Below are positions 1 to 64,000 of a DNA stretch of 64,000 nucleotides, piece after piece. Where the stretch lies: the NCBI GenBank assembly GCA_965240325.2, contig OZ251224.1, positions 3,286,001 to 3,350,000 of the forward strand. The letters are read 5' to 3'. Below the pieces are notes generated by a model. That model was not told the DNA's origin. It worked only from the letters and a program-made list of their open reading frames with translations, and made no database searches. Position numbers and translations under genes: made by a program. How positions within the stretch are numbered: the stretch's first letter is position 1; every line of letters starts with the position of its first letter. This DNA is from Rebecca billardiae RCC1528. Its lineage: Eukaryota; Protista; Haptophyta.

Positions 1-231
1 GACGTCGTCGGCGTCCTTTCCAGCCAGGAGCTTTTTTACTTTTTGACGATCCTCGGATTGTCGTCAATGGCAATGGCCGCCCGGCGGCTTGTTCATCAGC
101 TTGCCGGTGGTCCTGCGTGTGACCCTACTGTAGCTCCATTTTCTGACCAGTCCGTCCTCTCGGCGTGCCGGCGCGCGGAGCATGCAGTCTAGCGACGTTG
201 CAGGAGGCATGCGGTACATTCGAGATGTCCT

Positions 232-3027
232 TCAAGGCGGCGCGAATTGAAGGCTGGATGACGGCGCGGAGGCGACGCCGTGGGGGTGCAGGTAGGGCGC
301 CGAACGAGACACACCTCGGGCGCGGCGGCGACGACCACCGACGATGGCGGGTGGCTTGGCGCGCTTTCCGCCGAGCTTATGGCCGCCATGCTCACACGGC
401 GTCGTGTGCGGAGCTGTCGTTCCGCACGCGATGGCGTCGACGGCCGCTGGTGGCTGCAGCTGCAGCGATTCGCGATCGTGTGCGGCCGAGGTAGCCGCAA
501 TGTCGCACTCGCCGCGGGTGTCCACAGCAGAGGCCGTGCCCCAGTCGAAGGCCGCCGGGTCTGGCTCGAGGCTGTACAACTCGGCCATGTGCCCGTCCCG
601 AGCGAGTGCCTCCGCCATCGTCACCGAGGACGGCTGGCACGTCACAGCCCACTCCGGCAGCGGCGACTCGTCACAGCGCGCCTTCTTGCTCGCGCGGGCA
701 TGCCCGGGCATGCCGAACGGCGCGCTGCTGCACTGCGCGATTCCTCTCACGAGGCGCTTCGGCCTGAGGGCGGCGCCCTTGTCTGACCCCTCGTGCGCGC
801 GATGGACTCGCGATGTCGAGCCCTCGCTCGTCGCGAGCGCGCCCGATGCCGAGCTGTGCGCGTAGGCTGTCGTGCACGGCCCGTCGTGCAGCAGCGTGAG
901 CAGCGTGCGCCCCTGCGAGCGCGTCTTGAAGTCGAGCTGCAGGGAGCCCGCGATCTTGCGCTCGGCAACGGGCGCAAACCGCTCGCCGAGGTTGTTGTTC
1001 AGCGCGCGAAGTGCGCAGGGTGCCTTGGTCACCGACGCATCTGGCGGGCGCAGCTCGCCTGCCGCCTGAAGCACCTCTGCGCCCGCGTGCCGGGCCACAC
1101 CACCAGCGTCGGCCGCGGGCTGATGGCTGTAGTCGGCCTGCGAGTCAGTGAAGACGTCGTCGAAGAGGTTGATGGGCACGAGGAGCTCGTCGTCATGCGA
1201 CAGCTGCTCGCACGCATCCGTCGCCGCCTCGGCGAGCGCGGTGGCGAGAAAGTCGTAGTCGTCGAATTCATCCGCGATTGGATGATGGCGGCTGCTGGTC
1301 CCGCGCAGCAGGCTGTCCATGAATTCGACGCCCCACGAGAGAAGCTCAGCCTCGTCGTCAGCCGTGGTGTCGGCGGCGAGTGTCTTCCCGTCAACGGACG
1401 CGGCCTGCGTATCGTCTGGCTCGAGTCGCACGCCGTCCGTGTCGTCGTCGATCACCCTGGCTGCAATCGTCACGGGCACCTCCGGCGGCGTGGGAGCCGC
1501 GGCCTCGGCGGTGGTTGGGAACGATGCGGTGCGCGCCGTGTCGCCGGGCTGCGCAGAGGTGGACGGCTCCTCGACGGCAGATGGTGGAGAAGGAGCGAGC
1601 GCGTGAGCTCGTGGCGGGGACGGCTCGAGCGTGGGCTCGGCGTCATCTTCGTCCGGAGTGGGCAGATCTCCGCCCGTGGCGGCGGTGGGAGAGACGAGGG
1701 GCTGGTCCATTGCATCGCCCGGCGCGTTGCTCTCGACGTCAAATGCGCTGCCGAGCGCGCGCCGAGTCGAGCCAGCGCTGCCGGACGCGGACGCAGGCAT
1801 CTCTTCGGCGGGATTCCCTGTGGCCTCCGCATCAGCCGGCTCGCCGGGCTGTGGCAGCGCGTCTGGTGCGTTCAACGGCCGGCGGAGCGGCGGGGGCTCA
1901 GTCGGCGGCGCGTTCCCGAGCGCGCTGGGCGTGCGAACGCCTGGCTTCTCGGCCGGCGGGAGCGCCGCGCCGGGCTGGGATGTGAGCACGGCAGCGGCGA
2001 CAGAAGAGCGCTCTTGCGAGGGCGAGGGCGCAGCATCGGCATCGCCCATCGACGCCACGGTGTGAGGTGCCAGAGGCGGCTGCAGCGCGGCTATCGGCGC
2101 ACTCTCCGCCGCCGCTGGGGGCGCTGCAACCGGCTGCTTCTCCGGGAGGGAGGTCCCAGGCTCGTCAGCTGGCGCGGAAGAGTCGGCCGTCGCATCAAAG
2201 TTGAGCTTCGATGCGCGCGGCTTGCGCTTGCGAGCAGCGATCAGCGCCTGCAGGCCCTGCCGGCTGGAGACCGCAGCGGCGCGCACGGGGCGGTCCAGCT
2301 GCTGCGTGCCGATCGGCGAGGGGCCAGCCCACATGAACTGCACCTCGGCGTGGGCAGCTGTGCTCGCGCCCGCCTGGGCCTCGCACTCGACCAGCAGGCC
2401 GGCGCCGACAAGAGTGGCAACCGCCTCGGCCACGCGTTGCGCCACCTCCTCGGGCGGCAGCAGCTTGTTCTCGAGCGATCGAGCGAGGTCGTGCAGATTT
2501 GACACGATGTCACCATGCGTGAGACGCACGTCCTCGGCTGCCTGCTGCCGCGCTGCGACCAGTCCGACGATCGCTCGGACAGCAGCACGCAGCACGCTGT
2601 CGCTCCTGCCGGCTGCGAGCAGCTTGCACGTCGCCTCTTGTGCCTCTGGCGCCGAAAGCGAGCGCAGCGTCGAGCCGAAGAACGCCATGGGCGCGATGCC
2701 AATCACCGAGCTCTTGCGAAAGCCGGGTCGCAAGTCGGGGTGGATCAGGCCGATCGTCTCCAGCACGACAGCCAAGTCGCCTGTGCGCACGCGGGCGAGG
2801 CAGAGTTGTGAGACGCGTGCGATTGTTCAACACCGCTCCCGCGTCCGCGGGACGCGGACGCGAGCGCGCGGGCACGCACGCAGCACTGTAAACGGCAGGC
2901 CGTCCATCGCGCTCGAGCTGCAGGACGAGCGCGCGTGTCCAAGTCGCACGCCGTTTGCCTGCGTGCGCAACTCGTCGAGGAGTCTGCGCGCGGCCGTGGC
3001 GCACAGCCGTACAACCGGCACATGAGC
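232..3027 (-). CDS. Hypothetical protein with a possible divergent E2F/DEL-like winged-helix N-terminus and a long low-complexity Pro/Ala/acidic C-terminus; 2 exons (3027-2880, 2780-232)
   Basis: 852-codon ORF 232..2790. A GT-AG intron at 2879-2781 joins the upstream ATG exon in frame, giving 'FTVLRDLAVVLETIGLI', reminiscent of E2F 'RRLYDIxNVLExIGLI'. Function uncertain. Confidence 0.55.
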
Positions 3028-3381
3028 CATCACGTCCGCGCTGAGCGCGCGCGCGCGCAGGCAGTACGTACCGGCGGCACACGTCCGTCATCGCGTGCGC
3101 GTCGTGCAGATCCATCGTCGTTCGCTCCGCGATCGAGCGGCGGACGCGCGCGGGGGCTGTCGAGCGTCTTGTTCGCGCCGGCGCGAGAGCAATTGAGCCG
3201 CCAACGACCACGCTGCTCGGCTGCTCACACCAAAACTGGACCTTCCCGTTCGGACTCGCCCGGCCCGGGCCGGGGCGGCGCTGGCCCAACGGTCGCTTGG
3301 CAAGTTGAAGTTACGGCAGCCCTCCGGATTTCGCCGTCGAGGCTTGCGTCCTCGCCGGACTGCAGTCGACTTGTCTAGTTC

Positions 3382-5064
3382 ATGGCGGCGGTGTCCGCCC
3401 ACAGCTACCACGATGGCGGCGATCCGCGCCTGGTGTGCTCCGTGCCCTGGGCGATATCGCAGCTCTCCACGCTCGAGCCCGATCACACGCTCGTTGTGGG
3501 CGCGCAGGAAGCGCTCGCGAGCAGCGAGCTCGCCATCTCTGTGCGCTGGGGTGGCCTCGCGCGTGACTCGCGCACGCGTGTCGAGCTGCAGGTCTTTGAG
3601 CTCGGCGTTGGCGGCGAGGCCGTGAGCGGCGCGTGCGCGGTTCAGGGCGACCCGTGCGAAGTTCGTTTTCGCCCGCGTGCCCCGGGTGCCATGTACGTCG
3701 CGAAGCTGGCGCCCTGCGCTGCGGAGCCAGAGTGGTCGCGCGCACTGCACGTCATCGCCCCATTCCCGCCGGCGTGGCGCAACGCCTCGGCCACGTGCTT
3801 CACGAGCGCACGAGCTCGGCTCACGCCTAGCCGCGAGGAAGTCCTCGCGCTTGCAGCCCCTCTCGACGGCGGCGACGCCATCGGCGCCCCGTGCGACCGC
3901 GGCCTCGGACTCGAGCTCGAGCTGCTGAGCGTGCCGCCAGATCCGGGAGAGGGCGGCGACGGTCACTTCTCCAAGCAGTCTGAGCTGCTGGCGCTGATCG
4001 AGCACGCAGCGGCGACCGCCGAGGACGCGGGTGCGCTCGCGCTCGCTGCGCTGATCCGACGCGTGGCACGCTGGCAGGTGGCGCTCGACCCGGCGTGCGT
4101 CCCGTTCATCTCACAGAGCGCGCGCGCGCTCGTGCCCGAGATGCTCGCAGCCGGCGCGCGCGACGAGGCAGATGCGCTGGCGCTCCTCACCGAGCGCAGC
4201 CGCTCGATCCCGTCAGAGTTCAAGTCGGCGCTCCCTCCGCACGAGCTGAGCTTTGCCCAGCCCGAGAGCCCCACGCCGCACGAGGCGACCGTCGGGCTGC
4301 GGCTGCTCATGCGGCTCGGCGTGGCGGCGCCGACGATTTCACAGGACGGGTGTGAGTGCAACACCGCGCTGCATGTCCACGTGAACGCTCGCAACCCCTT
4401 GGCGCGCGGCCGGCTGCTCAGCGCGCGAGAGATCCTCGCGGTGTGGCTCGCGTGGGTCCGCTTCGACTTCGTCACCGTCAGATTCGCGCGCAGCTGGTGC
4501 TGGTGCGACCGCTGGGCCGCGCCGCTCTACGCGACCGGGCCGGAGTTCACGTTCAACGAGCGACCGCACGAGCGCGGCCACACGCCGCCCAACGCGCAGC
4601 GCGCCGCCGCGTACGACGTGCCCGCCTTCTTCGCACACGCGCACGCGTCGGCCGAGCGGCTCGACCTCGCGACCGAGGACGAGCGCGTGGCGCACATGTT
4701 CGGCCGGCGCGACCAGCCGCCGACCGGGCTCGGAAAGTACTGCGGGCTGAACGTGCTGCCCCTCGCGGTGTACGGCACGCTCGAGTTCCGCCGGCAGCAC
4801 GCGAGCACGGACGAGGCGTTCATTCTGCGCTGGGCCCACTTCTGCTGCTCGTTTGTGGAGACCTTCGGCGCGGATGACGCCTTCCTTGCGCGCTACATTG
4901 GCGTGCCGATGCACGAAGGGCTGGCGCGCCTGGAAGAGGATCAGCGGCGCGCGACGCTCCCCGAGCTCATGTCGTTCCTCGATGGCCGCGTCCACGCGGA
5001 CACGCCGGCCTTCTTCCTGGCGCGGGGATGCGGCCCGCACGTCGCATCTCGACCTGCACCATAA
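3382..5064 (+). CDS. Putative amidoligase-2 (COOH-NH2 ligase) domain protein
   Basis: 560-aa single-exon ORF with motifs GLELELL, CNTALHVHVN, KYCGLNV and GTLEFRRQH, matching the GxExE / HVH / Y-x-LN / T(I/L)EFR pattern of the family. Confidence 0.75.
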   Translation: MAAVSAHSYHDGGDPRLVCSVPWAISQLSTLEPDHTLVVGAQEALASSELAISVRWGGLARDSRTRVELQVFELGVGGEAVSGACAVQGDPCEVRFRPRAPGAMYVAKLAPCAAEPEWSRALHVIAPFPPAWRNASATCFTSARARLTPSREEVLALAAPLDGGDAIGAPCDRGLGLELELLSVPPDPGEGGDGHFSKQSELLALIEHAAATAEDAGALALAALIRRVARWQVALDPACVPFISQSARALVPEMLAAGARDEADALALLTERSRSIPSEFKSALPPHELSFAQPESPTPHEATVGLRLLMRLGVAAPTISQDGCECNTALHVHVNARNPLARGRLLSAREILAVWLAWVRFDFVTVRFARSWCWCDRWAAPLYATGPEFTFNERPHERGHTPPNAQRAAAYDVPAFFAHAHASAERLDLATEDERVAHMFGRRDQPPTGLGKYCGLNVLPLAVYGTLEFRRQHASTDEAFILRWAHFCCSFVETFGADDAFLARYIGVPMHEGLARLEEDQRRATLPELMSFLDGRVHADTPAFFLARGCGPHVASRPAP

Positions 5065-5136
5065 TATAATGCGGGACAGCCGCCGACGAGCAGCTATATG
5101 TTACGGTGACGAGCGCTACTACTCGTGATAAGTAGC

Positions 5137-6003
5137 TTACCGCAGCACACCGTGCCGATCGACTGCACGGCGGCTCGAGAATGGATACAATCGCCGCCGC
5201 CCAGAGCAGGTCAAACGCAGCACCACAAAGCAGCCGACACCGAACACGAAGCCATCTAGATGCCCGGCGTGGTCGATGTTGCGGCCTGCGCGCCCACGCA
5301 TGACGTCGGTGGCGGTAGAGGCCACCTGCTGGCAGAGCACGTAGACACTAACCGCGTGTGTGAGCGCCACACGTGCCACGCTGCCTATGTCAGGGTCATC
5401 CGCCTCGCGCGCCGAGCCTCGTGCCCTCCAGTCCCAGATGGTGCGCACAAACTGCTCGAGGGATAGGCAGAGCGACGTGCCCATCAGCGCCCATACGCCC
5501 GACGATGCGCCGACGTACACGGTCGAGCGAACAATCGATGGCGCGATCCACTCGGCCACCTTGCGCGTGACGCCATCGACGAGCTCGGCCGCTGGCGCCA
5601 GGACTTGTGGAGTGTCCGACATCTGGAAGAATGCGCTGATCGACTGCACCACCTGGTAGCGCTTGGATGTGGTGTCTAGCGCGCTCACCGCCGCGCCGCC
5701 GAAGAAGCAGCCTAGCCACCAGTCGCCAAACGCATCATGCACGCGGGAGGCGTGCGGCACGAGCATCAAGAGGTTGCTCACCAGGTGTTCTCCCGATGCG
5801 TGCACAAAGACGTACGAGAACGGTGTCCACCAACGACCCTCGGCCACATTGGCTTCGCAGTACGCCAAGTTGCGCAGCACCGACGGTATTTGAGAGCGTG
5901 CGCGGGGATCGGGCGAATCGAGAGTGGGCACCGCCAACATTCCGCCGATGACTGGCAACGCCGTGGTCGCGAATGACGCGCTTGAGCGAGCCCACGACTC
6001 CAT
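5137..6003 (-). CDS. Rhomboid-family intramembrane serine protease
   Basis: WW..SYVFVH, HLVSN, catalytic GASSG and IDHAGHLDG motifs with TM segments. ATG at 6003 (MESWARSS); the ORF extension upstream runs through a MITE. Confidence 0.8.
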   Translation of the reverse strand: MESWARSSASFATTALPVIGGMLAVPTLDSPDPRARSQIPSVLRNLAYCEANVAEGRWWTPFSYVFVHASGEHLVSNLLMLVPHASRVHDAFGDWWLGCFFGGAAVSALDTTSKRYQVVQSISAFFQMSDTPQVLAPAAELVDGVTRKVAEWIAPSIVRSTVYVGASSGVWALMGTSLCLSLEQFVRTIWDWRARGSAREADDPDIGSVARVALTHAVSVYVLCQQVASTATDVMRGRAGRNIDHAGHLDGFVFGVGCFVVLRLTCSGRRRLYPFSSRRAVDRHGVLR

Positions 6004-6025
6004 CCTGATTCCTGAATCCGATCTC

Positions 6026-6131
6026 GTCGCCTGCCTGAGCTGTGGGCGTCTCTTGTTCTTATTACAGTTTACTAATAAGAATAAGAGACGCACACAGCTC
6101 AGGCAGGCGAGACTGACGCCAGTAAACTGTA
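6026..6131. mobile_element. TA-targeting MITE-like ends: hairpin 6026-6112 plus mini-element TA-CAGTTTACT...AGTAAACTG-TA (6065-6129)
   Basis: tcgcctgcctgagctgtgggcgtctcttgttcttatta is the near-perfect reverse complement of taataagaataagagacgcacacagctcaggcaggcga; 9-bp TIRs are flanked by TA. Confidence 0.7.
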
Positions 6132-6167
6132 CAGTCGAGGCACTGCTCCGCTTATTGCTATGAGTTG

Positions 6168-7463
6168 CTAGCGCCGCGGTGATGTTGCTGCGGCCGGCCG
6201 ACGTCGAGGCCACCACCGTTGCAGGATGTCAGGCGGCTGCGGCGGCCTCAGCGGGCTGAGCCGTGACGCCCGTTGGGTGTTCTCATCATCCAGTTGAGGG
6301 ATCGCGAGCTCCTCGTACGAGAAGTCGGTGCTAGGGCGCACGCCGGCCAACACCTCAGCCGGCCTCGGTTTGGCTGCGCCCACCTCGACCGCGTACTCGT
6401 GCGCCAGGAGCCCCCACTCGACCAGCCGCATGATGCACGCCAGGTCGTCCGCAAAGTAGTCGCGCAGCAGCCGCACGGAGCGGGCGGAGAGCAGGTGCCG
6501 CTCACGCGTCTTGCTCGACGAGTCGTGTTTGTGGACCGGGGCCGGGACCCGGAGCTTTCGCCACCCGCGGAAGGCACGCGCGAGCGCTGCCTCTAGCCCA
6601 GCCCAGCTCGCGCTGAAGTGCTCGGTCGTGCCGACGAACAGCAGCTGCCCGCGCACGCGCTCCAGGCCGGCCGTGCCGCCCATGTAGTGAGCGAGGCCGG
6701 TGCGTGCGTGCGCCACGTACATGAACATGGCGTCCAGCGCGTCGAAAGGCGAGTCCGACGCGGCCGCGCAGCGAACGAGCCACGTCTCCAGATCACCGGC
6801 TCGCAGCTCCGCCACGCTCAGCGCCGCGCGCAGTGCTGGCGAGCCGCGTTCCTGGACGGCGCTCATCGTCTTGTTGAAGAAGGTGTCCAGATGGGAGACC
6901 TTCTTTTGCCTCTTCTCCTCATTCAGCGAGCCTCGTTCGAGGTTGACGTAATTCGACCAGCACGAGACAAAGCGTGCTACCGGGTCTCGCACCCACAGCA
7001 CGATGCGCGCGGAGCCAACCACGTTCGCGATCGTGTGCTTGCGTGCGAGCACAGGCGTTGGCATCTTGCAACCACGGTGACAGGCGCACGCGCTTGAGTT
7101 GCTTGCTACGAGCGGACCACCGAGCTTGGAATACCTGCATCGCCCCAACTTGGCCAACTCCGACCGAGTCCACGTGCTCAGGTCGTCGCTGCACCCGTGC
7201 ACCTGGAAGTACTCGCGCACAAAGCCGGCCGTACACACGGCCTTGAGGCCTTTGCTGACGGTCGCGCCGCCGACTTTGCCCACGTGCACGTACACGATGG
7301 TCGATTTGGTCGAGGGCCCATGGGATGCACGCCTAAGACTGGTGAAGTTGAAGCACACGCCCCCCGTCGCACCAAGGAGCAGTGCCGCAAGCGGCAGGCG
7401 CAGGCGGCACTGCGCCGTGATGCGAGGCGTCTGTCTCGTGGAGCAGTCCCGCGGGTTCGCCAT
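6168..7463 (-). CDS. Golgi-type sulfotransferase family protein (Sulfotransfer_2-like)
   Basis: N-terminal hydrophobic anchor, 5'-PSB-like YVHVGKVGGATV, 3'-PB-like VRDPVARFVSCW and FVGTTEHF. Confidence 0.7.
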   Translation of the reverse strand: MANPRDCSTRQTPRITAQCRLRLPLAALLLGATGGVCFNFTSLRRASHGPSTKSTIVYVHVGKVGGATVSKGLKAVCTAGFVREYFQVHGCSDDLSTWTRSELAKLGRCRYSKLGGPLVASNSSACACHRGCKMPTPVLARKHTIANVVGSARIVLWVRDPVARFVSCWSNYVNLERGSLNEEKRQKKVSHLDTFFNKTMSAVQERGSPALRAALSVAELRAGDLETWLVRCAAASDSPFDALDAMFMYVAHARTGLAHYMGGTAGLERVRGQLLFVGTTEHFSASWAGLEAALARAFRGWRKLRVPAPVHKHDSSSKTRERHLLSARSVRLLRDYFADDLACIMRLVEWGLLAHEYAVEVGAAKPRPAEVLAGVRPSTDFSYEELAIPQLDDENTQRASRLSPLRPPQPPDILQRWWPRRRPAAATSPRR

Positions 7464-7532
7464 CGCGGACGACGCGGCTTGGGTGAGGCAACGGGGGAAT
7501 CCACAGCGACTGGTGCCTATCTGTCGAATTAA

Positions 7533-7579
7533 TCTCGCCTGCCTGAGCTGTGTGCGTCTCTTATTCTTAGTAAACTGTA
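7533..7579. mobile_element. Partner TIR of the 6065-6112 MITE end, followed by TA
   Basis: tctcgcctgcctgagctgtgtgcgtctcttattcttagtaaactg|TA is the reverse complement of 6065-6112 apart from a 3-bp indel. Confidence 0.7.
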
Positions 7580-7790
7580 CTAGTATCAGTGCCCTTATCT
7601 ACGAGCATACTACTATCATACCTTATACAGCCGAACGCGCCACCCATACGGTACCTTACGCCACGGTCCCGACTGGGAGGCTCGAAACTGCTTCTGACGT
7701 GACGGTTGTCGACGCGCCCTGCCATCGTCGCGACGCGAATATTAATCGCCGCAGAGGCACGCGCTCGAGAGCGCGCTCTGAGAGTCTGAG

Positions 7791-8899
7791 CAAGGGTAGT
7801 AAGCTAGGGTGAGCAACTCCGCTGGCGACAGCCGCGAAGGTCGGCAGCCCTCTGTTTGCCGCGAGCGGAGCGGAGCGAGTGCTATCAGCGGCGGAGGGCG
7901 CTGAGGCCGCGCACGGCGTGAGGCGCGGCGTCGGCCGAGTCGGTCCGCGGAGGATGCGCGGCGCTCGGCCCGCTGCGCAGCGGCAGTGCGCCTCACTTTG
8001 CCCCGAGCGCCGTCCTCCGCGTCGCCTCCTTCCCGCCTTGGAGCAGCACGCATGTGCGCGCCGCCACCTTGAAGGCGGCACGGGCTTGCTCAGACGACCG
8101 CGCGCGCGTGGCGCGCGACTTGGTCGGCTGCGCGCGCGCGCCGCCGCGGTGCAAGGTAGCGCCGCCGCATGCGCGCGCCGTGCCCGCGCGAGCCTTTGCT
8201 CACGGCCATCTCATGAGCGTAGTGCTCGCTTGTCTGCTTGCTCTCACGAATGATTTGCTGTGCCTCACGCTGGCACTCGTCGGGTCGATCAGCGAGGTGT
8301 TGAGTGACATTGGATACCCAGGACGAAGGCCTAGTCTTGTCTATTCCTTCTCAGCACGAATGCAAGTGGACGCTAAGGCTCCGCATCGATGGTACCAACA
8401 CTCACGCCGCTGTCTTTTCCAGCTTCCCGTCAGTCCGCAAGTCGGATGCCAAGCAGCATTCGACATGTGTGTGAGGTCGCACTCAGGTCCGCGCACACGC
8501 TCTCGCGCTGGCACGGCGCGCGCATGCGGCGGCGCTACCTTGCACCGCGGCGGCGCGCGCGCGCAGCCGACCAAGTCGCGCGCCACACGCGCGCGGTCGT
8601 CTGAGCAAGCCCGTGCCGCCTTCAAGGTGGCGGCGCGCACATGCGTGCTGCTCCAAGGCGGGAAGGAGGCGACGCGGAGGACGGCGCTCGGGGCAAAGTG
8701 AGGCGCACTGCCGCTGCGCAGCGGGCCGAGCGCCGCGCATCCTCCGCGGACCGACTCGGCCGACGCCGCGCCTCACGCCGTGCGCGGCCTCAGCGCCCTC
8801 CGCCGCTGATAGCACTCGCTCCGCTCCGCTCGCGGCAAACAGAGGGCTGCCGACCTTCGCGGCTGTCGCCAGCGGAGTTGCTCACCCTTACTACCCTTG
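7791..8899. mobile_element. Non-autonomous foldback DNA transposon, family A copy 1 (P/Galileo-like)
   Basis: About 400-bp TIRs (CAAGGGTAGTAAG...CTTACTACCCTTG), about 300-bp spacer, 7-bp TSD GTCTGAG at 7784-7790 and 8900-8906; near-identical copy at 31634-32764. Confidence 0.92.
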
Positions 8900-8929
8900 G
8901 TCTGAGCCTCTGACACACCGCTGGTACAA

Positions 8930-8950
8930 GTTAAAACATAGTAAACTGTA
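8930..8950. repeat. Solo transposon-end motif GTTAAAACATAGTAAACTG-TA (also at 21513-21541; variant at 39949-39979)
   Basis: Three dispersed copies, all ending in the same AGTAAACTG|TA terminus as the MITE at 6065/7577. Confidence 0.6.
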
Positions 8951-9730
8951 GTCGTGAAAACAGCGGGGGCCTAGCGGCCTTTTCCCGGTGGGGCTGGTCG
9001 AACACAGCGCGTCTAGGACGCGACGGAGAAGCTTGCCAGGGCCGGCAGACCCGACGACGATGAGACGAGTTGGCCGTTCAGCGCTGACTAACGGTATCAT
9101 CCGAGCTGCCGCGTCTTCGCGCGTCGCGTGTGCGATTTAGCCATTAGCCAGGTGCGGCAGCGTGGCTCTCCCAGTTCTGCAAGGCCCACCGAGGCGCCAG
9201 CGAGGCGCGCGTCGATGCAGTCAATGCAGTCGTCGCTGCGCACGGCCGCTCGGGCACGGCGGCACGGCAACGGCACGCACCGATCACGCCGTGCGTGCGC
9301 GCGTCGGCCATCGACGCGTGGTAGTCGTGCAGCAACTGCAGTCCGCACGTCGTGCGCGCTGCTGCCGCCGGACGCCCAGATGGCGCGCGACCGCGTCGGT
9401 CGCGGCGGCCTCGCGCGCCGCGCGCGGTTCGGCTCGACGCGCGGCGTGACCCTCGCGGCGCTCCGCGTTGCGCGCCTCGTCCACGCCGTTCAGCGTGCTC
9501 GCCAGCCGCGCTGCGCGAGGCACGCGTCGAGCGCTGCCGGCGTCTCGCAGTTTGGGTGCGAGGCCGCGGGCGCGCGCGCGCCGGGGCGCGTGGCCTCGTG
9601 CGGGTGCACGGCGAGGCGCGCCAGGTCCGTACCGTTACCGTATTGTATAGGCGGTATGAACTGGGTAAGGGGGTACCGCTAAGATCGCCGCCAGATTTGT
9701 GGGAATCGCAACGACATCTCTATGCGGCGC

Positions 9731-9828
9731 GCGCAAAAATTAACCACATGCGCTTCGATTCCCGAGGCGTGCCTTAATTGGCGCAAAAATTAACCAAGTG
9801 CGTTCTCGATTCCCGAGGCGTGCCTAAT
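9731..9828. repeat. About 50-bp tandem duplication in AT-rich, TE-end-like DNA
   Basis: gcgcaaaaattaacca...tcgattcccgaggcgtgcct occurs twice (9731, 9781). Confidence 0.75.
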
Positions 9829-10199
9829 CAAAAAACGTTTGAGGCCCCATTCTTCGTATTCCTACTCCGGTATTACTTGGGACAGCAGTACGTCACACCC
9901 AATTAAAGGGGGTCGGAGCTGGGTCTCCCAGGGCTTTGTCACGAATGGCGGGCCGTAGGTCCGCCCCTTGTAGTGCCCGGGAAAAAGATAAGAAAAAGAA
10001 AAAGAAAAAAGAAAATCGCCTCGCAGAGAAAAGAAAATCGCCTCGCTCACTGCCAGGTCGCTTCGCTCACTACCGGGCGCCCTCGCAGCTCCCACTGGGG
10101 ACGCTCGGCCGAAAACCATCTGCGGCCTGGCGCGGAGCGCGTGGGCGGCGCGCGCCAAATCCAACGCTAGCGCGAACATCGTGAGGGGATTCCCGAACG

Positions 10200-11696
10200 G
10201 TGTTTTCGCCCGATTCGCGATTGCTGCCCTCGTCGTCTCGCGTGCAGGTCGAACGGGGGCTAAATCGACGCGTTGGAGCGGTACGCTCGGCGCGTCGACA
10301 CGATCGTGCGACCTGGGGCGATCCTCGCCCGACGTGCACGTCGAGCGCTCGCACGGGCCATAGCATCATGCGCTGCGCAAGACAACCACCTCGCACGATC
10401 CACCGTCGCGCGTCGGGCTCGGTGCGGAAACGCATTCATCACGAGGCGTCTCGCGGGCGGGAAGCGCCATCGCACGCGACGCAAGCTTTGGCGCGGCCTT
10501 CTGAACACCATAACCGGAATGCACACACCGGACTGTCGTCGCGTGACCCGGTTGGCAAGGTCGGGCGCATGCAAATCCGTTTGCTACGGTCGGTGGTGTT
10601 CCAGAGCGAGCGATCATCTTTCATCTTTCACGCTCGCGAGCTCGCGGCCAAGGATCGCTTGGCGCTCGAGGACCCACGTCCGGCCTGCATGGCGTCGACG
10701 GTGGCCAATGCGACGGAGGGGCAGCGCGAAGCGGCGTACGACGCGCACCGCACGCACCTGCCGGGTCTGCCGCCGTGGCAGGAACCGCGTCTTCGCGAGT
10801 CGGCGACTGAGGCGACAGCGCGCTATCACCGATCCCAGGGGCGCATTCGCGACGAGCTGAAACGTCGCGCGTGCAAGATCGCCGCACCATCCTTGCCCAT
10901 GGCACGGGCGCTGCGGGACGAGGCCGACGTCGTGAAGCCAGTGGCACATGCGCTGCGCTTCGTGTGCCTGCTCGAGCAGCGCGTGCCCACCGTCGATCGC
11001 GAGTGGCACACGCTCTCGCACTGCGCGCGCGTACACCGCCAACAGCTCCTGATACCGCCGCACGTGCGAGTGCCGGACCTGTCGCGCGGAGCGGCGAGCG
11101 CCGACGAGCGCTTGGACCTGGACGCGCTGTTGCGCAGCGTGGCGGCCGTGCACGACGCCGACGCGACCTTCGCCGAGCCCATCGTGCCCGGAGCGGACAT
11201 TGGCATCCTGGCGACACACGATCTCAGCTGGCGACACGAGGAGATGCTCACGATCTCCTCTGGCGGATTCGTCGGCGGCGAGGCGCTCGACTACGTCATC
11301 GCGGTCGAGATGCGGCACATGCAGCGCGTACGCGAGCTCGCGCGAAGCCACGGGCTGCCCGTCCCGCCCCGCGTGCTGCACGTTCCCTCGTGGGTGTGGA
11401 CCTTGCTCATGGGCGCGGGCGTGTACGCGTGGGAGAAGGTGGCCGACATCTTTGCGCTCTTCGACCTGAACGAGTACGACGTGCTCTCCTTCATCATCAA
11501 CCAGGACGCCAACCACTGGGCGCAGGGGGTCGTCGACTTGCGGCGCGAGATCATCGAGTACCGCGAGCCCCTGGGCGGAGGCGACATGATCGGCTTCGTT
11601 TCGAACGTGCAGCTGCTGCTCGCCGACGCGCAAGAGACAGAGAGACAGAAATCGGTAGGATGCACTGAACATCACACTCCGGCCGCCACAACTTGA
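10200..11696 (+). CDS. Ulp1/SENP-like (C48) cysteine protease domain ORF, probably TE-borne and truncated
   Basis: FVGGEALDYVI...VLSFIINQDANHWAQGVVDLRREIIEYREPLG resembles Ulp1 'LNDEVINFY...PIN.G.HW.L.V.D....I.YYDSL'. The catalytic Q..DCG segment is absent before the stop. Start uncertain. Confidence 0.55.
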   Translation: MFSPDSRLLPSSSRVQVERGLNRRVGAVRSARRHDRATWGDPRPTCTSSARTGHSIMRCARQPPRTIHRRASGSVRKRIHHEASRGREAPSHATQALARPSEHHNRNAHTGLSSRDPVGKVGRMQIRLLRSVVFQSERSSFIFHARELAAKDRLALEDPRPACMASTVANATEGQREAAYDAHRTHLPGLPPWQEPRLRESATEATARYHRSQGRIRDELKRRACKIAAPSLPMARALRDEADVVKPVAHALRFVCLLEQRVPTVDREWHTLSHCARVHRQQLLIPPHVRVPDLSRGAASADERLDLDALLRSVAAVHDADATFAEPIVPGADIGILATHDLSWRHEEMLTISSGGFVGGEALDYVIAVEMRHMQRVRELARSHGLPVPPRVLHVPSWVWTLLMGAGVYAWEKVADIFALFDLNEYDVLSFIINQDANHWAQGVVDLRREIIEYREPLGGGDMIGFVSNVQLLLADAQETERQKSVGCTEHHTPAATT

Positions 11697-12319
11697 ACTG
11701 TTTTCGTGTTTAGCTCCAAGGACAAACCGTCACCGTCAGGCGCACACGGGCACGCCGCCGTCGCACGCCAATCAGTTGGCAGTGCGTGCGCGCAGTCGCC
11801 AAGGCTCGGCACGATGACGAGTAGCATCACAGTGGGTGCAGGAATACACGCGCAATCACACTGTCGCTGAGCTCGCACCAGAGTCATCTGTCGCGTTATT
11901 ATTCGTCAGTGAGTCGGGTAGCTCACAATCATCTCGGTATGATGTCGCATTGTTATTCGTAGTCATCCTGCCCGTCAAACCGCTATAAATAAAAGGCGCG
12001 AACCCGCTGGGGAAATATTGCGACAGCACTGGCACGGCCCGCCGACCCCCCCGCCCGCCAGGGCTGAGTTTTAAAATTGTTTAAAGCTGTGTTCACCAGA
12101 ATAATACTCTCAACTCGCTGCGCTCGCAGGCACGAGGGACAGCGGCCGCTACAGGTGGATACGGGTGATCTGGACAGTGGCCGACCCAACTCACGCGGAG
12201 GCCTCCCTGGGAGCATTGGGGTCGAAGGGGCGCCAGGGACGGACTTCAGGGGGTCCCTGGAGTTCCGCCGCAGCGCGCTTTCTGCGCTGCGGGCCCGTCT
12301 CCGCGCGTGGCGGCCGCAA

Positions 12320-13800
12320 TGGCACTGTCCAATTAGCCCCTGGCACTGGCTGAGGCATGGGAATCGAGCTCAGAGACGCGCGCGCGGAGGAAAAGCGTGT
12401 GCAGCGGCTCGGACGGTTGCTCTGGGACCTACCCACGCCAGCGCAACCGCGCCTTGCCTCGGAGTCCGCCCTTCCTGAGTCCGCGCACGCGCCTTGCGGC
12501 TTGAAACGCTGGCGTTCGCCCTTGTGCGCGGGACTCACGAAACAAGGCGAAGGCGGCGAGAAGCGCGACCTGGCGCGTGCGCAGACGACGTCTCACGACC
12601 AGGTGAGTTCAGCGAACATCGTGCGCCGTCGTGGCGACCCGCCAGTGGGCGCTCGTGCTCGTTCGCCCACGAGCCCTCGCCACGAGGCCCGCCGCCCGCT
12701 GAGTGTCCAGATAGCCCCTGTGTCCAGTTAGCCCGTATCCACCTGTACGGACTATGGAGCGCTCGTTGGAACTTGACGCCGGTTTGGCGCCCGCGCGGCG
12801 AGGGCGACGACGGGCGTACACGGGGCCCGCGGCGGCGGGAAGCGCGCGGGCGCGGCCGAGAACGGCACGGTCCGGACGCCTCTCGCCAGCCGCGGACGCG
12901 CACCGCGCCTCCTCCTCGCACGCTGCTAACTTGATCCGGGTTAAACGGTGGTTTTGCTGCCGACCAGCTCAAGTTCCACGGCTGGTCAAGGTTCGGCTTG
13001 CGACCTCGCCGCTGGTGCTACTGTAGCAAGAAGGTACACGAGTTTGTCGAACTCCCACGCACCCGCTCTGCGCTCGTCGACGCCCTCTGAAGGTGACTTG
13101 GGGTGCATGCGGGGCAGTGGAATGCAGTGGTTCGGCGTTGCCTCTCAGTCGTCCAGCGCGCAGGCCATGTGGCGCGGGTGTGGTGCGCGCATGGCCCGGT
13201 GATTCGGTCGCGGCATGTCTGTCTGGGCTGCCCAAGGCCTGCCGCACCGCGAAGCGAGCGCTCAGGAGCGTGTGCCGACCGTGCCAGCCCCGCCGAGATG
13301 GGGCACTTCGCTGGGAAATGCGGTGTCAAGTTCCAAGCCCCGCCAAGTTCCAACGAGCGCTCCATACCCCATGCCGCTCCGAATTCCTTTCTTGGCGCGA
13401 CGCCACGTGGCGTCGCGCGCGCATGTGATGGCACGGCATACCCCGCAGCGGCCCGAGCCCCGAGTCGAGCCCGTCGGCCGGCGTCGCGCGCTGGGCGCGC
13501 GCGCTTGCCGACGCGAGCTGTGTCCGCGAGACCGCGGTCTGGGCCGTGCTTTTGTGCAGCGCCGCGCGTGTGCGTGCTGCTTCAAGGCGCGGAGGAGGCG
13601 AGGAAGAGGAAGGCGCGCGGCGTAGAGAGGGGCACCGTACGGCTCTGCGACGGCTCAAGCCCCGCGCCGCCTCCGCAGCCCGACCCGACGGCCGCAGTAG
13701 CGCACGGCGCGAGCGGCCCGGCCGGCGCCGTGGCCCGGCGCCGGGCGGGCGAGTGCCGCTGGCGAGCGGCGACCTTGAGATGAGTGAGCAGCCTCTGCCG
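12320..13800. mobile_element. Degenerate DNA-transposon remnant related to foldback family A
   Basis: Inverted motif tatggagcgctcgttggaacttg (12753-12775 vs 13343-13366), repeated TGTCCARWTAGCCC, and 13565-13620 similar to the family A TIR interior (gcgtgctgctycaaggcg...ggaggcga). Confidence 0.45.
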
Positions 13801-13857
13801 CGCCTAACTACTCCGCAAATCCGCGCGACGCCGGCTGACGCATACCGCGAGTCGTAA

Positions 13858-14137
13858 TATATTTAACGACGTGGTATGCAACCGGCAAGCGTCAGGCTCA
13901 GAGTGCAGCAGACACAGAATGCGTCCGCGCCTTCCGTCCAGGTCAGACAGTGCGCCACCCGCAGCCCTGCCCCCCTACGGGAGCGGGGCCGGGATGGAGC
14001 ACCGCCTCGGCCTGGGGCGCGCGGTGGCGACGGCAGATGCCGCCGCGGCCGAGCGCCTTCCGGAGCACTTGGGTGAGGGTGAGGTCGTAGTCGATGTCGC
14101 CGCCCGCCGACCTAGCGGCTGTAAGCAGCTCCGCGGC
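13858..14137 (-). mobile_element. 5'-truncated 3' end of a LINE/SINE-like retroelement (subfamily 1)
   Basis: About 225 bp near-identical to 44413-44641 and similar to 63165-63310. Copies share one fixed end (...cacgtcgttaaata on minus) and have variable other ends. Confidence 0.65.
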
Positions 14138-14269
<132 letters not shown>

Positions 14270-14493
14270 ACTGATGATGCACAATATCGCCGTGAGTGGC
14301 GCTACTGCTAATCAGTAATCTGCTTTGCGGCCACGGTGCAGAGTCGCCGCTGAGTCGGTCGCCCCCCGAGCTGCTTATTATTCAGCAGACGGATATATCT
14401 ACTGGGTACGGTCCAAGCAGCGCGCGCCTTCAAGACTCGTGCTTGGCCACGCGTGTCCCACCGAAGGTCCCCGCCTAATCGCCCAGCACATCG

Positions 14494-17400
14494 TCACGCG
14501 CTCAGCTGATGCGCCTCGTCCTCCTCCTCCTCGCCGCCACCCGGCTCAACACGCAGTCGTGGTACCGCGGGGCGCGCAGGTGACGATGGACGCCAGTCCT
14601 GTGCTCGCGCGTGCGACACGGACCGCGGTCCCACCGGGTCGCGCATCGAGCGCAGACCGGCACGCCTGCTGGGGCTTGCGCTCGGCGCGCTCGTCAGGTG
14701 GAGAGCCTGGGAGCTCTGGCTGCGCGCGCGCGCGGACTGCGAGTGCTCCGCATCAGAGCTGCCAACCACCGCGTCGGCGATGCGCGCCGTCGCGCCCTCC
14801 AGTGCCGCGAGTCGCCTCGTGATGCGCATCCGCCACCGGTCGTCCGCATCGGCGTCCACAATGCGCTCGAGCATGAAGTCAAGCGCTGCCTCGATCATCT
14901 GCTCACGCCACTCGGCCGAGCCCGCCGCGTGACGGCCGTGACGGCCGATCGCGCGCGACCCGCCGCCCGTCACCCCACGCGGGCCCTCCGTGCCCGCGCC
15001 AACAGCCACTGCGCGGGCGGTGGCAGTGTCACTCTCGCTCGGCGCGCGCGCGGAGGACAGCGCGTCCTCAGACGCGCGAGCGCTCTCGCGCAAGTCGTGC
15101 TTGGGTGCCCCGCTTCCGCCTCGGTCGCCCGCGTCGGCGTCGGCGTCCGTGTTCTCGCGTGCGCCCATGCCCGAGCGTGCTCCGCTCTCGTCGCGCGCGG
15201 CGGCTCGGCTGCCGCCGCCCTTGCGCGCCAGCGCGAGCAGCCGCGACGCTGAGCTGTGGGACTCCGTGTGTGCGGGGTTGTGACGGGCGCTGCCGCTGCG
15301 GCCGTGGGCGCGCGCGCGGCGCTGCCGCCGCCGCCGCCGCCAGCGCAGGAGCGCGAGCACCGCGCGACTCGGGATGCCAAGCAGGTTGAGCGGCGGCGGC
15401 GCGGGCGGCAGCCGCGCCGCCGCCTGGATCAGCTTCGCCTGCACGAACTTGGCGTGCACGTCGAGCTGGTCGTGGATCGTGTCGAAGGTCTTGGACATCG
15501 TCGCGATCACCACGTTGAGGAGCAGCACGATCATCACGAGGGCGAAGACCATCATCACCGTCCACGCGAGCCAGCCCACGTGCGACTGGCGCAGGCAGTC
15601 GTACCGCGCGTCCGCGCCGCCGAACGTCACCTCCATCAGCACGACGAACGCCAGGCCGAGCGAGCCGCCAAACTCCGCGTGCAGCTCCGCCTGCGCATCC
15701 GGGTCGCCGGCGGTTGAGCAGCCCGCGCCGTCCGCGCCGAGCGTCGCCTCCTTCAGAAGCACGTGGAGCGCCGCGCCGAAGGCGGCCAGCAGCGGCAGCA
15801 TGAGGCACACGATGCGTGCAACGTCCTGGAGCATTCGGAACACCTGCGCGCGCGCGGGACACCGGGGGCGGCGGCGCGCGCCTCCCGCGGCGTGAGCGGT
15901 GCGTGGCGCGCGGCGCCGCGCACCGCGCACTGCTCACGCGAGGGGTTGGGAGAGCTGGTGGCGGATTAAAGTCGCCTCCGAACGGCGCGCGCCGCGCGCT
16001 GCGCGGCGCGGCGCGCGCCGCGGGCGATGCGCGCGGCGCGCGCGCTCGCCATGAGCAGGAAGGGCCCGAGCGCCGACGAGAGGTAGAGCACGCGCATCTG
16101 CCGGATGACGAGGCCGAGCAGTGCGACGGCCATGAGCTGCGTCGCGAGCGGCGCCTCGGTCGCGTCGAGCTCCGGCTCGGCGCGCGCGCCCGCCGAGTAG
16201 GCCGCGCCGCGCGCGATTCGCATCGCCAGCGCGACCGCACACAGCACCAGGCCACCCATCTCGAACCCGTTGAAGTCGTCGGCGAGCCACGCGCCCGCGC
16301 CGCCGCGCAGCAGCTCCTCCAGCTCGACGACCAGCGCGCCGATCGCGTTGAGCAGCGCGAGCCACTCCACCGCCAGCTGCCGGTCGTCCGCCAGCGCCTC
16401 GAGACTCAGCGAGTGGTCGCCTTCGCCCGCGCCCTCGCCCCGCCTCTGCTCCGTAACCTCGCGAGCGCCCGCGCGCGACGCGTCGGCGGCCGGCCGGATG
16501 GGGCGCAGCGAGACGCACGCCGCGACGAGCGCCGCGCCCATCAGCCAGTGCCCGAGGAGCTTCACGATCGGCGAGTCGAGCAGCACCGCCGACGCGCCGT
16601 ACGAGAAGGTGCGCGTGCCGCGCCCCGCGCGCTGCTTGAGCACGCCCGCTCGGAACGTGATCACGAGCCGAGCGGACAGAGTCCGGATCAAGTCCGGGAA
16701 GAAGACGATGGGGAGGGCGATGAGCGGCTGGAGGGCGAGGACGAGGGCGGGCGAGGCGAGGAGGAGGAGCCACGCCTTGCGCGGCGACGTGTACTCGCGC
16801 AGCATGAAGACCATCCTCCGCAGCTCCAGCGCCGCCTGCAGCGCGCTCCCGCCAAGCGCTCGCGCGTGCGCCGCCTGCACCGGAGGATACGACAAGATCA
16901 GCGTGCACCCGCCCTGCGCCGCGCGCTCGAGCAGCGGCCGCTGAGACTCCCAGCCCTCGCGCGCGGCGGCGCCGTCTCCGCCGCCGCCGCTCCCGCCGCC
17001 GCCGCCGCCGCCAGCCGCGGCCGCGCGCCCGCGGCCGCCGCCCGCCGGCGCGGGCGCGGCGAAGGCCAGCTCGGCCGAGCAAATGGCGAGCTCGAGCAGC
17101 CGCGCCGCGTGCCTGCAGCCGTCCTCCGCCGCCTGGCCGGCCTGCTCGCGCAGCCGCGGCGCGAGGGCGGCGCACGCGATCGAGCTCTCCAGCGCGAGGT
17201 GCGCGCCGCCCGTGTGCGCCACGCTGAACGCCACCACCAGCGCCGCCGTCTCCAGCTGCTCATCGCCGTCCAGAGCGCAGATCCACTGCGCGACGTCGGC
17301 GCCCGCGCCGCGCACGGCGCTGTCGCCTCGCGTGTCCAGCACGCTCGAGCGCAGGGCCGAGGCGCCGCGCAGCCCGCGCATCGCGAGGCTGGTCGGAAGC

Positions 17401-19304
17401 ATCGCGCCGAGCGCCGAGAGCGCCGGGCCTCCGCCGCCGAGCAGCGCGCCCGACCCATCGCCGCCGCCGCCGCCGCCGCCGCCGGCGGCGGCCGCGCGCG
17501 TCGCCGCGCGCAGCACGCGCGCGCGGTGCGTGTCCGCGTCGAAAGCGTCGGTATCTGACGTGAGCAGCATTCTGCATCTGGGCGCGATCTCGAGGATGAG
17601 CAGCGCGCCGCGCACGACGCGGGCGAAGCTCGGCCGGTTGCCCGCGAGCGTCAGCCGCTTGAGCGCGCCGTTCTCGCGCAGCGCCAGCGCGAACTCCGCA
17701 CCGGACTTTGCGGAGAGCCGGTTGTGGTCGAGGTGGAGCTCGGTAAGCGTGTCGTTGGCGCGGAGCGCGCTCGCGATCGCCACGCCCGACGCGTCGGCGA
17801 GCTGCGCGCTGGCGAGGTACAGCGTGTGCAGCGAGCGGTTGGCGGCGAGCGCGCCCCCGAGCGCCACGCCCGCCCGGTCGGAGAGCAGCGTCGCCGAGAG
17901 CCCGAGCGTCTGCAGCGAGTCGCGCTCGAGCGCGCACGCCGCGAGCGCCTCGGCCGTCAAGTCTGTGAGCGCGTGATTGGACGAGAGGTAGAGCACCGCG
18001 AGCGTGCCCGACGCGCGCGCGGCGGCGGCGAGCGCCTCGCCGCCGAGGTCGGTGAGCTCGTTCCCGTCGAGCCCAAGCGACGCGAGCACCACCGCGCCGC
18101 GCTCGATCGCGTCGGCGAAGCGCTCGGCGCTCACATCTGTGAGGTCGTTCGAGTTGAGTCGCAGCTCGCGCAGCGCGCTGCGCGGCGCGCCCGCGAGCGC
18201 GTCGGCGAGCGCGACGCCCGTCTGGTCGGTGAGGCTGTTCGTGCTGAGGCCGAGCGCGGTGAGCCGCTCGTTCCGCGCGAGCGACGCCGCGAGCGCCCGG
18301 CCGGACACGTCGGTCAGCCGGTTCGATGAGAGCCGGATCTCGCGCAGCGCGCGGCTCGCCTCGAGCGCGCCCGCGAGCGCCAGCCCGGCGCTGTCGGTCA
18401 GCACGTTGTTCGAGAGGTAGATCACCTCGAGGGTGTGGCTGCGTGCGATGGCGTGCGCGAGGGCCTGCCCGGCGCCGTCGCCGAGCTGGTTGCCCCCGAG
18501 GAACAGCATCCGCAGCCCGCACGACGGCATCGCCAGCAGCTCGGCGAACGCCACCCCCACCGAGTCTGGAAGGCCGCAGTCGTTCAGCCGGAGCTCGCGC
18601 ACGCTCGCGTTCTCGCGGAGAGCGCGCGCGAGCGCGAGGCCGCCGGACTCGCGCATCGGGTTCACGGAGAGGCCGAGCGAGGTGAGCGTGCGGTTGTGCG
18701 CACGCAGCATGCTCCCCATCGCCACGCCCACGCTGTCGAAGCTGCGCGTGCTGCCGGTCGCGCCGCTGATGCGCAGCTCAGCGAGCGTCGTGTTGCGCAC
18801 GAGCGCGTCGGCGATGGCCTTGCCCGAGCGCTCGGTGAAGACGTTGCCGCTGAGCCACAGCGAGCGCAGCGTCGCGTTTCGACCCTCGAGCGCGCGCGCG
18901 ATCGCCTGCCCCGTCCCGTCAGACAGCTTGTTCGCCACGACAGACAGCTTCTCGACAGAGGGGTTCGCTTCGAGAGCTTCGCCCAGCCGTCGGCCCGAGC
19001 GGTCGGTGAGCTCGTTGTTGTCGAGGATGAGCGAGCGGAGCACGCGTGTCCTGCGCACGAGCTCGGCGAGAACCAACCCATGCGAGTCGGTCAGCCGGCG
19101 ATTGTCGAGCTCGAGCTCAGGCGCGTCGAGCAGCTCACGCACGTCCATGCGAAGCCTGGCGGCGAGCTCGTGCGCGTGGGGCAGATCATCCTCGCGGAGC
19201 GCCTCCTGCGAATGCATGCGCCCGGCTGGCGCGCGTGGGCCACCTCTGATCGCGGCGGCGACGGCCACGTCATCCAGTGCAACTGCGCGCTCCGCCGCCG
19301 CCAT
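14494..19304 (-). CDS. Ribonuclease-inhibitor-type LRR protein fused to a TRP-like cation channel; exons 19304-16051 and 15843-14494
   Basis: Many 28-29-aa LxxLxLxxNxL repeats, then TM helices. A GC-AG intron (16050-15844) yields the S4-S5 linker GPFLLM|VFRMLQDV, followed by S6 LLLNVVIATMSKTF, TRP-box-like AKFVQAKLI and PPPLNLL. Confidence 0.8.
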
Positions 19305-19350
19305 CGTCCGAGCATAGCAGCAGCTTCGTCCATTGGAAGGTTTTCGCAGC

Positions 19351-20488
19351 CAAGGGCGGTTCCTAAGGGCTGTCAACTCCCAGTGGCGGCGGTGGCAGAG
19401 GTTGGTCGCCGCTTCGCTGCTGCGCGGCCTCGCTCCAGCGACTACTGTAACTCTCGTGGGCGCCCGCCCTGGGGGGCGAGTGGGGCGCGCACGGCGCGAG
19501 CTCCTGTGGCCGTGTACGCGCGCGCGGAGGCGGCGCGCGTGGCTGGGCAGGTGCTAAGGAGTGTATGTCGCCCTCCCACGCCGCGCGCCTTGCTCGCCGC
19601 CGCTTTCGCCGCGCCTCAGGCCAGCGCGCACGCGTGCGCCGCCTCCAGAGCCAGCCTCGGGCAATCGGCAGCCGCCCGCGCATGTGTGATGCGCGGTCTG
19701 GTCGGCGCGAGTCGGTCGGGGCCATCGGGCGAGGCTCGCATACTATAGACGCGCGCCATGCTGCCTCGCGCCGCCGCGCGTGGGTTGTCATGGGTCGACA
19801 CGCAAGCATCTTAGGTCTGACACGAACTGCAGCACGAATGCGAAAATGCTCATGTTTGGACGCTCATGGAGACGCTGGAGAGCACAATAGACGCGCGCAG
19901 GCGATGAAGAGCGGGGCAATGCACTCATAGGACGCCGTACACGCGCCCAATGCGGCCGCCTATCACGCGCATGTGCGCTCACTGTCACGTATTCGAGCTC
20001 ATTTCTGCTTGTCGTGCATTCATCGATCAGCTTCCTTCAACAGCTTCACGGGATGGGACCGGGCCCATGCGCGGCGGCGCGAGGCAGCATGGCGCGCGTC
20101 TATAGTATGCGAGCCTCGCCCGATGGCCCCGACCGACTCGCGCCGACCACACCGCGCACCACACATGCGCGGGCGGCTGCCGATTGCCCGAGGCTGGCTC
20201 TGGAGGCGGCGCACGCGTGCGCGCTGGCCTGAGGCGCGGCGAAAGCGGCGGCGAGCAAGGCGCGCGGCGTGGGAGGGCGACATACACTCCTTAGCACCTG
20301 CCCAGCCACGCGCGCCGCCTCCGCGCGCGCGTACACGGCCACAGGAGCTCGCGCCGTGCGCGCCCCACTCGCCCCCCAGGGCGGGCGCCCACGAGAGTTA
20401 GTCGCTGGAGCGAGGCCGCGCAGCGACGAAGCGGCGACCAACCTCTGCCACCGCCGCCACTGGGAGTTGACAGCCCTTACCGCCCTTG
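19351..20488. mobile_element. Non-autonomous foldback DNA transposon, family B (P/Galileo-like)
   Basis: About 425-bp TIRs (CAAGGGCGGT...ACCGCCCTTG), about 290-bp spacer, 7-bp TSD TCGCAGC at 19344-19350 and 20489-20495. Confidence 0.92.
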
Positions 20489-20554
20489 TCGCAGCGGTCG
20501 CTCATCGGGCGGAGCTTTCAGCGTGCTTGCGCTCCCGCCTCCCGGCCGAGATCG

Positions 20555-21403
20555 ATGGCCGCACATTTGGAACATAACGGGCGGGCCGGTCCGCCCATGG
20601 TCGGGCGGCCGAGTCCCCCCAAGGTCTTCTCTGTCTGCCCGAACTGCGACAAGGAGGTGCCCACCTCGAACCTACCGGTCCACGCCGCGCACTGCGGCCG
20701 CCACTTCTTCCGCTGCAAGGCGTGCGACGTGCTCCTTCCAGCCCACGAGAAGGAGGCGCATCTCGCCGAGGCAGTGCAGACACCAGCAGCGCTGCTCGCG
20801 TCACTTGGGCGTGGAGACACGAGCGCTGTGAGGCGAGCATTGGCTCACGGCGCGCCTCTCGAGCCGAGCCTGGCCCTCGAGGCGGCGGGGAGTGGAGACG
20901 CGTCACTCGTTGAGTGCGCGATCGCTCGTGATGGTGACGCGGTCGCGCGCTTGCGAGATGCGGCGACGGGCATCACCATGCTCCACCGGGCGGCGCGAAG
21001 TGGGAGCGTCGTGGTCGCGGAGGTGCTCTTGAGCCACGGCGCAGACCCTCTGGCCACGACCACGATGGGAGACTCGCCGCTCCAGGTCTCCCACGGCGAT
21101 GCTATGAAGCTCCTTCTCGTGGCCCATGGCGCGCAGATTGAGCGCTTGCCATTGGGGGCGGTGCGGCGCGCGGAGGATGCCCCGCCGATGCAGCACCAAG
21201 GCGTGCTCACGCAGCCGGCGCTCTTGCGCAGAAGCTCGTCGCACAGGCGAGGACTCGTCGAGAGCATGCGCAGCACGGTGGAGGCAGTCAGGCAGGATGC
21301 TGTCTCACCCCTCGGGCCTCCTGCTCGGAGTCTGACAACTACTCGGACAATGTCAGCGGCTGGACCATTGCCTGGCACGTTGCAGTCTGCTCGACGACGG
21401 TAA
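20555..21403 (+). CDS. TRAF/XAF1-type zinc finger plus ankyrin-repeat protein
   Basis: CPNC-x9-VHAAHC and CKAC-x10-H, then ankyrin motifs (GITMLHRAARSG...VLLSHGADP, GDSPL). Confidence 0.75.
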   Translation: MAAHLEHNGRAGPPMVGRPSPPKVFSVCPNCDKEVPTSNLPVHAAHCGRHFFRCKACDVLLPAHEKEAHLAEAVQTPAALLASLGRGDTSAVRRALAHGAPLEPSLALEAAGSGDASLVECAIARDGDAVARLRDAATGITMLHRAARSGSVVVAEVLLSHGADPLATTTMGDSPLQVSHGDAMKLLLVAHGAQIERLPLGAVRRAEDAPPMQHQGVLTQPALLRRSSSHRRGLVESMRSTVEAVRQDAVSPLGPPARSLTTTRTMSAAGPLPGTLQSARRR

Positions 21404-21758
21404 TGATTCTCACTACAGCAGTCGTCGTCATACTTAGCCGGATCGCGCGCGTGAAACGCGCGGCGGCGTATTTATTATTGCGGGCTGTGCAGTGATCGAC
21501 ATACTACCCGAAGTGTGCACGTTAAAACATAGTAAACTGTAGTAGTACTATACAGCTTTCTCGCCAGCCGAGTCCGGCGAGTGCCGAGTCCCGGCCGGCT
21601 CCCGAGTCCCGGCGCTCCCGCGTCAGTCGCGGCGTCAGCTCCGCACTCCGCAGCTGACGTTCGTATCACGGACGCACGTAAACGTTCGAGCGGCTGACCG
21701 GCCACCGTCAGCCAGCGTTATATTGTTCCGCGTCCAGCGTCGGTTGCGCCGGCGGTCG

Positions 21759-24700
21759 TCAGATCAGCCCCGTGGCCCGGCCGCCGCTCGCCGCGCCGCC
21801 AGCGGGCAAGCGCGCGGGCATCGTCGAGGCTAAATGGCCTCCGCCGGCCCGGGCAGCCTCAGCCGGCAGCCGCGCAACAGACGCCTTCCGCGACATGGGC
21901 TTTGATCGTGCGACCGCGCGCTCGTGAAGGCTTGCCCTGCCCGTCATCCCCGGCGCGATGCGCACCACCGACGCGCCGGTGAAGCGCGGGCTGTACTCGG
22001 CGTCGGGCTGCTTGCCCCTCGGCGCCTCGCTGAGGTGATGCAGCTCGATCGGCGCCACTTCCCGGGGGGCGTCGAGCACGCTGCTCGCGCGCAGAGCGAG
22101 GTCCTGCCCGGCCGTGCGCTCGACGTCGCGCTTGCGCTCGAGCACCTCGATCAGCTTGTTCTTGATGAGCGAGCCGCGAGGCTTGCGGAACGAGCCGCTG
22201 GCAGCCGGGGCGGGCGGCCCGGCGGCCGCGCGGTCGGACGCGTGCTCGACCCACTCAAGCACCGCGCGCAGCTTCGCCTGGTCGGCCTTGTGCCGCTTGG
22301 CCCGATTACCCATCTCGACGAGCCGCTGGATCTCGCGGAATCTCCCGCGGATGTCGGGCACGTAGCTGACGAAGCGCGCGAAGTTGCGCTTGTCCAGCCG
22401 GAGCAGCCAGCACGGCTCGAGCGCCGTCACCGTCGCGTTGCGCCGCCCGCCCTCCGTGTCCAAGATGGACGACTCGCCGAAGAAGGGCGCGCGCGCAGAC
22501 GCGCGGATCACGCCCACTTCCACGGGCTGCGCCCACGTGCCGTACACCGTGACTCGGAGCTTGCCAATGACGACGAGGAAGAGAGCGTCGGCGGCCTCCC
22601 ACTGCCGCATGATCGCCTCGCCGCGCGCGGCGTGCTGGAACACGAAGAGCGGCGCGACCGTCGCGAGCATCGCGTCGTCGTCCGTCGCGAAGAGCGAGCG
22701 CACCTGCCGCAGCAGCCGCGCAATCACGGCGCGGTGGATGGCCGCGAGAACCTTCTCGGGAAGAACGGAGCGCGGGATGATCATGAGCGCGCAGCCGTCG
22801 CTCGCGGCGGTGGCGGTGGTGAAGCGCGGCAGCTGCGTCGCCGAGCAGCCCTCCTCGCCGAACGCGGGCGCCCAGAACTCGCCGCGCGTGCGCTGCAGCA
22901 GCTCGGTGTGCCCGCGGAAGTCGACGACCCCGACAGCGCCCGCGAGCAGCACACACATCCAACCCGCCTGCGTCCCCTCCCGGTAAACGACGTGGTGCCG
23001 TGCGTACACGTGGTACGCCGACCCCTCGCACATGCGCACGAGCTCCTCCGAGCGCAGGCTGGCGAAGACCGGCATCTCGTGCAGCGTGGCGACGATGCGC
23101 TCGAGCACCGCCTGCGTCGCCGCGGCGTGCGCCGCGCCCGAGCCCGACCCCGAGAGGCGCTCGGAGATCTGAGCAGCGAGCGGAGCGGGCGCGTGCGCGC
23201 TGGATCGCCGGTCCTCCTTGAAGCTCGAGCTGAGGCTCGAGCTGATATAGCGGTCGAGCGTGCTGCTCCGCCGCGGCTGCCCGGCATCGCCCCCCTCCCC
23301 CTCGTCGGAGAATCCGTCGGAGAACTCCTCCGAGGACTCGGACGCGATCGAGCCGCGGCGGCGCGACGCCACCGAGCTGCGACGTGCGGAGGCTGTTGAG
23401 CTACGGCGCGGCGCTGCGGCGGTGGAGCCGCCGACGAGCGTGTCGAGCGAGGCGGCGACGGCGATCTCCTCGCCGCCGCCGGCCTCGTCGGTCCCCGCCT
23501 CGCTCACCTCGCCCACCTCCGCCTCGGCGGCCTCCGCCTCCTCAGCGGCCGCGCGCGTCGCCTGCCCGAGCATCAGAGCCTCCAGCAGGGAACCGTGCAA
23601 CGTGTGCACAGTATATCGGCGCACGAGCGACGAGTGCAACGGGTTCCGCGTGCGCTGCGGCGGGTGCTCGGGGCTCGGGGGCCAGCTGCCGCCGTCCATC
23701 TCGTCGCGCGAGTGCGCGCCGGACTGCTCGCCCGCGCGGGGCGCCTTTGGCGAGTGCGAGCGCTCGGGCGAGGCTGAGCACGCGGGCGAGTCTGCAGCCG
23801 GTGCTAAGTCTGCGGGCGGCGGCGAGTGCGAGCGCGGGGAATGGCGCGGGTCGGATGCGGCCGCCGCGCGCAGGTTGGATTGGCGTATCCGCTCGAACCT
23901 GCGAGGCGCGCCCGACCGCGGGGGCGGCGCAGTGCGTGGATCGCGTGAGGGCCGCGCCGGGCGCGCCGGGCGCGCGGCAGCGGCGGCAGCACCCCGGACG
24001 GCCCGGGCGCTCGCTCCTGCACGCGTGCGCACGCGGCGCACATGTTGCCAGCATTGTGCTCGCTTGGCTCCTCGAAGATGTACTCGGGCGGGCTCGAGGG
24101 CTCGACGAGGGCGTCCAGGGCCGCCACGACGCGCTGCGCGAACTCGTCCGACGCCTTGCCCAGAAGCGAGCGCGAGCTGGGCAGCGGCAGCGGCTCCTGC
24201 AGCTGCCGGAAGCGAACTGGCGAGAGCTGGCGGCGGCTGCCGCTGAACGCGGTCGTCTGTGCGCGCGGCGGCAGCGGCGACGAGTGCGGCGGCGGCGACG
24301 GTGGATCGGATTGGTCGATGTGGCCTGGCTCTGGCATGCGCGACGACGGGCGAGACAGGCTCACCGCAGAAGCACTCGGGAGCCTCGACAGCTCAGCCAC
24401 TTCGCGCGCCGCCGGCAGCCGCGCGCCGCCCCGCGACCGCGGGGGCGAGCGGAGAGGAGCGGGCAGATCCGCATCCACTGTGGCGGCGTCGAGCTGCCTA
24501 GCTAGACGCACCGCCGGCAGCGACAGCCCACGCCGCCGCTGCGCACCTAACGGAGCGACCCGACCGCGCTTGTCCGCGCCCACTACCACCACCACCGGAT
24601 GCCGCCGGGCCCCGCGCGGCGACGGCTCGCGGCTGCCGCCGACGGTGGACGGTGGTGGCGGTGGCGGTGCTGGCTCGCCATGCCCGTAGATGACCAAGCT

Positions 24701-24778
24701 CGCGACGTCCGCATCGAGGGCGCCGGCAGCTGTTGCCGGACGGCGCCCGCCGGCCGCGTGGTGGCCTGCAGGCCGCAT
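21759..24778 (-). CDS. Tandem cyclic-nucleotide-binding-domain protein with low-complexity N-terminus; intron 24041-23899
   Basis: Two CNB domains (VVYREG...FGEEG...RFTTATA; IMRQWE...FFGESSIL...RNATVTA). A GT-AG intron joins ORFs 23804..24778 and 21759..24041 in frame. Confidence 0.8.
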
Positions 24779-25082
24779 CGTCCATGCGACGCCACCGAAA
24801 CAGGCAAGGCGAAACGTAGACGATCCACGAATCGTCGTATTGTTTCAAGGTTGGGACGCGTAACCGCCGCCGCCGGCACAGTAACTGACTGAGCTGCCGC
24901 CCAACTGGCGGCCCTTTGCTTCCAGCACGTGCGGTTCGTCAGCAAGGATGCGAGCAAAGTGCGGAAAACGGCGAAAACCACGCGGCTCTAGTTTTTTTTG
25001 GCCCCGTGGACCCGATCAAGCTGCCGAGAGTTTCGTCCAGTTCATCCGACGGCCGCCGCGGTCCTCGCCGCCGGCCTGCACC

Positions 25083-26429
25083 ATGCTCGCCGCGAACGGT
25101 CGCGTGGCGCGTTCGCTGGGATGGACGGCGGGCCGGAGGCTCTCTTCTTCCGCGGCGCCGCCGGATGTGGTCTTCGTCGATGGCTGCCGCATCCCGTTCC
25201 AGCCCTCCAGCACGGTCTACAACGATCTGATGGCGTACGACCTGCAGCGGATGGCGCTCGCCGGGCTGCTTAAGAAGACAGCGGTGCCGGTGGACTCGGT
25301 GGACTACGTCATGTGCGGCACGGTGCTGCAGGAGGTGAAGACTGCGAACATCGCACGCGAGGCGTCCATCGCCGCGGGCTTCCGGGACACGACGCCGGCG
25401 CACACCATCACGCAGGCGTGCATCTCGTCCAACCAGGCGATGTGCACGGCCGCGTCGCTCATCCGCGCGGGGCAGCACGAGGTGGTGGTGGCCGGCGGCG
25501 TGGAGACGTTCAGCGACGTGCCGATCAGGTACACGCGCCCGCTGCGCAAGGCCCTCATCGCCGCGCCCAAGGTGAAGTCGGGCTTGCCCGGCTACCTCAA
25601 GCTGATGCGCGGGCTGAAGATGAAGGACCTCGCGCCCGAGGCGCCGGCGATCGCAAACTTCGCGACGGGGGAGGTGATGGGCCACAACGCGGACCGGCTT
25701 GCCGACCGCTTCGGCGTGAGCCGGAAGGCCCAGGACGAGTTCGCGCTGCGCTCCCACCACGGCGCGGCCAAGGCGCACGCCGACGGGCTGTACGATGACG
25801 AGCTCGTGCCCGTCGGCGGCGAGACGGCCGAGAAGGGCGTGCGCGGCGAGTCGACGCTCGAGAAGCTGTCGACGCTCAAGCCCGCGTTCGTCAAGCCGTA
25901 CGGCACGGTGACCGCGGCGAACTCGAGCTTCCTCACCGACGGCGCCTCGGCGTGCCTCATCATGTCCGAGCCGAAGGCGAAGGCGCTCGGCCTCAAGCCA
26001 AAGGCCTTCTTGCGCGACTACATCTTCGTCTCCCAGGATCCCTTCGAGGACCTGCTGCTCGGCCCGGCGTTCGCAACGTCGCGGCTGCTGAAGAAGACCG
26101 GGCTCACGCTGAAGGACCTGGACGTGATCGAGTTCCACGAGGCCTTCGCCGCGCAGGTCCTCGCCAACCTCGCCGCCCTCGACTCGGACGCGTTCGCCAA
26201 GGAGCGGCTCGGCGGCATGGACAAGGTGGGCGCCGTGCCGATGGAGAAGTTCAACCTGCACGGCGGCTCGCTCTCGCTCGGCCACCCGTTCGGCGCGACG
26301 GGCACGCGGCTGGTCACAACGGCGGCCAACCGCCTGATTCGCGAAGACGGCCGCTTCGCCCTGGTCGCCGCGTGCGCCGACGGCGGCATCGGCCACGCGG
26401 CCATCATCGAGCGCTATCCGGACGCGTGA
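25083..26429 (+). CDS. HADHB: Mitochondrial trifunctional enzyme beta subunit-like 3-ketoacyl-CoA thiolase
   Basis: Transit-peptide-like start, ACISSNQA (catalytic Cys), [36 protein letters not shown] and AACADGG. Confidence 0.93.
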
Positions 26430-27058
26430 GCTGCGCGCGGCACCAGCTCGGCACGACCCGCGTGACGTCCCGCCGCGCAGACGACGTCGGTGGCGCCCGA
26501 TGCCCAGCCCGGTGCTTCTTCCGGCCGTGGAGGTCGCACCGCGACGAACGTCGGGTGCACTGCATCTGGGCCGCCGGCTCGCAGCCGGTACGCAGCAACG
26601 GCGGGCGGTCCTGGCAGGGGACACTCGTCTGTCGGCCGGAGAGCCGCGCGCAGCACGGGCCTGCTGGCAGCGTCACGTCGATCACCGAGGTCGTGGAGTG
26701 GTACACACGCCCGCCATGGGCGGTCAAAGAGACTGTCATAGGAGCGGTAGCCGTAGATGAGACGCCGGCGCCCCGGCCGGGCGGCCACCGCCGCGGGCCC
26801 GCGGGGGCCCGGGCGCCGCGCGGACGGACCCGAGACTGCGAGTCCGCGGGCGGCGGGCCGAGCGCGGCCGCGGCCGCGGTGCGACGTACCCGTGCGTCCG
26901 TCCGGGACCGCTGACACCCACACCGTGAATGGCACGGACACGGTCGAGTGTCGACAGTCACTGTCCGTAGGGCCGTCGTCGTATGAACGGACCGTGCGTC
27001 GCTGCTGTAGAACTTAAATTATAAATAACTTTATTCCGATCGAAGTCGATCCGTATGA

Positions 27059-27221
27059 TGGCCCGCGCGGCGCGGTGCAGGGCGGAGCGCGCAGCGTGGA
27101 GCCCGCCTCAGTGCGGGCCCTAACCACGTTATTTCAAAAAGATCTTTGATCAAGAAAAAAGGGACGGGGGCGATTTTCAGGGCCGGAGGAGACCGAGTTT
27201 CAATTTTTGAGACCCTCCGTA
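27059..27221. mobile_element. Dispersed TE terminus ending at TA (second copy at 42768-42919)
   Basis: About 150 bp shared (gtgcagggcggagcgcgcagcgtggagcccgc...tttcaaaaagatctttgatcaa...ttttgaga); homology ends at a TA in both copies. Confidence 0.65.
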
Positions 27222-27362
27222 AGACAGTCCGTTTGACTTTGACACGCATCACGACGTCACGACGAGAAATGGAGTATGGACGCGCCCACGAGAATGACGA
27301 GATTCCCCCGTATTCAATCGTGGACGGCCGGGCGTGAGAGCACGGGCTTGATTCTGGAAACC

Positions 27363-27480
27363 CACGAGCCTCTCAAGCCGCGGGTTTGAGAGCCTCTCAA
27401 ACCGCCACGAGCCTCTCAAGCCGCGGCTTGAGAGGCTTTCCTACGGTCTGTACGGAAAAGCAGTTCCTACGGAAAAGGCG
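27363..27480. repeat. Cluster of short direct/inverted repeats (GAGCCTCTCAA x3 plus inverse; TACGGAAAAG x2)
   Basis: Seen directly; TACGGAAAAG...CGGTCAT recurs at 44371-44399, suggesting a TE subterminal region. Confidence 0.6.
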
Positions 27481-28055
27481 GAGGCCGCGGAATCCGGCCC
27501 CGCGGAACGACGGTCATATTCAGCTTAAATAATAATATATGATCGGCTACGCCGATCTTCGGGTAGTAAACAACGAAGTTGAGGGCGCACGGCCCTGGTA
27601 GGCTCTGGCTGGTAGTTGCTGTCGCGTTGGCTTCACCGCCAATCACACGGCACGATGCTACCAGTCAGCAAAGCGCGCGGACGAAAATCAGTCAGCTCTC
27701 CGAGAGGGCCCCGGGCCTGCGCGGGTCCGGCGGTCAGCGGCGCCGGGCGCGGGGATGCTGTCAGCTTCCGAGCCCGTACAGCTCGTCGCGCGCGCTCGGG
27801 GTGCGCGAGGCGACGCGGTACGACGGTGGCGTGGACCACCACCTCACGCCTCGCTACGTCGTCAGCGTGTACAGCCCGCCGCTGCCACTAGCGCCAAGTG
27901 GCACTGCTCGGAACAGCTCGATGCGTCGCGCGTCGTCGTTTGCGTCGACTAGTCGCTCGGCCGGAGGTGCAGCTGACGCGCTCGCCGAAGCAGCACCGCA
28001 GCCCCCGCTCGATGATGTGCGCGGCATGAAGTTCGCACCGAACGTCTTCTTGTCG

Positions 28056-28520
28056 CGGCCCGGTGCTGCCCGCACTCGCTGCGGAGCGACCACTCGAAGA
28101 TGCGCGCAGCGTGACGTGCGCGGCGAGTAACTCCTCGTCGCGAGATGCGCTCCGCCCGCAGTCGCACCCGCCGCCGCGGCGTCCGCCGCTGCGTCTGCCA
28201 CCGCGCCGCCCGCCACAGTGCCGCGCCAGCGCAGGCGCAGCGCCCGACCGCTGCGGCGCCCGCCCGGCCGCTGTCACGCCCGCATTCAGCAGGCCCGGTG
28301 CTGCCGCGCTCGCCGGGCGACGAATCGATACCGCGCGCGGCGTGACGTGCGCGCCGAGTATTTCCTCGTCGCGAGATGCGCTCTGCCAGCCGCCGCGCCC
28401 GCCACCGCTGCTGCACTCGCCGCCGCGCCCGGATGCCGAGTAGCGCCCGCCCGACCGTCACGCCCGCCGTCAGCAGGCCCGACGCTGCCGCGCTGGCCGG
28501 GCGCCGCGGTGGTCGCGGCG
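28056..28520. repeat. Diverged tandem duplication with about 235-bp period
   Basis: ggcccggtgctgcc...gcgtgacgtgcgcg...tcctcgtcgcgagatgcgct at about 28057 and 28292. Confidence 0.6.
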
Positions 28521-29385
28521 TTTGATGCCGTCGCAGACGGCGTGCGAAGCGCGGCGTCGGTACCCGCCCACCCTGCACGATGTTGCCGCGCTGCAACCTC
28601 AGCTTGATCGCTGACTCCACGCCAACGCCGAACGCGGAGCTCGCTGAAGAGAGCCCACCCGCACAGTGGCAGTCTTCGAGCGAGCGCGGGCGCGCGTAGC
28701 TCGATCTTCAAAGAACGGAATCAAAGATACCAGCACCCGCCTATGGGGTTTGACCACCCGCATATTGACGTCGTATCAGTAGATGACCAAGAGTATATCA
28801 GCAAGTCAGTAGCTCGATAGCCGTATGATATGAGAGCGCGCGGGAACGTCGGTTCGGACTACCCGCGCAATAACATCTCGCGTCGCTTGATGAATATGAG
28901 GAGTGAACGACTATCAAAAGAATGTTCGATATCTCAGACCTTGTTTGCAATCTGTTCAATAGGCGAATCTTGACTATCAGAAAGGTAGCTAGAGATGTCT
29001 TTGTCCTATTCGAGTTCGATTTCTTCTATTACTTACTATCCAAGGATTAAGGAGCAGTACAAACGCAATCATGAGCAGCGATATCGAGTCAAATGCGGAT
29101 TTCACACCTAAATCCACCTACAAAAATCCCCCAAATCCTGCGCGCATCCTCTTTTTTGATTTTGCGGAGCACGTGCGCCGCCCCCCCCGGCTTTCGCTCA
29201 CGCTCAGACCTTTCGGGGGGGCCGTGCGCCATAAGTTAGTGTCACTGCATTAATGATGTGAACGGGTGGCGAGGTAGCTATCAGTATCCGTATCGGCGGT
29301 ACAGCCCGGTACTCAGTTAGTAACACTTCAGCTCGTTGCGGAACGACAAACAGCATCAGGTACAGCCACAGGCACAGGTAACTAG

Positions 29386-31568
29386 TTACACATCATCCCA
29401 CCCCGTCGAGTCGCTGCGGTCCTCAGCGTGCCCAGCAGGGATGCTAGGGTCCGCGCCTAGCGCCGCCTCGGGCTCGGCGTGCTGGAGCTCGATCGCAGGA
29501 TGCTCGTCCAGTAGAGAGCTTGGCCACATGCGGCGCCACGTGCTCGAGCGCGCCGTGCGTCGAATGCGCAAAACCAGCGCCATGATCGACAGGCCCACCA
29601 AGACCGTCACTGTTGCGATGGTCGCCGGCCGACCCCAGCCCCCCGTCCTGGAAGACGATATCACGCTGCCGACCCCATCTGCACGGCTGCCCTCGTTCTC
29701 GGAGGTCGCGCCACTCGAGCCCGGTGGCGTTGGCGAGCCCTGGGGCTGTGCTGAACCAGGGAGCGGCGGCGGGGACGGTGGCATAGCGGGTGCGGTGTGG
29801 TGCGCCTGGCGTAAAACGTGCACCCCCAGCACGCGCTCGCCTGTGAGCGCAGAGAGCTCACTCGTGTCTGCCTCGCGCAGCACGCGCGTGACCTCGTCGC
29901 CCGTGCCGTACGGTGCGACGGCGCGCAATGAGCACGTCGTCAGCGGGCCACCCCTCTCCTCACGCGTCGGCGCGCACGAGAGGATCTCGACGCGCTCGGC
30001 CGTCGTGACCGTGCGCTCGCTATGCCTGAGGAGCAGCTTCGCGACGCCGTTGACAATGTCCGCGCGGACGAAGTCGTGCGTGAGGTGCCTCTGCGTGGCG
30101 CGCAGCTCAAGCTCGAGCAAGATCACGTCCGTGTCTGGGAGACTCAGTGGCGGCGGTGGCGACGGCTGTGGCGGTGAACGTGGCGGGGACGATGGGGATG
30201 CAGCGGTGGGTGCAAAGATCACGTCCGTGTCTGGGAGACTCAGTGGCGGCGGTGGCGACGGCTGTGGCGGTGAACGTGGCGGGGACGATGGGGATGCCGC
30301 GGTGGGTGCAAAGGGCACTTCGAAGGATAGCACGCGCTCGCCTGTGAGTGCCGAGAGCTCGCGTACTGAGGCCGCGCTGAGCGCGTGCGTGACGTGCTCG
30401 CCCGTGCCGTAGGGCGCTAGCGCGCACAACGAGCAACTCGTCGCTGCCCCTCGCTCTGCCTCGAGAGGCATGCACGAGACTATTGAGATGTGGTCGGCTG
30501 TGGTAAGAGTGCGAGAGCTGTGGGTGAAGAGCAGCCTCGCAATGCCCTCGATGATGCGCGAGCGCGCCATAGGGCGTTCGAGGTGCGCCTGGCTGGCGAG
30601 GAGCGAGATCTCAAAGAGGACAACATCCGTAGGCGGCCAGGGCGGTCTTCCCACCTGCAGCAGGTACACAAGCGCGTGGCGGCGGTGGGAGCTGAGGACG
30701 AGCGCCAGCCCGGTAGTCGCCGTGCGCGCACGTGCGCACCTCCAAAAGCGCGTTTGAGCCCTCAAGGCTGAGTTCGACGGCGCCTTGCAAGCTTAGTGAG
30801 CCGGCCACTGCAGCCTGGGACCTTGCCTCAACGAGCACGGGCGTGCTCGAGGCAACAGTGCCGCAAAGGATCACGTCTACGAGCCGAGCCGCGGGCACAA
30901 GCACACATACGGGTAAGGCTTGAGATGAGAGCAACACAGACAGGGACGAGGGCGCGCATGCGCGCTTGCGCACCAGTCGTTTCGTCTGGTACTGCAGCGT
31001 CACGCCATGTAGCATCCTCCGTCCAGCCGCCAGAGAGACCGTCATTCCTGCTCGCGCTCGGACCTCCCTCGCACACAAGGGCGAGAGGTGGCGGGCTCTG
31101 CGGAGGAGGAGGCGGAGGAGGCGGCGGGCTCGGCGGGGAGTGAGCAAACACGCTCGTAATGGTCATGTTGGCCGACGCGCCGTTAAGCTCGACCAGGACG
31201 CTCCCAACTGTTCTTGAGGCCACGGGGCGGGGCAGGGCCACGGGGCGGTGTGAGCGCGGGCGCGGGCGCGGCACGCGCACGATGTGAAGGACCGGCACCG
31301 CCGCACGCCGCTCTTCACCTTGCGCCTCGAGGTGGAGAGCTGAAAACACCGACACCCCTTCCAATGTGACGGCGAGGTCTTCGCTCTGCGCGCATACGGA
31401 TACACTCTCCGACCGACGAGGGGAGAAGAAGCTCGACCACATACTGGGGTCCAGCCAGTTGCCCCGTGGCCCGGCAAACCGCACACCGCCAGCACCGCAG
31501 CTCTGCGAGTCCAGCGTCACGGAGAGCAGCGAGCCCACGAACGCAGCAGCAATCGCGGGCACCCCCAT
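29386..31568 (-). CDS. Type-I membrane/surface protein with signal peptide, Pro-rich linkers and a duplicated extracellular domain (multi-exon)
   Basis: MGVPAIAAAFVGSLL signal, SPPPPPP linkers, two copies of 'G(I/V)A.LL..HS.RT.TTA...APYGTG..VT..L....ELSALTGERVL', and a C-terminal TM (IATVTVLVGLSIMALVL). Exon boundaries not resolved. Confidence 0.6.
30119..30312. repeat. Near-exact 96-bp in-frame tandem duplication (32 aa)
   Basis: gatcacgtccgtgtctgggagactcagtggcggc... at 30121 and 30217. Confidence 0.9.
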
Positions 31569-31633
31569 GGGTGGCGGTGTACCGTACGCGTAGAGTCGTT
31601 CGGCGACCCTGACCAAGCTGAAAGCGGCCGAGG

Positions 31634-32764
31634 CAAGGGTAGTAAGGGTGAGCAACTCCGCTGGCGACAGCCGCCGAGGTCGGTCGGGCTCTGTTTGCCT
31701 CGGCGAGCGGTGCGAGCGGAGCGGAGCGAGTACTATCAGCGGCGGAGGGCGCTGAGGCCGCGCACGGCGTGAGGCGCGGCGTCGGCCGAGTCGGTCCGCG
31801 GAGGATGCGCGGCGCTCGGCCCGCTGCGCAGCAGCAGTGCGCCTCACTTTGCCCCGAGCGCCGTCCTCCGCGTCGCCTCCTTCCCGCCTTGGAGCAGCAC
31901 GCATGTGCGCGCCGCCACCTCGAAGGCGGCACGGGCTTGCTCAGACGACCGCGCGCGTGTGGCGCGCGACTTGGTCGACTGCGCGCGCGCGCTGCCGCGG
32001 TGCAAGGTAGCGCCACCGCATACGCGCGCCGTGCCCGCGCGAGCCTTTGCTCACGGCCATCTCATGAGCGTAGTGCTCGCTTGTCTGCTTGCTCTCACGA
32101 ATGGTTCGCTGTGCCTCACGCCGGCGCTCGTCGGTCGATCAGCGAGGTGTTGAGTGACATTGGATACCCATGACGAAGGCCTGGCCGTGTGTATGCCTTC
32201 TCATCACGAATGCGAGCGGACGCTAAGGCTCCGCATCGATGGTACCAACACTCACGCCGCTGTCTTTTCCAGCTTCACGTCACTCGGCACTAGTCGGATG
32301 CGCAAGCAGCACTAGACATGTGTGTGAGCTCGCACTCACGTCCGCGCACACGCTCTCGCAAGGCCACGGCGCGCGTATGCGGTGGCGCTACCTTGCACCG
32401 CGGCAGCGCGCGCGCGCAGTCGACCAAGTCGCGCGCCACACGCGCGCGGTCGTCTGAGCAAGCCCGTGCCGCCTTCGAGGTGGCGGCGCGCACATGCGTG
32501 CTGCTCCAAGGCGGGAAGGAGGCGACGCGGAGGACGGCGCTCGGGGCAAAGTGAGGCGCACTGCTGCTGCGCAGCGGGCCGAGCGCCGCGCATCCTCCGC
32601 GGACCGACTCGGCCGACGCCGCGCCTCACGCCGTGCGCGGCCTCAGCGCCCTCCGCCGCTGATAGTACTCGCTCCGCTCCGCTCGCACCGGGCGCCGAGG
32701 CAAACAGAGCCCGACCGACCTCGGCGGCTGTCGCCAGCGGAGTTGCTCACCCTTACTACCCTTG
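31634..32764. mobile_element. Non-autonomous foldback DNA transposon, family A copy 2
   Basis: About 400-bp TIRs CAAGGGTAGTAAGGG...CCCTTACTACCCTTG, 7-bp TSD GCCGAGG at 31627-31633 and 32765-32771; spacer homologous to copy 1. Confidence 0.92.
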
Positions 32765-32866
32765 GCCGAGGCAAGGGCCGAGGGAAGAAGGGGCGGCGCT
32801 TCGTCCAACACGGCCGCGGGGAGCGTGCTCGTCCGACAAGGGAGCGTGCTTCCGAGGACCGAGGAG

Positions 32867-33871
32867 ATGGAGACCGCACCGCAGAGGATGAAGGGCAAAG
32901 CTGGCTGGGCCGACCAAGCGGGGTCGCTCGTCCAAATCGTGTGCATCGCCATGCTCGCTGTGATCGTCGCGCGCCAGCAACACGATATGGGTGCACTGAG
33001 CTCGCGCTTGGAGGCAGCTGATCGGCTCGCTGCGAACCAGCACCGCATCCTCGGCGGGCTCATCGTGCGCGTGGATGCGGTCGAGGCCCGCGCTACGACG
33101 AGCGCGCCGCTCGTGCACGGAGCGGTTGCCTCCGAATCGGTCGCGGACGGGCTGCTGAACAGCGATGTCCGGGTGTCGCGCGCGCTCGGCGAGTTCGCCC
33201 AGGGCGCGCCGCGCGCCACGCTGAGAATCGACGTGAGGGACCCTGCCGGCGTGTCCGAGATCGTCTTTGGCCAAGACGGGACGGCGGATCGTATTTCCCT
33301 GCAGCAGGACGTCGAATCGTTCGCGCTTTTGCGGAACGCCAGCAAGATTGTTGAGGTCGACAGCCGAGGCAACACCGTTATCAGCGGTGCGACGATCCGC
33401 ATCCATGCGCCGCGCATCTCACTCGAAAATCGCAAGACCATCTTTGTCACGGAGGTCGATCAGGCTAACGCCGTCTGGAACCCGTCCAACTTGACTATCT
33501 TCGTCGGCGATACCGTCACGTGGATCTGGTCGAGTGTGCAAAACGTCGTCGAGGCTGACGCAAGCTACGCATCGAGGGAGGACGACCCGAACGCGTTCTA
33601 CAGTGGCGTCCCGACGCTGGGGGGCAGCTTCTCCGTACGCTTCGACCGGCCTGGCGTGCACTACTTCAAGAGCCAGAACACCAACACCCTGCGCGGCAGT
33701 GTGGCCGTCAAGCAGGCATTCGAGCTTCGTGGCGGCCAGCTCACCGTGAACGGGACTTCGCCGTATGGACTTGGAGCTCTCGTCGCTCTCAAGGGTTATG
33801 TTCAATGTCCCCCCCCCGCCCTGCGATATGCAGCTCAATTCAATGGTTTAACGTTCTGCGAGCCCGTGTGA
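32867..33871 (+). CDS. Membrane-anchored protein with a cupredoxin/plastocyanin-like domain
   Basis: N-terminal TM; WNPSNLTIFVGDTVTWIW...QNVVE...FSVRFDRPGVHYF...LRGSVAV fits the cupredoxin strand pattern. Confidence 0.6.
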   Translation: METAPQRMKGKAGWADQAGSLVQIVCIAMLAVIVARQQHDMGALSSRLEAADRLAANQHRILGGLIVRVDAVEARATTSAPLVHGAVASESVADGLLNSDVRVSRALGEFAQGAPRATLRIDVRDPAGVSEIVFGQDGTADRISLQQDVESFALLRNASKIVEVDSRGNTVISGATIRIHAPRISLENRKTIFVTEVDQANAVWNPSNLTIFVGDTVTWIWSSVQNVVEADASYASREDDPNAFYSGVPTLGGSFSVRFDRPGVHYFKSQNTNTLRGSVAVKQAFELRGGQLTVNGTSPYGLGALVALKGYVQCPPPALRYAAQFNGLTFCEPV

Positions 33872-34482
33872 TAGTCGTAGCAGAACGTATCCCTGTGGCA
33901 AACGCGCGGCGACCAAGACAAAAACGAGCTCATATCAGATTAATGATTAAGCGCTGACGTGAATGAGTAGTCTGATCGGATATATAGTATTACTAGCGCA
34001 CAGTTACTAACGACTAAACGAGTAACGACTAGAGTTAACTGCTGAGTCTGTTAAGTGTTTAGAGACTCTCTCACTCATCTCTGGCTGGCGGACTCAGGCT
34101 CAGCGGGGCGGATGAGTACGCGGTGGCGGGCGTGGCGCCGACGCGGGGCCTGACTCGGATGAGCCCGCCACGGCCCCGATTCATTATAGGCACTTGACTA
34201 GCAGCCTCACACTCAGAGTACAGCAGCATGCAGACATCAGGGGTTACTTGGCGCATGCGGTCATGGATTGATCACTCTGATGGAGCCACTGTGCCGCGGC
34301 TGTGCTCAGTCACAGTGCTGCCACGTAGCTGCGGCGGGCCGATCAGAGACCGAGGGCGAGGCAGCTCGCAACAACCGGCCAGTCACCACCCGCCATCAGC
34401 GATAGCCGTCCCACCCTCAGAAGACGCACACCGCGACTCTGCGCGTGCATCCCGCCATTCCGGTCGAGCAAGCGACGCGTGA

Positions 34483-35334
34483 TCAGTTGCCCGTTGGCAA
34501 AGCGGTGGGCGGCTGATGGAAGCAGTGCAACGACAGGTTGTTGAAGACGCCACCTGTGCTGAAGCCGTCTGCGATCGGCCTCTCGCTGCACAGCCGCGCC
34601 GCTTCGTCGACAAACTCGCGATCTCCGTAGCGCCGCCGGTCCATGACACGCTCTGCGTACGCGCTCAAGCTGTTGCCCAGGATCGCCAGCCGACATAGTC
34701 CTGCCGGCGAGTCGGCTGCAGCATTTCCGTTCACGCCTGCGGGCCAATTCGAGCGCAGCACAGACTCGTACAGCTCGAGGTCGCAGTGCGGCATGTAAAA
34801 GAGCGTCGATGCGCCTGCAGGCGCATGGTGGTGCGACGATGCCTCAGAAGGGCTCATCAACGCGCATCCCTTCGCGCCCAGCAGCGCCGCGTCCGCCTCG
34901 CCCAGGACAGGGTCGTATACCCACACTTGGAGTGGCACGTCGGGACCCCTGTCGGCACAGATCTTCTCGACAAGGAGGAGGAGCAGCCCGAGCTGACAGC
35001 GCGAGACACGTGAGTTCGACGGGCTCCCAAGGCCCAGGCACACCACGCGACTTGGATTCAGCCGCGTGTCATCGAGCGCGGCGCACAAGGCGGCCCATGT
35101 GCCCGAAGTGCGCACCTCCACCATGCACGCGTCCACGTCCGCGCGGAGCACAGCGCCGGATCGTGCAGGCGTGGTGTCACTAGGCTGCTGTACGTCAGCG
35201 TTGGCCGCGGCAGGACGCGCGACCGCCTTTGCTGCCGAAGCCTTCGAGCGGCCATGCCCTTTCCTCCGCGTCACGAGCGTGAAGCCGCCTTCCTCCATGC
35301 TGAAAGAAGTCGCGGCTTCCCGGGGTTTCAGCAT
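34483..35334 (-). CDS. SRR1: SRR1-domain protein
   Basis: VVCLGLGS...SRCQLGLL, VYDPVL, TLFYMPHCDLELYESVLRSNW, ILGNS and VFNNLSLH. Confidence 0.85.
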   Translation of the reverse strand: MLKPREAATSFSMEEGGFTLVTRRKGHGRSKASAAKAVARPAAANADVQQPSDTTPARSGAVLRADVDACMVEVRTSGTWAALCAALDDTRLNPSRVVCLGLGSPSNSRVSRCQLGLLLLLVEKICADRGPDVPLQVWVYDPVLGEADAALLGAKGCALMSPSEASSHHHAPAGASTLFYMPHCDLELYESVLRSNWPAGVNGNAAADSPAGLCRLAILGNSLSAYAERVMDRRRYGDREFVDEAARLCSERPIADGFSTGGVFNNLSLHCFHQPPTALPTGN

Positions 35335-36022
35335 GGAGGCTGCGTGTCCTGCCTAGCCGAGCAAGCTTGGTTAACAGATGACAAGCGGTCCTCGTCTTCG
35401 CACCGCCTCTCTAGGGGCAGGACGTACGTATCACGACGGCATGAGCAATAGAGTGCCCTTTTCCGCGCCGTCACCAGAAGGCGGCGACGTCGTTGACAGT
35501 TGGGATCAGTCGAGTGGTAGTCAGCTGGCGTCTGCTCAGTCGGGCGCGCGCGGCGAGCTGCCGCTGCGCGCGCCGATGACGCTCCCAAGCTGCTGAGGGG
35601 GCTGCTGCGAGTCCCCTTGTCGCCTAGCTGGTCGCATCGGGGCTATCAGCCGCGAGGCTGGCTGTGCCAGTGATATCCGGACCTCTTGTGAGCTCCGCGC
35701 CAGATCCACGCCCCAAACCAAATGCGCAACACAAGTCAGAGTCACTCATCTGGCAGCCTGGCCTCGTCAGGAGAGCCACTGTCTGCGGCGCGAGACTCGA
35801 GCCGCATCACGCTTTGGCGTGACGAGGTGCCGGACGCCAGTTGCCGAACACAGTCCGGTTCGGCCGGTACGGCTGCAGATTAGTAAGCTACCACGAGCCG
35901 TCGGTCATCGTTATCACCACAGACTCAGCGCAACCGAACAGAACCCGCGGAAGCGCTGTCCGCTGTCCCGTGTCCGATCGCGTGTCCGACATCACTGACT
36001 GATGACCAACGTGCTGCGTAAA

Positions 36023-37372
36023 CTAGAACCCAGCCTTTCCGAGGGCTGTCGTCTGGCCACAGCCGGGCAGCCGGCCTGCGATGCAGTGGCACACGCGGCA
36101 TCCCACCTGATGGCGGTGGATCTCGACCAGGTCGAGCACGCGCTGCGGGAGCGGCTTGGCGCGCCAGCTGTGGTACTCGAGGTACGCCGTGTCGTTGGCG
36201 GCGAGGTGCTGCAGGTGCGCCGCCAGCTGCGGCGCGTCGAAGCGGCCGTCGCGATCGACGAAGCGGCGGACTTCGATCACGCAGCGCTCTGGCGGCTCGC
36301 ACGGCAGCAGGTCGTGCACGTTGGGCGCGCCGAGGTACAGCGGCACCGTGCCCAACCTGAACGCGTCGAACACCTTCTCCGTGACGTAGTCGAGCGCCTG
36401 TGAATTCTCGAACGCGGCAAAGAAGCGGTAGTCGGCTGCGCGGCGCGCCTTGCCGCCCCAGCGAAAGTCCGCGCGATAGTGCGCTCGCCCGTCGTCCGCG
36501 GCGAGGCCCTCCGTGTGCTCACACTTGCCGTACTGGTGCACGGGCACGCCGTGAGAGCCCAGCGCGCGCAGCACGTCGAGTCGGCCGCCGGTCTGTTTGC
36601 AGTTGGAGATGAACGCGGCGACGGCGGCATCGCGCCGCTTGCGCTGCGGGTCCTGGAGCGGCAGGCCGCTCGCGCCGAGAGGCGCCCGCCCCCCGGGCCG
36701 CTCCGTCGGCTGAGCCCCGGCCTCGGCGCCCGGCAACGGCTGCTGCTGCGACAGATCCGGCAACTGGCTCAGCAGCGAGCCCATGTAATTGACGCCCGGC
36801 ACCGTCGCGTCCAGCTCATATGAGACGATGATGTCGTGCGGCGCGAAGACGCGCTCGCCCTGGCGGCCGTTCTGCGCGAGCGTCCTCGCCTTCGCGTGGC
36901 CGGCCCAGTTCTCGGCGCTCGCGAAGATCACGCGTTGGGCGCTTTGCCGAACGAGCTTGAGCCGGTCAGGCTTGTACTTCTCGTCGAGGGAGAAAGCCGT
37001 CGCGTTGGCTCCGGTGTCAGAGCCAACGCGGCGCATCCACACGCAGCCCATGTTGCAATCGACTCTGAGCTCGGTCTCGTTGCGCTGCGGCATGAATATC
37101 TAATGCAACGGCGTATGCTCGGCTGCAACCGTCACAGTGTCGCTCCGCCAGCGCCTGGGCTCGCGCATGACGACGCGCAGCGTGGTGGCGTGCGTCGTGA
37201 TGGCGCGCAGGCCGCGATCGCTCACGCACGGCGGATCAACTACGAGCGCATGGACGGCTGCATCAGCTGCAAACGTGGGGAACCTGATCCTATCGCGACG
37301 CGCGAGTGCGAGCGCGACGAGTGCGCAGTAGTAGGCAAGTGAGCAGCGGCGCGCGATCGACACTACCCCCAT
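36023..37372 (-). CDS. Alpha-1,3-fucosyltransferase (GT10)
   Basis: AFISNC, YRFFAAFENSQALDYVTEKVFDAF, VPLYLGAPN and YLEYHSWR. The TM-bearing first exon near 37372 is inferred; the junction near 37100 is unresolved. Confidence 0.85.
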
Positions 37373-37653
37373 ACGATGCGGCCTCGCGGCGCCCATAGTT
37401 CTGTGTCATGAACTCATTAATGGCGGGCCGTATTGTAGTCAATACTCACTTACTCAGGTATGCCGTATGCTGTCGCGACTTTCCGCCATCGCCCTGCGCC
37501 TGGCTTGCACTTGGGCGCAGCTCGGGCCTGCTGTGGTTGATCAGGCGAGGGAGGTCGCGGTGCCTGCACCGCCGCAGCGCTCGCGCATCCTCTCGGGGAC
37601 GCAGCCGTGATTGGCTCTCGGATCGCGCGCGTGGTTTGTGTCACCCGCACAGC

Positions 37654-39540
37654 ATGGCCGAAGGCGAGAGCCAGGCGCACGTGTGGGGCACGCGCAACGT
37701 CGATTGCTTTGAGAAGCTCGAGCAGATCGGCGAGGGCACATACGGGTACGCCCGCGCGCCTGGGCCTTGCAGCGACGAGCACGCGCGCCGCGGGGAGGCC
37801 CTAACAGATCGACCACTGGGTGCCGCCTACGCGCCCCTCGCTCCGGCCGCACGCCGAGCACAGCCAAGTGTACAAGGCGAGGGATAAGATTACCCAGGAG
37901 GAGGTCGCCCTGAAGAAGATCCGGATGACAAAGGACCAGGAGAAGGACGGGGTGCGCTGCGCTGAGCAGGCCGCGCGAGGCCCGCCTCTGCGCGCGCGAG
38001 CATCCGCTGCGCGCGGTGCGTCTGCGCTGTCATGCTCAGCGGCCTGGTCCCCATGTGCCACGCCTGCGCCGCCCTGGCGCTCTCGTGCCCGTGTGCAGTT
38101 CCCGATCACAGCCATCAGGGAAATCAAGATCCTGAAGGTGCTGCGCCACAAGAACGTTGTCAACCTGAGGGAGATCGTCACATCCGCTGGTATGCGCACG
38201 CTCGCGCGCGCACGGCCAGCGCACCGGCGCTGGTCTCTCGCGTGAGCACGGCGAGTCTGACACGCGGGGCGGGCAACGTTTGCTGCTCCCTCGCGCGCGC
38301 GAGCAGCTAGCGACGCCAATAAGGGCAAGGGCAGCATCTACATGGTCTTCGAGTTCATGGACCACGACCTGACGGGCCTGATGGACTCACCCACGCCGCG
38401 CTTCACGCCCCCGCAGATTAAATGCTACATGAACCAGCTGCTCGAGGGCCTCCTCTGGTGCCACAAGAACAAGGTGCTGCATCGCGACATCAAGGGTGCG
38501 TGCGCCGCGCGGCAGGCGCGTGCGTCGGCTGCGCGCGCGGCGCGCGACCAGCGTGTGGCTGCCTCGCGACCCGCGCCGCGTCTCGAGCGTGCGCGCGGGC
38601 CCGCCGGGCGTTCCGCGCGCACGCGGGCTCACCGCCTGCCTGGACGGCCCGGCATGGACGTGCCCACGCCGCGACATGCGCAGGCGCAAACCTCCTCATC
38701 AACAACCAGGGCGAGCTCAAGCTCGCAGACTTTGGGCTCGCGCGCCCCTTCGACGACCAGCTGCGGCAGTACACGAACCGGTGCATCACGCTGTGGTACC
38801 GGCCGCCCGAGCTGCTGCTCGGCGCGACGCAGTACGGCCCGGCGGTCGACCTGTGGTCCGTCGGCTGCGTCTTCGGCGAGATGCTGATGCGCAAGCCCAC
38901 GCTGCCTGGGAAGGACGAGGCGGATCAGTTTGACCTCATCTGCCGGCTGTGCGGCACGCCGGCCGAGGCGAGCTGGCCGGGGGTGAGCAAGCTGCCGTTC
39001 TACGACAAGCTCGTGACGAACGCGTCGCGGCCCAACTACCCGCGCGTGCTCGCGGAGAAGCTCGGGCGCACCATCACCGACCGCACCGCGCTCGACCTGC
39101 TCGACCGCCTGCTCGAGCTCGACCCGATGAAGCGCATCACAGCGGCGGACGCGCTCGACCACGACTACTTCTGGACGGAGCCGCTCCCGGCGAAGCCGCA
39201 GGACCTGCCGCAGTACAAGTCGTCGCACGAGTTCAACCGGAAGAAGAAGCAGATGCAGCAGCAGCAGCCCCAGCAGGCGGGCGGTTCGAGCAGCCAGCCG
39301 GCAGCTGGGGGGGCGGGGGCGCGGCCAGGGATGCCGAACGCGCACGCCGCCGACGCAGCGAAGCGGGCGCGCCCGGGCGATGGGTCGGTACCCGCCCCGT
39401 CGATGAGCCGGCCGGGCGGCGGGGGAGCGGTCGGCGGTGGGCCCGCGGGCTCGGGCGCTGCCGCTGGGATGCACAGGCAGCCGCCCTACGGTGGCGGCGG
39501 CGCCGTCGGACAACCGCCCGCGAAGCAGCAGCGCCTCTGA
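37654..39540 (+). CDS. CDKC: Cyclin-dependent kinase, PITAIRE type (CDKC/CDK9/CDK12 group), about 5 exons
   Basis: FEKLEQIGEGTYG|QVYKA, VALKKIRM, FPITAIREIKIL, HRDIKG, LADFGLAR and ITLWYRPPELLLG, separated by GT-AG introns. Confidence 0.93.
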
Positions 39541-40205
39541 CACTTTCAGATGACGAGCCGCCGGCCGGCCACGGCCACGCGGCGGTCATGGACATGCTGA
39601 GGACATGGACAACCTGAGGGCTCCCGGGATCGACTCTGCCTGACTCTGGAGTCGGGCTACCATACTGCCGAACGTGGTCTGGATTGAGACCGTCGCTAGC
39701 TTTGAAGTATCAGCTGCCGAGATGATACGCCGCCCGTGACTAGTGACTATTGACTCAGGCCACCAGTGGCCGTGGGTCCTAGGCCTAGCCTACTGACTAC
39801 TCAGAGTACTCCGTCTCGAGTATTACGCGGTACGATATTCACGGCACTACTGCAACGCGCCACTCACCTGCCTGCGCCGGTCTGTTTTGTGGCGGTGTCT
39901 TTATGTGCAGTGTTGGATGGCGTTAATCACGCCTTCTTACTAAGAACCAAGTGTGCACGTTAAATCAGAGTAAACTGTACTATATCGTCGTCATCATCAA
40001 CCCTTTCTTTAGCAGATGGGCGCACTAGCGCCGCTGCTTCGGACACGCTTTGACTGGCACCCTTTAGGACGAGACACGAGTGTGTCAAGTTGACAAGTTG
40101 CGCTGAGTTGAGCGGGACCGCCGCAGCTCGGGCCACGTATGCAGCTGCTGCCCACTGAGTCTGCTGCCGCCATGCCGTGTAGCCGCGCCGGGCGAGGCCC
40201 GGATG

Positions 40206-40634
40206 TCAGCTTCTCGTGGGCGGTTGGGACGCGAAAGCAGGGTCGACGTGTATGGGCTGTGTGGGGAGGTCAAAGCTGAAGTCAGCTGCTGCTGAGGGCG
40301 GCGTTGGCTCGGCTTGCTCTGCTTGCGACGCGCTGGCCACGAGCGTCTGCAAGCTTGAGCGCTGGGCTTGTGCCGCTTTGATTTGTTGGGAGATCGCCTT
40401 TTTTGCCTTCTTCGTCTCCTTCTTACCCGCCCCCTTGCCCACCTTGAGCCGTGCCCGCTTCGCATCTGCGATTTCGCGCTGCAGTTGCTTTCTCAACGCC
40501 ACGCGCTCCTTGTGCGAGCTCCCAGCGTTCGTCGGAGCTGCATCGTCGACGTCCATGCCATCTCGTGGCGCAGGCCGGTCGTACGGCTTGGCACGCTTTG
40601 CCTTAGCGCCCCCGCGTTTTCGTGTGCCCTTCAT
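40206..40634 (-). CDS. Small basic coiled-coil hypothetical protein
   Basis: 142-aa Lys-rich ORF with protein-like composition, divergent from the MFS gene. Confidence 0.6.
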   Translation of the reverse strand: MKGTRKRGGAKAKRAKPYDRPAPRDGMDVDDAAPTNAGSSHKERVALRKQLQREIADAKRARLKVGKGAGKKETKKAKKAISQQIKAAQAQRSSLQTLVASASQAEQAEPTPPSAAADFSFDLPTQPIHVDPAFASQPPTRS

Positions 40635-40969
40635 GATCCCGATGCGTCCGTGGGGCGGCGACCTCGGCCTGGGCGCGTGTCCACGGCCTCAGTCCGCCGC
40701 CAAGCGCCCAAGCCGTCGTTTGACGGGCTAGCTCGCTTTCAGTAGCTTTCAGCTTGCAAAGCCCTGAACTGATGTACATCATTCTGATGACTGAACCCCC
40801 TTGGTCTGACCAGGAACGTACACGCACGAACCTTCGTCCGACTGTTTCAATGTTTTGCATTTGTAGCAATGGTCTCGAGCGAAGTCTGTGTGGGCGTACT
40901 GCCGAAGAAGCGGGTGCTGCACGGCCGGATGCGTGCCCCGCTGCATTGCTGCGTGGCAGGCGTGAGCAC

Positions 40970-42682
40970 ATGCCGCTGCACGTGCCGCTGCACATCCAGC
41001 TCGCGCACGACGCGGTCGCGGTGAGGCGAATAGAGGAGCCCTTCCATGTGGAGTTCCCCCTGCCGCTCGACGCACCGCCACGGGCACTGCCATCCCGTCC
41101 CTTGCGCGTGCACCGCCTCTGCTGCGGCTGCTTCCAGTTCTACGGCTATGCGATCTTGCTGGTCGCCACGGTGGGCAAGGTGATGTCGTTCCCGGGGCAG
41201 TCGTCGTGCGTGGGCGCCGTGATCGACCCGATCATGCAGTCGCTGGACATTTCGCGCGCGCAGGTCAGCCTGCTGTACCTGTTCGGCACGGTCGGGTCCG
41301 CGTGCGCGCTGCCGCACGCCGGAGTGCTCGTCGACCGGCTCGGTATGCAGCGCAGCATCGGGCTGGTGAGCGTCGGGCTCGGGCTGGCGTGCGCATACAT
41401 GTCGATCGTCTCGAATGCGCCGATGCTGCTGCTCGGCTTCTTCCTGCTCCGCTTCCTCGGGCAGGGCATGATGACGATGGTGTCGCAGACGGCCATCAAC
41501 CTTTGGTTTGTTCAGAACCGCGGCTTTGCGATGGGCCTCGCGGGCAGCGCCATGTCCGTCGGCGTGACGGCGGCGGGGCCCATGCTGCTCACGGTGCTCG
41601 AGCAGGCGATCGGCTGGAGGCGCACCTACCTTGCCTTCTCCGCAGCCTTTGTGCTCGGGATGGCCCCGCTGGGGGCCCTCTTCTATCGAGACAAGCCCGA
41701 GCTGTATGGGCTCGAGCCTGACGGGCGCACGGCCTCTGCGCGCGCGCCGACGGGCGCTGACGCGGCTCCCACGCCGAGTGGCGCGGAGGGGGGCGAGCGG
41801 AGTTGGACGCGCCGCGAGGCGCTCAGGAGCGGCGCGTTCTGGGCGTTCTCCCTCAGTTCGTGCTCCGTCGCGGCCACGGCCACGGCCTTCTTCTTCCACC
41901 TCACCTCCATCATTGAGGGCTCGGGAGCGGGCGAGAAGGCGCTCCACGCGGTGTACACGACGCTCACGGTCACGAGCGTGGTCACGCGCATGGCGTCGGG
42001 GATGCTCGTCGACCGCGTGCCCGAGCGGTACATGCAGGCGTGCGCGCTCGCATTGCAAGCGCTCACCTACGCCGTGCCGGCTGCGCGCCCGAGCTTCGGC
42101 GTCGGCACGGCGAGCGTGATCGCGCTGTGCCAGGGCGTGTCGATGGGACTGTTCCACAACGTCGTCTCGACTGTGTACGCGAGCTTCTTCGGCCGCGACC
42201 ATCTGGGCGCAATCAGCGGGGTCGCGAACGCGATGGTCGTGCTCGGATCCGCGCTGGGCCCCTTCCCTTTTGGCGTGGTGTACGACCTCACGGGTACATA
42301 CACCAGCGCCTTCGTCGGCGCCTCGCTGCTGTCGTGCGTGCTGTCTGTCCTCGTGCTGCGCGCGGGCAGGCCGCCCACCGCGCTACCCCTGCTGCACGCG
42401 AGCGACACGCTGTCCCACGTGCCCGCGGCGCACGAGATCCCCATGGACGAGGTCGAGCCCGTGGCGAAACACGCCTCAGAGGCGCCAACGACACTCGCCG
42501 ATGGCGACCTGGAAGCCTTCTCCGACGGATCGGCCTCGTCGTGGGACGAATCACGCGGCTCGCAGTCGCAGACGTCACGCACCAATGCGCCTGATGAGCA
42601 GACGGGCTGGACCCTGAGGACTCATTCTCGTCCGAGGTCGGGCTCGCTGACAAATGTGAAGCCGCAGGTGGCCAAAGAATAA
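40970..42682 (+). CDS. Major facilitator superfamily transporter
   Basis: About 12 TM helices, motif A (GVLVDRLG; GMLVDRVP), WFVQNRGFAMG and FFGRDHLGAISG. Start uncertain. Confidence 0.9.
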   Translation: MPLHVPLHIQLAHDAVAVRRIEEPFHVEFPLPLDAPPRALPSRPLRVHRLCCGCFQFYGYAILLVATVGKVMSFPGQSSCVGAVIDPIMQSLDISRAQVSLLYLFGTVGSACALPHAGVLVDRLGMQRSIGLVSVGLGLACAYMSIVSNAPMLLLGFFLLRFLGQGMMTMVSQTAINLWFVQNRGFAMGLAGSAMSVGVTAAGPMLLTVLEQAIGWRRTYLAFSAAFVLGMAPLGALFYRDKPELYGLEPDGRTASARAPTGADAAPTPSGAEGGERSWTRREALRSGAFWAFSLSSCSVAATATAFFFHLTSIIEGSGAGEKALHAVYTTLTVTSVVTRMASGMLVDRVPERYMQACALALQALTYAVPAARPSFGVGTASVIALCQGVSMGLFHNVVSTVYASFFGRDHLGAISGVANAMVVLGSALGPFPFGVVYDLTGTYTSAFVGASLLSCVLSVLVLRAGRPPTALPLLHASDTLSHVPAAHEIPMDEVEPVAKHASEAPTTLADGDLEAFSDGSASSWDESRGSQSQTSRTNAPDEQTGWTLRTHSRPRSGSLTNVKPQVAKE

Positions 42683-42721
42683 AAATCTGAGTGAAGCAAA
42701 TGGTCTGACTGCTGTGACAAA

Positions 42722-42768
42722 CTATATTATTATTATTATTATTATTATATTATTATTATTATTATTAT
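42722..42768. repeat. (TAT)n microsatellite
   Basis: Direct observation. Confidence 0.95.
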
Positions 42769-42919
42769 GGCCCGCGGTGCAGGGCGGAGCGCGCAGCGTG
42801 GAGCCCGCACCAGCGGGCCCGAACCACGTTTCAAAAAGATCTTTGATCAAAGAAAAAAGGGACGGGGGACGATTTTCAGGGCTGAAGGAGACCGAGTTTC
42901 GAATTTTGAGACTCCCTTA
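42768..42919. mobile_element. Dispersed TE terminus ending at TA (copy of 27059-27221)
   Basis: Sequence similarity to 27059-27221. Confidence 0.65.
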
Positions 42920-43879
42920 CAGGTGCATCCTCGTCGAAAAAGGGCGCGTCCGCCGTCTTGAATAGTGAACAGAGGAATCAACGAAACCCACGCCCAAGTG
43001 TGCGAGGGTGAGTAATATTACGGGTGGACTCAGTCGTTCATGTGTGACCATAGTAAATAAATATGGGCCTCGCCGCCGCAAGAACGACTCTCACCAACTC
43101 CAATACTGCGAGATATTGAAAAATACCCGCAGCTATTCGTCGCCAGCCCATTTCATAGTCACTGATCGACGCACCAGCTGGCGAGCCTCAAAACTCGCCG
43201 TCGTCGCAAGGCAGCAGGTTTGGGCGGAGGTGGCGAGGGCGCCGCGCGACTCTCGCCTCCAAGCAAGGGCGGGCGATGGGCAGGTGCGCGCGGCCAGTGG
43301 CGCCTGGAGCGCGAGTCTGCGGCGGGTCCCGACGGCCGTCGACATCGTGTTCGTGCCCCGCTCACTAGTCACTCCGCGCGCCCCTGCCGCCCTGTCGATC
43401 GATGCCTGCGCGGCCGGGGCCGCGCGTCCGAGCCGGCGCCAGCAGCCGCCGCCCTTTGTTCGGGCTCTCGCAAGCTCGGGGGCAGCGGCGCCTGACTGAT
43501 GCCGGACTGATCGATCTCTGAGTCTCCGACTTCACCACACGCCCCCCTTGTCATGCCTCTCCGCCAGGGTCTCCCAGAACTCTTCTTCAGAGCAGGCGCG
43601 CCAACCCGAATCCATCGATCTGTTCCGTGCCGGCACTCTCGGCCCGCGCCGGCAAGTCTGTCTGCAGCGCTGGACGGGCGGACCTAGGAGGACGAGCTGC
43701 GGCGCGGACGACGGTGGTGCGCGACGTCCCCAGAGCTGGCCGTGCCTCTGCGACGCGTGCCGAGCCTGACCGAGGTGTGTCAACTGTCACCCCGTGACCC
43801 CGTGCAGTGCAACCGCGCGGCGTGCGGAGTGAATAACAATCACCGGTGCCCTCGCACCTCGGCACACACAGTGCTCCCT

Positions 43880-44176
43880 CTGGCTGTCTGCTCCGCGTGG
43901 CCTGGCGTGCACGTAGATAGAGTTGCGCTCATGCGTCGATCACGCCTCGCGCCCGCCTGTCGGCCGTCGCGCAGGCGCTGGTCGAACCCTACTCGGACCA
44001 GTGCAAATCATCTACTCCTGGCGCAGCGCTGCCCGGCGGCGCGCGGTGACGACAGACAGCGCGGTCAGCAGCAGCGGCCCGAACGAATCCGCGGCCCCGC
44101 ACCGTGTTCCCTGGCTGTCAGCTCCACGTGGCCTGGCGTGCACGTGGAGTCGCGCTCATGCGTCGATCACGCCTCG
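43880..44176. repeat. About 70-bp direct repeat pair in non-coding DNA
   Basis: ctggctgtc.gctcc.cgtggcctggcgtgcacgt...gcgctcatgcgtcgatcacgcctcg at 43880 and 44111. Confidence 0.75.
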
Positions 44177-44412
44177 TCGCATCCGCCTGTACACAATGAC
44201 AATCCGGGCGCCGGCGCCGGCGGCTGCGATGGGCCCGCGCGCCCGGCGCCGGCACCGGGGCGCAGCGGCGCGCCGCTGGAGTCTAGTTGTACGGGCATGC
44301 AACTGGTCTGTCAATAGACGACTGCGACGGAGGGTGCACCGCCACCGCGGGCCCCGAACTACGTTCGTTCTACGGAAAAGGACCGCGAAACGCGGTCATT
44401 ACTACTACTACT

Positions 44413-44641
44413 ATATATTTAACGACGTGGCAGCATCGGACAAGCGTCAGGCTCAGAGTGCAACAGACACATAGAATGCGTCCGCGCCTTCCGTCCAGGT
44501 CAGACAGTGCGCCACCCGCAGCCCTGCCCCCCTACGGGAGCGGGGCCGGGATGGAGCACCGCCTCGGCCTGGGGCACGCGGCGGCGACGGCAGATGCCGC
44601 CGCGGCCGAGCGCCTTCCGGAGCACTTGGATGAGGGTGAGG
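44413..44641 (-). mobile_element. 5'-truncated LINE/SINE-like 3' end (subfamily 1) with (TAG)n tail
   Basis: Near-identical to 13858-14083; adjacent (CTA)n on the plus strand. Confidence 0.65.
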
Positions 44642-45025
44642 ATATTAAAATAATAAATCATGCTGCGAATACGATACCGGTCAGGCCGGAGGCGGACTAC
44701 GAATCGTACGACGACTTCTTGCGCCTCTTGCGGCGCGCGGCGATGAACCGGATGCAGATCGAACTTACTAGTTACTACGTCGATGGAGTATTCATTCAGA
44801 CTCAGGCGTCACACATCACCTGACAGGGCCACCGGACTGCGCGCGCCGCGCAAGTCGCGGTGATGGCGGACCCGCGCCGCCGGCCGACTCTGATCGTCTG
44901 GTACCTCGGAGTCTCGGACGACGGACGGCACTTTGGCACTGGCAGCAGCACAGACTGCCGCAGCGGGACAGCAGCGCATTGATGATCGAGTCGGCGTGAG
45001 CGATTGCGTGCAGCACAGCATGCCG

Positions 45026-45504
45026 TCAGGATGCAGATTCTATCTGCCCAGCCCCGTCTGCTGTTCCTCGTTGTCGCTGCTGATGGCTCACCGACTCGCG
45101 CTTTGTCACGAAGTGCAACCGAGTTGTGGTCATGCACTTGAGCTCTAAAGGGCTTCGATGGCGATCATCCTCGTCGCGAGGAGGGATCGTTTGCACATCA
45201 CTGCCCACTACTGGCATGCCGAAGAGCATCGCCGTCGTCTCTTCGCCGTATGTGCCCTCAAACTCGCAACCGTCTATCCGCAGAGTGGGGTGCAGCTCTT
45301 CCAGCCCCTGGCGTCGATGGGGCGTTGCACGCGGGGCGCGGGGGAAAAGTGTCATCAGCGACGAGCAGATGGGGCGCAGTATCACGGGCTGGTACGCACC
45401 GATATTTCATACGCGCGACCGTCACGCAGCAGGCCCTGCCCGAACTCATCCAACGTCACGACGACGTGGTCCCACTCTTCCGACTGGTCGTTCGCACCCG
45501 CCAT
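45026..45504 (-). CDS. TFIIIC subunit 6 (GTF3C6/Tfc7)-like protein; intron 45399-45308
   Basis: Spliced product MAGANDQSEEWDHVVVTLD...YEIS|GLEELHPTLRIDGCEFEGTYGEETTAMLF resembles the TFIIIC_sub6 core 'GLDT..P.L.I....F.G.Y....GT..IF'. Confidence 0.6.
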
Positions 45505-45636
45505 CGTTCCGACGACAACTGGCTCCTCTCCAAGTTCATCTTCCTCGGCGCATCGGCACGCGACGACGGCACGCGGCTGCGAGCGCTGCTCGCGCTACAG
45601 TAGCTACTCGGCCTTCAGGAGACATTGGACGCATCG

Positions 45637-45987
45637 ATGCTGCGCGTGCTCGCTGGTGGGAGACGCTCGTCTCATGTGCCCGTTCTGCCGCTTCTCGCAC
45701 GCGGAGTAAGGGCGCCACCTCCTCGACAGGACCCGACATCAGACCAGGTCGCGTTCGTTCACCGTGTGCTTCGCATTGCTGGGCCCACTACACGGCCAGA
45801 GCTCACCAAAATGCTTGACGTCGGGGGTTGGCACCGGGTAATCCCGTCCACAAACATGCTGGACAAGTGCTTGAAAGCTCTCACGGAGCGCGGCGATGTT
45901 GTCACCACAAACGTGCCCGATAAGCAGCAGACTGCGTTCGCAGACGCAGCGGCGATTGCGCACAACGAGTCATCAACCAGTCGGTAA
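45637..45987 (+). CDS. Small hypothetical protein, possibly mitochondrial
   Basis: MLRVLAGGRRSS transit-like start; divergent from the TFIIIC-like gene. Confidence 0.45.
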   Translation: MLRVLAGGRRSSHVPVLPLLARGVRAPPPRQDPTSDQVAFVHRVLRIAGPTTRPELTKMLDVGGWHRVIPSTNMLDKCLKALTERGDVVTTNVPDKQQTAFADAAAIAHNESSTSR

Positions 45988-46751
45988 CCTGCGAGGCATG
46001 CTGCCGTCGGGGATGGCATATCGATCGTCATCCCAATCATCGACGTGATGTGATGCCCGGCGGATGCGTGCTGAAGCTGCCGTGTAAGCTTTTGACCCTG
46101 CAATCATCCGCCGATGTGGCTCCTTCGACTTCGTGCCGTGGGACTGAGCTGCTCCCGCCTCGGATTCGAGTGGTACGTTCCAGTGTGCGCTTGGATCAAT
46201 GGTCGCCGTCTGAGCGCGGGCAGCAGCGTGTCAGGCTCAGACTACCAGCCTCTCTGCCCTCACTCCTCAGAGGCTGTAGTAGTCGCTCTGGCACGGCCGT
46301 GCCGGAGACTCTGCCGCAGGCCTGCCGGCCCTCACGAGGGCGGCCCTGGCCGTGAGGCCGTCCTGACCGCTGCGGACGGGGCGGCTCGCCGCTCCGAGAC
46401 CGAGTTGGAGGGTGGCTGGAAGCCGAGAGCCAGAGCCGGCGGTCCGCGCGGCCCCGGGGGCTGAGGTCAGCCGTGGTGCCAGCCAGCCAGGCCGCCACGG
46501 TCACGGAGGCTACCCAGAGCCTTGCAGTGCAGTCCCGGACAGACGACGAGAGTCGAGACTCGATCCGGCTGACCGCAGCAGCAGCCAGCAGGGAGACAGT
46601 CACTGAGGGAGGCCGGTCGAATGTCGATATGTCAGGGACAGGGTAATAACAATAAGCCCGTTTCAATACAGGAAGACGGTTCGATCAGTACTCAAGAGGC
46701 CAGCCAGGCTTATTTGACTTCGGTCGATTCGTCACCCAGAGGCGTAGTAGC

Positions 46752-49335
46752 TCATCTGGTCAGCCGCGCGGTCGCCACCTTGCTGGGCGAGCCGCGGCCG
46801 AGGTACGCGTGCGCCTGCAGCCGGTCGGCGAGCGTCGCGTCGACGCGCTTGCCGCGAACGTGCACGTGCACGTGTGGCAGCTGCGGCTCCTTCCTGCCGC
46901 CACGCCCGCCCGGCCGCCGGCCCGAGCTCGAGTCGATGACGACCCACTCGCCCTGCCGCTTCTTGACGTGCGGCCGTCCGCTGTTGCGGTGCATGCGCTC
47001 TCGCGCGTACTCGGGGTCGAAGTGACCGCGGGACGGCGAGGCCGCGCGCTTCGCGCGCCGGCGGAGCGCGGCGAGCTCACGCGGCTCGAGCGCGGCCACC
47101 GAGCCGGGCTCGCCAGCGTCGTCGACGAAGCGGAACTGCGGCGCGCCGCCCGAGCGGCCGGGCAGCACGGTCGTGAAAGCCGCCTCTGCCTCGGGCAGCC
47201 GAGTGCCAGCCTTGCGCGCGCTCTCGGCGGCGATCAGGCTGTGCAGCTCCGCCGGCGCGCAGCGCTCGTCCGGCCGCAGGTCAACCGACCGATCAAAGTA
47301 CTGTGCCTCAAATAGCAGCGTCGCGAGCTCGGCGGTCGCGAGCTCGGGCACGCCGGCGCGGTGCGCCTCCTCCGCGAGCATCTGAGCGACCTCGGTCGGG
47401 CTGAGCCCAGGGTGGGTGCTCGGCGCGGCCGAAGGGGGGCTCGCGCCGCGCGCGGCGCCGCGCTCGTCGTGTGCGCCCGGCATGGCGGGCGGCTCCGGCG
47501 GCGGCGGGTGCGGCGTGTCGTCATCCCCTTCCGACCGCTCGTCCAGCCGCGCCTCCGCGGCGAGCGCCAGCATCTCCTCGACAGTTGTCTGCTCGGCGCG
47601 GTCGTAGAGGTCGAGCTTGCGGAGCCGGGAGAGCACGCTCGCCGAGTACGCGGGGGAGGGCTCGGCGGGCGGGAGCTCGGGCTCGGACAGCGGCGCGGGC
47701 GCGTCCGAGGCCCCGCCCTCGCGCAGCACGCCCCCGCCCTCTGCGCCAAGCATGCCCGCCGCGGCGCTCTGCAGCGCCTCCGGAGACGTGCGGCCAAAGT
47801 GGTGCGCGCGCTGCTCGAACTCGATGAAGCGCTCGAGCGGCCCGGACATGTCCGGGTGAAGGAGCGTGCTCGACGAGGCCGAGGCGTGGTCCAGGCGCTG
47901 CCGCGCGTACACGCGCTGCACGACCTCCTCGGACGCAAGTGCCGGGCGGCGCAGCGCCTTCGCACCCTCGCGCAGCCGCTCGCGAACCTGCGCGCGCGAG
48001 CGCGCGCCGCGCGCCGGACGGCCGGACGTGGCGGAGGCGCGTGAGCCTTCAGTCCGCATGTGGCGCCGTCTTCCTCGTGCGCGTCCCCAGCGCACGGCGC
48101 TGATTCGCCCGCCGCACTCGCATCCTGCGCGCTCCCGCGCGCCCTGCCCGCTCCCAACGCCGTGCCCGCGCGGCCGCGCGGCCGGCGCGCACGCGCACGC
48201 GCGCGCACCTGTTCCAATGAGAGAGCCGTGTCGAACTGCTGGTCGTACGCCGTGGCCATCTCGGCGAGCTGCTCGCGGCGGCGTCGCAGGTGCTCACGTG
48301 CCTCGTCGTCCTTCGCCGCCGCGTCCTGCGCCGCCTCCGACTCCGCCTGCAGCCGCTGCAGCAGCAGTGCCGCGCGCACGTGGTCGACCGGCAGCTGCAG
48401 CATGGCCGCCATCCGGTCCGCTGAGAAGACGATCGGATCGCGCGTGTGCAGCTCGTACATGCGCGCCTTCTGCCTGCTCGCACGCATGGGAGGGGGGCGA
48501 GCGCGGCGCCAACGCAGCCCGGCGACGCAGGGCGTCACGCGCGGAGAGCCGGTGCGCCGCGCGCTCGCTTAGCGTGGCTGCGGCGCGGGTCGGGCGCCGA
48601 GGCGCGCTGCGCTCACCGGTGGGTCAGCTCGGTCAGGTCCCACGGCATGCCCTCGGCGGCGTAGAGCGCCGTCTGCTGCGCGACGAGCTGGCGAGCACCG
48701 GGCGTGAGCATCTCGTCGCGCCACAGCTCGCCGACGAAGTTGGGCAGGTAGTGCACAGGCAGCTCTGGGACGAGCCTGTCCGGCGCAGCCGAGCCATCCG
48801 CGGCGGCTTCGGCCGGCGCGCCGTCGGCGTCGTCGACGTCCTCGGCGCCCGCAGCCTCTGCCCCGGGCTCGGGTGCGTCCTCGTCGACGACGTCGCTCGC
48901 CGGCGCGCCCTCGCCGCCGCCCTCCTCAGCCTCGCTGCCGGACTCAGCCGCGGCGCCGTCGGCCTCATCCTGCCCAAGGGCAACGCCATAGCACCCAGCA
49001 CGCCACTTCACGACCTGCTGCTGCTCCCATTCGAGGTACGCGTGGAAGTTCTCGTCGAGATGGCCGGTCATTGACTCGGCAAACCACTCCTCCGCGTGGC
49101 GCTGGCGCTCGTCCTCGCGGATCAGCGTGCCCACGATGCGGCTGTCAATCTCGCGCGACGAGTCGTTGACGAGCTCGGACGCATGCAGATCCTCGGCGAC
49201 GGCCGCGGTTGTGGTCACGGACGAGCGGGATGAGCCAGCAGCACGAGCTCGCTGCCCCGATCGCGCGCTTCCTGCGGAGCTCAGGGAGCGGCTCGGCGCG
49301 AGGACCCCTCGCGCGACTCGCCCGAGCCGCAGCAT
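46752..49335 (-). CDS. Mitochondrion-targeted multi-exon protein, possible mS45/Bot1-like mitoribosomal domain
   Basis: Transit-like MLRLGRVARG; middle exon 'KARMYELH...SADRMAAMLQLPVDHVRAALLLQ' resembles the Bot1p helix-turn-helix; three ORF segments bounded by GT/AG sites. Confidence 0.55.
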
Positions 49336-49545
49336 CGCAGCGTCGACGACGATCGCGAGGACGATCGACGATTCGACGATCGATTTTTCGCGCAGATCGA
49401 TGAATTCATAAAAGCGCCGCCATCCTCATAGTAGTCGATTTTATTCATTGAGCAGCAGATTTGTTTTGATGTCATCATCATTGAATATCGCCACGCGGTG
49501 AGACAGGCTTGATGGCGTGCATGTTGCAGTGCAACATTCGCGCAC

Positions 49546-50592
49546 CTAAGAGTACTTGTCCTTGGGCGGCCACAGGAGCAGCGCGCTCGTGCTCTCCATC
49601 ACCTGGCGGTAGTCCGGGCGGCGCTCCAGCGAGCGCTTGTCCATGAGCGGCACCGACGCGAAGCGGAAGAAGGCCCACATCAGCGCGGCGCCCGCGCACA
49701 GGAGCGGCTCCGACGCGACCACGCCCGAGCCGGACGCGAGGACGAGGAGGCCTGTCCAGAAGAGGCACTCGCCGCAGTAGTTCGGGTGGCGCGACCACCG
49801 CCACAGCCCCGTGCGGCACGAGCCGGACGCGCGCGCCTCGCGGTGCTTCCGCAGCTGCTCGTCCGCGACGGCCTCGATGCCGATGGCTGCGAGCGTGAGC
49901 GCGACGCCGAGGGCGTCGACCTCGGAGAGCGGCGGTGCACGGTCGCCGAGCAGGATGACGCGGCCGAGTGGGCAGAGCGCCGCGTACACGAGCAGCGTTG
50001 GCGTCAGGTGCAGCGAGCTGAACGAGAAGCACCAGTAGGCCACCTCGCTCGGCATGCCCGCGCGGATCTGAGCGTACCGCCCTGCGGCCGGGAGCGCGCG
50101 CGGCGCGCGGTGCGAGGGGGCAGCCGTGAGCCCGGGCTGCGCGCGGAGCATTGGGCCTGCGGGGCCGACGGCCGCATTCGCCTCGCACGCGCGCGTGCTC
50201 GCGCGCGCACAGTCCTCGTGCGTGATGCCGCGCGTCCAGCCGTCCCAGGGCACGAGCACGAAGAAGCGCACCGCCCAGACCCACAGGAGCACGATGCCGA
50301 GTGTCTCGCGCGGCTCAAAGTAGAGGAAGCCGCCCGGCGCGTGCGCCTTCCAGTAGAAGCCGAGCGCGAGCGGCGCGATCGCCCAGTACGGGTCGTACAC
50401 GGAGCTGTTGCTCGACCACAGCGAGAAGAGGTACACGACGGCGGTCGCGACCGTGGTGAGCACCAGGCCGCGCCAGAGGAAGCCCATCGAAGGCGCGAGC
50501 TCGTCGAGCACGGGGTGGACGAATATGGCGGCGAGTAGGGCCATCACGTATGCCGTCCAGCATAGCGTCGCCGACGCACTCCCCGCGCTCAT
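49546..50592 (-). CDS. DUF1295 / steroid 5-alpha-reductase-like membrane protein (one intron)
   Basis: NSSVYDPYW, spliced EDWRY, AVADEQL and GLWRWSRHPNYCGE. Confidence 0.88.
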   Translation of the reverse strand: MSAGSASATLCWTAYVMALLAAIFVHPVLDELAPSMGFLWRGLVLTTVATAVVYLFSLWSSNSSVYDPYWAIAPLALGFYWKAHAPGGFLYFEPRETLGIVLLWVWAVRFFVLVPWDGWTRGITHEDCARASTRACEANAAVGPAGPMLRAQPGLTAAPSHRAPRALPAAGRYAQIRAGMPSEVAYWCFSFSSLHLTPTLLVYAALCPLGRVILLGDRAPPLSEVDALGVALTLAAIGIEAVADEQLRKHREARASGSCRTGLWRWSRHPNYCGECLFWTGLLVLASGSGVVASEPLLCAGAALMWAFFRFASVPLMDKRSLERRPDYRQVMESTSALLLWPPKDKYS

Positions 50593-50775
50593 GGCGCCAG
50601 CGGCGCGCGGCCTGATGCCGGGAGGTCGCGGCCGTCGCTGGGCGAGGACTCGAAGAGCGCCTCTCGCGGCGTCTTCGATCTCGTCGCGTCGAAAATCGCG
50701 AAAATAATCTCCTCCCAGCTTTTGACTTTTCGTCTCGATGTCGTTTCATCACCTTGCCAGGCGGGGCGAACAGCC

Positions 50776-52214
50776 ATGGCGGCCGCCCAGGCTGCGTTCG
50801 TCACCCAGCCAGACCCAAGGCACGCGCATACGCGCCGCGGGCGCGCCGGCCGCCGCGTCGCGCGCGTGTCGCACGCGCACGGTCTCGCACTCACCCCGCA
50901 TCGCCGCCGCCGCGGTGCGTCCGTGCCGCCGCTCGACCACCTGCCGCCGCGCGCAGTGCGTTCCTCAACGCGACCGCCGCGCCGCCCGATGGCGTGCCAG
51001 ACGCCTCGACGACGTCGCAGTCGACGCTGCTGCTGCAGAAGAAGAAGGAGATGATGGACGTGCAACAGCAGCTCGACCGCAAGAAGGAGGAGTGCCGAAA
51101 GCGCATGCAGCGCTGCCAGATCAAGGAGGTCGAGCTGGCGACGCGTCAGGAGCAGCTCAAGGAGCGCGTCGCCAAGTTCGACAAGTTCCTGCGCGACACG
51201 GACACGAAGCGCACGCGCGCGGTGCGGCGGGAGCAGGACGAGATCAAGGTGGCCGACCAGAAGATGCTCGAGATCCGCCAGCTGCAGGAGACCTTCGTCA
51301 AGTCGACCGAGGAGCGCGACCACGTCGAGGCGACGCTCGAGCGCAACCAGGCGTACGAGCAGTTCCTCCTGCACGTGTGCGACTCGACGGAGTACTTCTC
51401 GGAGATCTCGGACATCCTGATGCGGCACGACACGCTGGTCGCGGCGAACGCCGACCTGCTCCAGCGCATCACGCAGGCGCAGGCCGAGGCCGAGGAGATG
51501 CGCGCACGCCTCTCTCTGTATGTGAAGGAGGCGCAGACCGAGTCGCTCGTGCACAACTCCGAGATCGCCGCGCAGCAGCAGGCGCTGGAGGAGTTCAAGC
51601 GGCGGGTGTCGCAGATGGAGCTGGAGCTCTCGCGCAACGAGGGCGGCGCGAAGGAGCGCTCGCGCGAGCTCGGCGAGATCAACATGGCCATCCAGAACAT
51701 CTACGTGCGGTGCGAGAAGACCAAGATGAGAGTGCCAACGGTCGACCCGCCCACGCAGCCAGAGCGGCTGGGCGCGGCCGAGGTGATGCCGCTGCTCGAC
51801 ACGATCGAGACGCGGGTCACCGACCTGCTGGCGATCCTCAAAGCGCTCAAGGAGCACAGGCGACAGGCCGCCGCCAACGCCGCCGCCAATGCCGCCGCCC
51901 CGGGCGTGCTGCCACCCGGCACAACAGGCATTCTGCGCGAGCCGGGCGCGGGCGCGAACGAGCGCGCAATGGGCGCGGGCGCAGGCGTCGGCGTCAGCTT
52001 GAATACGAGCGGCCAGTCGGGTGGGGGCGAGCGCCTACAGCGCTCGCAGCGCGGGGGTGACACGAGTGGCGGTGGTGGCACGGCGCTCAGCCGGCGGGTC
52101 AGTCTCTCGGCGTCGCGGGGTGCGACGCGCCTCATCCCCTCGGACGCGCTGGAGACGTCGCGCTCCAACGCCTCGGTGCTCTCGCGATCCAACGAAAGCC
52201 AGCGCGCGACCTAG
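50776..52214 (+). CDS. CFAP73: CFAP73/CCDC42-like (DUF4200) flagellar coiled-coil protein; GC-AG intron 50820-50956
   Basis: STLLLQKKKEM..VQQQLDRKKEE...KFDKFLRDTDTKRTRA and Y..FL..V...EYFSEISDILMRHDTL. Confidence 0.8.
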
Positions 52215-52727
52215 CGCGCTAGTAAATATTTACGGCGGTATGCTGGAAGTAGCGTAGCCTGAACTCGGACGACGAGTTCATGCAGGCGCGGATGACGCGA
52301 CGCGAATGACGATCGGCATCCGAAGCTGTGAGTACAGAGTAGTAGCAGTAGACAGTATAGTGTCTATAGTGATGAGGCCATCGGGCCGCGTTATTGACCA
52401 CATGATGAGGCGACGCCGACTCGGTTCTAATTAGGCGCTCGCAGCCGCCAACTAGCAAGCACCTCCTAAGGGCTTGCGCCACTTGCGCGCAGTACTCAGC
52501 AGCGCGCTGCTGCACAGTGCTGAGTGCACAGCAACGGGCTGCGCCGCGCGTATGGGCCAGCCCATGCGCGTTTAGCGGCTCCATGCGACCTAGGGGGTGC
52601 CCCTGACATAGCGATTAGCGAGCCTCCTCGGGCTCGGCGCACACGCGCGCAGCGGCGGCTTCACAGTATACTAACAATTAAGAGACTCGCACACTCAGCT
52701 CAGGCCAGGCGACATTGACGCCCTCGT

Positions 52728-53040
52728 CAAGGGCGGTAAGGGCTGCAAACTCCCAGTGCCGCGAGTGAGAGGAGGTTGGGTACCGATCAACTCGTGCGCC
52801 CTCGCGGCGCAGCGGCAAGGTCTTCCGGGGCGCCGCCCTGGAGGGTGCGTGGGGTGGCGCACGCCGCGTGCTCCTGCGCCCGCGGCAGCGGGCGCGGACA
52901 CGGCGCGCGTGGTTGGTCGCATGCTAGACAGCACGTAGTACCCTCCCGCGCCGCGCACCGCGCTCGCTGGCGCCCTCGCCGTGCCTCACGGGCCAGCCCG
53001 CGCCCGCGCGCCGCACCAAGATCCAGCGGGCGCACGAGTT
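52728..53040. mobile_element. Solo diverged TIR of foldback family B
   Basis: Begins CAAGGGCGGTAAGGGCTGCAAACTCCCAGTG and tracks the 19351 TIR for about 300 bp; no partner or TSD found. Confidence 0.75.
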
Positions 53041-53100
53041 TGCCCTCGAACGGTAGAGTAAGTAACAATAATGGTGTGTCGTAATTTGTGCTGTGATGTA

Positions 53101-53217
53101 ATTTATTAACGACGTGGTATGCAACGGGCAGGCGTCAGAGTCAGCAAGCTGTAGCAGCAGATCGAGCAGCAGAGACAAACACCAGGATCAGCGCTCCTCG
53201 CCGTCGTCCCCCCCCTC
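53101..53217 (-). mobile_element. 5'-truncated LINE/SINE-like 3' end (subfamily 2)
   Basis: Matches 62893-63037; shares the terminal aacgacgtggtatgcaac with subfamily 1; AATAAA on the minus strand. Confidence 0.6.
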
Positions 53218-54189
53218 ATAGTGATGTAATTTATGAGCCCTTGCACGCCTATGTAGATATTTGCTGAATAGACTCGTCAAAAATAATGGTAGTAGTGACT
53301 GATCTGGTCGCCATTCAGCCAGGTTTGGCGTTTGCCACTGGCGACTGCACACGGCAACAGGGGCGTTTGCGCCCTGTTGTCGTGTGCACACTGGGGCGCA
53401 AAAGGGGTCACCCTCAGGGGGTTTCGCACTGCTGTTGCCGTGTGCACCGGCCCGCTGTGGCCGTGCACACGGCAACAGGGCGCAAACGGCCCTGTTGCCG
53501 TGTGCAGGCGTGCATGGCTTGCGATGGCAGCCAGCCGTCAGCAGGGCGCCACGCCCACTGTTCGTTGGTAGGCTGGCCCGATGGCGTCGCGGAGCTCACG
53601 CGTACGGGGGAGGAGGGCATCGACGAGGAGACGACCAAGGGCGAGAAGCAGCAGGGGGCACGCAGCACGGGGCTCGGAGCATGCAGCGAGCACGCGTGCC
53701 TCCATACCGTCGCACATCAACCTTGCTCGTAGCTGTGCGCTGTGCTGCCACTCATCTCACCATCGCCCATGCTACGGGCGCGGCCCGGTGGTGGGCATCT
53801 ACCTGTCGGCGCAGCACTGGCACCGGTGGTCGCCAGACACTCCTCGACTTGCTCTGCGCGTCACAGCAAGGAGACGGCAGCGGCACAGCTGCGTGAGCAC
53901 ATGAGGTCCTACTACTCTAGTAGTACTCGGCGAGGCAGTACAGGCATGGACTGCACTCCAGGTGCATGCGAGCTACTGGCATACTCCCCTACTCAGACCG
54001 CAGGACCATCAATGCGGCGCTGCTTCGGATACACGAGCGCAGCGCTGCTGGTAACAGCGGCGCTGTTGATGCTGCAGCAGCAGTACGTACAGTATAATGA
54101 CGGGCGGCAGCAGTTGCTCCAACTAACAGCTCGGTGGTGCTCGCTTGAACGGCCTGGGCAATGGCGCGCCAAACGCAGCGACCTGGCCC

Positions 54190-56520
54190 ATCGCGCCCGC
54201 CGCGATGGGGTCGCTGGCACCTGATGATGCTGCACCCGCGCCCATCCGGGCCGCCAACACCAGCGGCAGCCACGCTCGAGTCTGCACTGCATGCGGCAGC
54301 AGCTGCTGGAATGGTCCCGCGGCGGATGACGGCTTTCGCCGCAGATGACAGCTCGGTGTCGCTCGCTCGAGGGGCCTCGTCGATGGACGCGCCGAGCGCC
54401 GTGACGTTGCTCCACACGACCACGGCACTGCCCAGCGCGCTGGAGCCGCTGCCATCTGGTGCTGCTGTGCCCGCGCCCAGCTGGGGCCCAGCTGCAGCTG
54501 CACTTGACTCCGCGCCGCATTGGCTGCAGCAGCAGGGATGGTGCCACGGCGGGCGGCGTGGGTCGGCGCAGCTGTCAGCTCGGCGGTGCGCGCCCGAGGG
54601 GCCCGGGCATTGGATGCACCGAGCGCGGTGTCACTGCTCGCCTCCCGCAGCGCGCTGGAGCCGCTGCCATCCGACGCTGCTGCGCCCGCGCCCAGCTTGG
54701 GCAGCAGCGGCTGCGCTAGACTCCGCGCCGCGTGCGGCAGCAGCAGCAGGGATGGTGCCACGGTGGGCAGCGGCGGTTGCTGGAGCTGAAAACTCGGCTG
54801 TGTGCGCCCGAGGGGCCTGGGCGGTGGGCGCACCGAGCGCGGTGCCGCTGCTCGCCTCGCCCATGGCGCTCGAGCCGCTGCCATCCGACGCTGCTGCGCA
54901 CGCGCCAAGCTTGGGCAGCAGCGGCTGCGCTCGACTCCGCGCCGCGTGCGGCAGCAGCAGCAGGGATGGTGCCACGGTGGGCGGCGGCGGTCGCTGGAGC
55001 TGAAAGCTCGGCTGTGTGCGCCCGAGGGGCCTGGGCGGTGGGCGCACCGAACGCGGTGCCGCTGCTCGCCTCGCCCATGGCGCTCGAGCCGCTGCCATCC
55101 GACGCTGCTGCGCCCGCGCCAAGCTTGGGCAGCAGCGGCTGCGCTCGACTCCGCGCCGAGTGCGGCGGCAGCAGCAGGGATGATGCCACGGCGGGCGGCG
55201 TGGGTCGCTGGAGCTGAAAGCTCGGCGGTGTGCGCCCGAGGGGCGTGGGTGCTGGACGCACCGAGCGCGGTGCCGCTGCTCGCCTCGCCCATGGCGCTCG
55301 AGCCGCTGCCATCCGGTGCTGGTGCGCCCACGCCCAGCTGGGGCAGCAGCAGCAGCGGCGCTCGACTCCGCGCCGCGTGCGGCAGCAGCAGCAGGAATGG
55401 TGCCACTGTGGGCGGCGGCGGTTGCTGCAGCCGGCAGCTCGGTGGCGCACGCCCGAGGGGCCTGGGCTGCAGACGCGCTGAGCGCGCCATCGCCGCTCGC
55501 CTCCCGCAGCGCGCTGGAGCCCTGCCATCCGACGCTGCTGCGCTTGCGCCCAGCTTGGGCAGCAGCAGCTGCGCTCGACTCCGCGCCGCGTGCGGCGGCA
55601 GCAGCAGGGATGGTGCCACGGCGGGTGGCGGCGGTCGACGCAGCTGAAAGCTCGGCGGTGCACGCCCGAGGGGCCTGGGCGGTGGGCGCACCGAACGCGG
55701 TGCCGCTGCTCGCCTCCCGCAGCGCGCTGGAGCCGCTGCCATCCGATGCTGCTGCACCAGCGCCCAGCTTGGGCAGCAGCAGCCGCGCCTGACTCCGCGC
55801 CGCGTGCGGCGGCAGCAGCAGGGATGGTGCCACGGCGGGCGGCGGCGGTCGACGCAGCTGGAAGCTCGGCAGCGCACGCCCGAGGGGCCTGGGCGCTGGG
55901 CGCACCGAACGCGGTGCCGCTGCTCGCCTCGCCCATGGCGCTCGAGCCGCTGCCATCCGACGCTGCTGCGCCCGCGCCCAGCTTGGGCAGCAGCGGCTGC
56001 GCTCGACTCCGCACCGCGTGCGGCAGCAGCAGCAGGGATGGTGGCACGGCGGGCGGCGGTGGTTGCTGCAGCCGGCAGCTCGGCGGTGCACGCCCGAGGG
56101 GCCTGGGCGCTGGACGCACCGAGCGCGGTGCCGCTGCTCGCCTCGCCCATAGCGCTGGAGCCGCTGCCATCCAGTGCTGCTGCGCCCGCGCCCGGCCAGG
56201 GCAGCAGCAGCAGCGCTCCACTCCGCGCCGCGTGCGGCAGCAGCAGCAGGGATGGTGCCACGGCGGGCGGCCGCAGCAGCTGAAAGCTTGGCAGTGCCCA
56301 CCCGAGAGGCGTGGGCGCTGGACGCACCGAGCGCGGTGTAGCCGCTCGCCTCGTTCCGTAGCGCGCTCGAGCCTCTGCCATCCGATGCCGCTGCGCCCGT
56401 GCCCCGGCGCCGCTGCACGGCTGCAGCTGGCAGGCCTGGCAGCAGCTGCGCTCCGGAGGCTTCGCGCCGCATGCGGTGGTAGCAGCAGGGAGGTGCCACG
56501 GCCAAGCCGGCGGCGGTGGT
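54190..56520 (+). repeat. 214-bp tandem array, about 11 units (left arm)
   Basis: Anchor ccgctgccat at 54446, 54661, 54875, 55089, 55303, about 55519, 55733, 55947, 56161 and about 56372. Confidence 0.92.
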
Positions 56521-57339
56521 CGGGCGGTGCTGAGTGCTGCTTGGCACGCGCGCCGACCGGTCGTCGTTAAAACTATTGTATCATACGTACTCTACTACAG
56601 TACTACGGTCCCGGCGTATAAGTATAGACTGCTGACCAGCTGACCGTGACCGTGTCGCGCCGGAGTGTAGCACGGTGATGACGCCAGCAGTCGAGCTGCT
56701 ACTGCTGCTGCTCACTACTGATGCTCGTACATTGATGAGTTAGCTTCTACTAACTTACACTGTGAGCCGCCAGGCCCAGCACGACTTGTCGTCGCGACAG
56801 TCCGGCCGGACGCGGACGACGAGACCATCACATCACTGATAAGTGACTAGCTACGCGAGCAGTCAGGCTGTGACGGCGGACAGACGACAACACCGCCGCC
56901 AGGGTACCGATCCGGATAGACCGCTAGGTGGAGTAAGAGTCACTTCAGAGTATATATATACGCACATGACGGCAGAGTGTCGGACAGCCGCCGCCCCGGA
57001 GCTGGCTGATGCATCGTCGTAGTCGGAGTACCGCTCTGAACGGCTAGTCGGAGCAGATTGACGATGATTCGAGATATATGCTCGGTGCCGTAGTACGCGT
57101 GGATAATTTAAAGAGTTCTTACGTCGTACTCGTCTAGGCAGATGCTGATGTAGTGATGACGATGCATGATGCTGCTGATAACTTCTGCATCGCCTACCTG
57201 CCGGGCTACGACTGGTATGCGCCGCCGGCCTTATGAATATGAGCTGACCGGCATTGCCCGCCCCGGAACCTGCTGGCGGCTCGGCTCGCAGCAGGACAGA
57301 AGAAGTGTCGTAGCAACAGCTCCGGGGGCTGGCCAGCGC

Positions 57340-58545
57340 GCCTGACGCGTGCATCAGCGTCACTGCATTGCGCGCGTCTGCCGCCCAGGCCCCTCGCGCG
57401 TGCAGCACCGAGCTGCTAGCTGCATGCACCGCCGCCCGCCCGCCGTGGCGCCATCCCTGATGCTGCAGCCGCACTCGGCGCGACAGGGCGCGGGCGCGGC
57501 AGCATCGGATGGCAGCGGCTCGAGCGCGCCGGGCGAGGCGAGAGGCGTCAGCGCGCTCAATGCACCCACCGCCCAGGCCCCTCAGGCGCACACCGCCGAG
57601 CTTTCAGCTCTAGCGTCGTCGCCCACCGTAGCACCATCCCTGCTGCTGCCGCCCCACGCGGCGCGGAGTCGAGCGCAGCCGCTGCTGCGCAAGCTTGGCG
57701 CGGGTGCAGCAGCGTCGGATGGCAGCGGCTCCAGCGCCATGGGCGAGGCGAGCAGCGGCACCGCGTTCGGTGCGTCCAGCGCCCAGGCCCCTCGGGCGTG
57801 CACCGCCGAGCCGACAGCTCCGTCGACCGCCGCCGCCCGCCGTGGCACCATCCCTGCTGCTGCCGCCGCACTCTGCGCGGAGTCGAGCGCAGCCGCTGCT
57901 GCCCAAGCTTGGCGCGGGCGCAGCAGCGTCGGATGGCAGCGGCTCCAGCGCCATGGGCGAGGCGAGCAGCGGCACCGCGTTCGGTGCGCCCACCGCCCAG
58001 GCCCCTCAGGCGCACACCGCCGAGCTTTCAGCTCTAGCGACCGTCGTCGCCCGCCGTAGCACCATCCCTGGTGCTGCCGCCCCACGCGGCGCGGAGTCGA
58101 GCGCAGCCGCTGCTGCCCAAGCTTGGCGCGGGCGCAGCAGCGTCGGATGGCAGCGGCTCCAGCGCCATGGGCGAGGCGAGCAGCGGCACCGCGTTCGGTG
58201 CGCCCACCACCCAGGCCCCTCGGGCGTGCACCGCCGAGCCGACAGCTCCGTCGACCGCCGCCGGCCGCCGTGGCACCATCCCTGCTGCTGCCACGGCACG
58301 CGGCGCGGAGTTGAGCGCAGCTGCTGCTGCCCAAGCTGGGCGCGGGCACAGTAGTGCTCGAGGCAGCGGCTCCAGCGCGCTTGGCAGTGCCGTGGGCGCA
58401 TCGAGCAGCGTCACCACGCTCGGCGCGTCCGTCGTCCAGGCCCTTCGAACCAGTGACACCAAGCTGTCAGCCGCGGCGACCGCCGTCATCCGTGCAGGAC
58501 CATCCCAACGGCCCAGCTGCTGCTGCCGCGTGCAGCATAGAGTAG
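57340..58545 (-). repeat. 214-bp tandem array, about 5-6 units, inverted (right arm)
   Basis: Anchor gatggcagcggctc at 57508, 57718, 57932, 58146 and about 58360; reverse complement of the left-arm unit. Confidence 0.92.
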
Positions 58546-59605
58546 AGCGCCCCTCAGCCTGCCGGCAGAGTGGGGCGCAGGTGTTTGAAGCAGCACCCGG
58601 CGGTTGGTCCTGCGCTCCTGGGCACGGCTATGTACCTGTTGGTCTCATGAATGCGGGGGAATGCCAGCGCTCGCCACGCGTGCTCAGCTTCTCAGCCTCG
58701 CAAAGCAGAGGAGCACTTCATCTGCGAGCTCACACAGCTGTGCCGCTGCCGTCTCCTTGCTGTGACGCGCAGAGCAAGTCGAGGAGTGTCTGGCGACCAC
58801 CGGTGCCAGTGCTGCGCCGACAGGTAGATGCCCACCACCCGGCCGCGCCCGTAGCATGGGCGATGGTGAGATGAGTGGCAGCACAGCGCACAGCTACGAG
58901 CAAGGTTGATGTGCGACGGTGTGGAGGCACGCGTGCTCGCGGCATGCTCCGAGCCCCGTGCTGCGTGCCCCCTGCTGCTTCTCGCCCTTGGTCGTCTCCT
59001 CGTCGATGCCCTCCTCCCCCGTACGCGTGAGCTCCGCGACGCCATCGGGCCAGCCTACCAACGAACAGTGGGCGTGGCGCCCTGCTGACGGCTGGCTGCC
59101 ATCGCAAGCCATGCACGCCTGCACACGGCAACAGGGCCGTTTGCGCCCTGTTGCCGTGTGCACGGCCACAGCGGGCCGGTGCACACGGCAACAGCAGTGC
59201 GAAACCCCCTGAGGGTGACCCCTTTTGCGCCCCAGTGTGCACACGACAACAGGGCGCAAACGCCCCTGTTGCCGTGTGCAGTCGCCAGTGGCAAACGCCA
59301 GACCTTACTGCGCCATTATGATGTGGTCACCGTTCGCCGACTCTGATGAGGTACGCATCGATGAATATCATCATGGAAGTGGGCCATGCCGTCAAAGGAA
59401 TGAAACCGTTAATTATCCGTGGGCTGGGAAGTGGGAATCCACGGCTTCGTTCGCATCGACGACGATGATGATTCCATTGATTCGCTCCCGAGGGCCGAGG
59501 CCAATTTGCCCACGACTCGGTGTCACTACCGAGTACGCACGTGCACTCCCCGGGAGCGTTGCTTTACTTATGCGCACGGCTCGCACAGCTCAGCCCCCAC
59601 CGACG

Positions 59606-62600
59606 ATGCTCTTGCGCGTGGTCGTCCCACCTGGCTCGTCCCCGGGAGAAGAGCTCGAGCTCGTCCCCCACGACGGACGGCACGTGCGCGTGACCATTCC
59701 AGCAGGTCTCGCGCCCGGCCAGGTCTTCCACGCTGCACTCCCAGTCGATGGAGCGGGGGCGGGCGCCGCTGGCGCCGCCGCCTCACTGCCGCACCGTCAG
59801 GCGAGCGAGCCACGGCAGGGACCGCCGACACCACCAGCTCGTGCAGCGCTCCCTGCTCCAACGCACGCTCCCAGCGCGGATGGCAGCAGTGGTCGCGTGC
59901 GCCTGGGGACCTCGGCATGTGCGTGCCTTGCCTTCTTCTTCCTGTTCATCTCCAGCCTTTGGGTTGCGTCGATGTCTGTCCTCTTCTGGACCATGCTGAT
60001 TCTGGGCGGCGTGTCTGCCTTCTGCTTCTTCGCCTGCCTTCGCTCTGGGTACGTGGACGGCGACAGTGCTGAGCGTGCGACCGCGGGCGCCGAGTCGGGC
60101 GACTCGGCGACGCTCGCGCTCGGCATTGTGAACAAGCGTGGTCGCCGTTCGATCCGCGCCGCCCGGTGGCGCCGTCGCGTCGTCGCGGCATTCTGTGCGG
60201 TGCTGCTGGTGGTGATTGGCCTTGCACTGCTCGGCGCTGGGTACTTCACGAGGGTATGGCTCATTGTTGCCCACGCAGCATATTGTGCGCCGCTGCTTGT
60301 CGGTGTGCTCCTGGCCTCGCTCTGGCGCCCTCTTGCGGTTCTCGAGCGCGGTCACCTCCAGCAGCCTGCAGGCATCTCCGGGGACTCGGCTGCAGCTTGG
60401 CGCGCGCGAATGAGCAGCAGCACTACCACTACCACCAGCATCAGCCTCCGCGACCGCAACATCGTCGATGCCGGCGTCGGCTCTCGTGGTGGAGATGCAG
60501 CAGCTGCTACTCGCGCGAGCGATGCCGAGGCACCGCCACCCGCGGGATGGTTACCGCTGCATGTGCATCCTGCAAATCGCGCCGCCAACACGGCACCAGC
60601 GGCGCGCAAGCCTCACCGCGCTTCTTCACTGCAGCCGTACCGTGGGGGGCATGCGGTTGCAAAGTACGTGGTCGTCTCGACAGAGGTGGCACTCGGCGCG
60701 CTCGGCGCGCTGGACACAGCGACGGACGAGGGGAGTGCGCTCGACATGGGTGCGTTGGAGAAGCGCGCCAAGCGCGGCGTCGTACGCATGTTGCTGCCCA
60801 AGGGCGACGCCTTTGCCATGCTGAGCTACACAAGCGCGCTCAAACGCTCGCGCAACGGGCGAGCGATGCTGCGCGGTGCTCTCGAGCACATGCGCGCGCG
60901 TGGGTTCGATTTGGTGTGGTGGGACTGGCTGATTGTAGACGAGGGCGAAGGGCGGCCGTACGTGCAGGCTGAGTTTGAGAGCGCCATGCAGTGGGCGGCG
61001 GAGTACGCCGCGCGCGTCTTCGTCGCCTGGCCCACGTCGGCGGGCGCGCGATACTACCTCAGCCGGCCGTGGTGCGTCGCGGAGCTCGCCGCAGCCGTGC
61101 GCCGCGATGCTCACGAGGTCCTTCTGTGGGAGGAGCCCGGCGCCTACGCCTCCGGAGGCCGGGTTGGCGGGCGCACCTTCTTTGGCGGGTTGGCGTGCGC
61201 CATGCTCGTTGGCTTCGTCTACGTGTCCCTTGTGGCAAGTGCCTTTCTGGATGCGCGCGGCCCGCCCACGTACGATGTGGCCAGCCGACGCACTGCGCTG
61301 TCAGACGAGCACAGGAATGAGCGTGCGTTGCGCGTATGGCTCGGAAGCTGGATTGCCTACCAGATCGCCTGCTTCGTCATCTTCGTCGGAGCGATGGGCG
61401 TGGTGCGCGCGCTCCGCGCCGACGGCGACTTTGCTCTCTACGCTGAGGAGTACCCAATGGATATGCTCCTCCTGCTGCAGCACATGACCGCTGGCGCTCA
61501 CCGCGTGCCGCCCCACAGCTCGCCCGAGGCATCCGGCGCGGCGGTGCGCGGCGGTGCTCCTGGCGGTGCGGCCGTGCCAAGCTCAGTGGCGCGCGGCAAT
61601 GGTACCGTGCCAGGTGCTGCAGCCGCTGCGCCGAGCTCGCAGGGCGAGGTGACGGCGCGGCACCTGCGGCGCTTCGGCCACCTGCGTGGTTCAATGTTTG
61701 ACGTCGGAGATGCTCCTACGTGTGCCAAGGTGCTCGGCATCCGAGCAGCTGCGCCGTTCACCTTTGACCAATGCCTGCTCGCGTACACGCGCGCAGCGCT
61801 CAGCGCCGGCCTGACGGCAAATGGTGTGGCGGACGCGCTCGCGTTGAGGCTGGGGTCGATGACGAGCATACCACACCGTTCGATCGACGATTTCGGCAGC
61901 GCGCGCTGGCTGCGTGGCTGGGACGCGGCCGGACCGGTCGGTGGGGCGCGCGCAGAGGCGGCCGCCGCAGCTGCCGCCTCGTCTGTCGCAGCGCTCTCAC
62001 CCGACTACGTGGCGCCGCTCAGCCTATGCCTCTCGTCGCGCGCTGGCGATGGCGTCGTGCTTCGCCGCGTGCTCTGCTCAGGCCCCACGCTCCGGCGCTG
62101 GCTCGTCTTATACGCGTGCGCGATGCTGCTGGTCGCGGCCATGCCCTTGGTCGGCTTCGTCAGCGACGTGCTGGTCGTGCCTGGCCGGTGGTTGCGCGCT
62201 GCGCTTGCTCTGCGGTGGTTTGGGGGAAGCTTCGCTGTGTACCTGCTGCTCACGGCGCCGCCACTCGGAGCGGTGTTGCGGGGCACGCTCACCTTCACTG
62301 GTACCTCGCCGTCGCTGATGCAGCACGAACTTCTGACAGTGCTCGCTGTTCAAGCCTGCACGCAAGCGCTCATCCTGACTGCGCTCATCGGCTGGTTCGC
62401 AGCGTACATCCGTGCTCGGCTTGCCTTCCCCCTCATGATCGCAGCGGTCGTGGTACCAAGCACTGGCGTTGTCATTGGCGTTGTCGTTGTCGTGGTCTCG
62501 GTGCTCTCGAGCACACGGCGGCCAGGCAGCGCAGCGGCGGCAGTGCCGTTTGGCCACCATGGCTGGCTTGGCACTGCGTATGACACACCCATCCGCCTGG

Positions 62601-62680
62601 TGACAAACGTCTGGCTCTGGCTATTCTTCCCTGTGAGTGCAGCGCTCCTACGCTGTGTCCATTCGCGCCGTGTGCTCTAA
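59606..62680 (+). CDS. Multi-pass membrane protein with an internal TIR/HET-like domain
   Basis: Single long ORF with many hydrophobic helices; soluble segment DAFAMLSYT...RARGFDLVWWDWL...AARVFVAW...YLSRPWCVAELAAA. Confidence 0.7.
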   Translation: MLLRVVVPPGSSPGEELELVPHDGRHVRVTIPAGLAPGQVFHAALPVDGAGAGAAGAAASLPHRQASEPRQGPPTPPARAALPAPTHAPSADGSSGRVRLGTSACACLAFFFLFISSLWVASMSVLFWTMLILGGVSAFCFFACLRSGYVDGDSAERATAGAESGDSATLALGIVNKRGRRSIRAARWRRRVVAAFCAVLLVVIGLALLGAGYFTRVWLIVAHAAYCAPLLVGVLLASLWRPLAVLERGHLQQPAGISGDSAAAWRARMSSSTTTTTSISLRDRNIVDAGVGSRGGDAAAATRASDAEAPPPAGWLPLHVHPANRAANTAPAARKPHRASSLQPYRGGHAVAKYVVVSTEVALGALGALDTATDEGSALDMGALEKRAKRGVVRMLLPKGDAFAMLSYTSALKRSRNGRAMLRGALEHMRARGFDLVWWDWLIVDEGEGRPYVQAEFESAMQWAAEYAARVFVAWPTSAGARYYLSRPWCVAELAAAVRRDAHEVLLWEEPGAYASGGRVGGRTFFGGLACAMLVGFVYVSLVASAFLDARGPPTYDVASRRTALSDEHRNERALRVWLGSWIAYQIACFVIFVGAMGVVRALRADGDFALYAEEYPMDMLLLLQHMTAGAHRVPPHSSPEASGAAVRGGAPGGAAVPSSVARGNGTVPGAAAAAPSSQGEVTARHLRRFGHLRGSMFDVGDAPTCAKVLGIRAAAPFTFDQCLLAYTRAALSAGLTANGVADALALRLGSMTSIPHRSIDDFGSARWLRGWDAAGPVGGARAEAAAAAAASSVAALSPDYVAPLSLCLSSRAGDGVVLRRVLCSGPTLRRWLVLYACAMLLVAAMPLVGFVSDVLVVPGRWLRAALALRWFGGSFAVYLLLTAPPLGAVLRGTLTFTGTSPSLMQHELLTVLAVQACTQALILTALIGWFAAYIRARLAFPLMIAAVVVPSTGVVIGVVVVVVSVLSSTRRPGSAAAAVPFGHHGWLGTAYDTPIRLVTNVWLWLFFPVSAALLRCVHSRRVL

Positions 62681-62792
62681 GTTACAGGCCTGCGTTCGTA
62701 AGTCATGATGTGTCAATATAACTGTGATATGTGTATATGTGTATGTCAGTGCATGTGTATCATAGAGAGAGAGAGAAGTGTGCTGTAGTAGT

Positions 62793-62801
<9 letters not shown>

Positions 62802-62884
<83 letters not shown>
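62802..62884. repeat. (GA)n microsatellite preceded by (GTA)n
   Basis: Direct observation. Confidence 0.97.
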
Positions 62885-62888
<4 letters not shown>

Positions 62889-62892
62889 AGAG

Positions 62893-63310
62893 TTATTTAT
62901 TCAACGACGTAGTTAGTCGTCGTGGTATATGCATGCAACGGGCAGGCGTCAGAGTCAGCAAGCTGTAGCAGCAGATCGGGCAGCAGGGACAAACACCAGG
63001 ATCATGCAGCGCTCCTCGCCGTCGTCTCCCCCCCCTCGTAGTCGCCCATCACTCCATCGCCGAGCGGAAGGCCGGAAGCCCGAAGCACCGTCAGGCGTCA
63101 GTCGACGTGCGCACCCCACCGCCGGGTGCACGCGCGCCATAATACTGTAAATAAATGTACTGCTTGTAACTTATTCACGACTACGCGGCATGGCAGACGT
63201 CAGGCTGAGTGCACAGGCACATAGAATGCGTCCGCGCCTTCCGACCAGGTCAGGCAGTGCACCACCCGCAGCCCTGGGAACCCCCTACTGGAGCGGGGCA
63301 GGGATACCGG
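62893..63310 (-). mobile_element. Two adjacent LINE/SINE-like 3'-end fragments (62893-63037 subfamily 2; 63165-63310 subfamily 1)
   Basis: Similarity to 53101-53217 and 13858-14000 respectively. Confidence 0.6.
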
Positions 63311-64000
63311 AGCAGCATTCCTTAGCACTACAGTATAGCAGTGCCCCTCCTAACTCAGTGACTCAGTCACTGTCAGCTCAGCCTCAGCACCCTGCCTCTG
63401 CCCGTGGGCGTGGGGCCTCACGCGGTGGCGACGGCACGGTGACGGTCAGTCAGCAGGGGTTCATCACACCGAGCAGGCTATAATAACTGCTTGTTTGTAC
63501 GTAGTAAGCTATATTATCCGGGGTACGTAGTTGGCAGTCTAACTCTGGCGTCCCTGCTGATGAGTGATGCTGGCGTGTCTGACGAGACGTGCCACGCCCA
63601 CTGCGCACTCGTGTCAACTCAAGTGGCGTCATGGCGTAGCCGTAACTAATACTACTACATATATATATATATATATAGAGCACATATATATATATATAGC
63701 TTTTTAAATTACTCCGACGTAGGCTCGAGTGCCATTATGACACTCGGCGTAGTACCGCCGTTAGTACCGTAGGGCGAGTCGGTCAATGTGAGTTATACTC
63801 ATCGTGAGTCGTAGTGAGTCGTGAGCTAGCAGTGTCGAGTGACTCGAGTGATTCGTCGACCGCTGCGGAGCTTACGGCACAGCGGCACTGATGTGCATAG
63901 CAGCAGCTCATGACACCACAGCAGGTGCCGGCGTCACTGGCGCAGGCACTGGGAAGATGCTGGCGGCGGCAGTCTCAGTGAGTCCAGCGCCGTCGTGATG

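What the first reader, a model, noticed from the sequence alone, without database searches (positions are those of the whole stretch)
7784..59317. Three families of CA...TG foldback elements with 7-bp TSDs (P/Galileo-like), all landing just 5' of genes
Seen: four complete elements (7791-8899, 19351-20488, 31634-32764, 53316-59310) with 400-580-bp TIRs, CA..TG ends and perfect 7-bp TSDs (GTCTGAG, TCGCAGC, GCCGAGG, CGCCATT), plus a solo TIR at 52728. Families A and B share the terminus CAAGGGYRGTAAGGG...AACTCC. Each complete copy is within about 50-330 bp of a predicted ATG, none is inside a CDS, and none encodes a transposase. Known: CA..TG ends with 7-8-bp TSDs are typical of the P superfamily, Drosophila Galileo is a foldback P relative with 7-bp TSDs, and P elements favour promoters. 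Inference: a recently active, promoter-homing P-like foldback system in a protist, mobilised in trans.
Basis: partly seen in the sequence, partly recalled or inferred. Interest (0 to 1): 0.85.

Follow-up and report, generated by a model that had tools for sequence, protein, structure and literature searches.

The report
Foldback transposons with 7-bp duplications
Four hairpin-shaped, non-coding jumping-gene copies really do sit just upstream of genes in this GC-rich algal-type genome, but the enzyme that moves them is not in the window, so the "P-element-like" label stays a good guess, not a result.

Summary
Four complete elements have 398-583-bp inverted arms that are 98.5-99% complementary, CA...TG ends and perfect 7-bp target-site duplications (TSDs).

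Families A and B share about 50 terminal bp and have homologous arms, but their loops are unrelated. Family C is unrelated in sequence.

No internal ORF, and none of 145 window ORFs, matches a transposase family. All copies are therefore non-autonomous.

New findings here:
- The two arms of a copy evolve in concert: 13 paired substitutions against 5 single-arm ones.
- Beside A2 lies TSD-CAAGG-TSD, which reads as an excision footprint keeping five element-end bases.
- A public-run contig shows another CAAGGG-type end abutting A1's TSD, so the same heptamer appears to be reused.

The bias towards gene 5' ends is suggestive only (P about 0.005-0.05, n=4, crude gene models).

P/Galileo-like is the best fit, based on the 7-bp TSD, the long arms, the footprint type and the promoter bias. 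Without a transposase it is untested, at about even odds.

The scan's first readers noted the same family on other pieces of this genome at least ten times, all unchecked. I rate it a new member of a known kind, of moderate interest.

The parts
7784..7790 (.). A1 left TSD, GTCTGAG
7791..8192 (.). A1 left arm (402 nt). It starts CAAGGGTAGTAAG and carries a 4-nt insertion 11-13 nt from the tip relative to the right arm.
8193..8501 (.). A1 loop, non-coding, 56% GC against 75% in the arms
8502..8899 (.). A1 right arm, ending ...CCCTTACTACCCTTG
8900..8906 (.). A1 right TSD, GTCTGAG. In run X1 a contig continues from here into another CAAGGG-type terminus.
13440..13832 (.). Degraded solo right-arm relic of an A/B-like family (71% to A over 160 nt), with an eroded terminus
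19344..19350 (.). B left TSD, TCGCAGC
19351..20488 (.). Element B (1138 bp): arms 19351-19784 and 20064-20488, loop 19785-20063. It splits a roughly 105-bp divergent intergenic region between ATG 19304 (minus strand, LRR/ion-channel gene) and ATG 20555 (plus strand, Zn-finger/ankyrin gene).
20489..20495 (.). B right TSD, TCGCAGC
31627..31633 (.). A2 left TSD, GCCGAGG
31634..32764 (.). Element A2 (1131 bp): arms 31634-32043 and 32355-32764, loop 32044-32354. It is 92.7% identical to A1.
32765..32771 (.). A2 right TSD, GCCGAGG
32772..32783 (.). CAAGG followed by a third copy of GCCGAGG. This is a candidate excision footprint of a second CAAGGG-type element that used the same heptamer.
52728..53027 (+). 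Solo left arm of a B-related family (72-73% to B), truncated about 300 nt in
53309..53315 (.). C left TSD, CGCCATT
53316..53898 (.). C left TIR (583 nt). It begins CAGCCAGG and holds 5 copies of GCACACGGCAACAGGG in alternating orientation.
54430..56404 (.). C left 214-bp satellite array, 9.2 copies
56405..57486 (.). C centre: non-coding, lower GC, no Pfam hits
57487..58378 (.). C right 214-bp satellite array, 4.2 copies, inverted relative to the left array
58728..59310 (.). C right TIR, ending ...CCTTACTG
59311..59317 (.). C right TSD, CGCCATT, directly abutting ATG 59318 of a 1120-aa ORF

Best explanation
These are non-autonomous, foldback-type cut-and-paste DNA transposons.

Proposed mechanism:
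1. A transposase encoded elsewhere in the genome recognises the terminal tens of base pairs. For families A, B and the solo arm this is the doublet CAAGGG-N3-YAAGGG plus AACTCC. For family C it is probably the five-copy GCACACGGCAACAGGG array in each TIR.
2. The transposase excises the element with a cut staggered into the element ends.
3. It reinserts the element with a 7-bp stagger, preferentially in open promoter DNA and sometimes into a heptamer that is already occupied.

The two long arms of each copy are kept nearly identical by conversion between arms, not by youth.

The transposase is most likely of the P superfamily (Galileo/1360 type). That last step is inference.

Shown here: element anatomy, TSDs, lack of coding capacity, concerted arm evolution.
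Inferred: trans-mobilisation, cleavage geometry, superfamily, targeting.
For: Mobile-element status:
- Perfect 7-bp TSDs at 4 of 4 elements, with chance about 1.4e-4 per site.
- The shared terminal motif occurs 5 times against 0 expected.
- No coding capacity.

Family relationships:
- A and B arms are homologous (z=16), while the loops are not (z below 2).

Concerted evolution of the arms:
- 13 paired substitutions and 10 paired indel columns, against 5 single-arm changes.

Cleavage geometry and target reuse:
- TSD-CAAGG-TSD lies next to A2. Chance of those 12 bases is about 2.5e-7.
- An X1 contig joins A1's TSD to another CAAGGG-type end.
- Retained element-end bases fit the 17-nt staggered cut of P transposase (PMC7776569).

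Fit to the P superfamily and Galileo:
- 1360 and Galileo make 7-bp TSDs (PMC3698922).
- Galileo has long TIRs that are 98-100% identical within a copy, two-TIR non-coding copies, tandem repeats inside TIRs and solo TIRs (PMC3573991).
- P inserts around promoters.
- 5' bias here has P about 0.005-0.05.
Against: - No transposase was seen, so every superfamily statement rests on TSD length, end bases and one footprint.
- CA ends are common to many superfamilies.
- CAAGG also fits the hAT terminal consensus YARNG (my own knowledge).
- The four TSDs show nothing like Galileo's GTANTAC target motif.
- C shares only TSD length and the CA start with A/B, so it may use a different enzyme.
- According to the papers read, P-like elements are documented in animals and Trichomonas, not in algae.
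- The 5' bias rests on n=4 and ORF-based gene models.
Confidence: 0.5

Rival explanations
1. The same kind of non-autonomous foldback transposon, but mobilised by a transposase of another superfamily or an undescribed one. Candidates are a hAT-like enzyme giving 7 bp instead of 8, a MULE/Foldback-like enzyme, or a lineage-specific DDE enzyme.
For: - No transposase is available to test.
- CAAGG fits the hAT end consensus YARNG (own knowledge).
- Foldback architecture also occurs in Mutator-related elements, for example Tm1 (PMC3169594, listed).
- First readers of other windows report 7-bp-TSD elements carrying a 500-aa protein 'with no recognisable transposase motif' and an 'orphan cargo gene' (unchecked).
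- P-like elements are not documented in algae in the papers read.
Against: - 7-bp TSDs at 4 of 4 sites, where hAT typically gives 8 and MULE/FB gives 9 (own knowledge; 9-bp foldbacks are noted as separate families in this genome).
- A footprint that keeps 5 element-end bases is not what flank-hairpin enzymes such as hAT leave (own knowledge).
- Dada is excluded: it has no TIRs and targets small-RNA genes specifically (PMC3706591).
Confidence: 0.42
2. The elements began as transposons but are now retained host features at promoters, for example insulators, bidirectional promoter modules or hairpin-RNA sources. Selection, not targeting, would explain their position and their constant size of about 1.1 kb.
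For: - B sits in a 105-bp divergent promoter without obviously destroying either gene.
- A and B keep nearly the same size (1109-1138 bp) and geometry despite about 58% arm identity and unrelated loops.
- Arms diverge less than loops between A1 and A2: 3.5-4.2% against 6.5%.
- Unchecked notes report the same fixed geometry elsewhere in the genome.
Against: - No expression or small-RNA data could be examined.
- No Rfam family matches.
- Solo and eroded arms show that copies decay.
- The footprint and the adjacent-element contig point to continuing mobility.
Confidence: 0.06
3. Assembly artefacts: long-read chimeric palindromes, not real elements.
For: Foldback chimeras are a known long-read artefact (own knowledge).
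Against: - The same sequences recur at several loci, each with a different 7-bp TSD.
- An independent run's contig crosses the A1 right junction with 1 mismatch in 320 nt.
Confidence: 0.01

Closest known systems
Galileo (P superfamily, Drosophila), especially its non-coding 'two-TIR' (2T) copies and the F-type copies with tandem repeats inside the TIRs
   Same: - 7-bp TSDs.
- TIRs hundreds of bp long that are 98-100% identical within a copy.
- A short non-coding middle region.
- Tandem repeats inside TIRs with unequal copy number on the two sides (compare C: 9.2 against 4.2 units).
- Solo TIRs.
- CA-starting ends.

   Different: - No sequence similarity was tested or expected.
- No THAP/P-type transposase was seen.
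- The TSDs here do not resemble GTANTAC.
- The host is a GC-rich alga-like protist, not an insect.
- A/B copies have a strikingly uniform size of about 1.1 kb, whereas Galileo copies vary widely.
BuT5, a roughly 1-kb MITE mobilised by a divergent P element (Drosophila repleta group)
   Same: - About 1 kb, non-coding and homogeneous in size.
- Only the terminal sequences are expected to be shared with the master element.

   Different: BuT5 has very short TIRs and 8-9-bp TSDs. Here the arms are about 400 bp and the TSDs are 7 bp.
Foldback (FB) and Mutator-related foldback elements (for example Tm1 of root-knot nematodes)
   Same: Hairpin architecture with long arms, some built of tandem subrepeats, and no coding capacity in most copies.
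   Different: Those families make 9-bp TSDs (own knowledge; the Tm1 paper is listed). Here all four TSDs are 7 bp. 9-bp foldbacks are noted as separate families in this genome.
hAT-derived MITEs
   Same: The terminal CAAGG fits the YARNG consensus. They are non-autonomous and often lie near genes.
   Different: - hAT gives 8-bp TSDs, as in the hAT/Ace family of the haptophyte Tisochrysis lutea.
- hAT has short TIRs.
- hAT footprints do not keep element bases.

Membership tests
P superfamily | Transposase with an N-terminal THAP domain and a P-type RNase-H-like DDE catalytic domain (D(2)H motif, GTP-binding insertion) | not testable with these tools
   No transposase is in the window. The terminal motifs are absent from the metagenome and viral collections.
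P superfamily | 7-8-bp TSD | tested here: met
   Four of four TSDs are 7 bp. 1360 and Galileo give 7 bp and P gives 8 bp.
P superfamily | Cleavage staggered into the element, so donor-site footprints keep element-end bases | tested here: inconclusive
   One locus shows TSD-CAAGG-TSD. This is consistent with the 17-nt stagger of P, but n=1.
P superfamily | Preference for promoter or open-chromatin targets | tested here: inconclusive
   Four of four insertions lie within 327 bp of an ATG, P about 0.005-0.05. The sample is small, the gene models are crude, and the trait is not unique to P.
Galileo family | Long TIRs (hundreds of bp), highly identical within a copy, with 7-bp TSDs | tested here: met
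Galileo family | Palindromic target motif GTANTAC | tested here: not met
   The TSDs are GTCTGAG, TCGCAGC, GCCGAGG and CGCCATT, against the motif given.
Foldback / MULE-type foldbacks | 9-bp (8-10-bp) TSD | tested here: not met
   All four TSDs are 7 bp.
hAT superfamily | 8-bp TSD | tested here: not met
   All four TSDs are 7 bp; extending any of them to 8 bp breaks the match.
hAT superfamily | Terminal consensus YARNG | tested here: inconclusive
   A and B (CAAGG) fit. C (CAGCC / CAGTA) does not.
Dada superfamily | No TIRs; insertion into specific small-RNA genes | tested here: not met
   The TIRs here are long and the targets are varied. No tRNA or Rfam hits in the window.
MITE (operational class) | Non-coding, TIR-bounded, TSD-flanked, homogeneous in size, multi-copy | tested here: met
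   At about 1.1 kb they are at or above the usual MITE size. Genome-wide copy number is known only from unchecked notes.

The most novel reading that the evidence does not exclude
This is a lineage-specific foldback transposon system, either P-like in an alga (outside the documented host range) or driven by a new transposase. It homes to promoters and re-uses already occupied heptamers, giving tandem or nested pairs and a footprint between repeated TSDs. Its roughly 1.1-kb hairpin geometry and arm complementarity would be actively maintained across families whose sequences have otherwise diverged beyond recognition. That would imply a structural requirement for transposition, or a host-level role for the hairpin.
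Probability: 0.18. Interest if true: 0.65.

Novelty: new member of a known kind. Interest (0 to 1): 0.42.

Why it matters
If the partner transposase proves to be P-type, the documented range of active P/Galileo-like systems would extend from animals and Trichomonas to a GC-rich alga-like protist.

It would also provide a compact-genome model for promoter-targeted insertion.

Whatever the superfamily, three features are concrete and testable properties of long-TIR elements:
- concerted evolution of the arms;
- the uniform size of about 1.1 kb across diverged families;
- the apparent re-use of one heptamer.

In practice, these copies sit in core promoters, for example inside a 105-bp bidirectional one. 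They therefore matter for annotating and interpreting gene regulation in this genome.

Tried and rejected
Searches that found nothing useful:
- A TIR-encoded pseudo-ORF was searched in the 5.8-billion-protein database to fish out other copies. It gave no hit.
- An exact-protein look-up of the window's thiolase found it not on record.
- A homology search shows the organism's proteome is not in the database. The best hit is 91% to an unnamed JGI transcript, and the best named hit is Prymnesium parvum at 68%. The rest of the genome could therefore not be reached.
- The A/B and C terminal motifs were scanned in metagenome, viral and prokaryote-genome collections. Results were 0, 0, 0 and one chance bacterial hit.
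- Pfam on all long ORFs showed host families only.
- The 1120-aa ORF next to C was considered as a possible transposase. It has no Pfam hit and only weak Atlas neighbours. I rejected it as a transposase.
- Rfam and tRNA scans found nothing.

Read laying:
- On A1, run X1 is a low-depth, mixed set of short contigs. It showed no clean empty site.

Smaller checks:
- A general scan for footprint-like 7-mer repeats is dominated by 9-bp tandem repeats. Only the A2 case is specific.
- A near-match to the terminal motif at 40432 has no arm or partner, so it is chance.
- CCCTCGT, the heptamer left of the solo arm, recurs at 63033 inside another repeat. I judged this coincidence.
- A literature search for foldback elements in haptophytes returned no paper.
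Full report
**Context**

The window is about 68% GC and gene-dense, with roughly one gene per 2.3 kb by codon-position GC. Some genes have introns: Pfam domains start mid-profile at ORF starts.

The organism is coded. A thiolase encoded here is 91% identical to an unnamed JGI transcript and 68% identical to its best named relative, Prymnesium parvum. The host is therefore probably a haptophyte-like alga whose proteome is not in the databases available to me.

**Observation**

All four elements exist as described.

| Element | Coordinates | Arms | Loop or centre | 7-bp TSD |
|---|---|---|---|---|
| A1 | 7791-8899 | 402 / 398 nt | 309 nt | GTCTGAG |
| B | 19351-20488 | 434 / 425 nt | 279 nt | TCGCAGC |
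| A2 | 31634-32764 | 410 / 410 nt | 311 nt | GCCGAGG |
| C | 53316-59310 | 583-nt TIRs | see below | CGCCATT |

- Each TSD is perfect, and extending it by one base breaks the match.
- The chance of a 7-mer flank match is about 1.4e-4 at this composition.
- As a single strand, A1 folds into one hairpin of about -724 kcal/mol.
- The solo arm at 52728-53027 is real and 72-73% identical to the B arms.
- A second, older right-arm relic lies at about 13440-13832.
- The shared terminus occurs five times in the window, against none in shuffles.

**Families**

- A1 and A2 are 92.7% identical.
- A and B arms are homologous but distant: local score z=16, about 58% identity, strongest over the first 50 nt. 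Their loops are not alignable (z below 2).
- The TIR of C is unrelated to A/B. Its only links to them are the 7-bp TSD and a CA start.
- Inside its TIRs, C is built of 214-bp satellite arrays in mirror orientation (9.2 and 4.2 units) around a 1.08-kb non-coding centre.
- Each C TIR carries five copies of GCACACGGCAACAGGG in alternating orientation: 10 matches against 0.09 expected. This is a plausible transposase-binding array.

**Coding capacity**

There is none. Eight ORFs inside C and 145 ORFs of at least 160 aa from the rest of the window give only host families, such as kinase, thiolase, MFS, LRR, cNMP-binding, rhomboid, ankyrin and fucosyltransferase. No transposase family appears. The elements must be mobilised in trans.

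**New observation 1: the arms evolve in concert**

- In a four-way alignment of the A1 and A2 arms, 13 substitutions and 10 indel columns are 'paired': the same in both arms of one copy and different in the other copy. Only 5 changes are confined to a single arm.
- Within-copy arm divergence is 0.5-1.2%, against 3.5-4.2% between copies and 6.5% in the loops.
- Arm identity is therefore maintained by arm-to-arm conversion and is not a measure of age. This undercuts the 'recently active' inference.
- Arms are 74-75% GC and loops 56-59%. That fits GC-biased conversion, though this link is inference.
- Galileo shows the same 98-100% within-copy TIR identity (PMC3573991).

**New observation 2: a footprint and re-used targets**

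- Immediately right of A2 the sequence reads CCCTTG | GCCGAGG | CAAGG | GCCGAGG (32759-32783). This is a third copy of the TSD, separated from the second by exactly the first five bases of the element end.
- The chance of those 12 bases is about 2.5e-7. A window-wide scan finds no comparable case.
- The simplest reading is that a second CAAGGG-type element used the same heptamer and later excised, leaving five end bases between intact TSD copies.
- Independently, a contig of public run X1 matches A1's right arm, the TSD and one further base with 1 mismatch in 320 nt. It then continues as AAGGGAGTCAAGGGTGCC... Together this reads CAAGGGAGTCAAGGG, a fourth family's terminus abutting A1's TSD.
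- An unchecked note from another window also reports a 'nested pair' of about 2.2 kb.
- Footprints that keep element-end bases are expected when the 5' strand is cut inside the element, as in P (17-nt stagger; PMC7776569) and Tc1/mariner. They are not expected from flank-hairpin enzymes such as hAT (my own knowledge).
- More speculatively, A1 and B each carry a 4-nt insertion 9-13 nt from one tip, in arms that are otherwise almost free of indels. These could mark an internal cleavage position.

**Position relative to genes**

- With ORF-based gene models and the elements removed, 26% of intergenic positions lie within 330 bp of an ATG.
- The four insertions lie at 327, 46, 96 and 1 bp. The probability that all four fall this close is about 0.005.
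- Leaving out three large unannotated gaps raises this to about 0.01-0.05.
- B splits a 105-bp divergent intergenic region.
- C abuts ATG 59318, but an in-frame ATG at 53286 means it could lie ten codons into the coding sequence.
- Several unchecked notes place other copies in promoters.
- The bias is plausible but unproven. It is also not specific to P, since many DNA transposons favour open promoters.

**Classification**

In favour of P/Galileo-type:
- 7-bp TSDs, as in 1360 and Galileo;
- long, conserved TIRs, two-TIR copies, tandem repeats within TIRs and solo TIRs;
- the type of footprint;
- the promoter bias.

Against, or untested:
- no transposase was seen;
- the target sites do not resemble GTANTAC;
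- CAAGG also fits the hAT terminal consensus;
- C may be a separate system.

Excluded or disfavoured:
- Dada is excluded.
- FB/MULE-type foldbacks make 9-bp TSDs, and hAT makes 8-bp TSDs as in the haptophyte T. lutea. Both are disfavoured by TSD length.

I put P-like at about even odds, another or a new superfamily slightly lower, and domesticated or artefactual readings low.

**Novelty**

- No paper in the searchable library mentions both foldback elements and haptophytes.
- P-like elements are documented in animals and Trichomonas in the papers I read.
- First readers of this scan flagged the same CAAGGG / 7-bp family on other pieces of this genome at least ten times. All of those notes are unchecked. 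They suggest a genome-wide family but are not independent evidence.
- As it stands, this is a new member of a known kind: non-autonomous foldback DNA transposons. Its interesting features are the arm dynamics, the uniform size and the target re-use.

Noticed in passing
window 13854-14084, 44415-44641, 53098-53222, 62905-63276: Another repeat family, starting TATTTAACGACGTGG... and containing a G/C hairpin (CCCCCCTACGGGAGCGGGGC). All four copies are on the same strand and intergenic. Two lie next to long (GA)n arrays (14138-14270, 62800-62890) and two lie next to CAAGGG-type solo arms. It may be the asymmetric-end (Helitron-like) family that other notes report in this genome.
   Followed up: partly
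window 12150-12747: A roughly 600-bp element with 27-nt TIRs (TACAGGTGGATACGGGTGATCTGGACA...), possibly with a TA TSD, so a Tc1/mariner-type MITE. A very similar terminus appears as a loose end just before position 8958 in run X1, suggesting a polymorphic insertion of this family near A1.
   Followed up: partly
window 9014-9455: An X1 contig skips 442 bp here, with CTA in its place. This is an indel polymorphism between the assembly and that sample. No TIR or TSD is evident.
   Followed up: partly
window 7771-8922: A1's target lies in a micro-repeat: CTCTGAG A GTCTGAG [A1] GTCTGAG C CTCTGAC. An X1 contig also diverges from the left flank at 7781, so this promoter region may be a hotspot for insertions.
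   Followed up: no
window 8350-8360 and 19829-19839: The otherwise unalignable loops of A1 and B share the 11-mer AGCACGAATGC. CACGAATG occurs twice in the A loops. Chance probability is about 0.04.
   Followed up: no
window 10185-11693 (+): An ORF with a weak Ulp1 protease (Peptidase_C48) match, E=2.4e-4, in the same intergenic block as A1. Ulp1 domains are often carried by transposons in plants. No TIRs were found around it.
   Followed up: partly
window 30119-30310: A near-perfect (99%) 96-bp tandem duplication inside an ORF on the minus strand.
   Followed up: no
window 14494-19304 (-): The LRR ORF and the downstream ORF with an ion-transport domain, which starts mid-profile, are probably one intron-containing gene.
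   Followed up: no

What the first reader, a model, noticed from the sequence alone, without database searches (positions are those of the whole stretch)
14494..19304. LRR-TRP fusion: ribonuclease-inhibitor-type LRR solenoid on a TRP-like channel
Seen: over 500 aa of RI/NLR-type LRRs, a linker, then a TM module with a TRP-type S4-S5 linker, S6 'LLLNVVIATM' and TRP-box-like motifs, completed only by a GC-AG intron. Known: TRP channels usually carry ankyrin or MHR N-termini, and LRRC8 channels have LRRs but a pannexin-like fold. Inference: an unusual ligand- or pathogen-sensing cation channel, a candidate sensor-executor in one polypeptide.
Basis: partly seen in the sequence, partly recalled or inferred. 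Interest (0 to 1): 0.7.

Follow-up and report, generated by a model that had tools for sequence, protein, structure and literature searches.

The report
TRP channel with leucine-rich-repeat N-terminus
This GC-rich haptophyte alga has an intact gene for a TRP-type cation channel whose usual cytoplasmic ankyrin-repeat arm is replaced by an 18-repeat ribonuclease-inhibitor-type leucine-rich-repeat horseshoe, and it belongs to a small, apparently undescribed clade of such channels.

Summary
On the minus strand, exon 1 (19304-16050) is one open frame encoding about 18 RI-type LRRs, a TRP-type helical linker with pre-S1 region, and S1-S4. A 206-nt GC-AG intron (16049-15844) follows. Exon 2 (15843-14494) encodes S5, pore, S6, a TRP-helix region and a conserved C-terminal helix.

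No RNA run was listed. The junction LGPFLLM|VFRMLQDV is nonetheless read without interruption in three paralogues, in a Pavlova sp. transcript-derived protein and in a Diacronema lutheri protein.

At least nine LRR-TRP loci exist in this genome, four of them with LRR and pore in one uninterrupted frame. In a tree, all LRR-bearing channels fall in one group (bootstrap 100, SH-aLRT 99). No ankyrin-bearing channel lies inside it; ankyrin-bearing TRPs lie outside.

Sequence and fold place the channel with TRPC/TRPM/TRPN-like TRPs. It is not an NLR, an LRRC8 channel or a polycystin.

The architecture is a new variant of a known kind. I found no paper describing it, and databases call its relatives "hypothetical". 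Other readers of this scan noted five sister loci in the same genome.

The "pathogen sensor-executor" reading is untested. The LRRs are cytosolic, and one recent duplicate pair shows no excess amino-acid change in them.

The parts
16050..19304 (-). Exon 1, 1085 codons from the ATG at 19304. It encodes the LRR array, the linker, the pre-S1 region and S1-S4 in one open frame.
   Evidence: ORF list and translation. Codon-position GC is 0.76/0.55/0.93.
17580..19124 (-). About 18 RI-type leucine-rich repeats of 28-29 aa (residues 61-575), predicted to be cytosolic.
   Evidence: Pfam LRR_6 at 2.7e-20. Repeat register. AF2 beta-alpha solenoid with pLDDT around 90. Foldseek match to ribonuclease inhibitor at TMt 0.80-0.91, and to NLRP LRRs.
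17352..17579 (-). Gly/Ala-rich, low-confidence tether between the LRR array and the linker domain (residues 576-651).
   Evidence: pLDDT below 50 in the AF2 model. Coding periodicity is kept.
16590..17342 (-). TRP-type linker helical domain and pre-S1 region (residues 655-905). It carries the conserved 'C..L.. P.VQ' motif, a hydrophobic pre-S1 helix pair (841-879) and a beta hairpin. A disordered insert spans 751-782.
   Evidence: AF2 sub-model with pLDDT 81.7 and pTM 0.77. All 50 top Foldseek hits are TRPC, TRPM or algal TRP1, aligned over about 400-450 columns. VIA Z is 12-13 to TRPC1/C4, TRPM8, TRPM4 and crTRP1 across model residues 1-431. Motif alignment.
16080..16571 (-). S1-S4 voltage-sensor-like domain (residues 912-1075). 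The S2 residues E994 and E997 and the S3 residues N1012 and E1015 sit at the positions of the TRPM/TRPC Ca2+ site.
   Evidence: A profile built from the LRR clade alone hits only TRP channels in the PDB, led by TRPM2 at 2.8e-11 and TRPC4 at 8.5e-7. Invariant E994 and N1012.
15844..16049 (-). Intron of 206 nt in phase 0, with GC donor (ATG|GCGAGC) and AG acceptor (CGCAG|GTG). It sits at the start of the S4-S5 linker.
   Evidence: Sequence. The junction is read without a break in paralogues L019, L013 and L018 and in P0151 and P0152. It is not a repeated element. No RNA evidence.
14494..15843 (-). Exon 2, 449 codons plus the stop. It encodes the S4-S5 linker, S5, the pore loop, S6, the TRP-helix region and the C-terminal tail.
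   Evidence: Ion_trans at 2.1e-7. TIGR00870 at 2.1e-12. PDB hits to TRPM4 at 1.6e-8, crTRP1 and TRPC.
15496..15813 (-). Pore domain. S5 is exon-2 residues 11-29. The pore helix and filter ('LMEVTFGGAD') are flanked by two conserved Cys. S6 is residues 92-116 ('VLLLNVVIATM').
   Evidence: Hydropathy. Family consensus 'C...L.E..L.G......C' and 'LLLNMLIA.MAKTFD'.
15379..15495 (-). Post-S6 TRP-helix region 'SKTFDTIHDQLDVHAKFVQAKLIQAAARLPPAPPPLNLL'. It aligns to the TRPM4 TRP domain but lacks the canonical Trp.
   Evidence: phmmer alignment to TRPM4.
14764..14931 (-). Conserved C-terminal helix ('...DADADDRWRMRITRRLAALEG...', exon-2 residues about 305-360), probably a coiled coil.
   Evidence: Conserved in paralogues L018 and L019 and in P0151, P0152 and P0065. 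Family consensus 'ERWR'. The coiled-coil role is inferred.

Best explanation
This is one intact two-exon gene for a subunit of a group-1 (TRPC/TRPM/TRPN-like) TRP cation channel. The cytosolic N-terminal solenoid, which is an ankyrin-repeat domain in its nearest outside relatives, is here a horseshoe of about 18 RI-type LRRs.

Shown:
- The domain order is LRR, flexible tether, TRP linker-helical/pre-S1 domain, S1-S4, S5-pore-S6, TRP-helix region, C-terminal helix.
- The gene belongs to a lineage-specific clade of LRR-TRPs. The clade has at least 9 loci in this genome and members in Pavlova sp. and Diacronema lutheri.
- That clade sits beside ankyrin-bearing TRPs, consistent with a single swap of ankyrin for LRR.

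Inferred:
- The protein forms a tetrameric non-selective cation channel with both termini in the cytosol.
- The LRR horseshoe acts as the cytosolic binding and regulatory platform, for a partner protein, ligand or cytoskeletal anchor. Its state would be passed through the linker-helical domain and pre-S1 elbow to the TRP helix and the S6 gate, as ankyrin or MHR domains do in other TRPs.
- The retained E-x-x-E (S2) and N-x-x-E (S3) signature suggests Ca2+ modulation as in TRPM4 and TRPC5.
For: - LRR array: LRR_6 at 2.7e-20, 18 repeats and an RI-like fold at TMt 0.91.
- Channel: TIGR00870 at 2.1e-12. PDB phmmer hits to TRPM4, crTRP1, TRPC and NOMPC. An LRR-clade profile of pre-S1 to S4 hits only TRPs, led by TRPM2 at 2.8e-11. 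The folded linker plus S1-S4 matches only TRPs.
- One gene: LRR through S4 is a single ORF with GC3 of 0.93. The splice junction is read contiguously in L019 ('ELGPFTLMVFRMLQDVGRIV'), in L013 and L018 and in P0151 and P0152.
- Paralogues L020, L016 and L015 carry LRR_6 and Ion_trans in one uninterrupted frame; L014 does too, with LRR_6 at 21 bits, just under Pfam's cut-off.
- Pavlova sp. CCMP459 transcript-derived P0151 and the MMETSP proteins P0013/P0159 carry LRR plus TRP in one product.
- Tree: all 15 LRR rows fall in one 18-row group with support 100/99. No ankyrin row lies inside it, and LRR versus ANK needs only one change.
- Ca2+-site positions.
Against: - There is no transcript evidence for this locus; none was listed. 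A public gene call splits off exon 2 as a 446-aa protein, P0001.
- The canonical TRP-box Trp is absent.
- Tetramerisation and conduction are untested; the complex job gave no verdict.
- The role of the LRR rests purely on analogy.
- Foldseek E-values for the linker plus S1-S4 model are weak (0.02-0.4), and Z of 12-13 is within the range seen for generic helical bundles. The fold assignment therefore leans on the sequence profiles.
Confidence: 0.8

Rival explanations
1. Immune-like sensor-executor. The cytosolic RI/NLR-type LRR would recognise a pathogen or viral molecule, or a danger signal, and directly open the attached Ca2+-permeable pore. This would be a one-polypeptide analogue of an NLR resistosome.
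For: - The LRR type is the one used by NLRs.
- The family is expanded, with at least 9 loci and a tandem near-identical pair.
- The LRR array length differs widely among members, from about 4 to about 22 repeats by jackhmmer envelopes.
Against: - No NACHT, NB-ARC or TIR domain is present.
- The LRR sits exactly where sister channels carry ankyrin repeats, so a generic scaffold role suffices.
- RI-type LRRs also occur in axonemal and cytoskeletal proteins, as shown by hits to doublet-microtubule proteins and CARMIL.
- In the recent pair L015/L016, pN/pS is lowest in the LRR: 0.29 against 0.61 in the TM part. This is a single pair and therefore weak.
Confidence: 0.12
2. Mechanosensory or anchoring channel. 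The LRR solenoid would tether the channel to the cytoskeleton, axoneme or haptonema, as the 29-ankyrin spring of NOMPC does, so that force or flagellar events gate it.
For: - NOMPC is among the best PDB sequence matches for the family profile, at 5.6e-65 with the linker-to-S4 region aligned, although ankyrin repeats in that profile inflate the score. NOMPC also scores 6e-6 with exon 2.
- Foldseek hits of the LRR include several axonemal doublet-microtubule LRR proteins.
- A flexible Gly/Ala tether follows the LRR.
Against: No localisation or partner data exist. An LRR horseshoe is a rigid binding scaffold rather than a known spring. The axonemal hits may only reflect the shared RI-type repeat.
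Confidence: 0.12
3. Non-functional or truncated product. The 206-nt segment would be an insertion that is not spliced, so the locus makes only LRR plus S1-S4, stopping at 15966, or it is a decaying paralogue.
For: No RNA run was listed. An automatic public gene call treats exon 2 as a separate 446-aa protein. The intron is absent at this position in the paralogues examined.
Against: - Both exons keep strong codon periodicity, and exon 2 has no frame-breaking stop over its 449 codons.
- GC...AG boundaries restore the exact collinear sequence in phase 0.
- GC-AG is the majority class in another GC-rich haptophyte (PMC4028052).
- Conserved motifs reach as far as the C-terminal helix.
Confidence: 0.06
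4. Two separate genes, an LRR protein and a TRP channel, wrongly read as one.
For: None beyond the split public gene call at the intron.
Against: - LRR, linker and S1-S4 are in one ORF without a stop. S1-S4 alone cannot form a channel.
- The same order holds in at least 8 paralogous loci, four of them within single ORFs.
- It also holds in transcript-derived proteins of other species.
Confidence: 0.02

Closest known systems
Group-1 TRP channels: TRPC, TRPM, TRPN/NOMPC and Chlamydomonas TRP1 (PDB 6pw4)
   Same: They share the 6TM S1-S6 core, the 'LGP' S4-S5 linker, the 'LLNxxIA' S6 motif, the post-S6 TRP-helix region with a proline-rich 'PPP(L/F)N' segment, the linker-helical/pre-S1 domain with the 'C..(P).Q' motif, the S2/S3 Ca2+-site positions, two pore-loop Cys and a C-terminal helix.
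   Different: The N-terminus is an RI-type LRR horseshoe rather than ankyrin repeats (TRPC, TRPN, TRPA, TRPV) or MHR domains (TRPM). The TRP-box Trp is replaced, reading 'HAKF'. The protein cannot be assigned to any metazoan subfamily.
Ankyrin-bearing protist and metagenomic TRPs, the nearest relatives outside the clade
   Same: The linker, TM core and TRP region are homologous. They belong to the same broad clade in the exhaustive search and in the tree.
   Different: They carry Ank repeats: 20 of 45 long hits by Pfam. None of them lies inside the LRR group.
Ribonuclease inhibitor and NLR (NLRP, NOD2) LRR domains
   Same: They have the 28-29-aa alternating LRR_6 repeats and the same horseshoe fold, at TM 0.8-0.9 to RI.
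   Different: No NACHT or NB-ARC domain and no effector domain is present. Here the LRR is fused to an ion channel.
LRRC8/VRAC anion channels
   Same: LRRC8/VRAC is a channel polypeptide that carries a cytosolic LRR domain influencing gating (from general knowledge).
   Different: LRRC8 has a 4TM pannexin-like pore at the N-terminus and its LRR at the C-terminus, and it forms hexamers. Here the LRR is N-terminal on a 6TM TRP fold.
Polycystin-1 (PKD1)
   Same: PKD1 is the one well-known protein that combines LRRs with a TRP-like (TRPP) channel domain in one polypeptide (general knowledge; PMC9672506 was listed).
   Different: The LRRs of PKD1 are few, extracellular and capped. The protein has 11 TM helices with GPS and PLAT domains, and its pore part is of group 2 (TRPP). 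None of these domains is found here.
Plant NLR resistosomes (ZAR1 and helper NLRs) as Ca2+-permeable channels
   Same: The concept matches: an LRR sensor coupled to a cation pore (general knowledge).
   Different: The resistosome pore is formed by N-terminal helices after oligomerisation through NB-ARC. It has no 6TM channel and no homology to the channel part here.

Membership tests
TRP channel superfamily (group 1, TRPC/TRPM/TRPN-like) | Six-TM core with an S1-S4 bundle and an S5-pore-S6 domain homologous to TRPs | tested here: met
   Ion_trans at 2.1e-7. TIGR00870 trp at 2.1e-12. TRPM4 at 1.6e-8 plus crTRP1, TRPC and NOMPC. S1-S4 profile to TRPM2 at 2.8e-11 and TRPC4 at 8.5e-7, with TRPs only. 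VIA Z of 12-13 to TRPs.
TRP channel superfamily (group 1, TRPC/TRPM/TRPN-like) | TRP helix with the TRP box (EWKFAR / WKFQR) directly after S6 | tested here: inconclusive
   The post-S6 segment aligns to the TRPM4 TRP domain, including the proline-rich part. However, the box reads 'HAKFVQAK' and the invariant Trp is absent. It is also absent in clade members P0151 and P0152.
TRP channel superfamily (group 1, TRPC/TRPM/TRPN-like) | Linker-helical domain and pre-S1 elbow before S1 | tested here: met
   The AF2 sub-model aligns over its whole length to TRPC1/C4, TRPM8, TRPM4 and crTRP1. The broader family profile aligns positions 10-403 to TRPC4 residues 70-505 at 1.9e-37. The motif is conserved.
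TRP channel superfamily (group 1, TRPC/TRPM/TRPN-like) | N-terminal ankyrin repeats (TRPC/N/A/V) or MHR domains (TRPM) | tested here: not met
   Pfam finds only LRR families in exon 1, with no Ank or TRPM domains. This feature defines subfamilies, not the superfamily.
TRP channel superfamily (group 1, TRPC/TRPM/TRPN-like) | Homotetramer that conducts cations | not testable with these tools
   The four-copy pore-domain job gave no verdict. Conduction needs electrophysiology.
RI-like LRR (Pfam LRR_6) | Tandem 28-29-aa repeats 'LxxLxLxxNxLtDxGaxxLaxaL' forming a beta-alpha horseshoe | tested here: met
   LRR_6 at 71 bits against a cut-off of 23.4. 18 repeats. Model and RI superposition.
NLR / NOD-like receptors | Central NACHT or NB-ARC nucleotide-binding oligomerisation domain | tested here: not met
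   No such family at E <= 1 in either exon.
LRRC8 / VRAC | N-terminal 4TM pannexin-like pore with a C-terminal LRR | tested here: not met
   The order is reversed and the TM part is a TRP 6TM core.
Polycystin-1 / TRPP | PKD_channel-type pore with a large S1-S2 ectodomain, plus GPS and PLAT domains and extracellular capped LRRs | tested here: not met
   No PKD_channel, PLAT, GPS or REJ hit. The best sequence matches are TRPM and TRPC.

The most novel reading that the evidence does not exclude
LRR-TRPs are cytosolic receptor-channels. Binding of a specific ligand, such as a viral or bacterial molecule, a metabolite or a partner protein, to the concave face of the LRR horseshoe would directly gate Ca2+ entry. 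Haptophytes would then have an innate-immunity or chemosensory device that merges the sensor of an NLR with a TRP pore in one polypeptide, and the paralogues with different LRR arrays would give different specificities.
Probability: 0.12. Interest if true: 0.85.

Novelty: new variant of a known kind. Interest (0 to 1): 0.6.

Why it matters
TRP channels are the textbook polymodal sensors, and their cytosolic N-terminal solenoid (ankyrin repeats or MHR) defines the subfamilies and their regulation. A clade in which that solenoid is an RI/NLR-type LRR horseshoe shows that the TRP gate can be driven by a quite different repeat scaffold.

It also gives a natural experiment on how N-terminal domains couple to the pore. 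Finally, it offers candidate Ca2+-entry pathways for signalling in haptophytes, an ecologically important algal group whose channels are almost unstudied.

The proteins already sit in databases as "hypothetical" or "Ion transport domain-containing". Gene callers can split them at GC-AG introns, so the family is easily missed.

Tried and rejected
- RNA evidence: the look-up of sequencing runs listed no run, so read laying could not be used.
- Word-index protein searches were blank with the window's linker/S1-S4 region, probably swamped by Ala/Gly/Arg-rich words. With P0151 they returned only 3 proteins.
- ESM Atlas feature search on residues 571-1085 scored 0.75-0.76, below the useful range.
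- Complex prediction with four copies of the pore domain gave no verdict. It is not evidence either way.
- The intron as an 'introner' or repeated element: only GC-rich low-complexity matches appeared, with no full-length copies. Rejected.
- Regex labelling of Ank and LRR was too crude. I replaced it with local jackhmmer and Pfam.
- The family profile that includes ankyrin-type relatives drew ankyrin proteins from the PDB. I repeated the search with the LRR clade alone.
- Diversifying selection on the LRR was tested on the only very recent pair, L015/L016. No excess was seen. One pair is not decisive.
- Literature: seven searches for LRR plus TRP in haptophytes, protists or algae found no description (and the reading).
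- The exons were handled separately by reference.


Full report
**1. What is there**

The window is about 68% GC. It is part of contig C5 of a 72-Mb, 41-contig genome. The closest named relatives of the protein studied here come from Pavlova sp. CCMP459 and Diacronema lutheri, which fits a haptophyte, probably a pavlovophyte.

Two long open frames lie in series on the minus strand: 19376-15966 and 15930-14494. Starting at the first ATG (19304), exon 1 is 1085 codons. Exon 2 (15843-14494) is 449 codons plus the stop. Third-position GC is 0.93 in exon 1 and 0.87 in exon 2, with GC2 near 0.55 throughout. This holds even in the low-complexity linker and the tail. The 206-nt segment between the exons and both flanks lack this periodicity.

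**2. The LRR part**

- Exon 1 matches Pfam LRR_6 at 2.7e-20, and also LRR_4, LRR_1 and LRR_8.
- About 18 repeats of 28-29 aa can be laid in register between residues 61 and 575.
- AlphaFold2 with a 34-row alignment (mean pLDDT 79.3) gives 18-19 beta-alpha units at pLDDT around 90.
- Foldseek matches ribonuclease inhibitor (1dfj_I at TMt 0.91 and rmsd 2.6 A; 4peq at 3.5e-17), then NLRP, NOD2, CARMIL and axonemal LRR proteins.
- No NACHT, NB-ARC or other domain is found.
- I saw no signal peptide or TM helix before the array by inspection (no predictor was run). By TRP topology the LRRs are therefore cytosolic; this is an inference.

**3. The channel part**

- Exon 2 matches Ion_trans at 2.1e-7 and NCBIfam TIGR00870 'trp' at 2.1e-12, over profile positions 505-685.
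- In the PDB it matches TRPM4 (1.6e-8), Chlamydomonas TRP1 6pw4 (1.3e-6), TRP-gamma, NOMPC, TRPC3/4/5/6 and TRPM2/5.
- The TRPM4 alignment runs from S6 ('VLLLNVVIATMSKTF' against 'ILLLNLLIAMFSYTF') through the TRP domain. There the window has 'HAKF' where TRPM4 has 'YWKA', so the canonical Trp is missing.
- A profile of the LRR clade alone, covering linker to S4 (alignment A4), hits only TRP channels in the PDB: TRPM2 chanzyme at 2.8e-11, TRPC4 at 8.5e-7, TRPM5, crTRP1 at 2.3e-5, TRPM4 and TRPM8.
- Residues 655-1085, folded alone (pLDDT 81.7, pTM 0.77), return only TRPC, TRPM or crTRP1 chains among the top 50 Foldseek rows. These alignments span about 400-450 columns but carry weak E-values of 0.02-0.4.
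- VIA-align gives Z of 12-13. Whole-length alignments are to TRPC1/C4 (284 residues), TRPM8, TRPM4 and crTRP1. That Z range alone would not be decisive for a helical protein. Together with the sequence profiles it is.
- The linker is therefore not a mere spacer. It is the TRP linker-helical/pre-S1 domain, including the conserved 'C..L...P.VQ' motif.
- S2 carries E994-x-x-E997 and S3 carries N1012-x-x-E1015, and E994 and N1012 are near-invariant in the clade. In the TRPM2 alignment these fall on the positions that, from published structures (my knowledge), bind Ca2+ in TRPM2/4/5/8 and TRPC4/5.

**4. Is it one gene?**

LRR, linker and S1-S4 are in one ORF, so the fusion itself needs no splicing. 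Only S5 onward depends on removing 16049-15844 (GCGAGC...CGCAG, phase 0).

No RNA run was listed for this stretch, so the splice rests on homology:
- The predicted join 'LGPFLLM|VFRMLQDVARIV' is read without interruption in paralogue L019 ('ELGPFTLMVFRMLQDVGRIV').
- It is contiguous by tblastn in L013 and L018.
- It is contiguous in the Pavlova transcript-derived protein P0151 ('LGPYLQMLFKML') and in D. lutheri KAG8457333.1 ('FGPYVMMVWRMF').

GC-AG donors are the majority class (56% of 241 mapped junctions, some checked by RT-PCR) in Emiliania huxleyi, another GC-rich haptophyte (PMC4028052). The intron is not a dispersed repeat.

A public automatic gene call (P0001, 446 aa, 100% identical) starts at the Met just inside exon 2. 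It lies on a contig whose ORF spacing matches the window with the intron retained. Such calls evidently split the gene.

The exons were treated separately by reference.

**5. A family, not a one-off**

- Searching the genome with S5-TRP gives 24 matches at about 14 loci.
- In 10-kb stretches around them, LRR, linker, S1-S4 and S5-TRP segments lie collinear on one strand at C7, C13, C5 (a tandem pair), C16, C23, C11 and C3.
- Single uninterrupted frames at L020, L016 and L015 carry both LRR_6 (above Pfam's cut-off) and Ion_trans (above the cut-off in L015 and L016, 21.9 bits against 25 in L020). L014 carries Ion_trans with LRR_6 just under the cut-off.
- The exhaustive search of 1.84 billion representatives gives 410 hits at E <= 1e-3, and only 7 at E <= 1e-30.
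- Among 45 long hits, 20 carry ankyrin repeats and 5 carry LRR_6 by Pfam.
- Iterated local profiles find LRRs in all the closest hits: P0002, P0003, P0005/P0152, P0013, P0020, P0065, P0151 and P0156. P0081 is added by Pfam.
- A careful ML tree of the S1-to-TRP region puts all 15 LRR-labelled rows in one 18-row group with UFBoot 100 and SH-aLRT 99. The three others in that group are a partial protein (P0025) and the C5c locus, represented by two near-identical rows (P0011 and its genomic ORF in L017), in which no LRR was detected. No ankyrin row lies inside the group, and LRR versus ANK needs a single change (quick version).
- Array length ranges from about 4 to about 22 repeats. The window's gene is at the long end.
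- Five other first-stage notes in this scan describe LRR-TRP loci elsewhere in this genome. One of them coincides with the C5 tandem pair that I examined.

**6. How it probably works**

Shown: the architecture and its homology to TRPs.

Inferred:
- A tetrameric cation channel with cytosolic termini.
- The LRR horseshoe, hung on a flexible Gly/Ala tether (pLDDT below 50), takes over the job of the ankyrin or MHR domain. That means binding partners or ligands and passing their state to the gate through the linker-helical domain, the pre-S1 elbow and the TRP helix.
- A Ca2+ site in S2/S3 modulates gating.
- The conserved C-terminal helix ('ERWR' motif) helps assembly.

What the LRR binds is unknown. 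The immune-receptor reading and a cytoskeletal-tether reading are both open at roughly 0.12 each. The only selection test I could make, on the recent pair L015/L016, shows pN/pS of 0.29 in the LRR against 0.61 in the TM part. That does not favour an arms race, but it is a single pair.

**7. Novelty**

I found no paper describing a group-1 TRP with an LRR N-terminus. The D. lutheri relatives are annotated 'hypothetical protein / Ion transport domain-containing protein'.

The known combinations of LRR with channels differ:
- Polycystin-1 has extracellular capped LRRs, 11 TM helices and a TRPP-type pore.
- LRRC8 has a pannexin-like fold with a C-terminal LRR.
- Nyctalopin (with TRPM1) and the BK gamma subunits are separate LRR proteins.

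I therefore rate this a new variant of a known kind, with solid evidence for the architecture and open function.

Noticed in passing
window 19364-20479: A palindromic element of about 1.1 kb lies between the LRR-TRP start codon (19304) and the divergent gene at 20486. Its arms are 337 nt at 99% complementarity (19448-19784 and 20064-20400) and 81 nt at 98% (19364-19444 and 20399-20479). Another note of this scan (s1-336878) already covers it.
   Followed up: partly
window 20486-21403 (+): The head-to-head neighbour encodes a small protein with ankyrin repeats (Ank_2 at 4.2e-8) and a weak, sub-threshold match to an XAF1-like N-terminal zinc finger.
   Followed up: partly
window 14138-14266: An (AG)n microsatellite of about 64 copies lies about 230 bp downstream of the stop codon.
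   Followed up: no
G000 C5:1026797-1037132 (L015:5298-8057 and L016:4759-8133): A tandem pair of LRR-TRP paralogues is 94% identical in protein. Their differences are concentrated in the TM part rather than in the LRR. This suggests recent duplication, possibly with patchy gene conversion.
   Followed up: partly
L019 (G000 C23:839000-848999), about 2280-2365 minus strand: The closest paralogue has an intron 12 codons downstream of the window's intron site. It has a GT donor, while the window's intron site itself is uninterrupted. Intron positions therefore differ between recent paralogues.
   Followed up: partly
P0001 / L032 (Logan contig ERR14847148_13834): A public automatic gene call splits this gene at the GC-AG intron into a 339-aa fragment and a 446-aa 'protein'. 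Such calls probably under-report this family.
   Followed up: partly
window 16269-16325 and 16200-16280 (exon-1 residues 994-1015): The TRPM/TRPC-type Ca2+-site positions are kept: E-x-x-E in S2 and N-x-x-E in S3. In contrast, the TRP-box Trp is lost across the clade.
   Followed up: partly

Follow-up and report, generated by a model that had tools for sequence, protein, structure and literature searches.

A gene-less foldback-type element with inverted 214-bp tandem-repeat arrays, present in 17 nearly identical copies in the haptophyte Rebecca billardiae

Organization of the element

The window analyzed here is a stretch of 64,000 nucleotides of the Rebecca billardiae RCC1528 genome (contig OZ251224.1, positions 3,286,001 to 3,350,000), and all positions given without a contig name are those of this window. 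A complete element of 5,995 bp spans positions 53316-59310; on one side of it a DUF4200 gene ends, and on the other a long ORF begins. A previous, sequence-only reading had described this segment as a 6-kb palindrome bounded by terminal inverted repeats (TIRs) and a target-site duplication, and containing inverted 214-bp arrays. The features of the element and of its two borders are the following.

53309..53315, no strand: left target-site duplication CGCCATT, with the same letters as 59311-59317
53316..53898, plus strand: terminal inverted repeat, end A; outermost 15 nt CAGCCAGGTTTGGCG
53346-53388 and 53463-53506: end A subterminal palindromes; DNA fold z-scores -4.4 and -5.4
53432-53447: end A single subterminal motif, within TIR A
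53899..54069, plus strand: spacer A, unique sequence, weakly similar to spacer B; 98.8-100% conserved among copies
54070..54448, plus strand: two diverged outer 214-bp units of arm A (unit-by-unit map)
54449..56373, plus strand: array A, nine full 214-bp units (Tandem Repeats Finder and unit map)
56374..56517, plus strand: degenerate innermost unit of arm A (unit map and copy comparison)
56518..57354, no strand: non-coding core (middle domain), 837 bp; no Pfam match
57355..57515, minus strand: degenerate innermost unit of arm B (unit map and copy comparison)
57516..58367, minus strand: array B, four 214-bp units, inverted with respect to array A and 89-91% complementary to it
58368..58550, minus strand: one diverged outer unit of arm B (unit map); mirrors arm A
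58551..58727, minus strand: spacer B (window sequence and copy comparison)
58728..59310, minus strand: terminal inverted repeat, end B; outermost 15 nt CAGTAAGGTCTGGCG
59311..59317, no strand: right target-site duplication CGCCATT, a perfect match to the left one

The two TIRs, of 583 nt each, are 99% complementary, and the 7-bp duplication that borders them is perfect, in agreement with the palindromic structure initially proposed. The two spacers are only weakly alike, and identity between the arms therefore falls off sharply where the 583-bp TIR gives way to the spacer. Tandem Repeats Finder delimited array A at 54430-56404 (214-bp period, 9.2 copies) and the inverted array B at 57487-58378 (4.2 copies), and the unit-by-unit map likewise placed 214-bp arrays of opposite orientation in the two arms. 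The unit counts first suggested for these arrays, about 11 and about 5-6, hold if the diverged units are included; counting full units alone, the arms contain 9 and 4. The outer diverged units of arm A are 69-77% like an inner 214-bp unit. The outermost units of the two arms, each only 70-77% like an inner unit, mirror each other across the element, as had been noticed, with 85% complementarity between 54323-54453 and 58362-58492.

The core, which had been estimated at some 800 bp and as richer in AT, spans 837 bp and presents a GC content of 55-60%, versus ~75% in the arrays. The two arms (53316-56517 and 57355-59310) account for 86% of the 5,995-bp element. Pfam searches with the ORFs of the core and arrays of the window element returned zero matches, and no Rfam family or tRNA was found in the element. 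The structural features of foldback-type elements are hence all present in this segment, encompassing long arms, tandem repeats within those arms, a variable non-coding middle domain and target duplications.

Copies across the genome and recent mobility

In the 72-Mb, 41-contig assembly, the 35-nt terminus of the element has exactly 34 perfect matches genome-wide, and these form 17 inverted pairs separated by 5.6-7.3 kb. The resulting 17 copies are spread over 11 contigs and their flanks are unique; in all copies for which both ends could be read (7/7), a perfect 7-bp duplication was observed, with a different sequence in every case. The element is therefore mobile, as the sequence-only reading had proposed, because copies with identical termini sit at 17 unrelated sites and all seven readable ones are flanked by different target duplications. 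Repeated palindromic motifs are located within 200 nt of each end, and none of them occurs in the arrays. A 16-mer from the subterminal motif presents 102 genomic occurrences, three per end and six per copy, and is absent elsewhere.

Copies were compared using the full sequence of one other copy and the nearly full sequence of five. The unique parts differ between copies by a mean of 8.7 substitutions per 1133 bp (~0.8%), and those of the window copy show zero differences from two other copies. Three copies share a size of 6,609 bp, and two of these (C18 and C17b) have identical maps. Variation in the core consists chiefly of small (TA)n-type indels, and the core also differs between subfamilies. 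The GC content of the flanks is 58% within 100 bp of the insertions, versus 68% farther away. Overall, the element is real, recently mobile and one of 17 nearly identical gene-less copies, and we regard with high confidence the segment at 53316-59310 as a copy of a young, non-autonomous family of foldback-type, cut-and-paste DNA transposons, of which the P-like details discussed below constitute sub-claims.

Sister families and candidate transposases

The analysis also reveals two sister families, which have the outermost 15 nt and the 214-bp satellite in common with the family described above and present different subterminal palindromes. Eight additional genomic matches to the 15-nt terminus were assigned to sister family 2, and another match on contig C13, located beside a reverse-transcriptase ORF, is probably due to chance. 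Two further matches are family-2 ends interrupted by inserts, one of 6.6 kb and one of 4.6 kb, and a Pfam search of the 6.6-kb insert returned no match. No transposase was detected in two enlarged cores, the 3.9-kb one of the relative L041 and the 2.9-kb one of L055, the longest family-2 copy. Copies of all three families yielded no protein with a Pfam match and no transposase.

Members of the P superfamily (P element, Galileo, 1360) are expected to have target duplications of 7-8 bp, a P/THAP9-type transposase encoded between the same ends by autonomous members, and THAP binding sites both close to the ends and within the repeats. The duplication is 7 bp in 7/7 copies, which points to the P superfamily without being diagnostic, and the transposase is lacking between the ends of families 1-3. 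Based on the 7-bp duplication, membership of the P superfamily, in a Galileo-like form, has in our estimate a nearly even chance of being correct. A search of the genome for the P-type RNase H domain identified a single P/THAP9-like ORF of 1317 aa, unlinked to the elements, on contig C21. Only one of the Pfam domains of this ORF was detected (E 1.9e-7), neither inverted repeats nor family termini were found around it, and neither a PDB sequence search nor a word-based protein search returned any relatives. We tentatively put forward this ORF as the leading candidate for the protein that moves the elements, a role that it could conceivably play but that we consider rather doubtful.

The elements could instead belong to the hAT superfamily or to a superfamily missed by the Pfam models used, or their autonomous partner could be absent from the assembly, and to these readings jointly we attach a sizeable minority chance. 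Ends of hAT-like type would presumably also be compatible with the CAG terminus of the element and with the motifs repeated in its subterminal regions. Target duplications of hAT elements are typically 8 bp, versus 7 bp here, and the sole match to the hAT dimerisation domain in the genome is a remnant interrupted by a stop codon. That no linked transposase was found is in line with these readings, as is the fact that for Tetris and DAIBAM, too, no autonomous partner has ever been found (PMC4079207). An absent partner is, however, difficult to reconcile with the similarity among copies: some are identical over 1.1 kb and the transposase must therefore have been active very recently, in which case a 41-contig assembly should contain it.

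There is a slim chance that the family belongs to the Mutator superfamily, in which the Drosophila foldbacks FB, Tetris and Phantom have been proposed to fall, and that it is moved by a MULE transposase. The literature assigns most foldback elements to this superfamily (PMC4079207), and a MULE search of the genome yielded two matches, the better of which is an intact-looking ORF of 1037 aa residing in a 3.8-kb element with 124-bp TIRs on contig C23. The termini of those TIRs, however, show no relationship to the family's 15-nt terminus, and this element was rejected as a partner. Furthermore, Tetris, which was assigned to Mutator, generates duplications of 8-10 bp (PMC4079207), as opposed to the 7 bp observed in 7/7 copies here.

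Turnover of the 214-bp arrays

Six distinct combinations of full units per arm (A,B) were observed among the mapped copies: 9,4; 9,5; 9,6; 10,6; 10,7 and 11,8. This bears out the earlier suggestion that copy number has changed independently in each arm. Differences in array length correspond to whole interior units, and the edge units remain 99-100% identical among copies. The arrays can be said to belong to the arms, as had been argued from the window, because one architecture recurs in all the copies examined. The element does disperse the satellite, as had been suggested: the genome contains ~854 of the 214-bp units, 437 in forward and 417 in reverse orientation. Among the arrays listed, the longest are ~3 kb, and none was a long satellite standing on its own that the element had seeded. 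Exact-pattern scans of metagenome contigs with a 22-mer of the unit and with the family terminus returned no match.

An origin in which the satellite came first, with independent 214-bp arrays being invaded or captured by transposon ends, appears very improbable. Some arrays (C18:2095241-2096951 and L038) lack any family-1 or family-2 TIR or spacer within ~1 kb, as such an origin would allow, but in the copies examined, from all three families, the arrays occupy equivalent positions in the two arms, their edge units, 99-100% conserved, are position-specific and mirrored between arms, and the two strands are balanced, with no long free array among those listed. Chimeric reads can yield large inverted repeats, but the possibility that the palindrome is a chimera assembled from long-read errors is practically nil, given 17 uniquely flanked copies on 11 contigs with matching 7-bp duplications and the three copies of equal size, two with identical maps.

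Comparison with known foldback systems

The comparison with FB and Galileo made in the sequence-only reading is apt (PMC3573991, PMC3688188). Galileo presents 7-bp duplications, its TIRs contain tandem repeats of ~210 bp and its two arms evolve independently of each other (PMC3573991), and its terminal ~40 bp are common to families, the long TIRs being family-specific (PMC3688188). Judged by descriptions of design, the transposon family described here resembles Galileo in its 7-bp duplications and long tandem-repeat TIRs (up to 1.2 kb in Galileo), in repeat numbers that differ between arms, in the abundance of gene-less copies made up of two TIRs, and in a short terminal segment that is common to subfamilies, with the remaining TIR being family-specific. 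The two differ in that nearly complete Galileo copies encode a P-type transposase, whereas no copy encodes anything here, in the number of repeats (0-4 per arm, versus 4-13 units per arm here) and in their hosts, an insect and a haptophyte alga, respectively. In addition, the repeats of Galileo contain THAP binding sites, whereas no motif is common to arrays and termini here: no word of at least 9 nt occurs both in the arrays and in the terminal 200 nt, a lower count than in shuffled controls, and additional transposase sites within the repeats, in the manner of Galileo, are hence without sequence support in this family.

In FB, repeats fill the arms nearly as far as their tips, whereas the arrays of this element begin only after a unique 583-bp TIR and a spacer. 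The hairpin shape, the long and internally repetitive inverted arms and the variable center are common to both (for mentions of FB, see PMC3688188). The Tetris and DAIBAM elements of Drosophila virilis also provide a close parallel, with arms composed of an outer unique domain, tandem repeats of ~220 bp and an inner domain, a variable non-coding middle domain, no autonomous copy, and repeats that are also present outside complete elements (PMC4079207). Only three complete copies of Tetris are known, versus the 17 near-identical complete copies reported here, and a true satellite has arisen from the Tetris repeats, whereas no large free satellite was seen among the arrays listed.

Proposed mechanism and implications

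In the cycle that we propose for this family, a transposase provided in trans would most likely recognize the outermost 15 nt and the pairs of subterminal palindromic motifs in the first 200 nt of each end. Excision of the element would be followed by reinsertion at a cut staggered by 7 bp, and intergenic DNA of lower GC content would be mildly preferred. The 214-bp arrays, inherited in both arms, travel with each jump, and their interior units are gained and lost much faster than base changes accumulate, probably through unequal exchange or through slippage while the gap that excision leaves is being repaired.

A more speculative scenario, to which we give a small chance, is that the 214-bp array is no passenger but a cis-acting structural module required by the transposon, kept in position in both arms while at least three families split and their subterminal recognition palindromes were replaced, the whole group being driven by a single stationary P/THAP9-like gene devoid of ends of its own. 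If so, selection acting on a transposon would here be maintaining satellite DNA, in a protist lineage from which foldback elements are not known to have been described.

The combination of foldback structure and satellite is known mainly from Drosophila and is new for haptophyte algae; its detection in R. billardiae indicates that the design is also present, and recently active, in an alga of this group. With 17 near-identical copies bearing diverged arrays, the family can be used to measure the rate of tandem-repeat change against that of point mutation, and to examine whether the transposon benefits from its repeats. Ectopic recombination can, moreover, use such copies to generate inversions, and the copies are also a source of dispersed satellite; these properties, together with their closeness to genes, make them relevant to genome annotation and stability.

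The window element is a multi-copy, recently mobile structure

The element at 53316-59310 of the window (contig C5:3286001-3350000 in the 72-Mb, 41-contig assembly) is real, multi-copy and recently mobile. Across the whole assembly, a 35-nt terminal probe returned exactly 34 matches, corresponding to 17 inverted pairs spaced 5.6-7.3 kb apart on 11 contigs. Perfect 7-bp target duplications were present in all seven copies for which both ends were read, no two of them the same (CGCCATT, GTCTGAG, GCTGGCC, GGATCGA, GCCATGC, GACCTCA and CGCACGG). These multi-copy termini and distinct duplications exclude an assembly artefact for practical purposes. We refer to these 17 copies as family 1. Older relatives, with terminal inverted repeats (TIRs) 90-93% identical, are also present in the genome.

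Features of the window element and its flanks (window positions)
50754-52214, plus strand: DUF4200 coiled-coil protein gene, left flank
53309-53315 and 59311-59317: CGCCATT flush outside both termini, from reading both ends
53316-53898 and 58728-59310: TIR pair, 583 nt, 99% complementary (inverted-repeat search)
53899-54069 and 58551-58727: spacers between TIR and array
54430-56404: array A, 214-bp period, 9.2 copies, 87% matches (Tandem Repeats Finder)
57487-58378: array B, 214-bp period, 4.2 copies (Tandem Repeats Finder)
59606-62680, plus strand: long ORF with no Pfam match, right flank

The inverted-repeat search also identified the two arrays as mutual reverse complements (88-91%, in several registers). 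Their GC content is about 75%, against 55-60% in the stretch separating them. A unit-by-unit map placed nine full units in arm A, on the left, with two diverged units on their outer side and a degenerate one on their inner side. Arm B has four full units between a degenerate inner unit and a single diverged outer one, and a core of 837 bp separates the arms. The outermost units of the two arms are 85% complementary to each other and only 70-77% similar to the inner units, and are hence positional counterparts. The repeat finder, the inverted-repeat search, the reading of the ends and the unit map thus bear out in all essentials the sequence-only reading, which had described mirror-image 214-bp arrays, TIRs and a flanking duplication.

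The tips of the element differ, end A beginning with CAGCCAGGTTTGGCG and end B with CAGTAAGGTCTGGCG, and this polarity is constant across every copy. A 16-mer from the repeated subterminal motif matched the genome 102 times, six times per copy and never outside family 1. Identity between the arms plunges from 99% in the TIR to weak levels in the spacers and recovers in the arrays, a profile suggestive either of a copying event in the founder, which transferred the 583-bp terminus of one end to the other, or of strong constraint on the TIR alone.

The window copy is intergenic, lying between the DUF4200 gene and the right-hand ORF, near the 5' side of the latter. Across copies, the 100 bp flanking the element average 58% GC, compared with 68% farther out, and no clear target consensus was apparent.

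Coding content

Neither the core ORFs nor the long stop-free frames over the arrays matched Pfam, and no Rfam family or tRNA was detected in the window element. Such frames are expected at 75% GC. On the minus strand of array A (54123-56547), long stop-free stretches occur in all three frames, with ORFs of 752, 638 and 501 aa; rather than reflecting coding, they are best put down to the GC content combined with a period of 214 bp (3n+1). In a relative on contig C15, 3.9 kb replaces the core and contains no recognisable protein.

Array turnover

Array make-up was compared between the window copy and six copies rebuilt from pieces of the assembly. All six reassembled copies have one architecture in common, with varying numbers of full units.

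Full 214-bp units per copy (arm A / arm B; copies named by contig, C17a and C17b being two copies)
Window copy: 9 / 4
C15: 9 / 5
C11: 9 / 6
C18 and C17b: 10 / 6
C17a: 10 / 7
C30: 11 / 8

Each unit was paired with the window-copy unit that it most resembles. By this pairing the edge units are 99-100% conserved between copies, and interior units have undergone duplication or loss; C30, for instance, has five consecutive A03-type units, and C17a a series of alternating B12/B11 dimers. In the 1,133 bp of unique end-A sequence, no substitutions separate the window copy from the C15 and C12 copies, and the mean over 13 copies was 8.7 substitutions (0.77%; maximum 21). Since unit numbers differ between copies with near-identical unique DNA, the arrays turn over within a period too short for more than a very few base substitutions. 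The C18, C17b and C7 copies have an equal total size of 6,609 bp, the first two with identical unit maps, which points to array states being heritable through transposition as well. The same five differences between the two TIRs are found in every copy, each copy scoring 99.135%, so the founder must already have had them. Between copies the cores are homologous, short (TA)n-type indels accounting for most of the differences.

Sister families and the satellite

The 15-nt terminus of end A was found at ten further genomic places. Alignment assigned eight of these to a second foldback family, and the other two are family-2 ends interrupted by insertions. Family 2, which has the same terminus and satellite, was read in the pieces L045, L054:6145-9440 and L055 (C16:1182845-1190638, C15:1896058-1905847 and others). 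The inner half of the family-2 TIR is about 70% similar to that of family 1. Subterminal palindromes occupy matching positions in both families with different sequence: the repeated motif of family 1 is of the GCAACAGGG type, that of family 2 of the GCAAACTGGG type. In folding calculations on DNA, the palindromic regions of both families far outscore shuffled controls (z-scores -4.1 to -7.5). Both arms of family 2 carry the 214-bp satellite, 86-89% similar to family-1 units, with 8.6 units in the one arm read of one copy and 12.7 and 11.7 in the two arms of another. Family-2 elements measure 6.7-9.8 kb, and an array is 96% homogeneous internally; the 2.9-kb centre of the longest copy had no Pfam match. 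One family-2 TIR is broken 21 nt from its tip by a 6.6-kb insertion (L054:1-6145, C16:635661-641805) that harbours tandem repeats (26 bp and 409 bp) as well as long, GC-rich ORFs without Pfam match.

Family 3, likewise of foldback type, comprises at least seven copies (L057, that is C19:1172000-1177000, and at least six equally spaced loci), with arms of 1,242 nt (98% alike) containing three to four diverged 214-bp units. Its outer repeat is a different, AT-richer one of about 200 bp that extends past the 5-kb piece L057, in which no true end was seen. The same satellite at the same arm position in three families indicates that it predates their split and that its position was retained.

A 22-mer from the unit, with up to three mismatches, matched the genome 854 times (437 forward, 417 reverse), the satellite making up about 0.25% of the genome. 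For a few 214-bp arrays, the neighbouring 1 kb or so contains no TIR or spacer sequence of family 1 or 2, and no long free array was seen among the matches listed. Two exact-pattern scans of metagenome contigs, one with a 22-mer of the unit and one with the family terminus, returned no match.

Comparison with known foldback elements

Like Galileo, Foldback and Tetris, these elements combine a unique terminal domain, arm tandem repeats of about 210-220 bp and a variable non-coding centre, and in both cases the arms vary independently and a short terminus is common to families (PMC3573991, PMC3688188, PMC4079207). They differ in host lineage, in their larger arrays (with a maximum of about 13 units in an arm), in the retention of one satellite across three families with differing subterminal motifs, and in having no autonomous copy at all here, even though copies identical over 1.1 kb exist. 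A literature search for foldback and haptophyte together found no paper, which is not proof of novelty, and a survey of haptophyte transposable elements does not mention foldback elements of this kind.

Candidate transposases

The P-element/THAP9 RNase H domain (PF21787) had a single match in the genome (E 1.9e-7), within an uninterrupted 1317-aa ORF on contig C21 (L042:3346-7296, C21 ~1532845-1536795, minus strand). The C-terminal half of this ORF resembles THAP9/P transposase clusters in a protein atlas, scoring 0.94-0.95, and contains motifs that we take to be typical of this family; the N-terminal extension of about 800 aa had no Pfam match. PDB and word-based protein searches returned no relatives of the ORF, and its surroundings showed neither flanking inverted repeats nor foldback-family termini. 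Target duplications are 7 bp in Galileo (PMC3573991) and 8-10 bp in Tetris, which has been assigned to Mutator (PMC4079207). Based on the 7-bp duplication and a survey of the genome's transposase matches, affiliation of the elements with the P superfamily is a serious if tentative possibility, and the C21 gene is the leading candidate for mobilising them, though with a probability well below one half.

A MULE ORF on contig C23 is an unlikely mover; it sits in its own apparently autonomous element of about 3.8 kb (L056:2466-6231, C23 ~326265-330030; 1037-aa ORF, PF10551) with unrelated 124-bp TIRs (99% alike). That element is inserted within a separate GC-rich tandem array with a CCGCAGSCCTGCGG motif. 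The sole hAT match in the genome is a remnant with a stop codon.

The arrays and the terminal 200 nt have no words of at least 9 nt in common, fewer than in shuffled controls, and the Galileo-style idea that arm repeats supply extra transposase binding sites (PMC3688188) hence lacks sequence support here. On contig C13, a reverse-transcriptase ORF (PF00078; L058:1775-3496, C13 ~2783774-2785495, minus strand) lies beside what is probably a coincidental occurrence of the transposon terminus.
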